Notes under the pieces: model-generated
The model's database searches: none
Seen by the model: the letters and a program-made list of their open reading frames with translations, nothing else
Told to the model about the DNA's origin: nothing
In this document: positions 1 to 64,000 of the stretch, piece by piece
How positions within the stretch are numbered: position 1 is the stretch's first letter
How the letters are laid out: each line of letters starts with the position of its first letter
Program-made: the position numbers and the translations under genes
DNA from: Octopus sinensis
Lineage: Eukaryota
Assembly: GCF_006345805.1 (NCBI RefSeq)
Contig: NC_043026.1
Location: 6,138,001-6,202,000 of the forward strand
Direction of reading: 5' to 3'
Length of the DNA stretch: 64,000 bases

Positions 1-56
1 ATAAATATATATATATAGAAATATAATATAAGATCAAAATTCTGTGTGTGTGCATG

Positions 57-111
<55 letters not shown>

Positions 112-134
112 GCACACACTGTCTTACTGGCACT

Positions 135-400
135 TGTGCCCTGTACTAGTAGGGTGCTAAGAGCACCATCTGAGCGTGATCGTTGCCAGAGTGGTTAACT
201 GGCTTCCGTGCTGGTGGCACGTAAAAGTACCCACTACACACTCGGAGTGGTTGGCGTTAGGAAGGGCATCCAGCTGTAGAAACTCTGCCAGATCAAGACT
301 GGAGCCTGGTGCAGCCTTCTGGCTTCGCCAGTCCTCAGTCAAATCGTCCAACCCATGCCAGCATGGAAAACAGATGTTAAATGATGATGATGATGGTGAT
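135..400 (+). mobile_element. Short non-autonomous retroposon with (TGA)n tail; other copies at 2570-2685(+), 2815-3120(-), 8425-8640(-), 26180-26555(+), 29980-30300(-), 34630-34990(-), 37620-37960(-), 57625-57775(-)
   Basis: Recurrent ...GGCGTTAGGAAGGGCATCCAGC...CCCATGCTAGCATGGAAAGCGGACGTTAAACGATGATG end; the tail resembles the RTE tails in this window. Confidence 0.8.
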
Positions 401-1121
401 GAGGTTGAATGCGAGATGCCCTTCTTCTAACGAGACGAGGTAATCATCTTACTCGTTTGGATGTTTGTAAATACTTGTGTCTTTTTGTTGTGTTTGTTCC
501 CCACGACTGATTGACAACCGGTGTTGGTTTGTTTATGGTCTTGTAATGTAACATTTGTCCAAGAAAATGCTAGAGTAAGGAGAAGACGAATAAGTACTGC
601 GATTAATTTGTTCCACTGAACCTTTAAATGCAGTGCCCCAGTTGGGCCACAATCCAGTACTTGAAATGAGTCAGAGATAAAAGATGTCTTCACATAATCC
701 GGGATATAACTTAAAATCTTCCAAAGTGTAATCTCCGTTGTTTTATTTGAAGTATCCTCTATAATTTCTGCCGTTTCTCTCTTATTTCAGATTACCGGAT
801 AACATTGGATTAAAGGATTTCTTTGACTTTGGATTCGTCATCAATATTTATCGTCTTTCAAAGACTAAACAAAATTGTTACAGAGAACAGATATATTCCT
901 GTTCATACAAAGAAGGTAATAATTCTTGTGGCTGAAGCAAAATTCCTCTTTGATGGCCATTTTGGGTTCCTCTTAAACTTGGATTACAAAAGAGTTGGCA
1001 ACATCTTCAGATATTGAGGAAAATAATTAATTTTTGTTAAGATTAAAGTCTTGTAAAGATTTGCCATTTGTGGTGAGGAATGAGAAATAACGAGAAGCGA
1101 AATATGTGATGACGATGTGAA

Positions 1122-1940
1122 ATGCTGACGGAACGTGTTGACTTGAATGAGGAGATGCCAAAGGAAAAAGAAAAGAAATCACACGAATGTGATATCTGTA
1201 AAAAGTCCTTTGGTCGAAACCACACCCTCACCATTCACAAACGTAGCCATACAGGTGAGAAACGGTTCCACTGTGACACCTGTGGTAAGCCATTTGCTGA
1301 AAATCACCAATTGACCAAACACATACGCATCCATACAGGTGAGAGACCCTACCATTGCGACACCTGTGGTAAATCGTTCTCTCGGTCTGACCACTTGACC
1401 AAACACAAACGCATTCATGCAGGTGACAAGCGATTTCACTGCGATGTCTGTGGAAAATCGTTCTACCAAAATCACGACTTAACCAAACACAAATACATTC
1501 ATACAGGTGAGAAACATTATCAGTGTGATATCTGTAGTAAATCCTTCACCCGGTCTGACCATTTAATTAAGCATGAAACTGTTCATACAGGTGAGAAACC
1601 ATATAACTGTGATACCTGTGGTAAATCATTCTCTCGAAACGAACACTTGACTGCTCACAAGCGCATTCATACAGGTGAGAAGCCGTATCAGTGTCTTATC
1701 TGTGGTCAGTCTTTCTCTGAAGGGGGCACCTTGACTAAACACAGGCGTATTCATACAGGTGAGAGGCCGTTTCATTGTGATGTGTGTGGCAAGTCGTTCC
1801 ATGATGAAAATGGTTTGACTAAACACATACGTGTCCATACAGGTGAGAAACCGTATCAGTGTGATACCTGTGGGAAATCGTTCAGTCAAATGGCTAATTT
1901 AAATAAACACAAACGTATTCATACCAGAGAAACCACCTGA
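1122..1940 (+). CDS. C2H2 (Kruppel-type) zinc-finger protein, 272 aa, 9 tandem fingers
   Basis: Open ORF with nine CxxC-x12-HxxxH units joined by TGEKP/TGERP-like linkers; short charged N-terminus. Confidence 0.93.
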   Translation: MLTERVDLNEEMPKEKEKKSHECDICKKSFGRNHTLTIHKRSHTGEKRFHCDTCGKPFAENHQLTKHIRIHTGERPYHCDTCGKSFSRSDHLTKHKRIHAGDKRFHCDVCGKSFYQNHDLTKHKYIHTGEKHYQCDICSKSFTRSDHLIKHETVHTGEKPYNCDTCGKSFSRNEHLTAHKRIHTGEKPYQCLICGQSFSEGGTLTKHRRIHTGERPFHCDVCGKSFHDENGLTKHIRVHTGEKPYQCDTCGKSFSQMANLNKHKRIHTRETT

Positions 1941-3529
1941 GGGATATTTTTGATAAATCATTCTACTGAAACGGGGACAAGAAGACATAAAAACATTTAC
2001 ACTGAAGAGAAACCGTATAATTCTGATAAATATGGAAAATCTTTCTCTCCAAAGAGACAGGTAACTACACATGTATATATTCAGAGAGAAGAGCAACTGT
2101 ATTGATATTATAAATGTTTGAGTGAAAAAAATATTTTTGTAGCAATAAATGTCTTGACACAGCAAAGAAGATTTCGTAGTCTTTGTAACATCCTTATTAA
2201 CTCTATACATGACTAAAAGCATAGCTACACAAATGCTTGTCTTGCTGTTTTTTTGCCCAGAATCAGTAATATTTTACAGCCTCTTGTATTAGAATATGGT
2301 GGCATCGTTTTTCAGACAATAGTTTTTTTGCAGTTCTGTGTTGAAGCAAATATCGTGCTGCGTTTTCCGTTTTGTTCTTCTGAAAAGTCTTTGAAAAAGA
2401 TGACGGCATCGGTCAGCATCTGCCTACCAATAATGTTGTCACTGCTTCTGTCCCTGATGTGGTGGGAACGCATCGCAGCTTGTCTTTGTGAAATTGCACA
2501 TTCTTCATGCATGACAAATTGTTCGAATGGTAAAAGAGTTTCTTCAAAATGGTTGTAATAAATTAATCATTCAGCTGGAGCCTGGTGCAGCCATCTGGTT
2601 CGCCAGTCCTCAGTGAAATCGCCCAACCCATGCTAGCATGGAAAGCGGACGTTAAACGATGATGATGATGATGATGATGGTGATGGAAGGAAGAGCAAGC
2701 CTTCTTCTATCATACTCTCAATTTTGGTCAACTTGCGCCGCAGGGTCTCGGAGGAGATAGTGTTAGGTGAAGGCTACCAAACCTGCCACACACACAACTT
2801 CAGCTTTATATCATTATCATCATCATCGTTTAACGTCCGCTTTCCATGCTAGCATGGGTTGGACGGTTCAACTGGGGACTGGGAAGCCAGGAGGCTGCAC
2901 CAGGCTCCAATCTGATGTGGCAGTGTTTCTACGGCTGGATGCCCTTCCTAACGCCAACCACTCCGTGAGTGTAGTGGGTGCTTTTTACGTGCCAGACGAG
3001 GCTGGCAAACGGCCACGGTCGGATGGTGCTTTTTATGTGCCACCAGCACGGAGGCCAGTCAGGGAGGCGCTGGCTACGGCCACGTTCGAATGGTTCTCTT
3101 ACGTGCCACCAGCACTGGTATCACAGCTACAAATTCCATTGATGTTGATGTTATATATAGAGAGATATGAATCTCTCACAAGATGGAGTACTTTTGTTGA
3201 TCTTACAATCACGGAACAGTTCATTATGTGATGGACTCTCCCATCAAAGATGATGAGTGTTTGATTTTTGCCGATTGATCTGCAGAGACGATTTGTTCTG
3301 AGTGATCAAATATTGATGCCGTGCATTAGTACACTTGCTCCATCATATTGATGTCGTCTGAACAGAGGCACACTGTGCCACGTGTCACGGGTTGAAGTGG
3401 TTGCACAGCGGCATGAGATGAGGTGTTTTGCTCAAGAAAACAACACACCACCCAGCCTTGGAATTGAAACCACGATCGCTAGGATGATGAGTGTGACACC
3501 CTAGCGATGAGGACAGGCACTCTCCCCCC

Positions 3530-3990
3530 ACTACACACACACACACGTACAAGCCCAGAAACATGCACAAACACAAATACACACAGACAAGCACATACAA
3601 ATACATGCACACACACACACAAATACACACAGACAAGCACATACAAATACATGCACACACACACACACACACACACAAGCACACACACAAATACACACAC
3701 ATCAAACGCACAGACATACACACAAATACATGCACACACACACGCACACACAAGCACACAAGCACACACACACATCAAACACACACATACACACAAATAC
3801 ATGCACACACACACACATACACACGCACACACACAAATACACACACATCAAACGCACAGACATACACACAAATACATGCACACACACACACAAATACACA
3901 CATACAAACAAGCACACACACACAAATACACACACACGCACACACACATACAAATGCACACACACACACACACACAAGCACACCCACCCA
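3530..3990. repeat. Compound (CA)-rich microsatellite; other long tracts include (TAA)n in introns 1, (TAG)n in introns 4, (GATA)n at 17490-17860, 20460-20640 and 59270-59780, and (CT)n before the first coding exons
   Basis: Direct inspection; these tracts explain the low-complexity ORFs in the track. Confidence 0.95.
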
Positions 3991-4287
3991 CCCACCCACT
4001 GCCTTTCAATGACAAAACTGGCTTCCAACTGAACAACTTGCATAAAATCCCGTCTCTTTGTCTCTAATGTCTCCGGATGACTTAGCAAACATAATTTTCC
4101 TCTTAAACATTTCTCTGAGGCAAAAGAAATCCATAACAACAAACAACAACAACAAGAACAACCACAATGTCTTGTCTGTGAAACATCAATGCTTGATTGA
4201 TTCGTTTAAGGCAGACCAACCTGTCGGAATCGTTAGAATGCCTGACGACATCTCGTTATGCTTTTTTTCATGAAAGGATTCTCTCTC

Positions 4288-4687
4288 TTTCTCTTTTGCT
4301 TGTTTCAGTCATGTGACTGCGGCCATGCTGGAGCACTGCCTTTAGTCGAGCAAATCGACCCCGGGACTTATTCTTTGTAAGCCCAGTACTTATTCTATCG
4401 GTCTCTTTTGCCGAACCGCTAAGTAACGGGGACGTAAACACACCACCATCGGTTGTCAAGCGATGCTAGGGGGACACACAAACACACATACACACACACA
4501 CACATACTTACATATATATACATATATACGACAGGCTTCTTTCAGTTTCCGTCTACCAAATCCACTCGCAAGGCATTGGTCAGCCCGGGGCTATAGCAGA
4601 AGACACTTGCCCAAGGTGCTACGCAGTGGGACTGAACCCGGAACCATGTGGTTGGTTAGCAAGCTACTTACCACACAGCCACTCCTT
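4288..4687 (-). mobile_element. Dominant about 400-bp tRNA-derived SINE; other copies at 5537-5940(+), 16217-16610(+), 23900-24300(+), 24437-24815(+), 39165-39572(-), 41860-42258(-), 43518-43876(-), 45922-46345(+), 63245-63638(-), plus partials
   Basis: Head GGCGCAGGAGTGGCTGTGTGGTAAG...GGTTCAGTCCC (A/B-box-like), central (TA)(TG) microsatellite and AAGAGTA-repeat tail. Confidence 0.88.
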
Positions 4688-5117
4688 TCTGAGATGACTT
4701 TCTGCTGAGGTCGACTTTGCCTGTCGTCTTTTCGGGGGTCGATAAATGAAGTACCAGTTGTATACTGGGGGAATCAATGGTGGTGTTTGGGAGAGGGTGG
4801 TGGTGGTGGTGATGTTGGTGGTAGTTGTAGACGGTGTGGTGTTGGTGGTGAAGGTGGTGGCACTAGTGATGTGGTGATGTGGTGGTGTCATCTTTGCTGA
4901 AAGTGCACAATGTCGGGGACAAAACAACTCAGACGAAGTGATGAAATCGAATTATTGATTAACCAAACCAATCGATTGGTTAATTGGTTTAATAACAAAA
5001 TAGTTGGCCGATAACACTAATTTTCGTGCAAGGTCAGTGATTTTGAGGGGAGGGGTATAAGCCAATTTTTCCCTGTAAGTTTGGAATCATATTCCCTAAT
5101 ATTATTATCATCATCAT

Positions 5118-5159
<42 letters not shown>

Positions 5160-5377
5160 GTTTGTATACACTTTGTATTAACCAAATTCAACCGCAGGGC
5201 ATTGGCTAGCCTAAGGCTATAAAAAAAGGCACTTGCTCTAGCCACCCGTAGCAGGACTGAACTTGAAACCACGTGTTTGAAAAGCAACCTTCTAAACGAC
5301 ATAGCAACGCCATTTCTCGTTAAGCTTCGTTAAACATATTACACCTGTGATCAGATACACATGCTTAATATAACGTG

Positions 5378-8300
5378 TCTTTGCAGCCTTATATCGATCA
5401 TGCTGTGTCTTTACCGTGAAGCAGACCATAACGAGATGTATTTATAAATTAATACACTTGGATTTACTTAATTAATCAGTCGTTACAGAATTTGTTTGTA
5501 CATGAATCAGTCAATTATTGGTGATGTTTAATGAGAATTTCTCATGAGTGGCTGTGTGGTAAGTAGCTTGCTAACCAACCACATGGTTCCGGGTTTAGTC
5601 CCACTGCGTGGCATCTTGGGCAAGTGTCTTCTGCTATAGCCCCGGGCCGACCAATGCCTTGTGAGTGGATTTGGTAGACGGAAACTGAAAGAAGCCTGTT
5701 GTATATATGTATATATATGTGTGTGTGCGTGTATGTTTGTGTTTGTCCCCCTAGCATTGCTTGACAACCGATGCTGGTGTGTTTATGTCCCCGTCACTTA
5801 GCGGTTCGGCAAAAGATACCGATAGAATAAGTACTGGGCTTACAAAGAATAAGTCCCGGGGTCGAGTTGCTCGACTAAAGGCGGTGCTCCAGCATGGCCG
5901 CAGTCAAATGACTGAAACAAGTAAGAGAGTAAAAGAGTAAGTAATTGATAAACATACATACACATACACCCGACTGACACAAATACACACACATACACTT
6001 ATGTGCACAAATGTGTGTGTATATATATATATATACATATATTTTATTTATGCACCCTTTTCAAGCCTATCCAGGCTCACGGGCCCGGTTTCCTGGTTTC
6101 TGCGGCGTATGTGTTCCCCGCCAGATGGACGGGACGCCAGTCCATCGCAGCGTTACTCAAAAAACAGGAAGGGAGAGAGAGTGAGAGAAGGCTGGGGCGA
6201 AAGAGTACAACAGGGCTCGCCCCCAGCCCCTGCTGGAGCCTCGTGGAGCTCTCGGCGTTTTCGCTCAATAAACACACACAACGTCCGGTCTGGGAATCGA
6301 AACCGCGATCCTCTAACCGTGAGAATTATTTAAATAATGATGCGTAGATAATGGATTGAAAGTCACAAGAGAAGATAGAAAGAGAACCAGAAGAGAAGGA
6401 TTTCGGATCGAAAGGTTAATGTGGAAACTTTATTCGGTGACAATAGCTGACATGTGCTCAGTGGTGGTGGTCATATTGGTATGGATGGTGCTCAACAACA
6501 ACGGTGCTTGCATTAGACATAAACTGGGATTGGTTAGTTTTGTCTCAGACGGATGAAGATGGCCATGGAATCGGCGACTCCGTATCCTGAAAATAACAAC
6601 AAAAACAACAACATCAATAACAACCACTACTACTACTACTACTACTATAACTACTACTACTACTACTACTATTGCTGCTGCTACTACCACTACTACTACT
6701 ACTTCTACATCTACCAGGGTTAATAGAACAATAAGAGCTGAGATCGTTATGATCAGCTAAACTCTTCCAGGTGGTACTCCAGCTTGGCCACAGTTCAATG
6801 ATCTGAATCAAATGAAAGGCAAAGGTAAAGATTGCATTGAATTAATAAATAAATAATTGATCCAAGTCAATTGTTTGTCATCATTTATTTCTCCATTTTC
6901 TGTTTCTTTAAATTCTGATTCTTAAGAAATTCCTGTTGATCCTTCTCTTTACCTGTAATTTATGAAACAGAATATGCTTGCATGTGTGTGCCCAGGGTTA
7001 AACATAGCTGAATACTGGTAGTGTAATGGCTACACCTATCCCTCAGATGGTTATTTTAACCTCCAACTCAACTAACCCTATACATACATATATATATATA
7101 TATATATGATGGGCTTCTTTCAGTTTCCATCCACAAAATCCACTCACAAGGCTGTGGTTGGCCAAGGCTATAGTAGAAGACACTTGCCCAAGGTGCCTCA
7201 AGTTGAACTGAACCCAGAACCATGCGGTCGAGAAGCAAGCTTCTTACCACACAGTCACTCCTGCCACCTAAAATATTTTGGTATGGTTTCCGTGATTCTT
7301 GGAAATAATAAAAAGTGTTCTGTGGTTAAATATGTTTCTGGTAACGTTTCTCTAAGAAGGAAAGAGAGAATTATAAAGACCCCAAACAATGAGGTGATAC
7401 TTACCATCTTCCCATTTGATTTTTGAAGTTGTGTCAGAGTAAAGGATTTTAGGAAAATAGTTTGATTTCTCCCAATCACAAGTAAGGAAAGCTTCATTGA
7501 TAGTCAACCAACCAAGATCTTTTGGACAACCTTCATGCCAGTGTGAAACATAAAAACGGCGTTTGTTACTGTAAAAGAAAAAAGGGTCCACTTTCAGGTG
7601 TTGTCGCTCTTATTATTTGATATTGCTGAAGTTACAAAGCAGTCGAGATATAAAATAGCAAAGTAATAAACTCGCCCCTCGTTACTGAGAAAATTTGTCT
7701 CTTTTGTCTAGGGAGAGTCATTTTCTTTTTGTGCCTATAATGTAACAACACTCACCGGTAAAATTTCCACTTATTTCTTATTTTTTTTTCCTAAAATTTT
7801 CGTTGCGTCTTGCAACCTTTTCAATAGTCTTGACTTTCAAAAAAAGAAAATGACTCTCCCCAGACACAACAGAATATGCTTCAATACACAAACTCACATA
7901 AAGAATCTTGCAAACCAAATCCCAAAACGAAATCCTTTATGTCTTGTAACTGGAAACAAACAACTCTTGAAAGTTTTACACACGTGTGCATGCAAACTCA
8001 CAAACAAATAGATAGATAGATAGATAATTAGCCAGACAGATGGATAGATAGATATAATATATATATATATAGATAGATAGATAGCCAGACAGATAGATAG
8101 ATAGATAGATAGATAGATAACCAGACAGATGGATAGATAACCAGACAGATGGATAGATAGTTACCTAGCTAGCTAGCTAGATGGATGGATGGATAGATAT
8201 TACATAATGTAAAATGGTAAGAACTTACTCAATTCCAACGATTGAGAAACAATTTGTCGCATCTGATGCTAGATCGCTCCATGGGGAACTTTTCAGCTTT

Positions 8301-9840
8301 TCCTGAGTGAACCAGCTTTCAAGGCTTGTATTTCGCCCATCAAACACCATCGTTACCACAGCACTTTGGTTTTTGTACAACACAAGCTTCACCTGAAGAA
8401 ATGACGAGTTTCATATATATATACATCATCATCATCATCATCATCGTCGTTTAGCGTCCGTTTTCCATGCTAGCATGGGTTGGACGGTTCTACTGGGGTC
8501 TGTGAAGCCAGAAGGCTTCATCAGGCCCAGTCAAATCTGGCAGTGTTTCTACGGCTGGATGCCCTTCCTAACGCCAACCACTCCGTGAGTGTAGTGGGTG
8601 CTTTTTACGTGCCACCCGCACAGGTGCCAGACAGAGCTGGCAAAATATATATATATATATATACATCTATATATATGGAAATAATTTTATTCTCAAACGC
8701 AGTAAATTCCATTGGTTCGACCACAGTCGAACAATGACGGTGATGATTGCTGCACCTCTTATGTTTCCATAGCTTACACCTTGTACATCGTATGGAGTTT
8801 CTACCTGCACCTTTTCTACGGATTGAGGAGGGTCGTTTACCTGTCTTTGAAGTGGGTGAGGGGGTCTGCAAGAGCATTCTTCATCAATAAGACTACAGTC
8901 ACCAAGTCTAAACTTAGCAAACCACTTCCGTACAGTTCTTTCAGCTAAAGTACCTTCGCCGTACACAACACATATCTTCTTTGTTACTGGCAAGGCATTT
9001 TTTGCCTTTACGGAAATCAGAAAAAAAAGCATCAACTGTCTAAAATGCACCTAAGAATCTTCCATTTTCATAAGGATGCAAAATTGATACGATTTAAGTA
9101 ATTTTAAACTTTCTTTCTCAGTGTGAAGTATGGGCTAACTGGAAATGTTACCATATTATATATGTCAATAAATTTGATGTGTTGTAACGTGTTGGAACAT
9201 GAACGACTAAGAATGGCATGAACTTTCCAGACAATCCAATATATGTATATATATATATATGAAAGCAATGGATATAAAAATGACTGGTGTTGCGAATAAC
9301 CGCCCGACTGAATAGAAATCCCTTATACACATCACAAACAGTAATGGATTAAAATAGCTATTTATGTATCATATTGAAAACAAATACAAAAACAGGCAAA
9401 TTTAACTGTGGCATTCTTCAAGAGTATATACAGCATCAGAATAGGTGTATACATACCTCATCAATTTGAAGTTCGTTCCAGATATCAAGCAGAGGGTGTC
9501 GGAAAAAATTCGGACAATAGCTACCAACACATTTGTCCACATTCCATGTTGAAGGATGGCCTTTTTTTAATATGGAATCATAGATTAACGAGTTTGCTCC
9601 CATTGATATGGCATAGGTTTTAATCCATTCACTGCCTGAAATAACGACAACAACAACAACAATAATAACAACATCCTGAAGCAGACATTTAAGATAAAAA
9701 TGACAGAACGATCCAGGCTAATTAACATAATCATTAAAGAGATTAAAGACATAATCATTAAAGAGATTAAAGACATAATCATTAAAGAGAAAGAAGAAAA
9801 CACTTGTAGACTAATGAATGTAAATGATCCCACTGATAGA
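5378..9840. repeat. Outer inverted-repeat arm (gene A side), mirrored at about 55900-63830
   Basis: Blocks 5378-5940, 6360-8420 and 8850-9840 are near-identical reverse complements of 63245-63830, 59020-61650 and 55900-56910. Confidence 0.9.
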
Positions 9841-9845
9841 AATAG

Positions 9846-9879
<34 letters not shown>

Positions 9880-9889
9880 TAAAAATAAA

Positions 9890-9930
<41 letters not shown>

Positions 9931-10259
9931 TAAAATAAAAATAATAATAATATATATAATAAATAATAATAATAATAAAAAATATAAAATAATAATAATA
10001 AATATAATAATAATAAAAATAATATAATAATATATAATAATAATAATAATAATAAAAATATATAATAATAATGATAATAATAAAAATACAATAATAATAA
10101 TAATAAAATATAATAATAAAAATACAATAATGATAATAATAATAATAATAAAATTATTATAATAATAATAATAATAAAAATATAATAATAATAATAATGA
10201 AAATATAATAATAATAATAATAATAAAAATATATAATAATAATAATAATAATAATAAAA

Positions 10260-10300
<41 letters not shown>

Positions 10301-11136
10301 TATAGTAATAATAATAATAATAAAAATAATAATAATAATAATAAAAATATATAATAATAAAAATGATAATAATAAAAGTAATAATAATAAAAATATATAA
10401 TGATAATAATAATGATAATAAAAAAAATAATAATAATATTAATAATAAGCAAAATATAATAATAATAATGATAATAATAATAATAATAATAATAATATTT
10501 TTCCCCCATGAAAAAAACTGGTGGGAACACAAACCACCCCCAGTGCTTGAAAATGACCACATCTCACTCCTCTGGAACTTCACCATTCAAACTGACAGAA
10601 AGATAGATGCAAATAGGCCAGACATCAATTTTGAAAGACTTCAGACAAAGAACATGCCTCTTCATTGATATGACTGTCCCAATCGATATAAACGTATCTG
10701 TCAAGACCTACCAAAAACTGAGCAAATATAAAGATCTTGAAATAGAAATCAGCAAAATGTGGAAGCTGAAGACTAAAACAATACCTGTTGTCATAGGTGC
10801 CCTGGGAATGATAGCAAAAGGGGCTGATAGCTACCTAACTCAGATACCAGGAACCCAAAAATGGCAGAAATTCAAAAGATATGCTCATGGGAACTGCTCA
10901 TATCCTACCAAAATACTTTCTATGTAATCTCAAGGTTTAAACAAACATAATATTTTCGGTTTAAAAAAAAAAAAAAAAACTTTTTTTTAGACATTCATTA
11001 GTACAACACCCCCACCCCCCAAATATATGGCACACTAGGCATAACAACAACATGAACTTCCAACCTGTTGTCTCTTGAGGTATCTGGTGAGACTTGGAGC
11101 CAACTTGTACAATATAAAGCAAAGTCAAACATAGAA

Positions 11137-11178
<42 letters not shown>

Positions 11179-11701
11179 TAAAAATATAATAATAATAATA
11201 ATAATAATAAAATGATAATAAAAATAATAATAACAATATATAATAATAATAATAATAAAATAATAATAATAATAATAATAACAATAATAATAATAATAAT
11301 AATAAAAAAATATAATAATAATAATAAAATAATAATAAAAATATAATAATAATAATAATAATAATGATAAAAAATAATAATAACAATATATAATAATATA
11401 ATAAAAATAATAAAAATAATAATAATAAAATAATAATAATAAAAATATAATAATAATAATAATAATGATAATAAAAATAATAATAACAATATAATAATAA
11501 TAATAATAAAATAATAAAATATAATAATAAATAATAATAAAAAATAATAATAATAATAATAATAATGATAATAAAAATAATAATAACATATATAATAATA
11601 AAATAATCATAAATAATAATAATAATAAAATAATAATAAAAATAATATAATAATAATAATATAATGATATGAAATAAAAATAATAATAACAATATATAAT
11701 G

Positions 11702-11741
<40 letters not shown>

Positions 11742-12051
11742 TAATGCTTCACTTACTTCTATAGTAGGACATCTCGTTGTTGTCCTGTCCACTGCTGACT
11801 GTCATAATACTTTTTGGTGAGTAATTCTTACAAGTACGGTTGACTTTGTTGTAAGAAAAGAATTCCGATTGACTGTTTAGAGCGATGAGAGAACATTCCA
11901 GAAGACTTCGGCTTGGGTAGAATTTCTCTGTTGGAGGAGTTTGAAGATAAGTATAGGAGTAACCAGGACCCAAAGAGTTGTAGAAGGCTTCATCAAATTC
12001 CTGATTCGAGGAAACGGTCAGAATCGTTGCAAGGATTAGAAGCAACAGCAT
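6534..12051 (-). CDS. Paralogue A: secreted protein, signal peptide + PAN/apple-like segment + uncharacterised C-terminal domain, 284 aa, 3' type T1
   Basis: Coding exons 12051-11757 (295 nt), 9635-9457 (179), 8392-8229 (164), 7568-7405 (164), 6586-6534 (53). All introns GT-AG with matching phases 1,0,2,1. AATAAA at 6434-6429. Starts [15 protein letters not shown] and ends ...AIFIRLRQN*. Confidence 0.88.
10500..11135 (+). mobile_element. 5'-truncated restriction-like-endonuclease (R4/Dong-like) LINE inserted in (TAA)n
   Basis: Frameshifted ORF LLWNFTIQTDRKIDANRPDI...LFIDMTVP...KLSKYKDL...IPVVIGALG, flanked on both sides by (TAA)n. Confidence 0.8.
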
Positions 12052-12130
12052 TTTTGGTTTTGACTGGAATGGGAGAAGAAAATTGGAACACTTTCGTTTT
12101 AGGATCATGAGAGAGTGTGAGAGAGAGTGG

Positions 12131-12162
<32 letters not shown>

Positions 12163-12659
12163 AGAGAGTGGGAATGTAGAGAGAGGGAGAGAGAGTGAGA
12201 GAGAGAGAGAGAGAGAGTGTGAGAGAGAGTGGGAGAGAGAGAGAGAGAGAGAGAGTGTGAGAGAGAGTGGGAGAGAGAGAGAGAAAGAGGAGTTAGTAAA
12301 AGTTGTCTTATAATGTTTTTTCACGAAACACACATCTCACCTCAAAGGAATTTACATAAAACAGAGAAAAAAACAACTCCCCACCCCCCAAAAAAACAAC
12401 GACAAAAGATAAACACATAAAGTGGCATAGCTGTGTGGTTAAGAAACTCACTAAGAAACTTTGGGGTTTTGAGTTCAGTCCCACTCCACAGCACCTTGGG
12501 CAAGTATTTTGACTCTAGCTCCAGGCCGAACAATGCCTTGTGAGTGGATTAGGCACACGGAGATTGTGTGTGGAATCCCATTGAATATATAAATAATAAA
12601 AATCACAATCTTATGCCCTTGAGCGAGACCAACGTGTTACCTGCTACACCATACAACAT

Positions 12660-12874
12660 TGGTTTTCAACCAGGGTTCCGCGGAACCTTAGGGTTCCGCT
12701 AGTACAGTCCAGGGATTCCGCAAAAAGTTACAAAACTGCTAAAATCGACAGTAATTTTTAATTCTCCTGTGCAGATATGTGTGCATAAAACTATTAAATT
12801 ATTGCACAGGGGTTCCTCAAGCTAGTGGAATGTTTCCTTGGGGTTCCACTCCAGCAAAATGTTTGAAAAGCACT
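12660..12874. mobile_element. hAT-like MITE with 8-bp TSD (CCATACAA); second copy at about 44226-44445
   Basis: CATTGGTTTTCAA...TTGAAAAGCACTG ends; absent at the homologous site upstream of B. Confidence 0.75.
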
Positions 12875-13001
12875 GCCATACAAGATAATCCCAAATCCAA
12901 GCCGCACACATAAAGACATAGACACACACACAGCATTCACACATGCACACACGCACACACACACACACAAAATAAGTGGGAGATTATAAAACAGCCCTTA
13001 C

Positions 13002-13260
13002 CTTTGCTGGTTGACGAAACAGGCAGCACCTATGAGTTTAGTGGTCACCTGAGGCACAGACGTCAGGACTGTCCCCTATTACTGTCCAGTAATGTCCACT
13101 GCTCGAACAACCGTCCACTTTTGTTAGTAATGTCCACAAATATAAAGACTGCCTTCAAATCTCAATATTATCCCCTGCTTCCAAAATCATGACAGAGGGC
13201 AGCACTCTCTTTGAATACCGGACTGTCTGTTGATAGCAACAATGATCCCAGCTGTAACCA
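13002..13260 (-). promoter_or_regulatory. Probable promoter / non-coding first exon of gene A (donor after 13002)
   Basis: CAAAG|GTAAGG donor in gene sense, conserved upstream of all four genes. Matching acceptor TTTTCTTCTCCCATTCCAG lies 12 nt before the signal-peptide ATG (exon start 12063). The 5' boundary is unknown. Confidence 0.55.
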
Positions 13261-13854
13261 ATGTCTAATGGTATGGAAACTGTCCATTAATGGTTGTTGG
13301 TATTAATATGGTTCACTCCAATGATTGTCCACTTAAAATATTGTTTCTGAACAGGAAACGAAAAGACCCGATGTTTGTCATGAATTTATTATAACAAACA
13401 TGTTTCATTGAACACGCTGGGTAGACGGAGAAGTGTGAGATCGATAAGGCACTCTTGGTGATGTTGTTGTTGTTGTGGTGGTGGTGGTGGTGTTAGTTGT
13501 TTGTGGTGGCTGCGATGGTGAATGTGGTGTTGTTGTTGTGGTTGGTGTTGTAGTGGTGATGGGGACTGGGGATTGTGGTGTTGCTGGGGTGGTGGCGGTG
13601 GCGGTGGTGGCGGTGGTGGTGGCGGTGGTGGCGGTGGTGGCGGTGGTGGCAGTGGTGGCGGAGGTGGTGGTGGTGGCGGCGGTGGTGGTGGTGGTGGCGG
13701 TGGCGGTGGCGGCGGCAGTGGCGGTTGGTGGCGGTGGTGGTTTAGGTGGTGGTGGTGGCGGCGGTGGTGGTGGTGGCGGTGGTGGCGGTGGTGGTGGTGG
13801 TGGTGGGGTGATGATGTTGGGGGGCATCATCATCATCATTGTTCGACCGTGGTC

Positions 13855-14640
13855 GAGACAATGGAATTTACCATGCTACGCCAGACCACACGGTCCATCA
13901 TGGCATTACAGAGGTCCTGTTGCTGGATGCCTGTATCCCTGGAGATTACATCAGGGTAGGAGAGTGTGCCCTCTGGTATTGCGAGTAGATGGCTTCCCAG
14001 GAGAAGACTAGAAAATTACTTCTTTTTCAGCTCTCAACAACATGTCCAGCAAACTGGACTCTCCTACCTTCACAAGAGATGACACAGGTGGTAGTTTCCC
14101 ATATATTTGCATTTTGGTTGGATGACGCTTCCACGAGAGATTTTGAGCTCTCATAAGGAGGCGAGTGTAGGTTCCATCAACCGCCTCTCAAGCTTCTTTG
14201 ATAACGTCCAGGTTTCTGAGCCATATTGTAGAATTGGTTTGACTGGTATCGTGAGCAGATGGCTTCCAGAGGAGAAGAGTAGAAATTACCTCTTTTTCAG
14301 CTCTACAACAATGTCCCGCAAACTGGACTCTCCTACCTTTCACAAGAGATGACACAGGTGGTAGTTTCCCATATATTTGCATTTTGGTTGGATGACGCTT
14401 CCACGAGAGATTTTGAGCTCTCATAAGGAGGCGAGTGTAGGTTCCATCAACCGCCTCTCAAGCTTCTTTGATAACGTCCAGGTTTCTGAGCCATATTGTA
14501 GAATTGGTTTGACTGGTATCGTGAGCAGATGGCTTCCAGAGGAGAAGACTAGAAATTACCTCGTTTTCAGCTCTACAACAATGTCCAGCAAACTGGACTC
14601 TCCTACCCTTCACAAGAGATGGCACAGGTGGTAGTTTCCC
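13855..14640 (-). mobile_element. RTE-clade LINE 3' fragment with internal 270-bp tandem duplication
   Basis: LLMRAQNLSWKRHPTKMQIYGKLPPVSSLVKGRRVQFAGHC... ending DRVVWRSMVNSIVSTTVEQ* followed by (TGA)n. Confidence 0.8.
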
Positions 14641-14765
14641 AAATATTTGCATTTTGGGAGCAGGGAAGCACTTGGCGATTGCTTTTGTTAAGAATGGAAT
14701 TAGAGGTGATCCGTAATTACAACACTTTGAAAACTGTCCACAAATATCAGCGCTGTGCCGAACCG

Positions 14766-16102
14766 CAAAAGAAACGCAAGACGTGCGTGACTGTGAAATA
14801 TGTTTTAATTTCATTATGTCTGTCAGAGATAAATTTTGATAAATCCGATAAAGTCAATTTCTTGGATGCACTTAGATTGTAGGGCGTGGCATGTTCAGTA
14901 ACGTGTATGCTCTCCCTGGGTGTTCAGAATGGCCATACACCGTTTGGTACATGAAATGCATGAGGCGGTTGACAAAAGCCATTGGCACTTGAGTCCAAAC
15001 CCTGAGGAAAGCTGCTTCCAGTTCCACACGAGTTGTTGGCCTTGGGACCACCTGGTTCAACCATCGCTGGATTTCATCCCACAGGTGTTCTATTGGGTTC
15101 TGATCCAAGCTGAGAGCCAGCCACGGCATGGTTCTGATGTTGTGCTGACGCAGGAAGTCCATGAGGACCCTTTCCGTGTTGGAGGCAGCATTGTCCTGTG
15201 GGAACACGTGGCTATGGTGACACACGAAGAAGGGCATGATGTGAGGTCTTAAGATCTGGTCAACATGGCGCTGTGCTGTGATGCCATTCCCTCTGCCTGC
15301 ACCAACATTTTGGAACATATGGAGCCCAATTCTCTGATGCAGGCCTATGGCACCCCAAACTATGATGCTTTAGCCATCTCATGTGTCTCTCTCCATGACA
15401 CGTGCATCTCTTTAGCGTCTACCCTTTCTACGCCACACCCTCACTCTATCATCCGAGGTGGAAATGCTGCACTGACTCTCGTCAGAGAAGACAATCAACC
15501 TCCATTGTTGATGCCACCAATGTCGGTGCTGTGTAGCCCACTGTAGTTGCGCCTAATGGTGGCAGGCAGTGAAGCCAGGCCCTCGATGATGGCAGGATGA
15601 CAGCAATGGAGGTTGTTCACAGCCAGTCGACGTCATACTGTATTGTCGCTGATGGGCCACTGTCCAGTGCCAATGGTCTCGCGAGCCATCACGCTGGCTG
15701 GTCTGAAGCGATCACGGTGGTGTTGCAGGCGGATGAAGCAATCCTGCCTGGGCGGGGTCACTTGAAAGTGCCCTCTACAAGCATGGTCTGCTGGGCTGTC
15801 GGTGTTGTTGCAGGCGATAGATGGTACTGACATGGACATTGTAAGCTTTCACAACAACCAAGCCATGCTGCTCTGTTTGCAAACGGCCGATAGCTTGTTC
15901 TCTTTGTGTTGCTGACAATCAGATCATACCAGATCGTCCAAATTACGAATGAATTCTTTATTGTCCGCAAATACAAACAAAAAACACAAAAGTGGGGAAA
16001 AAAACGAATGAGAAAAAAGATGACAAAAAAATTAATGAAGAGGTGGAATGATGCCACTTGAACCCTGCACTCCGAGTTACGTCATTGAATCTCTTTTGCA
16101 GT
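14766..16102 (-). mobile_element. Degenerate Tc1-like DNA transposon
   Basis: TPPRQDCFIRLQHHRDRFRPAS (HTH region) and QDNA...PW...DQNPIEHLWDE (DDE region) in broken frames. Confidence 0.82.
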
Positions 16103-16429
16103 CACTTTATCACATTTAAAACTATTTTTGTGGTTCTCTTTTAGAAAAAAGTTTTTCACCCTCATGTTATCCTTTAATAACATATAATTTTTAAAAACAC
16201 TATTTAATAATCAATAGGCGCAGGAGTGGCTGTGTGGTAAGTAGCTTGTTTACCAACCACATGGTTCTGGGTTCAGTCCCACTGCATGGCACCTTGGGCA
16301 AGTGTCTTCTGCTATAGCCTCGGGCTGACCAAAGCCTTGCGAGTGGATTTGGTAGACGGAAGCTGAAAGAAGCCTGTCGTATATATGTATATATATATGT
16401 GTGTGTGTGTTTGTCCCCCTAGCATTGCT

Positions 16430-17488
16430 TGACAACCGATGCTGGTGTGTCCATGTCCCCATTACTTAGCGGTTCGGCAAAAGAGACCGATAGAATAAGT
16501 ACTGGGCTTACAACAGAATAAGTCCCGGGATCGAGTTGCTCAATTAAAGGCGGTGCTCCAGCATGGCCGCAGTCAAAGGACTGAAACAAGTAAAAGAGTA
16601 AAGAGAGAGAGAGTTTGTTCAGTTCATCCTGATCGATGACTGGAGGTAGTAAATCAATCACCACCTTCTGGTCCAATGGGTTCACATCTGATCCAGATGC
16701 CTCCCTCAATCTCAGGTAACTCTGAGATGATTGTCCACTTGAAACGTTGTTTCCCAACAGAAAACAAAAGGACCCACGGTTTGTCGTAAAGTTATTGTAA
16801 CAAGGCATGTTTCTTTGAAAGCCGTGGGCAGATGGACAGCTGTGTGATCAATAAGGTATTGATGCTGTTGTTCAAGTGGTGGTTATTGTTGGTGGTGGTG
16901 GTGGTGGTGGTGGGGGAAGGTGTTGTTGATGGTGGTGGTGGTTTTTGTTGTAGAGAAAAGAGTTTTGCGTTTGTGAGGGGTGATGATGTTGGGGAGTAGG
17001 GGAGCGATTGCTTTTCTTAACCCTTTAGTGTTCAGATTATTCTATCAAACATAATGCTTATTGATTTGAATTAATCGTGCATTATCTCATATCTTCAAGA
17101 TCTTGATGGTGTAATTACTTAATGTAGAATAACATTGTAGGGTAGGTGTGAGGGCCTGGATCTGGTCAGTTTGAACATAAAACAGATTAACTATTTTGGC
17201 CGGTTTAAATACTAAAGGGTTAATGGAATTACAGGTAATCCGTAATTATAACAGTTTGAAAACTGTCCAGAAATGTCAGTACCATACCAATATTATCCAC
17301 TGCTTCCAAAACTGCAGCAGAGGTCATCACAGTCTTTGAATGCCGAGACAGAGGTTAGAATCTCCGACTGTCCACTGATAGCCTTTACAGTTGTGATTGT
17401 TCACTTATAGTATTAATTCTTAACTGGAAACAAAATGAACTTATTTTTGTTTTATGAAGCTATAAAGAAGACGCACTTCATTGAACAT

Positions 17489-17560
<72 letters not shown>
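16430..17560. repeat. Segment duplicated in inverted orientation at about 30430-31510
   Basis: The same piggyBac-like MITE and flanks appear as a reverse complement. Confidence 0.9.
17040..17222. mobile_element. piggyBac-like MITE (TTAA TSD); mirror copy at 30747-30950, related element at 39673-39900
   Basis: TTAA-CCCTTTAG...CTAAAGGG-TTAA. Confidence 0.75.
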
Positions 17561-17570
<10 letters not shown>

Positions 17571-17614
17571 CAGATAGATAGACAGATAGACAGATAGATA
17601 AAAGTAGATAGATG

Positions 17615-17649
<35 letters not shown>

Positions 17650-17656
17650 GATGATG

Positions 17657-17725
<69 letters not shown>

Positions 17726-17741
17726 ATAGATGGATAAATAG

Positions 17742-17772
<31 letters not shown>

Positions 17773-17864
17773 GATAGATAGATAGATAGACAGATACAGA
17801 TAGAGACAGATAGATAAATAGATAGATAGATGGATAGATAGATGGATAGATAGATAGATAGATA

Positions 17865-19400
17865 ACTTTTTTTATTAGCCACCAGGGCTGAATACAGAGG
17901 GGACAAAATACAAATGCAGAGCTTTTCTTTTCGAGGGTGGAGAAAAATAAAAAAAAGTAAGATTGCGATCAAAAGGGATCGAGAGGAGGGAAAAAAAGGA
18001 AAAAAGGAAAATCGTGTATCACAGAAATAATGGTGTAAACATTGATATAACAAGATTGGGTTCATCCGTGGGAAGAAAAGCCTACAGAAAAGACCACGGG
18101 AACCCCAGTCAGGGAGGAAAATAAACACATGAGGTCAAAAATGCTCTCTTTCTTTCTTTTTTACGATCTACAGGATCATGCTCAAAATGGTTTCGTTACT
18201 AGCACGCACCATCTTTGCAACATTCACCCATCTTTTTTGAATCTTTCGCGAGACACAAACTTCCCTCTCCATTCTCACCTTCCTTTTCAAGGGTACTTGA
18301 AAAAGTTGATGAGCGATTGGCAGAGAGGTAAGTGTTTGTCTCTAATCCTTTCGCTCGAGTCCACCACACACATTTTTTCACCATGGCCACCAGTACGATG
18401 AAAACTGCTTGCCTTCCCGGTTGAGGGAAGGGGGCGGAGCAGCAATTCTCACGATAGAACTCGGCCGATAGGCGATTCGTCCCACACGTGACAGCAGCCG
18501 TTCGGCATAAGCCCACAGGTCGGAAATGGTTGGACATTGCACGAGTGCGTGCAGAACGGTTTCGTCGCTCTGACCGCATCTCGGGCAAGTCGGTCCAGTG
18601 TGTCTGGAACCGTGTCTGTAGAGCTTATCCCGAACAGGTAATGCTTCTCGATAGCACTGCCAGGCCAGGGATCTTTGGTGATTGTTCATAGGTCCCGGCC
18701 GCCGAAAGTTGTCCTGAACAGGCGGGTCAGGTGTTCCTCGTCGACGCCCAGACTCTGCCCGAGTTCGTCGTTGCACCTCCCCTCCACTAATCCTCTATAG
18801 AATGCCTTTGTTGTGATGGAGTCGCACAAGTTCGATCCCGGACGGCAGAGTTGCTTGAGAGCAACGCGACACTCGCGGGCCATTCGCCTAGCCTCGGTCT
18901 CTGCTTGATCCATGACTGTAGTTCGTCCAAGGAGACGAGCTGCGGGAAAGCGCGCCGCACAAAAGGCGACCACCCCTGTTCACCGTTGTCTATGAAGCGC
19001 CGGAGATGTCGCGTCAGTCTCAGCGCATGTCTGCGCATCATCAACCACGGCATGCCCAGCCCTCCATTTAGCGGGTGTTGGCAGCAAATGGATCGCCTAA
19101 CCATCGGAACGTTTCCCTTCCACAAGAAGCGGAAGAGATGCGTTCGTTCCAGTTTGGTGATGGTAGGGTCGGGACAAGGCACGACGGTCAGACGATACTC
19201 GATGACGGATGCGATGTACGCGTTCGCCACCTCCGCCCGACCTTTTAGGGATAGCTTTCTCTCAGTCCATTTCTGGGTGAGAGTAGCCACCCTAGTCGTT
19301 ATCTCGCCCCAGTTCTTCTCCATTTGGAGGTCCGGACCGAACCAGACCCCGAGCAATTTAACCGGTCCGTCCGTCCAGCGTCCCACGATGGAGACGCTGC
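17865..19400 (-). mobile_element. 5'-truncated L1/Tx1-clade LINE inserted in (GATA)n; short 3'-end copies at 19505-19692(-) and 59577-59683(+)
   Basis: KLLGVWFG...KLSLKGRAEVAN...RFLWKG...GGLGMP and a zf-RVT-like CPRCGQSDETVLHALVQC; the 3' end AATAAAA(A)GAAAGTT abuts (ATCT)n. Confidence 0.85.
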
Positions 19401-19471
<71 letters not shown>

Positions 19472-19716
19472 CAGATTGATAGATAGATAGATAGATAGAT
19501 AGATAACTTTCTTTTATTAGCCACACAGGGCTGAATACAGAGGGGACAAATACAAATGCAGAGCTTTTCTTTTCGAGGGTGGAAAAAATAAAAAATGTAA
19601 GATTGCGATCAAAAGGGATCGAGGGGAGGAAAAAAAAGGAAAAAAAAAGAAAATCGTGTATCACAGAAATAATGGTGTAAACATTGATATAACATTGAGC
19701 AGTGGTTGAAGGGAAT

Positions 19717-19750
<34 letters not shown>

Positions 19751-20510
19751 GTTGTTATTGTCGTTCTTGGTGACGGCGGTGGTGTTAGTGGTATTAGTAG
19801 CATTGACGGCACGGTCTTTGGTGGTGGTGATGGTGATGTTGGTATTGTTATTGGTGGCGATGTCTTTAGCAGGGATAGCAGTTTTAGTAGCAGATGCTGC
19901 CATGGTGTTGTTGTCGGTGTTGGTGGTGGACTCACTGGTGGTGTTGACGGTGCTTGACCTTGCGACCTTTGTTTTATATTTGTTGCTGTTGTCGATGCTG
20001 ATGGTGGTGGTGGTGGTGGTGGTGGTGGTGAAAGCGGTGGTGGTAACAGTAGTATTCTCTTTGTTGTTCTTGTTAGTGGTGGTAGTGGTGACAGGGTTTT
20101 TACTACAAGTGGTTGCAGCGTTCATTGCAAATTCATTGATGATTTCACCTTCCGTGCATAAATTCTTTTTTTATCCTAGCGTTTCCAGTCTGGGAGAAAG
20201 CTGGTCGATAGAGGAACGCGACCATCGTTCTAAAATACAATTTCTTGACATTTTCAAAATGTCGAAAAGGAAATTACACAAATTAAATAGGGTTAAAACT
20301 GCCCCTAGGGGCGAATTCCTCCCTTAGAAAAGCACTCAAACGAAAGTTGGGTGCCTTACACAACTTATTTACAAAAATGTACACAAAAATTGGCCTATAA
20401 ATAGTCAAAATAAACGATTACATTCGGAGCTGAACTGACATCACGTCCGTCAATAAACAGATAGATAGATAGATAGATAGATAGACAGACAGACATATAG
20501 ATAGATAGAT

Positions 20511-20547
<37 letters not shown>

Positions 20548-20572
20548 CAGACAGACATATAGATAGATAGAT

Positions 20573-20635
<63 letters not shown>

Positions 20636-21099
20636 TATATATGGGTCCTTTTGTTTTCTGTTGGGTAATAATATCTGAAGTGAACAATCATCTCTGTGAA
20701 TGGTATGAATACCAGCGGCCTTTACTGGAGAGTTGTGGACAGTTTTCATATCATTGGACGTTAGTTACAGCAGGGATCATATGGTCGAAAATATGCCAGT
20801 AATGAAACATATGTGCACTCTTATGTCAATCCATGTAGGTTAAAGTAATAATTGTGTAAATATCCACCACCAACAAGACCCACCAACATTGCAACGAAAC
20901 CGACAATACCTTATTGATCACACAGCTGACCATCTACCCAGTGCGTTCAATGAAACGTGCCTTGTTACAATAACTTTACAACAAACCATGGGTCCTTTTG
21001 TTTTCTGTTGAGTAATAATATCTTAAGTGGGCAGTCGTCCGTGTGAATGGTATGGATACCAGTGGACATTACTGGACAGTCGTGGACAGTTTTCATATC

Positions 21100-21387
21100 A
21101 TTGGACGTTAGTTACAGCAGGGATCATTGTTGCTATCAACGGACAGTCCGAGAACCTGAGCTCTGTCTTGGTATTCAAAGAGAGTGCTGACCTCTGTCAT
21201 AATTTTGGAAGCAGGGGATAATATTGAGATTTGAAGGCAGTCTTTATATTTGTGGACATTACTAATAAAAGTGGACGGTTGTTCGAGCAGTGGACATTAC
21301 TGGACAGTAATAGGGGACAGTCCTGACGTCTGTGCCTCAGGTGACCACTAAACTCATAGGTGCTGCCTGTTTCATCAACCAACAAAG
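21100..21387 (+). promoter_or_regulatory. Probable promoter / non-coding first exon of gene B
   Basis: Donor CAAAG|GTAAGG at 21387/21388; acceptor at 22387/22388 gives a 1000-nt intron. Confidence 0.55.
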
Positions 21388-21539
21388 GTAAGGGCTGTTT
21401 CATAATCTCCCACTTATTTTGTGTGTTTGTGTGCCCGTCTGTGTGTGTGTGTGTGTGCATGTGTGTATGTGTGTGTGCATGTGTGTATGTGTGAGAGAGA
21501 GGGAGAGTCTGTATGTGTGTGAGTGCTGTGTGTGTTAGT

Positions 21540-21830
21540 TAGTTAGTTAATTTTTTGGCTCAAAAAGCAAAAAGCCAGGCCATGTAGGGGGACATGGAGT
21601 TATGTACAGGGTGGTGTTCAGGTAAAGAGTTCAGGCCACTTGTGGTCAAGGGAGACTTTGAACCAAGCGGTCGTCAGCATCTTCACCATCTCGTCCGGCA
21701 GCTTATTCCATGGATCCGCAACCCGGGCGGACAAAGCCCCTCTCCTTCGATTGAGATGAAATCGTCGCAGATAGAGCTTTTCGGAGTGACCCCGCGGCTG
21801 ATGCTCTGGAGCAGTGTGTGTCTATGTCTG
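21540..21830 (-). mobile_element. CR1/L2-type LINE 3' end with (TAAC)n tail
   Basis: Reverse translation RGHSEKLYLRRFHLNRRRGALSARVADPWNKLP...FKVSLD. Confidence 0.7.
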
Positions 21831-22399
21831 CATGCGTGCAGCTTGGATTTAGGATTATCGTGTATGGTGTAGCAGGTAACACGTTGGTCTCGCTCAAGGG
21901 CATAAGATTGTGATTTTTATTATTTATATATTCAATGGGATTCCACACACAATCTCCGTGTGCCTAATCCACTCACAAGGCATTGTTCGGCCTGGAGCTA
22001 GAGTCAAAATACTTGCCCAAGGTGCTGTGGAGTGGGACTGAACTCAAAGCCCCAAAGTTTCTAAGTGAGTTTCTTAACCACACAGCTATGCCACTTTATG
22101 TGTTTATCTTTTGTCATTGTTTTTTTTTGGGGGTGGAGAGTTGTTTTTTTCTCTGTTTTATGTAAATTCCTTTGAGGTGAGATGTGTGTTTCGTGAAAAA
22201 ACATTATAAGACAACTTTTACTAACTCCTCTTTCTCTCTCTCTCTCCCACTCTCTCTCACACTCTCTCTCTCTCTCTCTCTCCCTCTCTCTCTCACACTC
22301 TCTCTCTCTCTCTCTCTCTCCCACTCTCTCTCACACTCTCTCATGATCCTAAAACCAAAGTGTTCCAATTTTCTTCTCCCATTCCAGTCAAAACCAAAA

Positions 22400-23123
22400 A
22401 TGCTGATGCTTCTAATCCTTGCAACGATTCTGACCGTTTCCTCGAATCAGGAATTCGATGAAGCCTTCTACAACTCTTTGGGTCCTGGTTACTCCTATAC
22501 TTATCTCCAGACTCCTCCAACAGAGAAATTCTACCCAAGCCAAAGTCTTCTAGAATGTTCTCTCATCGCTCTAAACAGTCAATCGGAATTCTTTACTTAC
22601 AGCAAAGTCAACCGTACTTGTAAGAATTACTCACCCAAAAATATTATGACGGTCAGCAGTGGACAGGACAAGAACGAGATGTCCTACTATAGAAGTAAGT
22701 GAAGCATTATTTTTATTACAATCCTTCTTCTTCTTCTTCTTCTTATTATTATTATTAGTAGTAGTAGTAGTAGTATTCCTCCTCCTCCTCCTCCTCTTCT
22801 TCTTCTTCTTCTTCTTCTTCCTCCTCCTCCTCTTCTTCTTCTTCTTCCTCCTCCTCCTCCTCCTCTTCTTCTTCTTCTTCTTCTTCCTCCTCCTCCTCTT
22901 CTTCTTCTTCTTCTTCTTCCTCCTCCTCTTCCTTCCTCCTCCTCCTCTCCTCCTCCTCCTCCTCTTCTTCTTCTTCTTCTTCTTCTTCTTCTTCTTCTCC
23001 TCCCCCTAAGACACTAACTATTGATGGGTAAGGGTTTTGTCAGCATCAGCACTATTAGCTCTCTTGGGTATTTGCCATTGATAGGCTTTTTAGAGGTTTT
23101 GGTAGTTATCATCATCATCATCA

Positions 23124-23163
<40 letters not shown>

Positions 23164-23229
23164 CATCAAATCATCATCATCATCATTATTATTATATTAT
23201 TATTATATTTTATATCATCATTATTATTA

Positions 23230-23275
<46 letters not shown>

Positions 23276-26200
23276 AATATTATTTCAGGCATTGAATGGA
23301 TTAAAACCTATGCTGTGTCAAAGGGGGCGAACTCATTAATCTATAATTCCGTAATGAACGTAGGCGATCCTTCAACATGGAACGTGGACAAATGCGTTGG
23401 TGGCTATTGTCCGAATTTTTTCCGACACCCTCTGCTTGATATCTGGAACGAACTTCCGATTGATGAGGTATGTATACACTTATTCTGATGCTGTATATAC
23501 TCTTGAAGAATGCCACTGCTAAACTTGCCTGTTTTTGTATTTGTTTTCAATATGATACATAAATAGCTATTTTGATCCAATACTGTTTGTGATGTGTATA
23601 AGGGATTTCTATTCAGTCGGGTGGTTATTCGCAACACCAGTCATTGCTTATCCATTGTTTTCTTTTATGTCAGTGGTGACAGATCTCGTCCTAGCATGTG
23701 AATGTTTGTGAGTATAGACCATTGACAAGGTGCAATGACGTAGAAATGCCCCCAGCTTTCTCACTTGCCACTGCTGACACGATTTTCGTCTCTCTCCAAT
23801 GCATAACAGACATTTCTCCGAACAAATACCGCAGCAAATTTATCTAAGACAATATGATTCCATTAAATATGATACATAAATGGTTAAATTGTTTGTGTAG
23901 GAGTGCCTGTGTGGTAAGTAGCTTGTTTACCAACCACATGGTTCCGGGTGCAGTCCCACTGCGTGGCATCTTGGGCAAGTGGCTATAGCCTCGGGCCGAC
24001 CAAAGCCTTGTGAGTGGATTTGGTAGATGGAAACTGAAAGAAGCCCGTCATTTCTATGTATATATATATGCGTGTGTGTGTTTGTGTGTCTGTGTTTGTT
24101 CCCCTAGCATTGCTTGACAACTGATGCTGGTGTGTTTTTGCCCCCGTCACTTAGCGGTTCAGCAAAAGAGACCGATAGAATAATTACTGGGCTTACAAAA
24201 GAATAAGTCCTGGGGTCGATTTACTCGATTAAAGGCGGTGCTCCAGCATGGCCACAGTTACATGACTGAAACAAGTAAAAGAGTAAAAGAGTAAAAGAGT
24301 ATCCAAGCACCCTGGGTAACGTAGTTTCAGAATATATATGGCTATGGAAGCCTGTCTCCGAAACCCAAGGAGGGGTTCAATAACAAAGAAACAGAGAGAC
24401 AGAGGTTACAACTTTATTTGGAAAGATATATATATAGGCGCAGGAGTGGCTGTGTGGTTCCGGGTCAGTCCCACTGTCTGGCATCTTGGGCAAGTGTCTT
24501 CTGCTATAGCCTCGGGCCGACCAATGCCTTGTGAGTGGATTTCGTAGACGGAAACTGAAAGAAGCCTGTGAGATATTTGTATATATATATATGTATGTGT
24601 GTGTATGTTTGTGTGTCTGTGTTTGTCCCCTAGCATTGCTTGACAACCGATGCTGGTGTGTTTATGTCCCCGTCACTTAGCAGTTCGGCAAAAAGAGACC
24701 GATAGAATAAGTACTGGGCTTACAAAGAATAAGTCCCGGGGTCGATTTGCTCGACTAAAGGCGGTGCTCCAGCATGGCCGCAGTCAAATGACTGAAACAA
24801 GTAAAAGAGAAAAAAAAAATAAAAGAGAGACTTATCCTCTCTTCAGGTGAAACTTGTGTTATACGAAAACCAAACAGCTGTGGTAACGATGGTGTTTGAT
24901 GGACGAGATACAACCCTTGAAAGTTGGTTCTCAATTGACAAGCTGAAAAGTTCCCCATGGAGTGATCTACCAGTAGAGAACACCAATTATTTCTCCATAG
25001 CTGGATTTGGGTAAGTTTTTATTATTGGACATTAGTAAGTTTTATTTTCACTTCATTTTGCACAAACCCAGTATATATATATATATATAAAACTCAAGAC
25101 AAAGCATGTATATATAAACACACACACACACACACATATGTATATTAGGTTGGGGCATAATTATTGCGGCTTCTTTTCAACAAATTTTATTCAACAAAAA
25201 CAATAACAATATTTAACAAAAACATCTTTAAATGACGGTTTTGACCATCTGCCAAGCAAATGGGAAGCAGTAATTGAAGTAGATGGTGAATATGCTCTGG
25301 AATAATCATTTAAAGATGTTTTTCTTACATGTTGTTATTGATTTTGTTCAATATAATTTGCAGAAAAAAAGCCGCAATAATTAGGCACCAACCTAATCTT
25401 TATATATAAAAGTAAGGTTGTGTGTCTGTCTCCTACGATTTAGATTCCTAACTACTCCCACATTTTGCGGTGCAGTTTAACCAAAACCGGGTATCTTATA
25501 TTTGTGATTCATATCGAGCCCTTCTGGGTATTAGCGCGCGTCTACGATGAGTCTACGATTTTTTTCCATTTTAATGCATTTTTCGCTATTATATAAGGGA
25601 AGTAACTCTCTAAAAATGTCTACGATGAGTCAACGATTTAAAAAAAAATTTACCATCATTTTTTTCTATTTTAATGCATTTTTTCGCTATTATATAAGAG
25701 AAGTAACTCTCTAAAAATGTCTACGATGAGTCTACGATTTAAAAAAAAAATTACCATCATTTTTTTTTTTTTTAATGCATTTTTTTGCTATTATTTGGCT
25801 ATAACTCTCTAAAAATGCTTATATAGTTATTTCCCTTACAAACCCTAGCAACGCCGGGCAATACTGCTAGTATAATATAGATAAATAGATAACAGTGCCA
25901 ACAATTGAAAATGTCCTGTCTTTTCTTTGACGCCATACAGCGACGCCCGCCGTTTTTATGTGTCAAACCATCATCGGAGTTGCCCATATGACATTGGTTG
26001 GTTGTGTATTAATGAAGCTAACGAACGTTTTGAAACCTGCCCTTGGGAGACATCGAACCCTTTCCCTGCATTCCACTACTCTAAGAGTGGTTCCAAAACC
26101 ACTTGGAGCAAAGGTAAGTATTTCATTATTCGTTTTCATGTTTATAAATTTCTTTTTCGTTCCAATTGAAATTGGAATCGAAATTGAACCAATCCTATGA

Positions 26201-26926
26201 CTGGCACCCAGCAGATGCCAGGACCCCTGGACTGGTGGTACGTAAAAAGCACTATCCGAATCGTTGCCGATGCCAGCGCCGCCTCGAATGGCTTCCGTGC
26301 CGGTGGCACGTAAAATACACGGATCCGACCGTGGCCGTTGCCAGCCTCGCCTGGCACCCGTGCAGGTGGCACATAAAAAAGCACCCACTACACTCACGGA
26401 GTGTTTGGCGTTAGGAAGGGCATCCAGCTGTAGAAACATTGCCAGATCAGACTGGGCCTGGTGCAGCCTCCTGGCTTCCCAGATCCCCAGTCGAACCGTC
26501 CAACCCATGCTAGCATGGAAAACGGACGCTAAACGACGATGATGATGATGATGATGATATATATATATATATGAAACTCGTCATTTCTTCAGGTGAAGCT
26601 TGTGTTGTACAAAAACCAAAGTGCTGTGGTAACGATGGTGTTTGAAGGGCAAAATACAAACCTTGAAAGCTAGCATGGAAAGCGGACGCTAAATGATGAT
26701 GATAATGATGATGATGATGTTCTGTGTCAGAGCTGCATTGCCAAAAACTCATTTAACCACAGAAGTCTTTTGTAATATTCCAAGAATCCTGGAACCAATA
26801 CCAAAATATTTTACAAACAGCCTTCGCTGTCCTAGTCTTAATTAAATGTTAAATCAAACAAACGTTGCTGGAGGAAAAGACTTTATTCTTTAACAAAAAA
26901 ACTAATTAAATAACAGGGGCAGTAGC

Positions 26927-27024
<98 letters not shown>

Positions 27025-27144
27025 AAGTAGTAGTAGTAGTAGTAGTAGTAATAGTAGTAGTAGTCGCTGCAGCAGCAGCAGCAATAGTAGTAGTAGTAGT
27101 AGTAGTAGCAGCAATAGTAGTAGTAGTAGTAGTAGTAGCAGCAA

Positions 27145-27184
<40 letters not shown>

Positions 27185-27226
27185 GGTGGTGGTGGTGGTG
27201 GTGGTGGTGGTGGTGGGGGTGGTGTG

Positions 27227-27258
<32 letters not shown>

Positions 27259-27260
27259 GA

Positions 27261-27294
<34 letters not shown>

Positions 27295-27401
27295 TGTTAT
27301 TGATGTTGTTGTTATTGTTATTTTCAGGAATTGCACTTGCTGATTCCATGGCCATCTTCATCCGTCTGAGACAAAACCAACCAATCCCAGTTTATGTCTA
27401 A
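22400..27401 (+). CDS. Paralogue B: same secreted family, 294 aa, 3' type T2
   Basis: Coding exons 22400-22694, 23289-23467, 24847-25010, 25941-26113 (173 nt, 3 extra codons), 27328-27401. GT-AG, phases conserved, no internal stop. AATAAA at 27480-27485. Confidence 0.88.
25143..25395. mobile_element. mariner-type MITE with long imperfect TIRs; mirror copies at 35597-35842 and 38577-38830
   Basis: TATTAGGTTGGGGCATAATTATTGCGGC...GCCGCAATAATTAGGCACCAACCTAAT. Confidence 0.7.
25396..25870 (+). mobile_element. Non-autonomous Helitron-like element; copies at 27619-27905(+), 32958-33625(-), 35305-35597(-), 38287-38578(-)
   Basis: A|TCTTTATATATAAAAG start, GC-rich subterminal motif, CTAG|T end, and an internal tandem unit of about 115 bp. 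Confidence 0.72.
26593..26671 (+). pseudogene. Orphan 79-nt fragment of T1-type exon 3 with its splice acceptor, inside intron 4 of gene B
   Basis: TCATTTCTTCAG|GTGAAGCTTGTGTTGTACAAAAACC... matches A/D exon 3 ([17 protein letters not shown]) and not B/C exon 3. Confidence 0.85.
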
Positions 27402-28168
27402 TGCAAGCACCGTTGTTGTTGAGCACCATCCATACCAATATGACCACCACCACTGAGCACGTGTCAGCTATTGTCACCGAATAAAGTTTCCACATTAACC
27501 TTTCGATCCGAAATCCTTCTCTTCTGGTTCTCTTTCTAGCTTCTTTGGTGACTCCAAAGAGTTGAGTTACATCACACTATGAAAAATATGGAACGTACAC
27601 TCTCTCAGGGAGATACGATATCTTTATATATAAAAGAGAGGTTGTGTGTCTGTCTCCTACGATTTAGATTCCTAACTACCCCCACATTTTGCGGTGCAGT
27701 TTAACCAAAACCGGGTATCTTATAGTCGTGATTCATATCGAGCCCTTCTGGGTATTAGCGCATGTCTACGATGAGTCTACGATTTAAAAAAAAATTTACT
27801 ATCATTTTTTCCATTTTTAATGCATTTTTTTGCTATTTTTTGGCTATAACTCTCTAAAAATGCTTATATAGTTATTTCCTTTACAAACCCGAGCGATACT
27901 GCTAGTACCTATTATAATGGGTAATACTACGTGTGCTTTTCATGTTTTTCATAGGGTGATGTAACTCTTTGGAATAACAATGTTTGCGGCTGAAGATAGC
28001 TTTAAACCATCCTTTATATCTATTATACACTGATGTAATAACAGATTGTTTATAAAGCTTGAAACATGTGTACCGCAACATCCTTTGTGTTCTGTTTTTG
28101 ATTTCATTTGATACACATACCCTCTCACCTCTGCCACTAGCTGGCATATACAGGTGCTTACACTTACC

Positions 28169-28232
<64 letters not shown>

Positions 28233-28788
28233 GTTTATATATTTGTTGTGCAAGATTTTTTATGTGAAGTCGTGTGTTGAAACAGATATTGTTATATTTC
28301 AGAAGAAATATTACAGGCATCCTCCACATACACACACTAAATAAACATAGACGCACATAGAGATATAAGCATGCGCAAATGAAGACATACAATAGAAATA
28401 CAAAATGGCTGACGGTTAGTAAGGAGAGACACACAAATAAGAAAGAAGAAAACAAAGGACCACTGATGAGGTCACAGGAGTGTGACGAAAGAACTCTGGC
28501 CGAAATAAGATTAATGTAAAAAGTAAATAACGCTGAAGCAAAGTAACACCCAATATATAGTGCATGTGTTTTTATTGGCTAAACTGGCAAAATGACCATT
28601 CCGAAATACAACAATATATATATATACATATGAAAGAAGGTTTGAAAATGCAATTTTAAAAGGTTTTTATTCACCTGACTGGTTTCACACCTTTTAAAAT
28701 TGCATTTTCAAACCTTTTTCCATATATATTTCCACTCGTGCAGTATCTTACAACTTCACTTTGTTATATATTATTATATATATATAAT

Positions 28789-28866
<78 letters not shown>

Positions 28867-28956
28867 ATATATATATATATTCTATCTATCTAATCTATCT
28901 ATCTCAATCTATCATCTATCTGTCTGTCTATCTGTCTATCTATCTATCTATCTATC

Positions 28957-28987
<31 letters not shown>

Positions 28988-30352
28988 TAATAAATAAAAT
29001 AGAACATATGCATATATATATAAACATATATGTACGTACCTACCTCTACATGTACATATACACGCATATATGAGTACAGGACACCAAAAGGACGTCGAAC
29101 ACAACGAGAAACGAAAACATAGACACAAACCAAAGGAACTGGACATTTATTTAAAAACAGCAAAAAATAGAATACAGGACAATTAACACAAAGAACAAAC
29201 CCCTTCTTCAGTCGCTAAAGGTTTCATCTACTCTGCGTTTCGAAGGATAAAAGCGAGACGTATCTTCGACAAGAAAACTTTCCTTCCTGCGAAAAGCAGA
29301 TCAATTAAAATTCTGAGATCTTTTCGCAGAGAGGTAAAAAATGGTAACAACAGGACAGTGACGACAGTACAAATTGTAAACAGTAAAAGACAGGACAAGG
29401 AAAAACAAGATAAGAAGGGCTGTTGACGCCGAACGAAAAAAGTATTGCAAACGCAGAATTTTTTATGGACGACGAGCGGAGGGAAAAGAGTGTCGTCCAT
29501 TACCTTGAGAGAGCCAGGCGAGAGAGACAGCAGCGGAAGTGACGTCGCGGGTGAACGACAGGAAGGCGGAAGTCACGTCGCGGGTGAACGACGGGAAGGG
29601 GGGAGGAGGAGCAAGAGAAAGGGAGAGAAGAAGGGGAATGGCTGCGAGGAAACCACGAAGAGTGGAGAGGTGGGGAGAGAGAGAGAGTGAAGAATGAGAG
29701 AGAGGAAGAGACAAGTTAAGTAGAGGAAAAGGAAAACAAAGAATGAAGGCTGAGAAAGGGATGGGACAGAAAGGTTAAGAGTGTGCATCAAAGTTAATAT
29801 CAAGAACAAAACTTGATATAAAGGACATATACATATGAAAGAAGGTTTGGAAATGCAATTTTAAAAGGTTTTTATTCACTTGACTGGTTTCACACCTTTT
29901 AAAATTGCATTTTCAAACCTTCTTTCATATATATTTCCACTTGTGCAGTATCTTACAACTTCACTTTGTTATATATATATATCATCATCATCATCGTTTA
30001 ACATCCGTTTTCCATGCTAGCATGGGTTGGACGGTTCAACTGGGGTGTGGGAAGCCAGAAGGCTGCACCAGGCTCCAGTCTGATCTCGCAGTGTTTCTAC
30101 AGCTGGATGCCCTTCCTAACGCCAACCACTCCGCGAGTGTAGTGGGTGCTTTTTACGTGCCACTGGCACAGGTGCCGGGGGAGTCTGGCATCGGCCACAA
30201 TTGGTTGGTGCTTTTAACGTGCCACCGGCACGGAAGCCAGTCAAGGCGGCACTGGCATCGGCCACGTTTGGATGATGCTTTTTATGTGCCACCAGCACAT
30301 TTGTATATATATTATATCATATATATATATTCTATCTATCTATCTGTCTATA

Positions 30353-30383
<31 letters not shown>

Positions 30384-30431
30384 AGATCTATCTATCTATC
30401 CATCTATCTATATATTATCTATCTATCGATC

Positions 30432-30481
<50 letters not shown>

Positions 30482-31733
30482 ATGTTCAATGAAGTGCGTC
30501 TTCTTTATAGCTTCATAAAACAAAAATAAGTTCATTTGTTTTCCAGTTAAGAATTAATACTATAAGTGAACAATCACAACTGTAAAGGTATCAGTGGACA
30601 GTCGGAGATTCTAACCTCTGTCTCGGCATTCAAAGACTGTGATGACCTCTGTTGCAGTTTGGAAGCAGTGGATAATTTGGTATGGTACTGACATTTCTGG
30701 ACAGTTTTCAAACTGTTATAATTACGGAATTACGTAATTCCATAAAACCTTTAGTATTTAAACCGGCCAAAATAGTTAATCTGTTTTATGTTCAAACTGA
30801 CCAGATCCAGGCCCTCACACCTACCCTACAATGTTATTCTACATTAAGTAATTACACCATCAAGATCTTGAAGATATGAGATAATGCACGATTAATTCAA
30901 ATCAATAAGCATTATGTTTGATAGAATAATCTGAACACTAAAGGGTTAAGAAAAGCAATCGCTCCCCTACTCCCCAACATCATCACCCCTCACAAACGCA
31001 AAACTCTTTTCTCTACAACAAAAACCACCACCACCATCAACAACACCTTCCCCACAAATAACCACCACTTGAACAACAGCAACAATACCTTATTGATCAC
31101 ACAGCTGACCATCTACCCAGAGCTTTCAAAGAAACGTGCCTTGTTACAATAACTTTACAACAAACCGTGGGTCCTTTTGTTTTCTGTTGGGAAACAATGT
31201 TTCAAGTGGACAATCATCTCAGAGTTACCTGAAATTGAGGGAGGCATCTGGATCAGATGTGAACCCATTGGAGCCGAAGGTGGTGATTGATTTACTACCT
31301 CCAGTCATCGATCAGGATGAACTGAACAAACTCTCTCTCTCTCTCTTTACTCTTTTACTTGTTTCAGTCATTTGACTGCGGCCATGCTGGAGCACAGCCT
31401 TTAGTCGAGCAACTCGATCCCGGGACTTATTCTGTTGTAAGCACAGTACTTATTCTATCGGTCTCTTTTGCCGAACCGCTAAGTAATGGGGACATAAACA
31501 CACCAGCATCACTTGTCAAGTTCTAGCTCTGTTAAAATATTTAGGAAAAATGATATTAATGTGTCCTACTTGTTAAAATTCCATTTATTTATTTGTGCAG
31601 CTGAAGATGGCATTGCATTTAACTTGATGTAATGGCATTTAACTTGATGTAATGATTGCATTGTTTAATTAAACGGAGCTGCTTGAAACGGTCGTACTGC
31701 ATTACTTCTTGATATCCCATTGGTAATTTTGAT

Positions 31734-31766
<33 letters not shown>

Positions 31767-32431
31767 GTATGTATGCATGCATGTATCTATGTATATATGT
31801 ATGAATGTATATATGTTTGTGTGTATGTATGTATGAATGTATGTATGTATACATATATATACATGTATGCATCTATGTATGTATGATTTTTCTTTGAGCG
31901 TATTTGAAGTTCATCTTGAGAAAATCGAAGCCAGTCTCTAACAAAGTGAAAAAAACCTTTTAGTTTGCAGAGTGTGGGCATCTATTCACATAAGAATCTC
32001 AGATGCAGAATTTTTGCAATGTCTTACAGATCTTCACTGTGCCATTGATTGGACTTTTTGACTTAAAAGATTTCCCAGTGTCTGTGAATATGTGGTTGGG
32101 TTTGTGTTTTGGTTGAACTGTCAATGTGTACATCCAAATGTATGCATCTATTCACATAAGAACCTCTGATGGATAATCTTTGGAATGTTTTACAGATCTT
32201 CACTGTGCCACTAATAAACTAGATTTACTCTTTACTCTTTTACTTGTTTCAGTCATTTGACTGCGGCCATGCTGGAGCACCGCCTTTAGTCGAGCAAATC
32301 GACCCCGAGACTTATTCTTTGTAAGCCCAGTACTTATTCTATTGGTCTCTTATATATATATAAAATGCAATTTTAAAAGGTGTGAATAAAAACCTTTTAA
32401 AATTGCATTTTCAAACCTTCTTTCATATGTA

Positions 32432-32477
<46 letters not shown>

Positions 32478-32511
32478 CAAGTGATTTGATCTGAGATCGT
32501 GTGCTGGAACG

Positions 32512-32691
32512 AAACAATTGCAGCGTAGAAGGTGTTTGTAAGCCATTAAGAAACACACAAAAGCCATTCGATTCACTTCAACATTTAAGTTTAATTTGCC
32601 AAAATATTTTCGTCTTAAATGTTGAAGTGAATCGAACTTTTGTTGTGTGTTTCTTAAATGGCTTACAAACACCTTCCACGCTGCAATTGTT

Positions 32692-32692
<1 letters not shown>
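32512..32692. repeat. Fold-back element (arms about 78 bp)
   Basis: AAACAATTGCAGCG...CATTTAAG and CTTAAATG...CGCTGCAATTGTTT. Confidence 0.88.
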
Positions 32693-32722
<30 letters not shown>

Positions 32723-33838
32723 TATATATATGATAAGTGTACGCACCTGTATATGCCAGCTAGTGGCAGAGGTGAGAGGGTATATATCAAATAAAATCAA
32801 AAACAGAACACGAAGGATGTTGCGGTACAAATGTTTCAAGCTTTATAAAACAATCTGTTCTTACATCAGTGTATAATAGATATAAAAGATGGTTTAAAGC
32901 TATCTTCAGCCGCAATGAAAAATATGAAAAGCACACGTAGTATTACCCATTATAATAGGTACTAGCAGTATCGCTCGGGTTTGTAAGGGAAATAACTATA
33001 TAAGCATTTTTAGAGAGTTATAGCCAAAAAATAGCAAAAAAAAATAAATATTAAAAAATGGAAAAAAAATGATGGTAAATTTTTTTTTAAACGTTTCGTT
33101 GACTCATCGTAGACATTTTTAGAGAGTTACTTCCCTTATATAATAGCGAGAAAAATATGCATTTAAAATGGAAAACAATAGCAAAAAAATGCATTAAAAA
33201 TGGAAAAAAAATTTGTGGTGAATTTGTTTTTAAATCGTTGATCATCGTAGACATTTTAGAGAGTTTACTTCCCTTATATAATAGCGAAAAAAAAAAAAAA
33301 AATGCATTAAAATGGAAAAAATATGATGGTAAACTTTTTTTTTAAATCGTAGATTAGACTATCGAGCCATTTTTAGAAAGTGAAAGGTACTTTCCTTATA
33401 TAATAGTGAAAAAAATGCATTAAAATGGAAAAAAAGATGGTAAATTTTTTTTAAAATTGTAGACTCATTGAGACGCGCGCTAATACCCAGAAGGGCTCGA
33501 TATGAATCACGACTATAAGATACCCGTTTTGGTTAAACTGCACTGCAAAATGTGGGAGTAGTAGGAATCTAAATCGTAGGGAGAGGAGACAAGACACACA
33601 ACCTTACTTTTATAATAAAGAATCGTATCTCCCTGAGAGAGTGTACGTTCCATATTTTCATAGTGTGATGTAACTCAACTCTTTGGAGTCACCAAAGAAG
33701 CTAGAAAGAGAACCAGAAGAGAAGGATTTCGGATCGAAAGGTTAATGTGGAAACTTTATTCGGTGACAATAGCTGACACGTGCTCAGTGGTGGTGGTCAT
33801 ATTTGTATGGATGGTGCTCAACAACAACGGTGCTTGCA

Positions 33839-33986
33839 TTAGACATAAACTGGGATTGGTAAGTTTTGTCTCAGACGGATGAAGATGGCCATGGAATCGG
33901 CAAGTGCAAATCCTGAAAATAACAACAACAACAACATCAATAACAACCACTACTACTACTACTACTACTATTGCTGCTGCTGCTGC

Positions 33987-34022
<36 letters not shown>

Positions 34023-34039
34023 CACCACCACCTATACTA

Positions 34040-34071
<32 letters not shown>

Positions 34072-34215
34072 TGTTGTGCTACTACTACTACTACTACTAC
34101 TACTACTATTGCTGCTGCTGCTTCTGTTACTACTACTACCACTACTACTACCACTATTGCTGCTGCTGCTGCTACTACTGCCACTACCACCACCACCACC
34201 ACCACCACCACCACC

Positions 34216-34248
<33 letters not shown>

Positions 34249-37200
34249 ACTACTACTACTACTACAACTACAATGAGCACTATTACTGCCGCTGCCGCAA
34301 CAGCTACCACCACCAACACTACTACAACTTTTAACACCACTACAACTACTACTACTACTACTGCTACTGTCCCTGCTGACCCTACCAAAACATAACAAAA
34401 AGTGTTTTCCACCATTTTGAAAATACTAAAGTTATTTAATTAGTTTTTTTGTTAACGAATAAAGTCTTTTCCCGAAGCATCGTTTGTTTGATTTAACGTT
34501 TAATTAAGACTGGGACAGCGAAGGCTGTTTGTAAAATATTTTGGTATCGGTTCCAGGATTCTTAGAATATTACAAAGGACTTCTGTGGTTAAATGAGTTT
34601 TTGGCAATGCAGCTCTGACAAAGAACATTATCATCGTTTAGCGTCCGCTTTCCATGCTATCATGGGTTGGACGGTTCGACTGGGGATCTGGGAAGCCAGA
34701 AGGCTGCACCAGGCTCCAGTCTGATCTGGCAGTGTTTCTACAGCTGGATGCCCTTCCTAACGCCAACCACTCCGTGAGTGTAGTGGGTGCTTTTTTACGT
34801 GCCACCTGCACGGGTGCCAGGCGAGGCTGGCAACGGCCATTGTCGGATGGTGCATTTTACGTGCCACCGGCACGGAAGCCATTCGAGGCGGCACTGGCTT
34901 CGGCAACGATTCGGATAGTGCTTTTTACGTACCACCAGGCCAGGGGTCCTGGCATCTGCCGGGTGCCAGTCATAGGATTGGTTCAATTTCGATTTCGATT
35001 TCAATTGGAACGAAAAAGAAATTTATAAACATGAAAACGAATAATGAAATACTTACCTTTGCTCCAAGTGGTTTTGGAACCACTCTTAGAGTAGTGGAAT
35101 GCAGGGAAAGGGTTCGATGTCTCCCAAGGGCAGGTTTCAAAATGTTCGTTAGCTTCATTAATACACAACCAACCAATGTCATATGGGCAACTCTGATGAT
35201 AGTTTTGACACATAAAAACGGCGGGCGTCGCGTTATGGCGTCAAAGAAAAGACAGGACATTTTCAATTGTTGGCACTGTTATCTATTATATTATATTATA
35301 TTAGCAGTATCGCCGGCGTTGCTCGGGTTTGTAAGGGAAAATAACTATTATAAGCATTTTAGAGAGTTTAAGCCAAAAAATAGCAAAAAAAAAAGGCATT
35401 TAAAATGGAAAAAATGATGGTAAATTTTTTTTAAATCGTGACTCATCGTACGCACGCGCAATACCCAGAAGGGGCTCGATATGAATCACGACTATAAGAT
35501 ACCTGCTTTGGTTAAACTGCACCCGCAAAATGTGGAGAGTAGTTAGGAATCTAAATCGTAGGAGACAGACACACAACCTTACTTTATATATAAAGATTAG
35601 GTTGGTGCCTAATTATAGCGGCTTGTTTTGACAAATTTTATTCAACAAAAACAACAAAACGAACAAAACATCTTTAAATGATTATTCCAGAGCATATTCA
35701 CCATCTACTTCAATTACTGCTTCCCATTTGCTTGGCAGACGGTCAAAACTATTATTTAAAGATGTTTTTGTAAAATATTGCTATGTTTTGTTGAATAAAA
35801 TTTGTTGAAAAGAAAGCCGCAATTAAGTATGCCCCAACCTAATATACATATGTGTGTGTGTGGTGTGTGGTGTTATATATATATGCTTGTATTGAGTTTA
35901 TATATAATATATATATACTGGGTTTGTGCAAAATGAAGTGAAAATAAAACTTACTTATGTCCAATAATAAAAACTTACCCAAATCCAGCTATGGAGAAAT
36001 AATTGGTTTTCCCTACTGTAGATCACTCCAGGGGGAACTTTTAGCTTGTCAATTGAGAACCAACTTTTAAGGGTTGTATCTCGTCATCAAACACCCTCGT
36101 TACCACAGCTGTTTGGTTTTCGTATACGAGTTTCACCTGAAGAGAGGATAAGTCTCTCTTTTATTTTTTTTTTCTCTTTTACTTGTTTCAGTCATTTGAC
36201 TGCGGCCATGGGAGAGCACGCCGCCTTTAATCGAGCAAATCGACCCCGGGACTTTATTCTTTGTAAGCCTAGTACTTATTTTATCGTTCTCTTTTGCCGA
36301 ACCGCTAAGTACAGGGACGTATACACACCAGCATCGGTTGTCAAGCGTGTCGGGGAACAACACAGACACACAAACGTACACCACACATATATATATATAT
36401 CATATACTGACAGGCTTCTTTCAGTTTCCATCTACGAAATCCACTCACAAGGGTTTGGCGGCCCGAGGGCTTTCTAGCAGAAGACACTTGCCCCAAGATG
36501 CCACGCAGTGGACCTGAACCCCGGAACCATGTGTTCGAAGCAAACAGCTACTTATCACACAAAGCCACTCCTGCCGCCTTTATATTATAAGTATATTTCA
36601 TTTTGATCAAAGGGGTCCCCGCAGGGGGACACCCCAACTCCCAATGAAAAATTCTTTCCCATGATTTAAATGAAACTTAACTCTTTAGCATTTAATCCGG
36701 CCATANNNNNNNNNNNNNNNNNNNNNNNNNNNNNNNNNNNNNNNNNNNNNNNNNNNNNNNNNNNNNNNNNNNNNNNNNNNNNNNNNNNNNNNNNNNNNNN
36801 NNNNNAGAACCAGAAGAGAAGGATTTCGGATCGAAAGGTTAATGTGGAAACTTTTTGCGGTGACAATAGCTGACACGTGCTCAGTGGTGGTGGTCATATT
36901 GTATGGATGGTGCTCAACAACAAACGGTGCTTGCATTAGACATAAAACTGGGATTGGTAAGTTTTGTCTCCAGACGGATGAAGATGGCCAGGAATCGGCA
37001 AGTGCAAATCCTGAAAAACAACAACAACAACATCAATAACAACCACTAATACTACTACTGACTAACTACTATAAACTACTACTATTGCTGGCTGCTGCTT
37101 CTGGTACTACTACTACACTACTACTACCACTATTGTGCTGCTGCTGCTACTACTACCCTATGCTACCACCACCACCACACCAACCACCACACCAGCACTA

Positions 37201-40200
37201 CTACTACTACTGCTGCTGCTGCTCCGCAGCTGCTGCTGCTGCTGCTGCTGCTACTACTACTACTACTACAATGAGCACTATTACTGCCGCTGCCGCAACA
37301 GCTACCACCACCAACACTATACAATTTAACACACTACAACTACTACTACTACTACTGCTACTGTCCCTGCTGACCCTACCAAACATAACAAAAAGTGTTT
37401 TCCACCATTTTGAAAATACTAAGTTATTTTATTAGTTTTTTTGTTAACGAATAAAGTCTTTTCCCGAAGCATCGTTTGTTTGATTTAACGTTTAATTAAG
37501 ACTGGGACAGCGAAGGCTGTTTGTAAAATATTTTGGTATCGGTTCCAGGATTCTTAGAATATTACAAAGACTTCTGTGGTTAAATGAGTTTTTGGCAATG
37601 CAGCTCTGACAAAGAACATTATCATCGTTTAGCGTCCGCTTTCCATGCTATCATGGGTTGGACGGTTCGACTGGGATCTGGGAAGCCAGAAGGCTGCACC
37701 AGGCTCCAGATGATCTGGCAGTGTTTCTACAGCTGGATGCCCTTCTAACGCCAACCACTCGTGAGTGTAGTGGTGCTTTTTTATGTGCCACCTGCACGGG
37801 TGCCAGGCGAGGCTGGCAACGGCCATTGTCGGATGGTGCATTTTACGTGCCACCGCGGCACGGAAGCCATTCGAGGCGGCACTGGCTCGGCAACGATTCG
37901 GATAGTGCTTTTACGTACCACCAGGCCAGGGGTCCTGGCATCTGCGGGTGCCAGTCATAGGATTGGTTCAATTTCGATTTCGATTTCAATTGGAACGAAA
38001 AAAAGAAATTTTATAAACATGAAACGAATAATGAAATACTTACCTTTGCTCCAAGTGGGTTTGGAACCATCTTAGAGTAGGGAATCAGGGAAAGGGTTCG
38101 ATGTCTCCCAAGGGCAGGTTTCAAAATGTTCGTTAGCTTCATTAATACACAACCAACCAATGTCATATGGGCAACTCTGATGATAGTTTGACACATAAAA
38201 ACGGCGGGCGTCGCTGTATGGCGTCAAAGAAAAGACAGGACATTTTCAATTGTTGGCACTGTTATCTATTTATCTATATTATACTAACAGTATCGCCCGG
38301 CGTTGCCCGGGTTGGTAAGGGAAATAACTATATAAGCATTTTTAGAGAGTTATAGCCAAAAAATAGCAAAAAAATGCATTAAAATGGAAAAAATGATGGT
38401 AAATTTTTTTTTAAATCGTAGACTCATCGTAGACACGCGCTAATACCCAGAAGGGCTCGATATGAATCATGACTATAAGATACCTGCTTTTGGTTAAACT
38501 GCACCGCAAAATGTGGGAGTAGTTAGGAATCTAAATCGTAGGAGACAGACACACAACCTTACTTTTATATATAAAGATTAGGTTGGTGCCTAATTATAGC
38601 GGCTTTTTTTGACAAATTTTATTCAACAAAAACAACAATAACACTTAACAAAACATCTTTAAATGATTATTCCAGAGCATATTCACCCATCTACTTCAAT
38701 TACTGCTTCCCATTTGCTTGGCAGACGGTCAAAACTATTATTTAAAGATGTTTTTGTTAAATATTGCTATTGTTTTTGTTGAATAAAATTTGTTGAAAAG
38801 AAGCCGCAATAATTATGCCCCAACCTAATATACATATGTGTGTGTGTGTGTGTGTGTGTGTTTATATATACATGCTTTGTCTTGAGTTTTATATATATAT
38901 ATATATACTGGGTTTGTGCAAAATGAAGTGAAAATAAAACTTACTTATGTCCAATAATAAAAACTTACCCAAATCCAGCTATGGAGAAATAATTGGTTTT
39001 CCCTACTTGTAGATCACTCCATGGGGAACTTTTCAGCTTGTCAATTGAGAACCAACTTTTAAGGGTTGTATCTCGTCCATCAAACACCATCGTTACCACA
39101 GCTGTTTGGTTTTCGTATAACACGAGTTTCACCTGAAGAGAGGATAAGTCTCTCTTTTATTTTTTTTTTCTCTTTTACTTGTTTCAGTCATTTGACTGCG
39201 GCCATGCTGGAGCACCGCCTTTAATCGAGCAAATCGACCCCGGGACTTATTCTTTGTAAGCCTAGTACTTATTTTATCGTTCTCTTTTTGCCGTAACTTT
39301 TTTAAGTTACAGGGACGTATACACACCAGCATCGGTTGTCAAGCGATGTCGGGGAACAAACACAGACACACAAACATACACACACATATATATATATATA
39401 CATATATATGACAGGCTTCTTTCAGTTTCCATCTACCAAATCCACTCACAAGGGTTTGGTCGGCCCGAGGCTATAGCAGAAGACACTTGCCCAAGATGCC
39501 ACGCAGTGGACCTGAACCCGGAACCATGTGGTTCGTAAGCAAGCTACTTATCACACAGCCACTCCTGCGCCTATATTATAAGTATATTTCATTTTGATCA
39601 AAGGGGTCCCCAGCAGGGGACACCCCACTCCCAATGAAAAATTCTTTCCCATTGATTTAAATTAAACTTAACTCTTTAGCATTTAATCCGGCCATATGCG
39701 GCCCAAATATTCCACCTGTTTTATGTTAAAACTGTCTGGATCCAACCTCTCACGCCTACCCTACAATGTCATTTTAAAAATATATAGCCACACAATTTAA
39801 ATTCTTGAAGTCACAAAATAACATGTGATTAATTCAAAACAGTAGGAATTAAATCAGCAATAAATTTCACAAAGAAGTCTGAATGCTTAAAGGGTTAAAC
39901 AATAGGTAAATGAAGGGAAATGATGCCTGGTCCCAAAATATTGGCATATTTCAATTATATTAAGGCACCCAGAATGGCTGCAGTCAAATGACTGAAACAA
40001 GTAGAAGAATAAAAGAGTATGTATGCAAAAAACTGCCTCTACATACACACACACACATACATATACATACATACATGGTGGCTGCCCCCTCGTTATCGAG
40101 TATGGCCATTGTACGAAGATTAATCAATGTTGTTATCATGCAATGCCTGTGCAAGAAGATTTTTTTTTAAAGTGAGGAAAGGCTGTACACTGAGTCAATC

Positions 40201-42946
40201 CCACTCACAAAGCAACAGCAGTAATAATCCGAAAAGAAGAACAAGTCAACATCATCGGTAGCCACTGAGCCGCAGGTTTTATATCGGAGTTATCCCAGTT
40301 ACCTGAGTTACCTTCTCCTAGAAGGATGCCCTTACGAAGGCTAGGAGTCCTTCACTCCCAATGGTTTTACCACGCGATTCGGTATTCAGTCCAATTATTT
40401 CTATGTCCCCGCGCATGATACAGCTTTAAGGCATTTATTGGATGGCCATTGACTCTCAAGAGTTCCTCCGCCCTTTGACGGGTTTTGTTTTTCATCCCGC
40501 AGGGTGTCCAATAAACACCCTCCTCACCAAGCAAGCTTGGTGGGGTTTAGTCGCCAACGACCCGACCATTCAACAGGTTGTACTGGGTTACATGTTACCA
40601 GTATGTATACATACACACATGCATACATACCTATATATATATGTATACATGCAGAGACCCTGCTTTGGTCATGAATGACCATGGGATTGCACCTAGAAAG
40701 TTACCCTCCAAGGCACAAGTCCAGACAAGGTAGTTTATGGATGACCAGCAGTCACCCATGCACACCAGCCTCCCCTCTCCAAGCCACCAGCGTTATCCAA
40801 GAGAAAGGCAAAGGGGCCGATACAGCTAGGCACCTGTGACATCGCAACTCATTTCTACAGCTGAGCAAACTGGAGCAACGTGAAATAAAGCGTCTTGCTC
40901 AAGAACACAACACGCAGCCCGGTCTGGGATTCGAACTCACAACCTCACGATCAAAAGATCAACGCTCTAACTACTGAGCCATGCACCATCACATATGCAT
41001 ACATACATCATCATCATCATTGTTCGACCGTGGTCGAGACAATGGAATTTACCATGCTACGCCAGACTTCACGGTCCATCATGGCATTACGGAGGTCCTG
41101 TTGCTGGATGCCTGTATCCCTGGAGATTACATCAGGGTAGGAGAGTGTGCGCCCTCTGGTATTGTGAGTAGATGGCTTCCAGGAGGAGAAGAGTAGAAAT
41201 TACCTCTTTTTCAGCTCTACAACAATGTCCAGCAACTGGACTCTCCTACCTTTCACAAGAGATCACAGGTGGTAGTTTCCCATATATTTGCATTTTGGTT
41301 GGATGGCGCTTCCACGAGAGATTTTGAGCTCTCATAAGGAGGCGAGTGTAGGTTCCATTCAACCGCCTCTCAAGCTTCTTTGATAACGTCCAGGTTTCTG
41401 AGCCATATAGTAGAATTGGTTCGACTGTGGCTTTGAAGATTTCAAGTTTGAAGTCTCTACTTAGATTTGATAACCAGGCTGACCAGGCCATACCCTTTCT
41501 AGTTAGAAAGTCTTTTCCAGATGATGATATGTATGACCCAAGATATTTGTAATCAGAAACCATATTTAAGGGCGCATACACACATACATTCACACATACA
41601 CTAATCCATACATACATAATAGACACATACACTCATATCTGTTAAATTTCTTCATGGTTAATGCCTCAGAATGCGCCCTTAAAAGCCCCTATACTTTTTG
41701 CTGTTGGCAACCATCTGTTCTTCCCATCTTCCAGTGTAATCCTATGGAATGCTTATTTATGTGGAACTCTTTACAGCTTAGGATAAATAGAAGAACAACG
41801 GTAATGACTTGTAGACGGACAGTTACGGGATTTATTAATGTATATACACCTCTCTCTCTCTTTTACTCTTTTACTTGTTTCAGTCATTTGACTGCGGCCA
41901 TGCTGGAGCACCGCCTTTAATCGAGTAAATCGACCCCAGGACTTATTCTTTTGTAAGCCCAGTACTTATCCTATCGGTCTCCTTTGCCGAACCGCTAAGT
42001 GACGGGGTCGTAAACACACCAGCATCGGTTGTCAAGCAATGCTAGGGGGACAAACATACACACACAGATATATATATATATATATACATATACACGACAA
42101 GCTTCTTTCAGTTTCCGTCTACCAAATCCACTCACAAGGTTTTGGTTGGCCCGAGGCTATAGCAGAAGACACTTGCCCAAGGTGCCATGCAGTGGGACTG
42201 AACCCGGAACCATGTGGTTGGTAAACAAGCTACTTACCACACAGCCACTCCTGCGCCTATATATATATATATATAATATATATGAAAGCAATGAATATAA
42301 AAATGACTGGTGTTGCGAATAACCGCCCGACTGAATAGAAATCCCTTATACACATCACAAACAGTAATGGATTAAAATAGCTATTTATGTATCATATTGA
42401 AAACAAATACAAAAACAGGCAAATTTAACTGTGGCATTCTTCAAGAGAATATATACAGAATCAGAATAGGTGTATACATACCTCATCAATCGGAAGTTCG
42501 TTCCAGATATCAAGCAGAGGGTGTCGGAAAAAATTCGGACAATAGCCACCAACGCATTTGTCCACGTTCCATGTTGAAGGATCGCCTTTTTTTAATATGG
42601 AATCATAGATTAACGATTTTGCCCCCTTTGATATGGCATAGGTTTTAATCCATTCACTGCCTGAAATAATAATAATAATAACAATAATAATGATGATGAT
42701 GATGATTATGATGATAATAATAATAATAATAATAATAAGAAGAAGAAAGAAGAAGAGAAGAAGAAGAAGAAGAAGAAGAAGAAGAAGAAGAAGAAGAGGA
42801 GGGGAGGGGGAGGGGTGGGAAGAAGAAGAAGAAGAAGAAGAAGAGGAATAATAATAAGAAGAAGAAGGAGAGGAGGGGGGAGGAGGAAGAAGAAGAAGAG
42901 GAATAATAATAATAATAATAAGAAGAAGAAGAAGAAGAGAAGAAGA

Positions 42947-42981
<35 letters not shown>

Positions 42982-43328
42982 AGAAGAAGAAGAAGAAGAG
43001 AAGGAATTGCAATAAAAATAATGCTTCACTTACTTCTATAGTAGGACATCTCATTCTTGTCCTGTCCACTGCTGACCGTCATAATATTTTTGGGTGAGTA
43101 ATTCTTACAAGTACGGTTGACTTTGTTGTAAGTAAAGAATTCCGATTGACTGTTTAGAGCGATGAGAGAACATTCCAGAAGACTTCGGCTTGGGTAGAAT
43201 TTCTCTGTTGGAGGAGTCTGGAGATAAGTATAGGAGTAACCAGGACCCAAAGAGTTGTAGAAGGCTTCATCGAATTCCTGATTCGAGGAAACGGTCAGAA
43301 TCGTTGCAAGGATTAGAAGCAACAGCAT
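33839..43328 (-). CDS. Paralogue C: same secreted family, about 294 aa, 3' type T2 (3' exons duplicated across the assembly gap)
   Basis: Exons 43328-43034, 42660-42482 and 39132-38969 are intact. Exon 4 is present twice (38213-38044 and 35230-35057) with complementary single-base errors. Exon 5 is intact at 33912-33839 and damaged near 37010-36935. Merging the two copies gives an open frame. Confidence 0.75.
36706..36805. other. Assembly gap (100 N) with overlapping duplicated contig ends (33709-36705 repeats as 36806-39695)
   Basis: Run of 100 N. The flanks are direct copies with single-base indels that become more frequent toward the gap. Confidence 0.9.
41018..41560 (-). mobile_element. 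RTE-clade LINE 3' fragment in gene C intron 2
   Basis: FKATVEPILLYGSETWTL...LLMRAQNLSWKRHP, same 3' tail as 13855. Confidence 0.8.
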
Positions 43329-43435
43329 TTTTGGTTTTGACTGGAATGGGAGAAGTAAATTGGAACACTTTCGTTTTAGGATCATCAGAGAGTGTGAGAG
43401 AGAGTGGGAGAGAGAGAGAAAGAGAGAGAGTGTGT

Positions 43436-43466
<31 letters not shown>

Positions 43467-44559
43467 GCAGAGTGAGAGGGGGGAGAAAGAAAGAGGAGTT
43501 TGTAAAATTTGTCTTATACTCTTTTACTTGTTTCAGTCATTTGACTGCGGCCATGCTGGAGCACCGCCTTTAGTCGAGTAAATCGACCCCAGGACTTATT
43601 CTTTGTAAGCCTAGTACTTATTCTATCAGTCTCTTTTACTGAACCGTTAAGTTACAGGGACCTAAACACACCAGCATCGGGTGTCAAGCGATGCTACGGG
43701 GACAAACACAGACACAAAAACACACACAAATATATACATACATATATACGACAGGCTTCTTTCAGTTTCCGTCTACCAAATCCACTCACAAGGCTTTGGT
43801 CGGCCCGAGGCTATAGTAGAAGACACTTGCCCTATGGTGCCACGCAGTGGGACTGAACCCGGAACTATGTGGTTGGTAATGTTTTTTCACGAAACACACA
43901 TCTCACCTCAAAGGAATTTACATAAAACAGAGAAAAAAACAACTCCCCACCCCAAAAAAAAAAACAATGACAAAAGATAAACACATAAAGTGGCATAGCT
44001 GTGTGGTTAAGAAACTCACTTAGAAACTTTGGGGTTTTGAGTTCAGTCCCACTCCACAGCACCTTGGGCAAGTATTTTGACTCTAGCTCCAGGCCGAACA
44101 ATGCCTTGTGAGTGGATTAGGCACACGGAGATTGTGTGTGGAATCCCATTGAATATATAAATAATAAAAATCACAATCTTATGCCCTTGAGCGAGACCAA
44201 CGTGTTACCTGCTACACCATACAACATTGGTTTTCAACCAGGGTTCCGCGGAACCTTAGGGTTCCGCTAGTACAGTCCAGGGATTCCGCAAAAAGTTACA
44301 AAAATGCAAAAATCGGCAGTAATTTTTAATTCTCCTGTGCAGATATGTGTGCATAAAACTATTAAATTATTGCACAGGGGTTCCTCAAGCTAGTGGAATG
44401 TTTCCTTGGGGTTCCACTCCAGCAAAAAGTTTGAAAAGCACTGCCATACAAGATAATCCCAAATCCAAGCCTCACACATAAAGACATAGACACACACACA
44501 GCATTCACACATGCACACACGCACACAAAATAAGTGGGAGATTATGAAACAGCCCTTAC

Positions 44560-44880
44560 CTTTGTTGGTTGACGAAACAGGCAGCACCTGTGTGTTTAGT
44601 GGTCAACTGAGGCACAGACGTCAGGACTGTCCCCTATTACTGTCCAGTAATGTCCACTGCTCGAACAACCGTCCACTTTTATTAGTAATGTCCACAAATA
44701 TAAAGACTGCCTACAAATCTCAATATTATCCCCTGCTTCCAAAATTACGACAGAGGTCAGCACTCTCTTTGAATACCAAGACAGAGCTCAGGTTCTCGGA
44801 CTGTCTGTTGATAGCAGCTATGATCCCTGCTGTAACTAACGTCCAATGATATGAAAACTGTCCACAATTGTCCAGTAAAG
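44560..44880 (-). promoter_or_regulatory. Probable promoter / non-coding first exon of gene C
   Basis: Same donor at 44560/44559; acceptor at 43341/43340. Confidence 0.55.
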
Positions 44881-45116
44881 GCCACTGGTATTCATACTAT
44901 TCACAGAGATGATTGTTCACTCAAGATATTATAACCCAACAGAAAACAAAAGGACCCATGGTTTGTTGTAAAGTTATTGTAACAAGGCACGTTTCATTGA
45001 ACGCACTGGGTAGATGGACAGCTCTGTGATCAATAAGGTAATGTTTGTTTTGTTATAATTTTGGTGGTGGAGATAGTATTGTTGTGGTATATAGTTGTAT
45101 ATAGTTGTCTAAGAAT

Positions 45117-45177
<61 letters not shown>

Positions 45178-46087
45178 TATACAGGGGTTGGACAAAATAA
45201 TGGAACACCTAGCATCATAATTTTGAAATATCTATGAAACCGTCAAAAGCTTGTTTATTTTTATGTTTTTTGATTTGTTATTAGTGTTGACTGTCCGTTG
45301 ATAGCTGCTATGATCCCTGCTGTAACTAACGTCCAATGATATGAAAACTGTCCACAACTCTCCAGTAAAGGCCACTGGTATTCATACCGTTCACACGGAT
45401 GATTGTTCACTTACGATATTATTACCCAACAGAAAACAAAAGGACCCATGGAAACTGTCCACAACTGTCCAGTAAAGGCTGCTGGTGTTGATACGGTTCA
45501 CACTCATAATTTTCCAGTTCAAATACTCTTTTGTACTCTAGATAGATTTTTTAATTGAATTATCGGTGATTCTTAATTATAACAATTTAAATAAGCCCAC
45601 ACATACGGACACATTTACATACACACACACATATGTATTTTAATGGGTTTTTTTTTACATATATCATTGAACTATTGCATACACATGCACTAACATGCAT
45701 GCATCGTGTCCTTGAGGCCTTTGATGCAAACGTCAAAAAGGACTCACCTGACAAACACATCAAAGGCATGTCAGAACCAGCAGGTAAGAATTCTCATTTG
45801 CACCTATTGTCAAAGGTGCATTAGGTTATGTACCAACGAGTTTACACAAAAACCAAGAAATATTCGGTTTCATGGAGGAAGAGCAAAAGAAACTGATATG
45901 GATTCTCCAATGTATTTAATATAGGCGCAGGAGTGGCTGTGTGGTAAGTAGCTTGCTAACCAACCACATGGTTCCAGGTTCAGTCCCACTGCGTGGCATC
46001 TTGGGCAAGTGTCTTCTGCTATAGCCCCAGGGCCGACCAATGCCTTGTGAGTGGATTTGGTAGACGGAAACTGAAAGAAGCTCGTCG

Positions 46088-46125
<38 letters not shown>

Positions 46126-46224
46126 CGTGTGTGTGTTTGTGTGTCTGTGTTTGTCCCCCTAGCATTGCTTGACAAATGATGCTGGTGTGTTTACGTCCCC
46201 GTCACTTAGCGGTTTGGCAAAAGA

Positions 46225-46867
46225 GACTGATAGAATAAGTACTGGGCTTACAAAGAATAAGTCCCGGGGTCGATTTGCTCGACTAAAGGCGGTGCTCCAG
46301 CATGGCCACAGTCAAATGACTGAAACAAGTAAAAGAGTACAAGAGTAAATCTAGTTTATTAGTGGCACAGTGAAGATCTGTAAAACATTCCAAAGATTAT
46401 CCATCAGAGGTTCTTATGTGAATAGATGTATACATTTGGATGTACACATTGACAGTTCAACCAAAACACAAACCCAACCACATATTCACAGACACTGGGA
46501 AATCTTTTAAGTCAAAAAGTCCAATCAATGGCACAGTGAAGATCTGTAAGACATTGCAAAAATTCTGCATCTGAGATTCTTATGTGAATAGATGCCCACA
46601 CTCTGCAAACTTAAAGGTTTTTTTCACTTTGTTAGAGACCGGCTTCAATTTTCTCAAGATGAACTTCAATTAAGCTCAAAGAAAAATCATACATACATAG
46701 ATGCATACATGTATATATATGTATACATACATACATTCATACATACATACACACAAACATATATACATTCATACATATATACATAGATACATGCATGCAT
46801 GCATACATACATACATGCATGCATGCATACATACATACATACCTACATACATACATACATACATTAT

Positions 46868-46900
<33 letters not shown>

Positions 46901-47100
46901 ATATATAAAATCAAAATTACCAACGGGATATCAAGAGTAATGCAGTACGACCGTTTCAAGCAGCTCCGTTTAATTAAACAATGCAATCATTACATCAAGT
47001 TAAATGCAATGCCATCTTCAGCTGCACAAATAAATAAATGGAATTTTAACAAGTAGGACACATTAATATCATTTTTCCTAAATATTTTAACAGAGCTAAA
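46225..47100. repeat. Segment duplicated in inverted orientation at about 31517-32345
   Basis: GCCATCTTCAGCTGCACAAATAAATAAATGG..., the (ATAC)n tract and the SINE end all match as reverse complement. Confidence 0.9.
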
Positions 47101-48348
47101 AGATGGAAGAAATCCATTTTGTTGCTATTGTAGCTAAGAATAGACTACAACGTCTAAGAATTGAATGGGGCATTGTGGGGTCATAGGGTCGTAAGGGTTG
47201 TAAATCATTTCTAACTCATTTATCTCTTTATCAACTACTAAATCTAAGACTAGGACACGATGGCTGTGTTGAATAAAGGACAAGAGGAATTGACAGCTCA
47301 TGGCTAGGTTTGGTCATAAATATTATCATATGTATCCCTTTATATGATATTGAATGTCCCATAACCGGGTTTTTGTCTCTTGAAGAAAGGACAGTTTCCT
47401 CTGAGGGGACAAAGAGAAAAGAATTGATTGCCGCAACTTCAGAGGAATCTCTTGGTGAATATAATTGGGAAGGTCTTCGGTCGTAAGGTCCTAACCAGTT
47501 TGTAGAAAAGCGTCGAAAGGGTAAACCCTGAATAAACTGACTAAATCAGCAACAATGAGGTATTGAATTGCAGGCTGCATCTTCATCCGACGGCAACAAC
47601 GTTTCCTCCGATGCTTGCAACTCGTACATTGCATATCTGATGGGAGGATCGCAAAAGAACCCCCTCTATGGGGAACTGCACTCCATTAAAAACCCATTTT
47701 CTCAGGATGTGTGGCTGGCAAGAAATGAGGATGAAACTTCTAACCTTTATGATCACGGTGGAGTCCTTAAATAACTGATCATAAACATTAAATGGCGGTG
47801 CCCCAGCATGGCCACAGCTAGTGAGCTGAAACTAGATAAATAAAAAAAAAATTAAAAATAAAAAATTATTCGTGTGGGCGTGAGTGGAAAATTTACAAAT
47901 GGGTAAAAATCTACAATATCGAATGGGGTACCATTACTCTATCCCTAAAGAGATTGGCTTTGTACAGTCACCGGAAGTAACTTGCACGGACACCGGAAAT
48001 TCATCTGCCATCACCAGAGAAAACAAAGCAACTACCCCCAGCGACTTGCCTGACCTTTCATTGGACAAAAGCTACCTACCTGCCATTCTATTGGACACTG
48101 ACTAAACATCACTGCTGATATTTTTGTATAAATAGACATCATAAATCGCTGTAAAACCAGTTGGCTTTTTGGCACTCGACCGATGTAAATCGTGTCCCTC
48201 TCGCCTGCCACGCTCGCCACTCACGGCGCCTCGAACCTTTGTACTGCTATTTCACGCCTGAAATAAATCCATGTATAAACTTACACCTCTTGTCTGCTCG
48301 TCCTTTCAACTACTGCTTTCGTCTGTCCAGTTTTGCTGATTACGACCA

Positions 48349-48740
48349 CAGTCCTTTTCAGGGCTAATTCAAGTCTGATCTGAATGCGATAACAGTCCTT
48401 TTTAGGACTATTCTTAGATCGGATCTAATTGCGATAACCGTCCTTTTAAGGGCTACCCTTGAATGCGATAACAGTCCTTTTAGGACTACTCTCAGATCCG
48501 ATCTAATTGCGATAACCGTCCTTTTAAGGGCTACCCTTGAATGCAATAACAGTCCTTTTTAGGACTATTCTTGGATCGGATCTAATTGCGATAACAGTCC
48601 TTTTAAGGGCTACCCTCGAATGCAATAACAGTCCTTTTTAGGACTATTCTTGGATTGGATCTAATTGCGATAACCATCCTTTTAAGGGCTACCCTTGAAT
48701 GCAATAACAGTCCTTTTTAGGACTACCCTCAGATCAGACC
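48349..48740. repeat. Higher-order tandem repeat of alternating about 45- and about 33-bp related units
   Basis: CAGTCCTTTTTAGGACTATTCTTRGATCGGATCTAATTGCGATAAC alternating with CGTCCTTTTAAGGGCTACCCTTGAATGCRATAA. Confidence 0.92.
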
Positions 48741-48789
48741 AGAAGTAGTGGCCAAGAATTATACCCGCTACAGCTTTATACCATGTGAT

Positions 48790-49090
48790 AGGGAAGATGC
48801 GTGGCTTAGCGGTTCGTGTATCTCGCTCATGATCATAAGGTCGAGTGTTCGATTCCCAGGGCTGCATTGCGTCCTTGAGCAAGACACTTTAATTCATGTT
48901 ACTGCAGTTGAATCAGCTGGCAGAAATAAGTAGTACCTGTAATTCACAAGGGGCCAGCCTTGTTACATTCTATGTCATGCTGAATCTCCTTCACAAATAC
49001 GTTAATGGTATGCACGTCTGTGGAGTACTCAACCACTTGCAAGTTAATTGCACGAACAGAGTTTTCCTTTGATCAGATCAACTGGAATCG
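48790..49090 (+). mobile_element. Further tRNA-like SINE; similar reverse copies at about 3270-3500 and 40660-40985
   Basis: GTGGCTTAGCGGTT...GTTCGATTCCCAGGGCTG...TCCTTGAGCAAGACACTT. Confidence 0.6.
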
Positions 49091-49099
49091 ACTTAGTGC

Positions 49100-49704
49100 C
49101 AGGATAAATCATAAGATGACCCTCCCCCCACTGATATTGCGCCAAAGATAGTAGTGGTTTTCAGATTGGGGCCCTCTCGTGAAATCTGGCTTTGTGCAGC
49201 TCCTAGCAAACAGTTTTTGTGGAAACTGGGTTCTCAAAGTGGTCATTAAGCTCTGCAGTAATTTTGGGAGCTGTACTTTTGTGATCCTTTCTAGCAATTC
49301 ACGTAAGAGTCCGACAGTCCCTATCTGAAAGTTTTGGTTTTCTTCCAGAGTTCTGTTTCAACGAGGAGGTTTTTCCCTCTTTCTCAGAGGCTGTCATTAC
49401 TTTCATGACGGTACTTCTTGATACACCAAACATTTCGGCTGTTTTCATTACACTAGCGCCTGCCATACGAGCACCAGCAATTTGTCCTCTTTGAAAGTCC
49501 AATAGATCTGTCATTTTAATGAATTTTAATTATCTTTTTCTGATATCTGAAAAGAAACAGCAATTTTAGCGAAACATATTAAGCAACACTAATAATAAAT
49601 AAAAAAACTTAAAAATAAACAAGCTTTTGACAGTTTTATAGATATTTCAAAATTATGATGCTATGATGCTAGGTGTTTCCATTATTTTGTCCAACCCCTG
49701 TATA
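49100..49704 (-). mobile_element. 5' part of a Tc1-like transposon; its terminal about 110 bp is also at 45180-45290(+)
   Basis: DFQRGQIAGARMAGAS...FGVSRSTV...NSGRKPKLSDRD; terminus TA-CAGGGGTTGGACAAAATAATGG. Confidence 0.8.
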
Positions 49705-49745
49705 TGTGTATATATATATATATGATGATGATGATGATGATGTAT

Positions 49746-49776
<31 letters not shown>

Positions 49777-50039
49777 GGATTCTTAGACAACTATATACAG
49801 AATGATATAGACACTATATACAACTATATACCACAACAATACTACCTCCACCACCAAAATTACAACAATACCTTATTGATCACAGAGCTGTCCATCTACC
49901 CAGTGCGTTCAATGAAACGTGCCTTGGTACAATAACTTTACAACAAACCATGGGTCCTTTTGTTTTCTGTTGGGTTATAATATCTTGAGTGAACAATCAT
50001 CTCTGTGAATAGTATGAATACCAGTGGCCTTTACTGGAC

Positions 50040-50349
50040 AATTGTGGACAGTTTTCATATCATTGGACGTTAGTTACAGCAGGGATCATAGCTGCTATCA
50101 GCGGTCAGTCCGAGAACCTGAGCTCTGTCTTGGTATTCAAAGAGAGTGCTGACCTCTGTCATAATTTTGGAAGCAGGGGATAATATTGAGATTTGTAGGC
50201 AGTCTTTATATTTGTGGACATTACTAATAAAAGTGGACAGTTGTTCGAGCAGTGGACATTACTGGACAGTAATAGGGGACAGTCCTGACGTCTGTGCCTC
50301 AGTTGACCACTAAACTCATAGGTGCTGCCTGTTTCGTCAACCAACAAAG
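50040..50349 (+). promoter_or_regulatory. Probable promoter / non-coding first exon of gene D
   Basis: Same donor at 50349/50350; acceptor at 54023/54024 (3.7-kb intron). An in-frame TAA upstream of the junction makes the exon non-coding. Confidence 0.55.
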
Positions 50350-50406
50350 GTAAGGGCTATTTTATAATCTCCCACTTACTTTGTGTGTGTGTGTATGTTT
50401 GTGTGC

Positions 50407-50438
<32 letters not shown>

Positions 50439-50507
50439 ATGTGTGTATGTGTGTGTGCATGTGTGTATGCGTGAGAGAGAGAGGGAGAGTCTGTATGTGT
50501 GTGAGTG

Positions 50508-50547
<40 letters not shown>

Positions 50548-50901
50548 ATGTGTGTATGTGTGAGAGAGAGGGAGAGTCTGTATGTGTGTGAGTGCTGTGT
50601 GTGTGTGTGTGTGTGAGTTCATCTATGTCCATGTGTGTGTTTGTGCATATGTAAAGTGTTAGAGTTGGGGTCACGGTGTAGGGGTTTAACTGATAAAGTG
50701 CTGGGTTCGCTCACGGTCATAAGCTTATGGTTTCCGAATCAAGCAATGCATTGTGCTCTTGAGCAAGGTTCTTCGTTTCCACCGTACTTCACTCCACTCA
50801 CCTGAAAACTAATTACAAGTGATAACTGGAGGAATGTCCACTCCCGTGAAGGACTGGTGTCCTGTACAACAGGTGACCTTCACAAGGCAGTCTTCTAATC
50901 T

Positions 50902-51136
50902 TCTTTCTTTACTACCCATAAGGGGCTAAACACAGAGGGGACAAACAAGGACAGACAAAGGGATTAAGTCGATTACATCGACCTCAGTGCATAACTGGTA
51001 CTTATTTAATCAACCCTGAAAGGATGAAAAGTAAAGTAGACCTCGGCGGAATTCGAACTCAGAACGTAGCAGCAGACGAAATACCGCTCAGCATTTTGCC
51101 CGGTGTGCTAACGTTTCTGCCAGCTTGCCGCCTTTC
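50902..51136 (-). mobile_element. Third SINE family, flanked by TCTTCTAATCT direct repeats
   Basis: Reverse strand GGCGGCAAGCTGGCAGAAACGTTAGC...GAGTTCGAATTCC tRNA-like head. Confidence 0.75.
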
Positions 51137-52595
51137 TCTTCTAATCTTTAGTCTTCTAATCTTTAGTCTTCTAATCTTTAGTCTTCTAATCTTTAGTCTT
51201 CTAATCTTTAGTCTTCTAATCTTGGTCTTCTAATCTTTAGTCTTCTAATCTTTAGTCTTCTAATCTTTAGTCTTCTAATCTTGGTCTTCTAATCTTTAGT
51301 CTTCTAATCTTTAGTCTTCTAATCTTTAGTCTTCTAATCTTGGTCTTCTAATCTTTAGTCTTCTAATCTTTAGTCTTCTAATCTTGGTCTTCTAATCTTT
51401 AGTCTTCTAATCTTTAGTCTTCTAATCTTGGTCTTCTAATCTTGGTCTTCTAATCTTTAGTCTTCTAATCTTTAGTCTTCTAATCTTTAGTCTTCTAATC
51501 TTTAGTCTTCTAATCTTGGTCTTCTAATCTTGGTCTTCTAATCTTTAGTCTTCTAATCTTTAGTCTTCTAATCTTGGTCTTCTAATCTTTAGTCTTCTAA
51601 TCTTTAGTCTTCTAATCTTTAGTCTTCTAATCTTTAGTCTTCTAATCTTTAGTCTTCTAATCTTTAGTCTTCTAATCTTGGTCTTCTAATCTTTAGTCTT
51701 CTAATCTTTAGTCTTCTAATCTTTAGTCTTCTAATCTTTAGTCTTCTAATCTTTAGTCTTCTAATCTTGGTCTTTTAATCTTTAGTCTTCTAATCTTTAG
51801 TCTTCTAATCTTAGTCTTCTAATCTTTAGTCTTCTAATCTTGGTCTTCTAATCTTTAGTCTTCTAATCTTTAGTCTTCTAATCTTTAGTCTTCTAATCTT
51901 TAGTCTTCTAATCTTGGTCTTCTAATCTTTAGTCTTCTAATCTTTAGTCTTCTAATCTTTAGTCTTCTAATCTTGGTCTTCTAATCTTTAGTCTTCTAAT
52001 CTTTAGTCTTCTAATCTTGGTCTTCTAATCTTTAGTCTTCTAATCTTTAGTCTTCTAATCTTGGTCTTCTAATCTTGGTCTTCTAATCTTTAGTCTTCTA
52101 ATCTTTAGTCTTCTAATCTTTAGTCTTCTAATCTTTAGTCTTCTAATCTTGGTCTTCTAATCTTGGTCTTCTAATCTTTAGTCTTCTAATCTTTAGTCTT
52201 CTAATCTGGTCTTCTAATCTTTAGTCTTCTAATCTTTAGTCTTCTAATCTTTAGTCTTCTAATCTTTAGTCTTCTAATCTTTAGTCTTCTAATCTTTAGT
52301 CTTCTAATCTTGGTCTTCTAATCTTTAGTCTTCTAATCTTTAGTCTCCTAATCTTTAGTCTTCTAATCTTTAGTCTTCTAATCTTTAGTCTTCTAATCTT
52401 GGTCTTTTAATCTTTAGTCTTCTAATCTTTAGTCTTCTAATCTTTAGTCTTCTAATCTTTAGTCTTCTAATCTTTAGTCTTCTAATCTTGGTCTTTTAAT
52501 CTTTAGTCTTCTAATCTTTAGTCTTCTAATCTTTAGTCTTCTAATCTTGGTCTTTTAATCTTTAGTCTTCTAATCTTTAGTCTTCTAAACTTGGT
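51137..52595. repeat. Minisatellite of about 100 units: TCTTCTAATCTTTAG (15 nt) interspersed with TCTTCTAATCTTGG (14 nt)
   Basis: Direct inspection. Confidence 0.97.
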
Positions 52596-52959
52596 CACTT
52601 CTAAACTCTTCAGAAACCAGAAGAAGCTCAGGCCTCCTGGGCCTGGAGGCTTCGGACAGACTTTAACTGAAAATTTATGATGCATCCACCTGGAAAGATG
52701 AGAGAAAATATTTCTTTTCGTTTAGCCCTAGGCTGGTTGTGATTGAGCAGATCTATAATCGAAGCCGTTCCGGCCGTAACCATCTCATCGTTTTATTCAG
52801 AAATATGGTTGCTATGACAACATCCTCATGTTGTTACTGTTGTTGTTGTTGTTGCTGTCATCATCCGCGGCATCTTCTTGTTTTGCATCAGATCAGGCCT
52901 TTGCTCCAAGACGTTCCAGCTGTGACCACCCCGTGGCTGTGTGCTTAGTAAGTCTCAAT

Positions 52960-53119
52960 TCCAATGTTTGTGATGCATATGCTTGGTGTACCCATATCAG
53001 ACGGGTAGCCACGATGGATATAAAGGGCTTCGTATATTTGTACCCGAGTGTCACTTTGATGGCATCCGCTGCTCAATAATAATAATAATAATAATAACAA
53101 TAATAATAATAATAATATA

Positions 53120-53154
<35 letters not shown>

Positions 53155-53710
53155 CCTGATGCAGTACCAGGCAGTGGCTCTCATGGCTTCTGATCTTAAC
53201 TGATTGGAAGTGTTATCATGTACATTGTTTTGTCTTGGTATAAAAGATGGGCTACAGCAAATATTTGCTCAATACCACAGATTTGCTTGTCAGTTGTTTG
53301 ACCTTAACCAGTTGAGCATGTCCCTTAGTGGCTGACGATATGTGCATCTCTGATCACGAGCAGAAGTAGTGGGGGAGCATCATAGCCATGTGTTGAGAAG
53401 GATTCTTTGGGGTTTGAATAATTCACCTCTGGAAACATGGGTGTTTCGTTCAACGTCCTTAACACACCCTATTCAGGGACCTTTTGAGCGGGATGGGTTA
53501 CTCGATCTGAAGAAAATTCTAACTGGGCTCCACCTGCAAGGTCATTTGCTGCTTATCTTGATATGAGATCACCATGTCGCGCACATATGGTTGTGATGCA
53601 TGTGCCTGGTGTACCCTTATCAGACGGGTAGTCATGATGGGTATACTGGGCTTCGTATATTTTACCCCAGTGTCACTTTGATGGCATGCTCTGCTCGCTC
53701 ACTCAATAAT
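52960..53710 (+). mobile_element. Non-coding retroposons with (TAA)n tails (short copy 52960-53074, longer copy 53152-53705)
   Basis: Two related 3' ends ...GTGTCACTTTGATGGCAT...CTCAATAATAAT. Confidence 0.55.
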
Positions 53711-54035
53711 AATAATAATAATAATAGAACTAATCACATCAACTTACAAAGGGGTCAGAGTAGTGATTCGTCCCTTTGAAGGATGTGGGACAGCAGAAAC
53801 GCTACAATTTCACACAAAGTGAGTTTAGCAAACTGACCCAAAACTTGTAATTTATTCTTCTTGTTTTTCTTTTCATATACATTTCATACACTTCTCCCTC
53901 TCTCTTTCTTTCTCTCTCTCTCTCTCTGCCTCTCTCTCTCTCTCTCTGCCTCTCTCTTTCTCTTTCTCTCTCTCTCTGATGATCCTAAAACGAAAGTGTT
54001 CCAATTTACTTCTCCCATTCCAGTCAAAACCAAAA

Positions 54036-54348
54036 ATGCTGTTGCTTCTAATCCTTGCAACGATTCTGACCGTTTCCTCGAATCAGGAATTCGATGAAGC
54101 CTTCTACAAATTTTTGGGTCCTGGTTATTCCTATACTTATCTCCAGACTCCTCCAACAGAGAAATTCTACCCAAGCCGAAGTCTTCTGGAATGTTCTCTC
54201 ATCGCTCTAAACAGTCAATCGGAATTCTTTACTTACAACAAAGTCAACCGTACTTGTAAAAATTACTCACCCAAAAATATTATGACAGTCAGCAGTGGAC
54301 AGGACAAGAATGAGATGTCCTACTATAGAAGTAAGTGAAGCATTATTA

Positions 54349-54386
<38 letters not shown>

Positions 54387-54395
54387 ATTATTATA

Positions 54396-54437
<42 letters not shown>

Positions 54438-54451
54438 TTATTAATATTTTT

Positions 54452-54515
<64 letters not shown>

Positions 54516-54591
54516 ATATTATTATATTTTTATTATTAATATTATTATTATTATTATTAATATTATTATATTTTTATTATTATTATCATTA

Positions 54592-54630
<39 letters not shown>

Positions 54631-55646
54631 TTTTATTATTATTATTATTGTTTTTTTTTCCTTCTTTCAAATTTGCTTCCATTTCTTGCCGAGTGTCTTC
54701 CCGACTCCTAGGGCAAAGAAACTCATAGTATACATTGGTAGGCCATTAAACCAAACTCAATGTTCGTTTTTTTTTTTTTTTCTAAGTTAAATTAAAATAC
54801 ATGAGCAGCAACAGTTCTCACATCGACACATGCTCTTCTCAATACGTGTGATGTACCAGTTAAGACAATCTTTTGCACTTCTTGCAGGGATGGTAAGCCA
54901 GGGATCATTCTCATATAATTTTCGGTTCCCTTCTTGATCATTCCTAGTGCTCCTACAATCACTGGTATTGTAACCGCCTTGAGATGCCACATTTTCTCAA
55001 TTTCAATGAGTAGGTCTTTATATTTTCTGAGCTTGTCAAGCTCTTTCGCTGAGATATTATGATCACAGGGGATGCTCATGTCGATCAATAAGCAAACTTT
55101 ATTGTTTTGGTCTTTCACAACAATATCTGGTTTATTGGCCTTGATGGTTCGGTCTGTATGTACTGGAAAGTCCCACAGAATGGTTACATTTTCTCCTTCA
55201 GTTACAGCCTCAGGGTGGTGATTATACCACTTGTCGGCAGTTTTGATATTGTAATGCCGACTTATTATTATTATTATAATATTATTATTATTATTATTAT
55301 CATATATTTTTATTGTTATTATTATTATTATTATTATTATATATTTTTATTATTATTGTATTTTTATTATTATTATTATTATTATATTTTTATTATCTTA
55401 CAGGACACAGATAGTGTGTCTATAGCCAGCGGGAGGAGGTGTCTTCCTGGGGCTACAAACTACAGTAGCATCCACCCTTTTGGTTTAGCCATATTCAAAT
55501 GGCATATATGCATCACATTATTATTATTATTATTATTATTATATTTTTATTATTATTATTATTATTGTATTTTTATTATTATTATTATTATTATATTTTT
55601 ATTATTATTATTATTATTATTGTATTTTTTTATTATTATTATTATA

Positions 55647-55694
<48 letters not shown>

Positions 55695-55803
55695 TTTTAT
55701 TATTATTATTATTATTATTATTGTATTTTTATTATTATATTTATTATTATTATTATTATTGTATTTTTATTATTTTTATTTTTATTATTATTATTATTAT
55801 ATA

Positions 55804-55835
<32 letters not shown>

Positions 55836-58800
55836 TTAATTTTTACTATTATTTTTATTATTATTATTATTATTATTTCTATTTTCTATCAGTGGGATCA
55901 TTTACATTCATTAGTCTACAAGTATTTTCTTCTTTTTCTGTAATGATTATGTCTTTAATCTCTTTAATGATTATGTCTTTAATCTCTTTAATGATTATGT
56001 CTTTAATCTCTTTAATGATTATGTTAATTAGCCTGGATCGTTCTGTCATTTTTATCTTAAATGTCTGCTTCAGGACATTGTTATTATTGTTATTGTTGTT
56101 GTCGTTATTTCAGGTAGTGAATGGATTAAAACCTATGCCGTATCAATGGGAGCAAACTCGTTAATCTATGATTCCATATTAAAAAAAGGCCATCCTTCAT
56201 CATGGAATGTGGACAAATGCGTTGGTAGCTATTGTCCGAATTTTTTCCGACACCCTCTGCTTGATATCTGGAACGAACTTCAAATTGATGAGGTATGTAT
56301 ACACCTATTCTGATGCTGTATATACTCTTGAAGAATGCCACAGTTAAATTTGCCTGTTTTTGTATTTGTTTTCAATATGATGCATAAATAGCTCTTTTAA
56401 TCCATTACTGTTTGTGATGTGTATAAGGGATTTCTATTCAGTCGGGCGGTTATTCGCAACACCAGTCATTTTTATATCCATTGCTTTCATATATATATAT
56501 ATACATATATTGGATTGTCTGGAAAGTTCATGCCAATTCTTAGTCGTTCATGTTCCAACACGTTACAACACATCAAATTTATTGACATATATAATATGCT
56601 AACATTTCCAGTTAGCCCATACTTCACACTGTTTCTTGAGAAAGAAAGCTTAAAATGACTTAAATCGTATCAATTTTGCATCCTTATGAAAATGGAAGAT
56701 TCTTAGGTGCATTTTAGACAGTTGATGCTTTTTTTTCTTATTTCCGTAAAGGCAAAAAATGCTTTGCCAGTAACAAAGAAGATATGTGTTGTGTACGGCG
56801 AAGGTACTTTAGCTGAAAGAACTGTACGGAAGTGGTTTGCTAAGTTTAGACTTGGTGACTGTAGTCTTATTGATGAAGAATGCTCTTGCAGACCCCCTCA
56901 CCCACTTCAAAGACGACCAAATTAAGACATTGATTGAGAATAACCCGTATTGCACAACTTGGGAATTGGCAGAACCACTAAGTTTATCAAAAACCACCAT
57001 CCATGAGCACTTAGTGAAGCTTGGGGTACTCAAATCGCTACGTCTTGGTACCATATGATCTGAGGGAAAAGGATCTTTTGGATTGCATTTCCACCTTTGA
57101 TTTGCTGCATAAACGCAATGAAAATGCACCTTTTTTAAAGCAAATTGTGATTGGTGATGACAAATGGATTGTTTACAACAATGTTCAGCCGGAAAAAGAT
57201 CCTGGGGTAATATGTGTAATAATGCCCTTTATATAATATATTATATATATATATATATATATATAGTGAATTGAAGAAATGGAGTTGAACGAAGATTGAA
57301 CAGAAATCGTTTTATTGCATTCTAACGTGTTTCGAAAGTCACAATTTACCAAATTCCGATTGAATTTGGTAAATTGTGGCTTTCGAAACACGTGTAGAAT
57401 GCAATAAAACGATTTCTGTTCAATCTTCGTTCAACTCCATTTCTTCAATTCACTAATAATATTAAAATTCAATTATCCGCACCAACGCATGGTTGCAACA
57501 CCATATGGTTGTACCTCCAACCGTGCTGTCTTCTGCTGTGATTTTTGCTACCAAGGTATCGGTTAAACTTTTGATTAATCTGCAACAAGATTATTCATCT
57601 TTCTATTTCACAAAATATATATATATATCATCATCATCATCATCATCGTTTAGCGTCCGTTTTCCATGCTAGCATGGGTTGGACGGTTCTACTGGGGTCT
57701 GTGAAGCCAGAAGGCTTCATCAGGCCCAGTCAAATCTGGCAGTGTTTCTACAGCTGGATGCCTTTCCTAACGCCATATATATATATATATATATGTATGT
57801 ATAAAGTTAATCCAAACAAGAAAACACAAAAAAACACAACAACGCAAGGACGTGGAACAAATATAGTATTATTGGATGCTCAGGAAAGAAGGAAAGAAGG
57901 AGGGTTTAACGTTTCTAGAGGAGCTCTTCGTCGGAAACATAGGAGAAGGAAAGATCCAGAGAAGGGAAGACAGAGGAAAAAAAATCGCCAACGGTACACA
58001 TTAAATTCAACACGCATTGAAAGTCGACAAAGTTTTTTTTAGAAGTGTTTAGAATCAGAAATAGGAAATGGTTCAATTATACACAAACCCGTTATATAAA
58101 CTAGCTATATTATTAATATATATGTAGTATCTATAGATTTGATATTTCACACAATAATAAAGTGGAACAAAATATTAATTAATATAAAAACTAATTTACT
58201 TAAATGTAATACTACTTGATAAAAATACCACCTAATTATTAAATGATGTATAGTCTAACGAAAGTAATTCCCAAATTAAATTATATGTAAAATGTTAAAT
58301 CCCTTTATAAAAATAAATCGATATCATAATTAATAACGAGCGTAACTAATAAATATCAAGAAACTATAAATAATAATAATAATAATAATAATGATATCAG
58401 ACCCAAAACAATTCAAATTCCAAATATTACAGATAATTAATAAATCGTTACTTAGCTCATCGAAGGAAAAAATGTAATTAATTGTTTTTTTTTTTAGAAG
58501 CATTGAAACATACAGATAAGGAAATAATTTCATTCTCAAATGCAGGATAGGTGGCCACCCAACAGATTCTTCTGCAAAATATGGATAGTCTATCCTATTT
58601 GAGCTATATTATTAGCATTATCCTGCGTTTGAGAATAAAATTATTTCCATTTATATAGATGTATATGTGGAGGTGCAATGGCCCAGTGGTTAGGGCAGCG
58701 GACTCGCGGTCATAGGATCGCGGTTTTGATTCCCAGACCGGGCGTTGTGAGTGTTTATTGAGCAAAAACACCTAAAAGCTCCACGAGGCTCCGGCAGGGG

Positions 58801-58982
58801 CTGGTGATCCCTGCAGTACTCTTTCACCACTCTTTCTCCCACTCTTTCTTCTGTTGGCCTGCTCGCTTAGCCAGCGGGGTGACACCAGTCAAAGGCTAAA
58901 ACAATGCGAACGCATTGTGACCAGCGATGTGTAACTACATCTGATGGACTGGTCGGTCACGTGATCACGTGATATAGATGTA

Positions 58983-59027
<45 letters not shown>

Positions 59028-59750
59028 CTCGTCATTTCTTCAGGTGAAGCTTGTGTTGTACAAAAACCAAAGTGCTGTGGTAACGATGGTGTTTGATGGG
59101 CGAAATACAAGCCTTGAAAGCTGGTTCACTCAGGAAAAGCTGAAAAGTTCCCCATGGAGCGATCTAGCATCAGATGCGACAAATTGTTTCTCAATCGTTG
59201 GAATTGAGTAAGTTCTTACCATTTTACATTATGTAATTATCTATCCATCCATCCATCTAGCTAGCTAGCTAGGTAACTATCTATCCATCTGTCTGGTTAT
59301 CTATCTATCTATCTATCTATATATCTATCTATCTATCTATCTGTCTGGCTATCTATCTATCTATCTATCTATATATCTATCTATCTATCTATCCATCTGT
59401 CTGGATATCTATCTATCTATCCATCTGTCTATCTATCTATCTATCTATCTATCCATCTGTCTATCTATCTATCTATCTATCCATCTGTCTATCTATCTAT
59501 CTATCTATCCATCTGTCTATCTATCTATCTATCTATCCATCTGGCTATCTATCTATCTATCTATCCATCTGTCTTTTTTTTTTGTTTCTTTTGTTTTTTG
59601 TTTTTTTCATCCCCCAAAAGAAAAGCTCTACCTTGTAACTTGTCCCATCTGTGTGCAGCCCTGTGTGGCCAATAAAGAAACTTATCTATCTATCTATCCA
59701 TCTGTCTGGTTATCTAACTATCTATCCATTTGTCTGTCTATCTATCTATC

Positions 59751-59781
<31 letters not shown>

Positions 59782-61528
59782 TTGTGTGTGTGTGTGTTTG
59801 TTTGTGAGTTTGCATGCACACATGTGTAAAACTTTCAAGAGTTGTTTGTTTCCAGTTACAAGACATAAAGGATTTCGTTTTGGGATTTGGTTTGCAAGAT
59901 TCTTTATGTGAGTTCGTGTGTTGAAGCATATTCTGTTGTGTCTGGGGAGAGTCATTTTCTTTTTTTGAAAGTCAAGACTATTGAAAAGGTTGCAAGACGC
60001 AACGAAAATTTTAGGAAAATAAAAATAAGAAATAAGTGGAAATTTTACCGGTGAGTGTGTTACATTATAAGGCACAAAAAGAAAATGACTCTCCCCTAGA
60101 CAAAAGAGACAAATTTTCTCAGTAACGAGGGGCGAGTTTATTTACCTTTGCTATTTTATCTCGACTGCTTTGTAACTTCAGCAATATCAAATAATAAGAG
60201 CGACAACACCTGAAAGTGGACCCTTTTTTCTTTTACAGTAACAAACGCCGTTTTTATGTTTCACACTTGCATGAAGGTTGTCCAAAAGATCTTGGTTGGT
60301 TGACTATCAATGAAGCTTTCCTTACTTGTGATTGGGAGAACTCAAACTATTTTCCTAAAATCCTTTACTCTGACACAACTTCAAAAATCAAATGGGAAGA
60401 TGGTAAGTATCACCTCATTGTTTGGGGTCTTTATAATTCTCTCTTTCCTTCTTAGAGAAACGTTACCAAAAACATATTTAACCACAGAACACTTTTTATT
60501 ATTTCCAAGAATCACGGAAACCATACCAAAATATTTTAGGTGCAGGAGTGACTGTGTGGTAAGAAGCTTGCTTCTCGACCGCATGGTTCTGGGTTCAGTT
60601 CCACTTTGAGGCACCTTGGGCAAGTGTCTTCTACTATAGCCTTGGGCCAACCACAGCCTTGTGAGTGGATTTTGTGGATGGAAACTGAAAGAAGCCCATC
60701 ATATATATATATATATATGTATGTATAGGGTTAGTTGAGTTGGAGGTTAAAATAACCATCTGAGGGATAGGTGTAGCCATTACACTACCAGTATATCAGC
60801 TATGTTTAACCCTGGGCACACACATGCAAGCATATTATGTTCATAAATTACAGGTAAAGAGAAGGATCAACAGGAGTTTCTTAAGAATCAGAATTTAAAG
60901 GAAACAGAAAATGGAGAAATATTGATGGACAACAATTGACTTGGATCAATTATCATTTATTAATTCAATGCAATCTTTTACCTTTTGTCTTTCATTTGAT
61001 TCAGATCATTGAACTGTGGCCAAGCTGGAGTACCACCTGGAAGAGTTTAGCTGATCATAACGATCTCAGCTCTTATTGTTCTATTAACCCTGGTAGATGT
61101 AGAAGTAGTAGTAGTAGCATTAGTAGTAGTAGTTGTAGTAGTAGTAGTATTAGCAACAGCAGTAGTAGTAGTAGTAGTAGTAGTATTAGCAACAGCAGTA
61201 GTAGTAGTAGTTGTAGTAGTAGTAGCAGTGGTAGTAGTAGTTGTTGTAGTAGTAGTTGTAGTAGTAGTTGTTGTAGTAGTAGTAGTAGTTGTTGTTGTAG
61301 TAGTAGTGGTAGTAGTAGTTGTAGTAGTAGTAGTATTAGTTGTAGTAGTAGTAGTAGTAGTAGTTGTTGTAGTAGTAGTTGTAGTAGTAGTAGTAGTGGT
61401 AGTAGTAGTAGTGGTAGTAGTGGTTGTTATTGATGTTGTTGTTGTTATTTTCAGGATACGGAGTCGCCGATTCCATGGCCATCTTCATCCGTCTGAGACA
61501 AAACTTACCAATCCCAGTTTCTGTCTAA
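54036..61528 (+). CDS. Paralogue D: same secreted family, 291 aa, 3' type T1
   Basis: Coding exons 54036-54330, 56114-56292, 59044-59207, 60239-60402, 61455-61528. GT-AG, phases 1,0,2,1, open frame ending [16 protein letters not shown] at 61607-61612. Confidence 0.88.
54652..55258 (-). mobile_element. Second, divergent R4/Dong-like LINE fragment in (TAA)n
   Basis: [38 protein letters not shown]...KLRKYKDL...IPVIVGALG. Confidence 0.8.
56508..57215 (+). mobile_element. Degenerate mariner transposon, 3'-truncated; shorter mirror copy at 8850-9240(-)
   Basis: [27 protein letters not shown] (WVPHEL-like) and [17 protein letters not shown] motifs; terminus TATTGGATTGTCTGGAAAGTTC. Confidence 0.85.
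57264..57455. repeat. Near-perfect fold-back element (arms about 93 bp, 5-nt loop)
   Basis: TAGTGAATTGAAG...CAAATTC-CGATT-GAATTTG...CTTCAATTCACTA. Confidence 0.9.
58666..58968 (+). mobile_element. Second tRNA-derived SINE family with target-site duplication; related copy at about 6010-6330(-)
   Basis: Head GGTGCAATGGCCCAGTGGTTAGGGCAGCGGACTC...GATTCCC. ATATAGATGTATAT is present on both sides; the element is absent from the mirrored position in gene A. Confidence 0.8.
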
Positions 61529-64000
61529 TGCAAGCACCGTTGTTGTTGAGCACCATCCATACCAAGATGACCACCACCACTGAGCACGTGTCAGCTATTG
61601 TCACCGAATAAAGTTTCCACATTAACCTTTAGATCCGAAATTCTTCTCTTCTGGTTCTCTTTCTTCTCTGGAGATGGGTTGAATTGCTGTTCCAAAGACA
61701 GCACCATCCTCATCATTTAACACACTCCTTCCATGTTGGTGTAGCAAGTCATAAAAGACGGCAATATGACGTAACGGTCGTTTGCCCGAACAAGCATAAT
61801 TGTTGGTAATCCCATTGGTTAGAATTACTGCCCATATACGAATTCTAAACTTTTGTCAAAGAATTCTTTCACGAAATACAGTTCTTAGAACTTGGATATG
61901 AGCAGTTATAAAACCCCTGACTTTTTGGGAAATTACTCAATGATCGTAGGATGTTACTAAACTCCACGACACTCACTCTTTGAGATATTGGCTATTTTTT
62001 TATGCCACGTCTGTGACTTAAATCCAAGACTTATTTGAATTGTAACGAACTCTAGTAGTTAGTACGAAGGATTAACTAGTGTGAATTTTAAGTCATAATT
62101 ATCTACAACAAAATTACTTTACTTTCCAATTGTACCGTAAATGCTAAATGTACATAAATAAAATAATGTAGTAATTATTTTCTCTTTCTTCACTTTCTTC
62201 AGCTTGTTAATGGAATTTATTTCTGCAATTATGAAACTGTGTATTTTTTTATAGCGCTTAAAAGAACACAAATTTATTTATCTTCAACATACATGCACAC
62301 ATAAAATGTCCATTAGCGTTTCAGAGAATATATTTCTCACTATGGCATTTATGTAGCAGGAGTCCGGATTTATGTATAATGATAACACTTGACACTTATA
62401 AGTAAGTTATAAGTGACGGGTTTATCAATATATATTCCTACTTCAAAAGTAAAATATATTTATAATCTATTTCCAGATAGGAAATGTATAAATGTAGTGT
62501 TACACAAATAGTAAACAAACTGGCTATACTGGCCTGGGTTGGACAGGACATGGTCAGCAGGAGTCTGCACCAAGCCTCAGTGCCTGTTTTGGCAGAGTTT
62601 TTACTGGATGCCCTTGCTAACATCAACCACTCAGCAGAGTGGACTTTGTGCTTTTTACATGGCCCCAGCACAGGCAAGATCAGTTTTTGCATAGTTTTTT
62701 TTTTTTTTACAACTGGGCGCTGTTCTAAACGCCAACCACTTCACAGTGCGGACTGGAAGCTTTTTAAATGGCACCTACACTGACAGGGTCACCAAGGGAC
62801 TTGCAAGACAAAGATCCTTTGAAAGGAGAGAGAGGGGGCATTGGCGGAGAAGATCTTGTGTCAGATGAGGAAAATTGAGACAGAGGGATACGGAGACAGA
62901 AACAGGTGTCTAACTGTAGGTGTGTGTGTGTGTGTGTGTGTTCGTCCCCACGATAGAATAAGTACCAGGCTTAGAAAGAACAAGTCCTGGGGGGTCGATT
63001 TGCTCGATTAAAGGCGGTGCTCCAGCATGGCCACAGTCAAATGACTGAAACAAGTGAAAAAAGGAAAACAGAGTCAGTAAGGTGTTTAATTGTTTTCAGT
63101 TTCCATGTAAGACCAGCCGTGGTGGATATATAAAACTGTACATTTTGGACAATATATATTTACGCGTATTCATGTGCATATTTGTGCACAGAAGTGCATG
63201 AATTTGTGTCAGTCGGGTGTACGCACGTGAGTGAATGTATACTCTTTACTCTTTTACTTGTTTCAGTCATTTGACTGCGGCCATGCTGGAGCACCGCCTT
63301 TAGTCGACCAAATCGACCCCAGGACTTATTCTTTGTAAGCCCAGTACTTATTCTATCGGTCTCTTTTGCCGAACCGCTGAGTGACGGGGACGTAAACACA
63401 CCAGCATCGGTTGTCAAGCAATGCTAGGGGGACAAACACAGACACACACACTTATATATATATATACATATATACGACAGGCTTCTTTCAGTTTCCGTCT
63501 ACCAAATCCACTCACAAGGCATTGGTCGGCCCGGGGCTATAGCAGAAGACACTTGCCCAAGATGCCAGGCAGTGGGACTGAACCCGGAACCATGTGGTTG
63601 GTTAGCAAGCTACTTACCACACAGCCACTCCTGCGCCTATGTCAGTGATTATCAATTATTTACAAGAAATTCTCATTAAACATCACCAATAATTGACTGA
63701 TTCATGTACAAACAAATTCTGTAACGACTGATTAATTAAGTAAATTCAAGTGTATTAGTGTATAAATACATCTCGTTATGGTCTGCTTCACGGTAGAGAC
63801 ACAGCGTGATAGATATAAGGCTGCAGACACATACTGTGTGTATATATCAATGAGGCACATGGCTCAGTGGTTAGGGTATTTAGCATACCTTTCTCCTTCA
63901 CAAAACTCTGATTGCGAAGACCTGTTGGGGCAAGTGAAATCAAAATTGAATTCAAAATCGATCCAAATTCGACGACTGGAACCCATGCCAACCTCCCCTC

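What the first reader, a model, noticed from the sequence alone, without database searches (positions are those of the whole stretch)
6534..61528. Four-gene cluster of an unnamed secreted protein with a near-constant N-module and two alternative C-module types
Seen: four spliceable genes invisible in the ORF track as whole proteins. Exon 1 (signal peptide plus a two-Cys PAN/apple-like segment, [24 protein letters not shown]) differs by only a few residues among all four. Exons 3-4 fall into T1 (A,D) and T2 (B,C), with 15 of 55 differences in exon 3 and roughly 55% identity in exon 4, including a 3-aa indel. The conserved core is WIKTY...FFRHP..DIW...VKLVLY...WF....L.SSPW.DL...N.FSI.G...RRFY....CP.D.GWL....C.WE...P...YS...W...AD.MAIF. 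Inference: a lineage-expanded secreted recognition or effector family (lectin-like, immune, skin, mucus or salivary), with specificity carried by the variable C-module. I cannot assign a named domain or function.
Basis: partly seen in the sequence, partly recalled or inferred. Interest (0 to 1): 0.75.

Follow-up and report, generated by a model that had tools for sequence, protein, structure and literature searches.

The report
Octopus secreted PAN-domain gene family cluster
Four real, spliced octopus genes encode small secreted proteins (a PAN/Apple domain plus an unnamed beta-rich domain); they belong to an uncharacterised family with about 63 copies in this genome, and their "constant front, variable back" look comes from sequence exchange between neighbouring copies.

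Summary
The window (Octopus sinensis, scaffold C30 6.138-6.202 Mb) holds four 5-exon GT-AG genes at the stated coordinates. They encode 284-294 aa proteins: signal-peptide-like start, reduced two-Cys PAN/Apple domain, then a ~185-aa beta-rich domain with no Pfam model. RefSeq annotates A and C as "uncharacterized protein".

The N gap is an unmerged contig overlap. About 3 kb is present twice, abutting both sides of the gap, and errors pile up towards it. Gene C is probably one intact T2 gene, and no exon is cut by the gap.

The cluster is a head-to-head T1/T2 pair duplicated in inverted orientation (A-D, B-C). O. vulgaris has the same pair. The four genes are an outlier of a family with 63 exon-1 copies in this genome. 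The same architecture occurs across molluscs, and the C-domain occurs in large extracellular proteins of amphioxus and echinoderms.

The constant N / variable C pattern is a mosaic history: synonymous divergence rises from 0.1 (exon 1) to 0.7 (exon 4), and tree topology changes along the gene. That indicates gene conversion of the 5' ends.

The C-domain is at best a very distant fibrinogen-related-like fold. Function (a secreted binding protein) is inferred, not shown.

The parts
6534..12051 (-). Gene A (type T1), 284 aa, = RefSeq LOC118768521. Exons 12051-11757, 9635-9457, 8392-8229, 7568-7405, 6586-6534 (stop included).
   Evidence: The spliced product is identical to P0001. A TTA-to-TAA change ends the protein 7 residues earlier than in D.
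22400..27401 (+). Gene B (type T2), 294 aa. Exons 22400-22694, 23289-23467, 24847-25010, 25941-26113, 27328-27401.
   Evidence: Lies head-to-head with A; the start codons are 10.3 kb apart.
33839..43328 (-). Gene C (type T2), = RefSeq LOC118768495, which is annotated as truncated (259 aa). Exon 1 43328-43034, exon 2 42660-42482, exon 3 39132-38969. Proximal set: exon 4 38213-38044 (frameshifted) and exon 5 37010-36936 (frameshifted). Distal set: exon 3 36136-35979 (damaged), exon 4 35230-35057 (+1 nt, acceptor AG lost) and exon 5 33912-33839 (intact).
   Evidence: At the sites where the two exon-4 copies differ in the alignment, one copy always agrees with gene B. Taking the state shared with B gives an open 294-aa reading frame.
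54036..61528 (+). Gene D (type T1), 291 aa. Exons 54036-54330, 56114-56292, 59044-59207, 60239-60402, 61455-61528.
   Evidence: Lies head-to-head with C. Orthologous to the O. vulgaris gene that encodes P0003.
33709..36705 (.). Copy 1 of the ~3 kb block that is present twice. It forms the end of the contig to the left of the gap.
   Evidence: Self-blastn: 34079-36705 vs 37052-39696 (93.7%, 102 gap openings) and 33709-34240 vs 36806-37363. This copy carries the odd differences in the part nearest the gap. Its last 450 bp are only 90% identical to O. vulgaris, against 98.3% for the equivalent stretch in copy 2.
36706..36805 (.). Assembly gap (100 N). It lies between the two overlapping contig ends and not inside any exon.
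36806..39696 (.). Copy 2 of the duplicated ~3 kb block. It forms the start of the contig to the right of the gap.
   Evidence: This copy carries the odd differences (frameshifts in exons 4 and 5) in the part nearest the gap.
26338..26671 (+). Remnant of T1-type sequence inside intron 4 of gene B: the end of intron 2 plus the first 79 nt of exon 3, with the exon part at 26593-26671. It is flanked by a short direct repeat and is absent from gene C.
   Evidence: 92.5% identical to A 8643-8314. It translates to [26 protein letters not shown] followed by a stop, and it matches the O. vulgaris T1 state EGQNTNLES.
12174..12655 (.). Upstream block of gene A. It is a near-perfect inverted repeat of the upstream block of gene B (21861-22344).
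   Evidence: 96.7% over 487 nt. The stretch from about -150 to -600 relative to the two start codons is 99-100% identical.
21861..22344 (.). Upstream block of gene B, the partner of the inverted repeat at 12174-12655. It is also 98.8% identical to 43877-44223 upstream of gene C.

Best explanation
**What the genes are.** They are four paralogous protein-coding genes of Octopus sinensis. Each encodes a ~285-294 aa protein, probably secreted, with three parts:
- a cleavable-looking signal peptide;
- a reduced PAN/Apple domain (exon 1, two cysteines);
- a ~185-residue beta-rich domain (exons 2-5) that no Pfam model covers.

**The C-domain.** It is an old extracellular module. It occurs singly behind PAN across molluscs. 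It also occurs in 2-4 copies in large matrix-type proteins of amphioxus, echinoderms and scallops, and in a few bacterial proteins. Its nearest solved folds are fibrinogen-related domains, but only weakly.

**The local cluster.** It is a head-to-head pair (T1 + T2) that predates the O. sinensis / O. vulgaris split. The pair was duplicated in inverted orientation, giving A(T1)-B(T2) | C(T2)-D(T1).

**The constant N / variable C pattern.** It has a historical cause. T1 and T2 are anciently diverged in the middle of the gene (exons 3-4 and their flanks). Their 5' ends (promoter-proximal flank, exon 1, partly exon 2) and 3' ends have been homogenised by gene conversion or recombination among the four copies. 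The inverted orientation of partner genes probably favours this.

**Gene C.** Its doubled, damaged exons 3-5 are an assembly artefact at the gap.

**Inferred, not shown.** The proteins act extracellularly as binding (lectin- or adhesion-like) proteins. The most variable, exon-4-encoded part of the C-domain contributes to ligand choice.
For: **Gene models.**; the model of A equals a RefSeq protein.

**PAN domain.** Foldseek probability 0.99-1.0 to HGF N domain and plasminogen PAN over ~80 columns. PAN_1 hits 14 of 55 homologues, and P0058 scores 29.4 bits against a 21.4-bit cut-off. UniProt names some relatives "Apple domain-containing".

**C-domain spread.** 798 representative clusters at E<=1e-3; the conserved core is query residues 139-282 and is repeated in multidomain proteins. 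No Pfam family covers it.

**Family size.** 63 exon-1 matches in the genome; the best match outside the window is 71% identical.

**Inverted duplication.**

**O. vulgaris.** It has the same T2(-)/T1(+) pair, collinear with window 37765-64000 at 94-98%.

**Mosaic history.**
- T1-T2 nucleotide identity is 96-98% in exon 1, 88-95% in exon 2, 79-82% in exon 3, 66-68% in exon 4 and 86-92% in exon 5.
- dS over the same exons is 0.08-0.10, 0.12-0.28, 0.40-0.50, 0.67-0.72 and 0.13-0.33.
- Non-coding flanks follow the same gradient.
- Informative sites are all AD|BC in exons 3-5 (29, 52 and 19 sites). Exon 1 is star-like. In exon 2 and the start of intron 2, C groups with A/D and B is the outlier.
- The upstream blocks of A and B are 99-100% identical.
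- Exon 4 of T1 and T2 are as far from each other (60%) as from a paralogue at 0.71 Mb (60-62%). Exon 1 is 95-97% between the types but 69% to that paralogue.

**Both types look functional.** None of the 38 fixed T1/T2 differences hits any of the 22 family-conserved positions.

**Gap artefact.**
Against: - No transcript or tissue evidence was reachable. All family members found come from genome annotation, so expression and the exact splice junctions of B, C and D rest on sequence logic and on the RefSeq model of A.
- Pfam PAN models do not hit the window's own proteins, and only two of the usual PAN cysteines are present.
- The fibrinogen-like reading of the C-domain is weak. Foldseek gives E 0.04-0.5 and TM 0.27-0.40, and a profile-profile comparison with octopus fibrinogen-related domains is negative.
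- A binding function is inferred only from domain type and extracellular context.
- Gene conversion is inferred from the pattern of divergence. A single ancient cassette replacement could produce part of the same pattern.
Confidence: 0.7

Rival explanations
1. The N-constant / C-variable pattern is produced by selection alone. Strong purifying selection acts on the N-module and diversifying selection on the C-module of recently duplicated genes, with no recombination or conversion.
For: Exon 4 is the most variable part family-wide: 35-62% identity to other paralogues, against 49-71% for exon 1. T1/T2 differences avoid conserved positions and are somewhat enriched in predicted loops, with 24 differences in 76 loop residues against 11 in 55 residues of secondary structure.
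Against: - Synonymous divergence rises about 7-fold from exon 1 to exon 4.
- Intron and flank sequence around exons 3-4 is as diverged as the exons, at 65-81%.
- Omega is 0.4-0.57, not above 1.
- The topology of informative sites changes along the gene.
- The upstream non-coding blocks of A and B are 99-100% identical.
Confidence: 0.08
2. T2 arose by cassette replacement. A T1-like gene received a foreign exon-3/exon-4 cassette in its intron 2 and then lost its own exon 3 (3' half) to exon 4. The T1 exon-3 remnant in gene B would be the footprint of that event.
For: The order in B is exon 2, T2 exon 3, T2 exon 4, T1-type intron-2 end plus the first 79 nt of T1 exon 3 (26338-26671, 92.5% to A), a piece homologous to A's intron 4 (26738-26813), then exon 5. 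The remnant's divergence from A equals that of the young 5' and 3' segments.
Against: - No donor exists in the genome. The best non-window match to T2 exon 4 is 60%.
- T1 and T2 C-modules are each other's closest relatives in the tree.
- The remnant is missing from gene C and is flanked by a direct repeat, so it may be a later conversion tract copied from A into B.
- The O. vulgaris T2 gene could not be read at that position, because L013 ends before it.
Confidence: 0.25
3. Part of the four-gene picture is an assembly artefact. The A-B half and the C-D half would be two haplotypes, or a mis-joined inverted copy, of a single T1/T2 pair.
For: The assembly demonstrably contains a false duplication at the gap inside this very cluster. 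Only one T1-type O. vulgaris protein was found.
Against: - The arms differ by 5-10% with many structural differences: A's early stop, B's remnant and different repeat insertions.
- The O. vulgaris locus is closer to the C-D half (94-98%) than the A-B half is to the C-D half. The two halves therefore appear to have split before the species did.
Confidence: 0.08
4. Gene C is a real pseudogene that carries a true tandem duplication of exons 3-5.
For: Both exon sets carry frameshifts or a lost acceptor in the sequence as given. RefSeq annotates a truncated 259-aa product.
Against: - The duplication boundaries coincide with the gap on both sides.
- Each copy's private changes increase towards the gap, and 43 of 57 single-base indels are homopolymer-length changes.
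- At the sites where the two exon-4 copies differ in the alignment, one copy agrees with gene B.
- The left contig end is 90% identical to O. vulgaris, against 98.3% for the equivalent stretch on the right contig.
Confidence: 0.08

Closest known systems
PAN/Apple domain proteins (Pfam PAN_1 PF00024; HGF N domain, plasminogen and prekallikrein apple domains)
   Same: The exon-1 segment folds like the HGF N / plasminogen PAN domain in the AlphaFold model: Foldseek probability 0.99-1.0 over ~80 columns at rmsd 3.3-3.9. Homologues that align over nearly their full length pass the PAN_1 threshold at the same position.
   Different: The window's proteins themselves give no Pfam PAN hit. They keep only two cysteines (C53, C74) instead of the four to six of classical PAN/Apple domains. 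The partner domain is not a kringle, protease or lectin of a known type.
Fibrinogen-related domain proteins (FReD, Pfam PF00147: ficolins, angiopoietin-like proteins, tachylectin 5A; gastropod FREPs)
   Same: - They are secreted.
- The domain size is similar once an N-terminal subdomain is counted.
- About 40 of the top 50 solved-structure matches of the C-domain model are FReDs.
- In some relatives (P0044, P0097, P0099) the domain directly follows a ~50-residue segment that matches the FReD/COLFI N-terminal subdomain significantly.
- A greedy profile alignment keeps the landmarks FS..., C..GW...C and the last strand in register.
- Like mollusc FREPs, it is a large tandem family with signs of sequence exchange.
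   Different: - No Pfam Fibrinogen_C hit.
- Foldseek TM is only 0.27-0.40 and E 0.04 or worse.
- hhalign of the domain profile against octopus FReDs is negative.
- The A-subdomain (C...CDM..GGGW) is absent and is replaced by PAN.
- The acidic calcium-site motif of FReDs is not evident.
- There is no IgSF domain as in gastropod FREPs.
- Somatic diversification was not examined.
Fibrillar collagen C-propeptide domain (COLFI, Pfam PF01410)
   Same: Three of 55 relatives give sub-threshold COLFI hits, best E 5.2e-05 and 23.1 bits. The hits fall in the segment in front of the shared C-domain, and the total unit length is similar (~230 aa).
   Different: The hits cover only COLFI profile positions ~23-82, lie below the gathering score (26.2 bits) and are absent from the octopus proteins. 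There is no collagen triple-helix context.
Known octopus gene-family expansions in tandem arrays (protocadherins, C2H2 zinc fingers; named from my own knowledge of the octopus genome literature)
   Same: Dozens of lineage-specific copies lie in tandem arrays on one chromosome, with recent local duplications.
   Different: This is a different protein type: a small secreted two-domain protein. The family was not found in any paper the library search could reach.

Membership tests
PAN/Apple (Pfam PAN_1, PF00024) | Match to the Pfam PAN model above its gathering score | tested here: not met
   There is no hit on exon peptides or on the full-length P0001/P0002/P0003, even at E<=10. Among homologues, 14 of 55 hit at E<=1 (best 1e-09), and P0058 scores 29.4 bits against a 21.4-bit cut-off.
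PAN/Apple (Pfam PAN_1, PF00024) | PAN fold (a hairpin-loop alpha/beta fold as in the HGF N domain) | tested here: met
   The AlphaFold2 model has pLDDT 76-83 over residues 41-80. Foldseek probability is 0.99-1.0 to the HGF N domain and plasminogen PAN, with TM 0.50-0.57 normalised to the target (3hms, 3hmr).
PAN/Apple (Pfam PAN_1, PF00024) | Conserved cysteine core (four Cys in PAN, six in Apple) | tested here: not met
   Only C53 and C74 lie in the exon-1 segment, so this is a reduced variant.
Fibrinogen-related domain (Pfam Fibrinogen_C, PF00147) | Match to the Pfam or PDB FReD sequence profiles | tested here: not met
   There is no Pfam hit on the window proteins or on domain-only relatives. 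There is no PDB sequence hit with either the single sequence or the family profile. hhalign of the family profile against eight octopus FReDs gives probability 0.7%.
Fibrinogen-related domain (Pfam Fibrinogen_C, PF00147) | FReD fold | tested here: inconclusive
   The domain-only model has pLDDT 85. Its best PDB matches are almost all FReDs, but with E 0.04-0.5, probability at most 0.54 and TM 0.27-0.40.
Fibrinogen-related domain (Pfam Fibrinogen_C, PF00147) | N-terminal A subdomain (C...SG.Y.I.P...V.CDM..GGGW) | tested here: not met
   It is absent from the octopus proteins, where PAN precedes the domain. It is present in front of the same domain in P0044, P0097 and P0099.
Fibrinogen-related domain (Pfam Fibrinogen_C, PF00147) | Calcium site and ligand pocket of the P subdomain | not testable with these tools
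COLFI (PF01410) | Match to the Pfam COLFI model above its gathering score | tested here: not met
   The best hit is 23.1 bits against a 26.2-bit cut-off. It occurs in relatives only, and only over profile positions 23-82.
Gastropod-type FREPs (IgSF + FBG) | One or two N-terminal IgSF domains joined to a canonical FBG domain | tested here: not met
   No Ig-type or Fibrinogen_C hit appears in any Pfam scan.
The mollusc 'PAN + unnamed C-domain' family (unnamed; defined here by homology) | Full-length homology (signal peptide, PAN, C-domain; ~260-310 aa) to proteins of other molluscs | tested here: met
   phmmer hits cover residues ~45-282 of P0001 in Crassostrea, Mytilus, Aplysia, Pomacea, Littorina, Nucella, Potamilus and Argonauta proteins of 263-311 aa.

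The most novel reading that the evidence does not exclude
The C-domain would be an unrecognised third branch of the fibrinogen-related / collagen C-propeptide assemblage. Fused to a reduced PAN domain, it would have been amplified to 60+ copies in octopods as a secreted recognition repertoire. Its members would be re-assorted by exchange of N- and C-modules between copies, making it an octopus counterpart of the gastropod FREP system. Canonical FReD genes are few in this genome (11 hits).
Probability: 0.25. Interest if true: 0.7.

Novelty: new variant of a known kind. Interest (0 to 1): 0.45.

Why it matters
If the reading holds, octopods carry a large, unstudied family of small secreted two-domain proteins. 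The family's main domain is widespread in marine invertebrate extracellular proteins, yet it has no Pfam model and no solved structure.

The cluster is also a clean small example of how gene conversion between head-to-head paralogues can imitate a "constant plus variable module" design. It further shows how an unmerged contig overlap can turn an intact gene into an annotated truncated one: RefSeq LOC118768495 is given as 259 aa instead of about 294 aa.

It does not by itself open a long-standing question, because function, ligand and expression site are all unknown.

Tried and rejected
- **Pfam on exons and full-length proteins.** Single exons and the full-length proteins gave nothing. Domain-only relatives gave only noise.
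- **DUF7922.** A 32-bit DUF7922 hit in the four-repeat amphioxus protein P0005 did not recur in any other scan I ran, and no paper mentions that family. I did not use it.
- **PDB sequence searches.** The single protein and the family profile gave only a weak PAN-type hit to Toxoplasma MIC4.
- **Rfam.** No RNA family was found in the window.
- **Literature.** Searches for locus names, for "apple domain" with octopus, for PAN with gene-family expansion and for COLFI with fibrinogen gave nothing usable.
- **O. vulgaris T2 gene.** I tried to reach its 3' part to test the gap duplication and the exon-3 remnant. The locus fetched ends inside T2, and the O. vulgaris T2 protein was not found by the last homology search.
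- **T2 cassette as a recent import.** I considered that the T2 cassette came recently from another family member. I rejected this because no paralogue is closer than 60% in exon 4.
- **Mutually exclusive exons.** I considered T1/T2 as mutually exclusive alternative exons of one gene. I rejected this because each gene has only one functional exon-3/exon-4 set.
- ** 5'-flank count.** The AB|CD count for the 5' flank is partly inflated by misalignment of C and D. The statement on the A/B upstream repeat rests instead.

Full report
**1. Observation**

Reading the DNA around them gives four genes of five exons, with canonical GT-AG borders and identical intron phases (1, 0, 2, 1).

- A is on the minus strand, 12051 to 6534.
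- B is on the plus strand, 22400 to 27401.
- C is on the minus strand from 43328.
- D is on the plus strand, 54036 to 61528.

The spliced products are 284 (A), 294 (B), 291 (D) and, with the caveat in section 2, 294 aa (C).

My model of A is identical to a RefSeq protein: "uncharacterized protein LOC118768521" of Octopus sinensis (P0001). Gene C is annotated as LOC118768495, truncated at 259 aa (P0002). The window is scaffold C30:6138001-6202000 of that genome.

- Exon 1: 92-96 of 98 residues identical in every pair.
- Exon 3, T1 (A, D) vs T2 (B, C): 15 differences in 55 residues.
- Exon 4: 32 of 55 identical, with a 3-residue indel.

**2. The gap**

The two sides of 36706-36805 are not continuous.

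- Self-alignment shows that 34079-36705 matches 37052-39696 (93.7%, 102 gap openings) and that 33709-34240 matches 36806-37363. One ~3 kb block is therefore present twice, and each copy ends exactly at the gap.
- I used gene B as an outgroup in a three-way alignment. In gene direction, copy 1 carries the odd differences in the first ~1800 columns, which is its part next to the gap. Copy 2 carries them in the remainder, which is its part next to the gap.
- Of 83 indel events, 57 are single bases, and 43 of those change a homopolymer length.
- The O. vulgaris orthologue is 98.3% identical to 39247-41162 but only 90% identical to the equivalent last 450 bp of the left contig, 36253-36705.

This is what an unmerged overlap of two poorly polished contig ends looks like. 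It is not what a real tandem duplication looks like.

The consequences for gene C are these:
- The intact exon 3 lies in copy 2 and the intact exon 5 in copy 1.
- At the exon-4 sites where the two copies differ in the alignment, one copy always agrees with gene B.
- Taking the state shared with B gives an open 294-aa frame.

Gene C is therefore most likely a normal T2 gene, and its RefSeq model is truncated by the artefact. No exon is cut by the gap.

**3. Local architecture**

Inverted self-matches pair 6373-12190 with 61667-53893, and 20880-28208 with 45451-32692. The centre lies near 30.5 kb. The cluster is therefore a head-to-head T1/T2 pair present twice in inverted orientation: A(-) B(+) | C(-) D(+).

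The O. vulgaris locus of P0003 (L013) carries the same T2(-)/T1(+) head-to-head pair, with start codons 9.2 kb apart. It is collinear with window 37765-64000 at 94-98%. The pair thus predates the split of the two species.

The A-B half is more diverged from the C-D half (about 5-10%) than O. vulgaris is from the C-D half. This argues that the two halves are real paralogous copies and not haplotypes. I could not read the corresponding O. vulgaris region to confirm it.

**4. Family**

A search of the whole genome with exon 1 gives 63 matches at E<=1e-5.

| Location | Exon-1 matches |
|---|---|
| Window | 4 |
| C30, 0-0.72 Mb | about 30 |
| Unplaced scaffold C12458 | 15 |
| Small scaffolds, other parts of C30, and C4, C6, C7 | the rest |

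About seven carry stops or are truncated. The best match outside the window is 71% identical, so the four window copies form a tight outlying group.

Annotated relatives are numerous in O. sinensis, O. bimaculoides, O. vulgaris and Argonauta. All are "uncharacterized", and a few are labelled "Apple domain-containing" by UniProt.

An exhaustive HMMER search finds 798 representative clusters at E<=1e-3. Proteins of 260-310 aa with the same two-domain layout occur in gastropods and bivalves. The conserved core (residues 139-282 of A, sometimes from residue 100) also occurs 2-4 times in large proteins with other extracellular domains:
- with EGF, ZP, Sushi, C-type lectin and TSP1 domains in amphioxus, echinoderms and scallops;
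- with TIG domains in a Myxococcota protein.

**5. Domains**

*N-terminal part.* The N-terminus ([15 protein letters not shown], then NQEF) reads like a signal peptide. This is from the sequence only; no predictor was available.

*PAN domain.*
- Pfam finds nothing in the window's own proteins.
- An AlphaFold2 model built with 55 homologues has mean pLDDT 79.8. Its N-terminal part matches the HGF N domain and plasminogen PAN with Foldseek probability up to 1.0.
- PAN_1 hits 14 of 55 homologues, some above the gathering score, at the matching position.
- The PAN reading is therefore supported, as a reduced two-cysteine form.

*C-domain.*
- It has no Pfam model and no sequence relative in the PDB.
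- A domain-only model (pLDDT 85.2) finds almost only fibrinogen-related domains among its best PDB matches, but weakly: E 0.04 or worse and TM 0.27-0.40.
- In three relatives the domain follows directly on a ~50-residue segment that is significantly similar to the N-terminal subdomain of fibrinogen-related domains. In P0044, Pfam gives 6e-20 and the PDB search gives FIBCD1 at 1.4e-06. In P0097 and P0099 the similarity is sub-threshold and is to COLFI.
- The octopus "EWIKTYAISMG" aligns with the "GGGWTMVYKHSAG" strand that ends that subdomain.
- A profile-profile comparison of the domain with eight octopus fibrinogen-related domains is negative.
- A greedy alignment of the extended units keeps the landmarks in register, but at low confidence.

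I therefore call the domain [quoted passage not shown], at roughly even odds. I do not file it as a member.

**6. Why the N-module is constant and the C-module variable**

Divergence between T1 and T2 changes along the gene:

| Region | Nucleotide identity, T1 vs T2 | dS, T1 vs T2 |
|---|---|---|
| Exon 1 | 96-98% | 0.08-0.10 |
| Exon 2 | 88-95% | 0.12-0.28 |
| Exon 3 | 79-82% | 0.40-0.50 |
| Exon 4 | 66-68% | 0.67-0.72 |
| Exon 5 | 86-92% | 0.13-0.33 |

Further points:
- Omega in exons 3-4 is 0.4-0.57.
- Non-coding sequence behaves the same way. The promoter-proximal flank with exon 1, the exon-2 region and the 3' end are about 90-92% identical between A and B. The surroundings of exon 3 are 81% identical and those of exon 4 are 65%.
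- Parsimony-informative sites are exclusively AD|BC in exons 3, 4 and 5 with the 3' flank (29, 52 and 19 sites). Exon 1 is star-like. In exon 2 and the start of intron 2, C groups with A and D while B is the outlier.
- The upstream blocks of the partners A and B form a 99-100% identical inverted repeat from about -150 to -600.
- Exon 4 of T1 and of T2 are as distant from each other (60%) as each is from a paralogue at 0.71 Mb (60-62%). Exon 1 is 95-97% identical between the types but only 69% identical to that paralogue.

Distances are thus not proportional between exons, so the history is not tree-like. The simplest account is that T1 and T2 are old paralogues. Their 5' ends, and to a lesser degree their 3' ends, have been homogenised by gene conversion among the four copies.

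Trees of annotated family members suggest that N- and C-modules are also re-assorted elsewhere in the family. At the DNA level, nine exon-1 copies of 85-97% identity belong to genes with different exon-4 types. Part of the model-based signal could still come from annotation errors.

None of the 38 fixed T1/T2 amino-acid differences touches any of the 22 positions conserved in at least 80% of the family. Each type has seven cysteines, with a type-specific seventh: C206 in T1 and C235 in T2. Both types therefore look functional.

**7. Function**

Nothing was shown directly. A secreted protein built from a PAN domain and a module that is otherwise found in extracellular matrix and lectin-type architectures most likely binds an extracellular protein or glycan.

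The exon-4-encoded part is the most variable family-wide. If the fibrinogen-like register is right, it lies where the ligand pocket of fibrinogen-related domains lies. This is inference.

No expression data were reachable: all relatives found come from genome annotation, and no paper mentions these loci.

**8. Verdict**

The genes are real and annotated but uncharacterised. Four points are new:
- the artefact at the gap;
- the true family size;
- the conversion-based explanation of the modular look;
- the tentative placement of the unnamed domain.

Interest is moderate.

Noticed in passing
window 1113-1940 (+): An open reading frame of 275 aa with nine C2H2 zinc fingers (Pfam zf-C2H2 4.7e-51). 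It is probably an exon of one of the many octopus C2H2 zinc-finger genes.
   Followed up: partly
window 8670-9050 (-) and 56707-57233 (+): Remnants of a mariner/Mos1-type transposase sit at the same place in intron 2 of genes A and D (HTH_48 hit 1.9e-12). The insertion is therefore older than the A/D duplication.
   Followed up: partly
window 4285-4686, 5546-5939, 16214-16605, 23899-24291, 24455-24813, 36170-36570, 39165-39564, 41858-42250, 43512-43877, 45929-46345, 63240-63630: A ~400-bp interspersed repeat is present at least 11 times in the window in both orientations, at 83-95% identity. One copy (43512-43877) displaces the upstream block of gene C. It was not classified.
   Followed up: no
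window 26338-26671 (+): A T1-type piece (the end of intron 2 plus the first 79 nt of exon 3) lies inside intron 4 of the T2 gene B. It is flanked by a short direct repeat and is absent from gene C. Its protein reading (EGQNTNLES) matches the O. vulgaris T1 gene rather than A/D. It is either a footprint of ectopic exchange or a leftover of an older gene structure.
   Followed up: partly
window 6534-6536 (-): Gene A ends at a TAA where D has TTA (Leu), so A lacks the last seven residues (LPIPVSV) that D has. B and C have similar tails.
   Followed up: yes
window 9.7-11.7 kb, 22.7-23.3 kb, 42.7-43.0 kb, 54.3-56.0 kb; also 26.9-27.3, 34.0-34.4, 37.1-37.4, 61.0-61.4 kb: Long triplet-type microsatellite tracts fill intron 1 of all four genes, and the G+C content drops to 26% at 8-12 kb. 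A second tract lies just upstream of exon 5 in all four genes. Their lengths differ between copies.
   Followed up: no
L013 (O. vulgaris OX597841.1) 10001-22039: The O. vulgaris annotation of the T1 orthologue (P0003) adds a 5' extension. It also uses an earlier exon-1 donor, which skips about 24 residues that are kept in the O. sinensis model. This is probably an annotation difference. An ATP-synthase delta-subunit gene lies downstream.
   Followed up: no
genome G000: The genome gives only 11 matches to the canonical fibrinogen-related domain model (PF00147), against 63 exon-1 copies of the PAN + unnamed-domain family.
   Followed up: partly
G000:C30 0-0.72 Mb and scaffold C12458: Several exon hits in the main array have identical scores in pairs or triplets, for example exon 1 at 501168/715347, 324457/387575 and 285113/334948, and exon 4 at 306427/369847/415225. 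These are either very recent segmental duplications or further assembly duplicates. About 12 head-to-head pairs with start exons 5-16 kb apart can be read from the table.
   Followed up: no
window 13973-14387 vs 14243-14657: A local direct repeat with a ~270-bp offset and 95.5% identity lies in the A-B intergenic region. It was not examined.
   Followed up: no

What the first reader, a model, noticed from the sequence alone, without database searches (positions are those of the whole stretch)
12051..54330. All three possible pairings occur along the gene: a 2x2 shuffle of 5' regions and 3' halves, consistent with an invertible spacer between head-to-head genes
Seen: (i) First-exon region pairs A=B and C=D (GGTCACCTGAGG vs GGTCAACTGAGG; GCCTTCAAAT vs GCCTACAAAT; GATAGCAACAATG vs GATAGCAGCTATG). 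(ii) First intron pairs A=C (shared hAT MITE and CA-tract) and B=D (shared GAGAGGGAGAGTCTGTATGTGTGTGAGTGCTG tract at about 21490 and 50480). (iii) Intron 1 and exons 3-4 pair A=D and B=C. So A=P1T1, B=P2T2, C=P1T2 and D=P2T1: every combination once. Inference: near-identical exon 1 copies facing outward act as inverted repeats. A crossover in them flips the roughly 10-kb spacer and swaps 5' regions between T1 and T2 bodies, and the two head-to-head pairs preserve the two orientations. If this is recurrent, it is a recombinational expression/diversification switch in an animal gene cluster; if it happened once, it is a fixed historical inversion.
Basis: partly seen in the sequence, partly recalled or inferred. 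Interest (0 to 1): 0.8.

Follow-up and report, generated by a model that had tools for sequence, protein, structure and literature searches.

The report
Mosaic four-gene palindrome in octopus
Four copies of an octopus-only secreted-protein gene sit as two head-to-head pairs in a mirror-image block, and their front ends are a real patchwork of one another, best explained by ordinary copy-and-paste recombination between repeats; nothing shows a working DNA switch.

Summary
Site patterns switch from AB|CD in the upstream block, to AC|BD in the putative first intron, to AD|BC from mid exon 2 onward (heterogeneity p about 2e-20).

The locus holds two old paralog types. T1 is copies A and D; T2 is copies B and C. 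They differ by 18-33% in exons 4-5. The family is octopod-specific, secreted and probably PAN/apple-like. A head-to-head T1/T2 pair was duplicated in inverted order about 2-3% divergence ago. The 5' modules and exon 6 of all four genes have since been homogenised to 1-4%.

The tidy 2x2 shuffle is too simple:
- A and B are not near-identical in the upstream block (24% apart in the distal half). That split reflects C=D (1.9%).
- The AC|BD signal is a patch of at least 0.3 kb and at most about 1.6 kb.
- A B=C marker (U') lies on the spacer side of that patch.
- The two spacers share no unique sequence that would reveal their relative orientation.

I favour patchy non-allelic gene conversion (0.6) over a fixed historical inversion (0.25). 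An active switch is unsupported (0.05) and cannot be tested without reads.

The assembly gap lies in gene C between two redundant, indel-ridden contig ends, far from the mosaic.

The parts
6532..12051 (-). Gene A (type T1). Coding exons 12051-11757, 9635-9457, 8392-8229, 7568-7405 and 6586-6532. Intact 284-aa ORF.
   Evidence: tblastn with octopus homolog P0002. AG/GT at every junction and an open frame.
22400..27403 (+). Gene B (type T2). Exons 22400-22694, 23289-23467, 24847-25010, 25941-26113 and 27328-27403. Intact 294-aa ORF.
33820..43328 (-). Gene C (type T2). Exons 43328-43034 and 42660-42482. Exons 4-6 are present twice, in the units 39696-36806 and 36705-33703 on either side of the gap. 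Each unit carries frameshifts or a stop.
   Evidence: The units differ by 45 substitutions and 102 indels, which points to an unmerged contig overlap rather than a true tandem duplication.
54036..61530 (+). Gene D (type T1). Exons 54036-54330, 56114-56292, 59044-59207, 60239-60402 and 61455-61530. Intact 291-aa ORF.
12990..13480 (-). The distal half, 13221-13480, is 24% diverged from B, C and D.
   Evidence: A 68-bp core is conserved at 78% about 840 bp upstream of the ATG exon of a distant paralog.
20880..21400 (+). Upstream block U of B.
44550..45289 (-). Upstream block U of C. It is 1.9% from D in the distal half.
49584..50360 (+). Upstream block U of D.
20641..20781 (+). U' of B: a partial tandem copy of U on the spacer side. 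It shares private states with U' of C.
45309..45449 (-). U' of C.
12656..12875 (-). hAT-type MITE in A (220 bp, 8-bp TSD TTGTATGG).
   Evidence: High-copy family, with other copies at most 96% identical. Its nearest relative is the C copy (4 mismatches).
44224..44443 (-). The same MITE insertion in C.
21855..21866 (+). Empty MITE site in B (ATCGTGTATGG|TGTAGCAGG).
21440..21535 (+). B copy of the B/D-specific tract that contains the genome-unique 32-mer.
50420..50604 (+). D copy of the same tract, tandemly doubled.
21536..21813 (+). B-specific 278-bp high-copy interspersed repeat inserted in the TG tract.
50660..53889 (+). D-specific replacement of the first-intron sequence. It includes a 15-bp minisatellite of about 99 copies at 51137-52592.
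43517..43877 (-). C-specific SINE-like insertion in the first intron.
13481..20640 (.). A-B spacer. It holds low-complexity tracts, a Tc1/mariner transposase remnant (14872-15369, -), a SINE (16214-16605), a U-like fragment (16724-16864) and a non-LTR reverse-transcriptase remnant (18378-19608, -).
45450..49583 (.). C-D spacer. It is mostly unique sequence plus a SINE at 45921-46345.
36706..36805 (.). Assembly gap between two redundant units of gene C.

Best explanation
The window holds a young inverted segmental duplication. Its arms run from about 5380 to 27840 and from 33400 to 63825. The duplicated unit was a head-to-head pair of two old paralogs of an octopod-specific secreted protein family. 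The result is four genes in the order T1(A)<- ->T2(B) ... T2(C)<- ->T1(D).

Two parts of all four genes are being homogenised by non-allelic homologous recombination:
- the 5' module, which runs from upstream block U through the 0.8-1 kb 'first intron' and the ATG exon into exon 3;
- the 3' end, which is exon 6 plus the 3'UTR.

This happens mostly through short non-reciprocal conversion tracts. Partners include the head-to-head neighbour and also copies in the other pair. Patches with different partners and different ages overlap, so each of the three possible pairings dominates somewhere:
- C=D in distal U and the ATG exon;
- A=C and B=D in a short patch around the TG tract and MITE, where indels block further conversion;
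- A=D and B=C wherever T1 and T2 are too diverged to recombine (exons 4-5).

Shown: the gene order, the divergence table, the markers and the intact ORFs. Inferred: the order of events, and that conversion rather than crossover produced the AC|BD patch.
For: - Segment table. Exon 4: A-D 0%, B-C 3%, T1-T2 18-20%. Exon 5: 1.2%, 1.8% and 30-33%. Proximal U, the intron 3' part and the ATG exon are 1-4% for every pair. Exon 6 is 3-6% for every pair.
- The homology between the arms stops at the gene ends.
- Exchange between the two pairs is needed anyway. A, B and C are within 0.9-1.4% of each other over 345 bp of intron, closer than the 1.75-5% between A and D in the bodies.
- C is itself a patchwork: B-like at U', D-like in U, A-like at the MITE, A/D-like in the first half of exon 3, and B-like afterwards.
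- U', on the spacer side of the AC|BD patch, pairs B with C.
- A 165-bp T1-type intron-3/exon-4 junction is embedded in intron 5 of B between duplicated ends of a repeat, and is absent from C. This is an independent templated ectopic patch.
- In the best-studied palindrome, conversions outnumber inversions 56 to 3 (PMC3723533).
Against: - The AC|BD patch looks reciprocal: C has the A state and D has the B state at the tract. Non-reciprocal conversion then needs two events, at least one of them between copies about 30 kb apart. One crossover-type exchange within a pair would do it in a single step.
- A-C divergence in the patch (1.2-1.8%) is about the same as the divergence between the arms, as a swap at or soon after the duplication would predict.
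- The U' argument rests on one 141-bp marker whose absence from A and D could be secondary.
- The assembly is indel-error-prone near contig ends, and short-read polishing could mimic some homogenisation.
Confidence: 0.6

Rival explanations
1. A fixed historical inversion. After the inverted duplication, one intrachromatid crossover occurred between the inverted 5' modules of one pair, within or just upstream of the ATG exon. It flipped the whole inter-gene segment and swapped the 5' modules between the T1 and T2 bodies. Later conversion within each pair overwrote most of the AC|BD signal, leaving it only in the indel-rich patch. A variant is two such crossovers, which swap only the patch and restore the orientation.
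For: - Reciprocity of the patch: MITE without tract in A and C, tract without MITE in B, tract in D.
- The pattern changes to AD|BC inside the ATG exon, between A positions 12079 and 11800.
- A-C divergence in the intron (1.2-1.8%) is comparable with A-D divergence in the bodies.
- The inverted modules offer 173-188 bp of exact identity.
- Spacer inversions are common between primate species in X-chromosome palindromes (PMC8327919).
- Weak hint: the locus-specific spacer pieces at 16428-17652 and 46221-47101 both have inverted copies lying side by side in the centre at 30316-32351. This would fit the two spacers being in direct orientation.
Against: - U', next to the spacer, pairs B with C.
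- No unique homology between the spacers exists to show their orientation.
- Distal U pairs C with D, and A with nothing.
- The single-flip version needs several later conversions anyway.
- The two-flip version cannot be told apart from a conversion patch using one haplotype.
Confidence: 0.25
2. A recurrent or active recombinational switch. The spacer flips repeatedly, in the germ line as a polymorphism or somatically, re-pairing promoters and 5' modules with T1 or T2 coding bodies.
For: Only permissive evidence. There are inverted homologous modules flanking spacers of 4-7 kb, and three of the four genes have intact ORFs.
Against: - A single haplotype gives no information on recurrence.
- The two modules of a pair are 1-4% alike, and what they would swap is mostly near-identical sequence.
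- No intact recombinase lies nearby. The only candidates are a Tc1 transposase fragment and an RT fragment.
- Another head-to-head pair of the family has no homogenised 5' module.
- The O. bimaculoides homolog has no head-to-head partner within 10 kb.
Confidence: 0.05
3. An assembly artefact. The mosaic, or the whole four-gene mirror structure, comes from mis-joined contigs, haplotype switches or mis-polishing among near-identical paralogs.
For: - One gap with redundant, indel-ridden flanks lies inside gene C.
- The 5' modules are similar enough for short reads to mis-map.
Against: - A, the spacer, B, the centre and the 3' end of C lie on one gap-free stretch (1-36705). C and D lie on another (36806-64000). 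Each head-to-head pair and the B/C inverted arms are therefore seen without crossing the gap.
- The overlapping ends agree in orientation.
- The key markers are 50-220-bp structural differences, not single bases.
- Arm divergence of 2-3% with private TE insertions is not what haplotype copies would show.
Confidence: 0.07

Closest known systems
Primate X/Y-chromosome palindromes: arm-to-arm gene conversion with occasional spacer inversion (Rozen 2003, from my own knowledge; Hallast 2013 PMC3723533; Jackson 2021 PMC8327919)
   Same: Both have inverted duplicated arms carrying a gene family. Both show concerted evolution by non-allelic conversion. In both, NAHR within one chromatid can invert the spacer, and rearrangements concentrate near the centre.
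   Different: - The arms here are only 97-98% alike, not above 99.9%.
- The block is small (about 58 kb) and autosome-like. It sits in a cephalopod and is nested, with two small head-to-head inverted repeats inside a larger mirror duplication.
- Homogenisation covers only the gene ends, not whole arms.
FLNA-EMD (Xq28) polymorphic and recurrent inversion between 11-kb inverted repeats (Small 1997; Caceres 2007; both from my own knowledge, the first cited in PMC8327919)
   Same: An inter-repeat segment of some kilobases is flanked by inverted paralogous sequence that can flip by NAHR without harm.
   Different: There, both orientations have been observed in populations and across species. Here, only one haplotype is available and the orientation cannot even be scored.
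Concerted evolution and mosaic paralogs by interlocus gene conversion in tandem or inverted gene families (for example globin, opsin, MHC and CYP21/C4 clusters; from my own knowledge)
   Same: Conversion tracts are short and overlapping with shifting partners. Conversion stops at heterology such as TE insertions. Divergent cores are flanked by homogenised ends.
   Different: The gene family is new and uncharacterised. Both the 5' module and the last exon are homogenised, while exons 4-5 stay 18-33% apart.
Prokaryotic invertible-DNA switches (fimS, hin, shufflons)
   Same: Only the idea is shared: an inversion re-pairs regulatory and coding parts.
   Different: Here there is no site-specific recombinase, no short recombination sites and no evidence of two orientations. 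Any exchange would go through general homologous recombination.

Membership tests
Palindrome / inverted segmental duplication with arm-to-arm gene conversion | Two arms in inverted orientation with colinear homology around a centre | tested here: met
   Colinear inverted matches pair A with D and B with C from about 5380 to 63825. There are none beyond that range.
Palindrome / inverted segmental duplication with arm-to-arm gene conversion | Sequence exchange between arms or paralogs, seen as mosaic site patterns | tested here: met
   Pattern heterogeneity has p = 2e-20. C is a patchwork of B-, D- and A-like segments.
Palindrome / inverted segmental duplication with arm-to-arm gene conversion | Arm identity above 99%, as in sex-chromosome palindromes | tested here: not met
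   A-D substitution divergence is 1.75-5% in the bodies. B-C is 1.8-3% in exons.
NAHR-mediated spacer inversion (FLNA-EMD type) | Inverted homologous repeats flanking the segment | tested here: met
   A 12655-12174 versus B 21861-22344 is 96.7% identical. C 43474-43017 versus D 53889-54347 is 95.4% identical. Exact shared runs reach 188 and 173 bp.
NAHR-mediated spacer inversion (FLNA-EMD type) | The segment is seen in both orientations, between the two pairs, between individuals or between species | tested here: inconclusive
   The spacers share only a SINE and U-like fragments, so orientation cannot be scored. The U' marker favours the unflipped pairing. No reads or orthologous assembly were available.
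Programmed invertible DNA switch | A dedicated recombinase and short specific sites | tested here: not met
   An ORF scan of both spacers found only a Tc1/mariner transposase fragment and an RT fragment. The repeats are 0.5-2 kb gene modules.
Programmed invertible DNA switch | Both orientations coexist in one organism | not testable with these tools
   No read data are available.
hAT-type MITE | Terminal inverted repeats, an 8-bp target-site duplication, no coding capacity and high copy number | tested here: met
   The element has CAGTGCTTTTCAAAC ... GGTTGAAAACCAATG ends and the TSD TTGTATGG, with an empty site in B. About 1900 candidate copies exist, with the best at 95-96% identity. Assignment to the hAT superfamily rests on TSD length only.
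PAN/apple-domain secreted proteins | Pfam PAN model above threshold, or a confident structural match | tested here: inconclusive
   No Pfam hit for the window's exons. PAN_3 scores E = 0.097 in one homolog. The AlphaFold model of homolog P0002 has pLDDT 62. Foldseek matches the HGF N domain and the plasminogen PAp domain over 80-90 residues at E of 1e-2 to 1e-3.

The most novel reading that the evidence does not exclude
The inverted 5' modules of each head-to-head pair could mediate recurrent inversion of the 4-7 kb inter-gene segment, either as a germ-line polymorphism or somatically. The promoter and first-intron module would then be re-paired with the T1 or the T2 coding body. This would be a homologous-recombination 'shufflon' in a lineage-specific cephalopod gene family.
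Probability: 0.05. Interest if true: 0.8.

Novelty: new member of a known kind. Interest (0 to 1): 0.3.

Why it matters
The locus is a compact, well-resolved case of concerted evolution. Two paralogs are 18-33% diverged in their middle exons yet keep nearly identical 5' and 3' ends. They sit nested inside a young mirror duplication in a cephalopod genome, within an octopod-only secreted protein family of unknown function that has at least 40 copies.

It could serve two uses:
- measuring the conversion-to-crossover ratio outside mammals;
- asking why only the gene ends are homogenised, for example through shared regulation or signal-peptide constraints.

It does not, on present evidence, reveal a new kind of genetic switch. 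It also flags a probable false duplication in the reference assembly, which makes gene C look broken.

Tried and rejected
- Pfam and PDB sequence searches of single exons found nothing.
- Pfam on ten homologs gave only sub-threshold hits.
- A global MAFFT alignment of the whole 5' regions forced D's non-homologous intron onto the others. I dropped it in favour of per-segment alignments.
- I tried to orient the two spacers by homology. Only a SINE (84-92% identical, typical of random copies of that family) and U-like fragments are shared.
- I tested whether the spacer pieces 16650-17450 and 46360-46820 are ordinary repeats. They are not: full-length copies exist only inside this locus. Their meaning for orientation stays ambiguous.
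- I checked whether homogenised 5' modules are a family-wide trait of head-to-head pairs. The pair at C30:501 kb/512 kb shares only the exon at 74%.
- I looked at the O. bimaculoides homolog locus. It has no head-to-head partner and no inverted repeat of 250 bp or more in 30 kb. Orthology is uncertain.
- My first gene model, with an 'exon 5' at 7353-7269 and a stop there, was wrong. The homologs showed a missed exon 4 and the true last exon.
- I did not look up the spliced window proteins in other assemblies, because that would have meant typing long sequences.
- Diversifying selection as a driver is rejected. dN/dS between T1 and T2 is about 0.5 in exons 4-5 and 0.3 in exons 2-3.

Full report
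WHAT IS THERE

The window is G000:C30:6138001-6202000 of a 2.72-Gb animal genome in 13,516 contigs. It contains four paralogous genes.
- A is on the - strand, with ATG at 12051.
- B is on the + strand, with ATG at 22400.
- C is on the - strand, with ATG at 43328.
- D is on the + strand, with ATG at 54036.

A and B are head-to-head, as are C and D. B and C are tail-to-tail.

A search of 1.84 billion representative proteins with the ATG exon found 16 relatives. Those with names are uncharacterised proteins of Octopus bimaculoides, O. vulgaris and Argonauta hians. That species identification is an inference.

The full-length homologs let me define five coding exons per gene. A, B and D have open frames of 284, 294 and 291 codons with AG/GT at every junction. 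The proteins have a signal peptide. No Pfam family reaches threshold. An AlphaFold model of a homolog (pLDDT 62) weakly matches PAN/apple domains over its first 80-90 mature residues. The ATG exon has at least 40 copies in the genome, mostly at C30:0-0.72 Mb.

THE GAP

The N run at 36706-36805 lies inside gene C. Its flanks (34079-36705 and 37052-39696) are a direct repeat, and each flank carries exons 4-5 of C. An exon-6-like stretch abuts the gap on one side. The two units differ by 45 substitutions but 102 indel openings, and each carries different frameshifts. Indel-dominated difference at contig ends is what unmerged overlapping ends of a noisy long-read assembly look like. So the duplication, and the apparent breakage of C, are probably artefacts.

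The gap is at least 5 kb from every marker of the finding. Each head-to-head pair, and the inverted B/C arms, lie on gap-free sequence.

THE OBSERVATION

I aligned homologous segments of the four copies separately and counted the three possible two-by-two site patterns.
- Distal upstream block U: AB|CD 9, AC|BD 1, AD|BC 0.
- Proximal U and the 5' half of the ATG exon: AB|CD 2 each, no other pattern.
- Exon 3 region: AD|BC 13, AC|BD 2.
- Exon 4: AD|BC 29.
- Exon 5: AD|BC 47.
- Exon 6 region: AD|BC 5, AB|CD 1.

The heterogeneity between the 5' and 3' parts is extreme (chi-square p = 2e-20, Fisher p = 4e-15).

AC|BD is carried by structure rather than single sites.
- A and C hold the same 220-bp MITE at the same site with the same 8-bp duplication. 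B has the intact empty site.
- The MITE belongs to a high-copy family whose other members are at most 96% identical. The A and C copies differ at 4 positions.
- B and D share a composite tract whose 32-mer core occurs nowhere else in the genome.

So all three pairings are real.

Pairwise divergences show that A and B are not near-identical in 'exon 1'. In distal U, A is 24% from B, C and D. B is 10% from C and D. C and D are 1.9% apart. The AB|CD split is therefore really 'C equals D'.

In proximal U, in the 3' part of the 'first intron' and in the ATG exon, every pair is within 1-4%. A, B and C are within 0.9-1.4% over 345 bp.

D's 'intron' from 50660 to 53889 is unrelated sequence that includes a 99-copy 15-bp minisatellite. 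So B=D rests on about 70-120 bp.

'Exon 1' is unproven. U has a 68-bp core conserved near a distant paralog, but there is no transcript evidence. The O. bimaculoides coding sequence starts inside the ATG exon.

HISTORY

T1 (A, D) and T2 (B, C) are old paralogs. They are 18-20% apart in exon 4 and 30-33% apart in exon 5. Synonymous divergence (dS) there is 0.53 and dN/dS is about 0.5. By contrast, A-D and B-C are 0-3% apart in the same exons. Colinear inverted homology between A and D and between B and C stops at the gene ends. This is a recent inverted duplication of a T1/T2 head-to-head pair.

Both gene ends are homogenised across T1 and T2. These are the 5' module down to exon 3, and exon 6 plus the 3'UTR. 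Gene C shows this directly:
- its U' is B-like;
- its U is D-like;
- its MITE patch is A-like;
- the first half of its exon 3 is A/D-like, while B differs at 35 private sites;
- the rest is B-like.

A further independent trace of templated ectopic repair lies in intron 5 of B. It is a 165-bp T1-type intron-3/exon-4 junction, 97% identical to D. It sits between duplicated ends of an interspersed repeat and is absent from C.

CONVERSION OR INVERSION?

A single crossover between the inverted 5' modules of one pair would flip the spacer and swap everything on its spacer side. That would explain the reciprocal look of the patch: C has the A state and D has the B state. The site pattern does change to AD|BC inside the ATG exon. 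A-C divergence in the patch (1.2-1.8%) is also similar to the divergence between the arms.

Against a single flip:
- U' lies between U and the spacer. It is present in B and C with shared private substitutions, and absent from A and D. The AC|BD patch is therefore bounded on both sides, at 0.3 kb or more and about 1.6 kb or less.
- The spacers share nothing that can orient them.
- Several conversions, including ones between the pairs, are required under any model.

Two crossovers would give the same picture as a conversion patch. In human Y palindrome P6, conversions outnumber inversions 56 to 3. Spacer inversions are, however, common between primate species in X palindromes.

I therefore put about 0.6 on conversion-dominated patchwork, 0.25 on a fixed historical crossover or inversion, 0.05 on recurrent or active flipping and 0.07 on artefact.

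Nothing in one haplotype speaks to a switch. No intact recombinase is nearby. Another head-to-head pair of the family lacks a homogenised module. The O. bimaculoides homolog has no head-to-head partner within 10 kb.

COMPARISON AND VERDICT

The locus works like the known class of inverted duplications and palindromes that evolve by non-allelic gene conversion with occasional spacer inversion. It meets the structural criteria. It does not reach the above-99% arm identity of sex-chromosome palindromes. It fails the criteria for a programmed invertible switch.

It is a new member of a known kind, in an uncharacterised cephalopod gene family. Interest is modest (0.3). Long reads from a few animals would settle the remaining question.

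Noticed in passing
window 34079-36705 and 37052-39696 (flanks of the gap at 36706-36805): Two direct 2.65-kb units differ by 45 substitutions but 102 indels. Each carries exons 4-5 of gene C with different frameshifts or a stop. This is probably an unmerged contig overlap, a false duplication that makes C look like a pseudogene.
   Followed up: yes
window 26545-26710 (intron 5 of gene B): A 165-bp T1-type piece sits between duplicated ends of an interspersed repeat. It comprises the end of intron 3 plus the first ~80 bp of exon 4, and is 97% identical to D 59008-59122. It is absent from both C units. It looks like an ectopic templated repair or conversion patch.
   Followed up: yes
window 30316-31520 and 31521-32351 (centre, between the 3' ends of B and C): Two adjacent segments are inverted copies of pieces of the two head-to-head spacers. 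One matches 16428-17652 at 93%. The other matches 46221-47101, at 98% over the first 600 bp. Each begins inside a SINE tail. Full-length copies exist only in this locus. The origin is unexplained: it could be 3' transduction, template switching at palindrome formation, or a relic spacer.
   Followed up: partly
window 13221-13480: The distal upstream block of gene A is 24% diverged from the same block of B, C and D. The adjacent proximal block is only 2-4% diverged. The change is abrupt, suggesting replacement or conversion from a more distant donor.
   Followed up: partly
window 6383-6600, 27314-27537, 33703-33926, 61441-61664: Exon 6 plus the start of the 3'UTR is only 3-6% diverged among all four genes. 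Exons 4-5 just upstream are 18-33% diverged between T1 and T2. So the 3' end is homogenised as well as the 5' end.
   Followed up: partly
window 6532-6534 versus 27401-27403 and 61528-61530: Gene A ends at a TAA. The same codon is CAA in B and TTA in C and D, so those genes read 7-10 codons further (…RQNQPIPVYV, …[10 protein letters not shown]).
   Followed up: no
window 14872-15369 (-) and 18378-19608 (-): The A-B spacer holds degenerate transposable-element ORFs: a Tc1/mariner-type transposase fragment and a non-LTR reverse-transcriptase C-terminal fragment. I named these from the look of the translated ORFs, not from a family search.
   Followed up: no
window 51137-52592: A 15-bp minisatellite (TCTTCTAATCTTTAG) of about 99 copies, with 93% matches, lies in the D-specific replacement of the first intron.
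   Followed up: partly
window 4280-4686, 5546-5937, 16214-16605, 23899-24291, 24455-24812, 36171-36572, 39167-39566, 41853-42252, 43512-43877, 45921-46345, 63242-63632: A SINE-like element of about 400 bp has at least 11 full copies at 84-95% identity in 64 kb. Several copies sit at rearrangement edges.
   Followed up: no
L005 (C30:715 kb) versus L006 (C30:501 kb): Two distant family members with 1.5-kb flanks are 98.9% identical over 3.3 kb. This is another recent segmental duplication within the main cluster of the family.
   Followed up: no
window 9261-9388 and homologous positions in B and in paralog L011: A block of about 128 bp just downstream of exon 3 is conserved at 75-77% in a distant paralog, as well as the exons are. 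It has no usable reading frame or splice sites. It may be a regulatory or alternative-exon element.
   Followed up: partly
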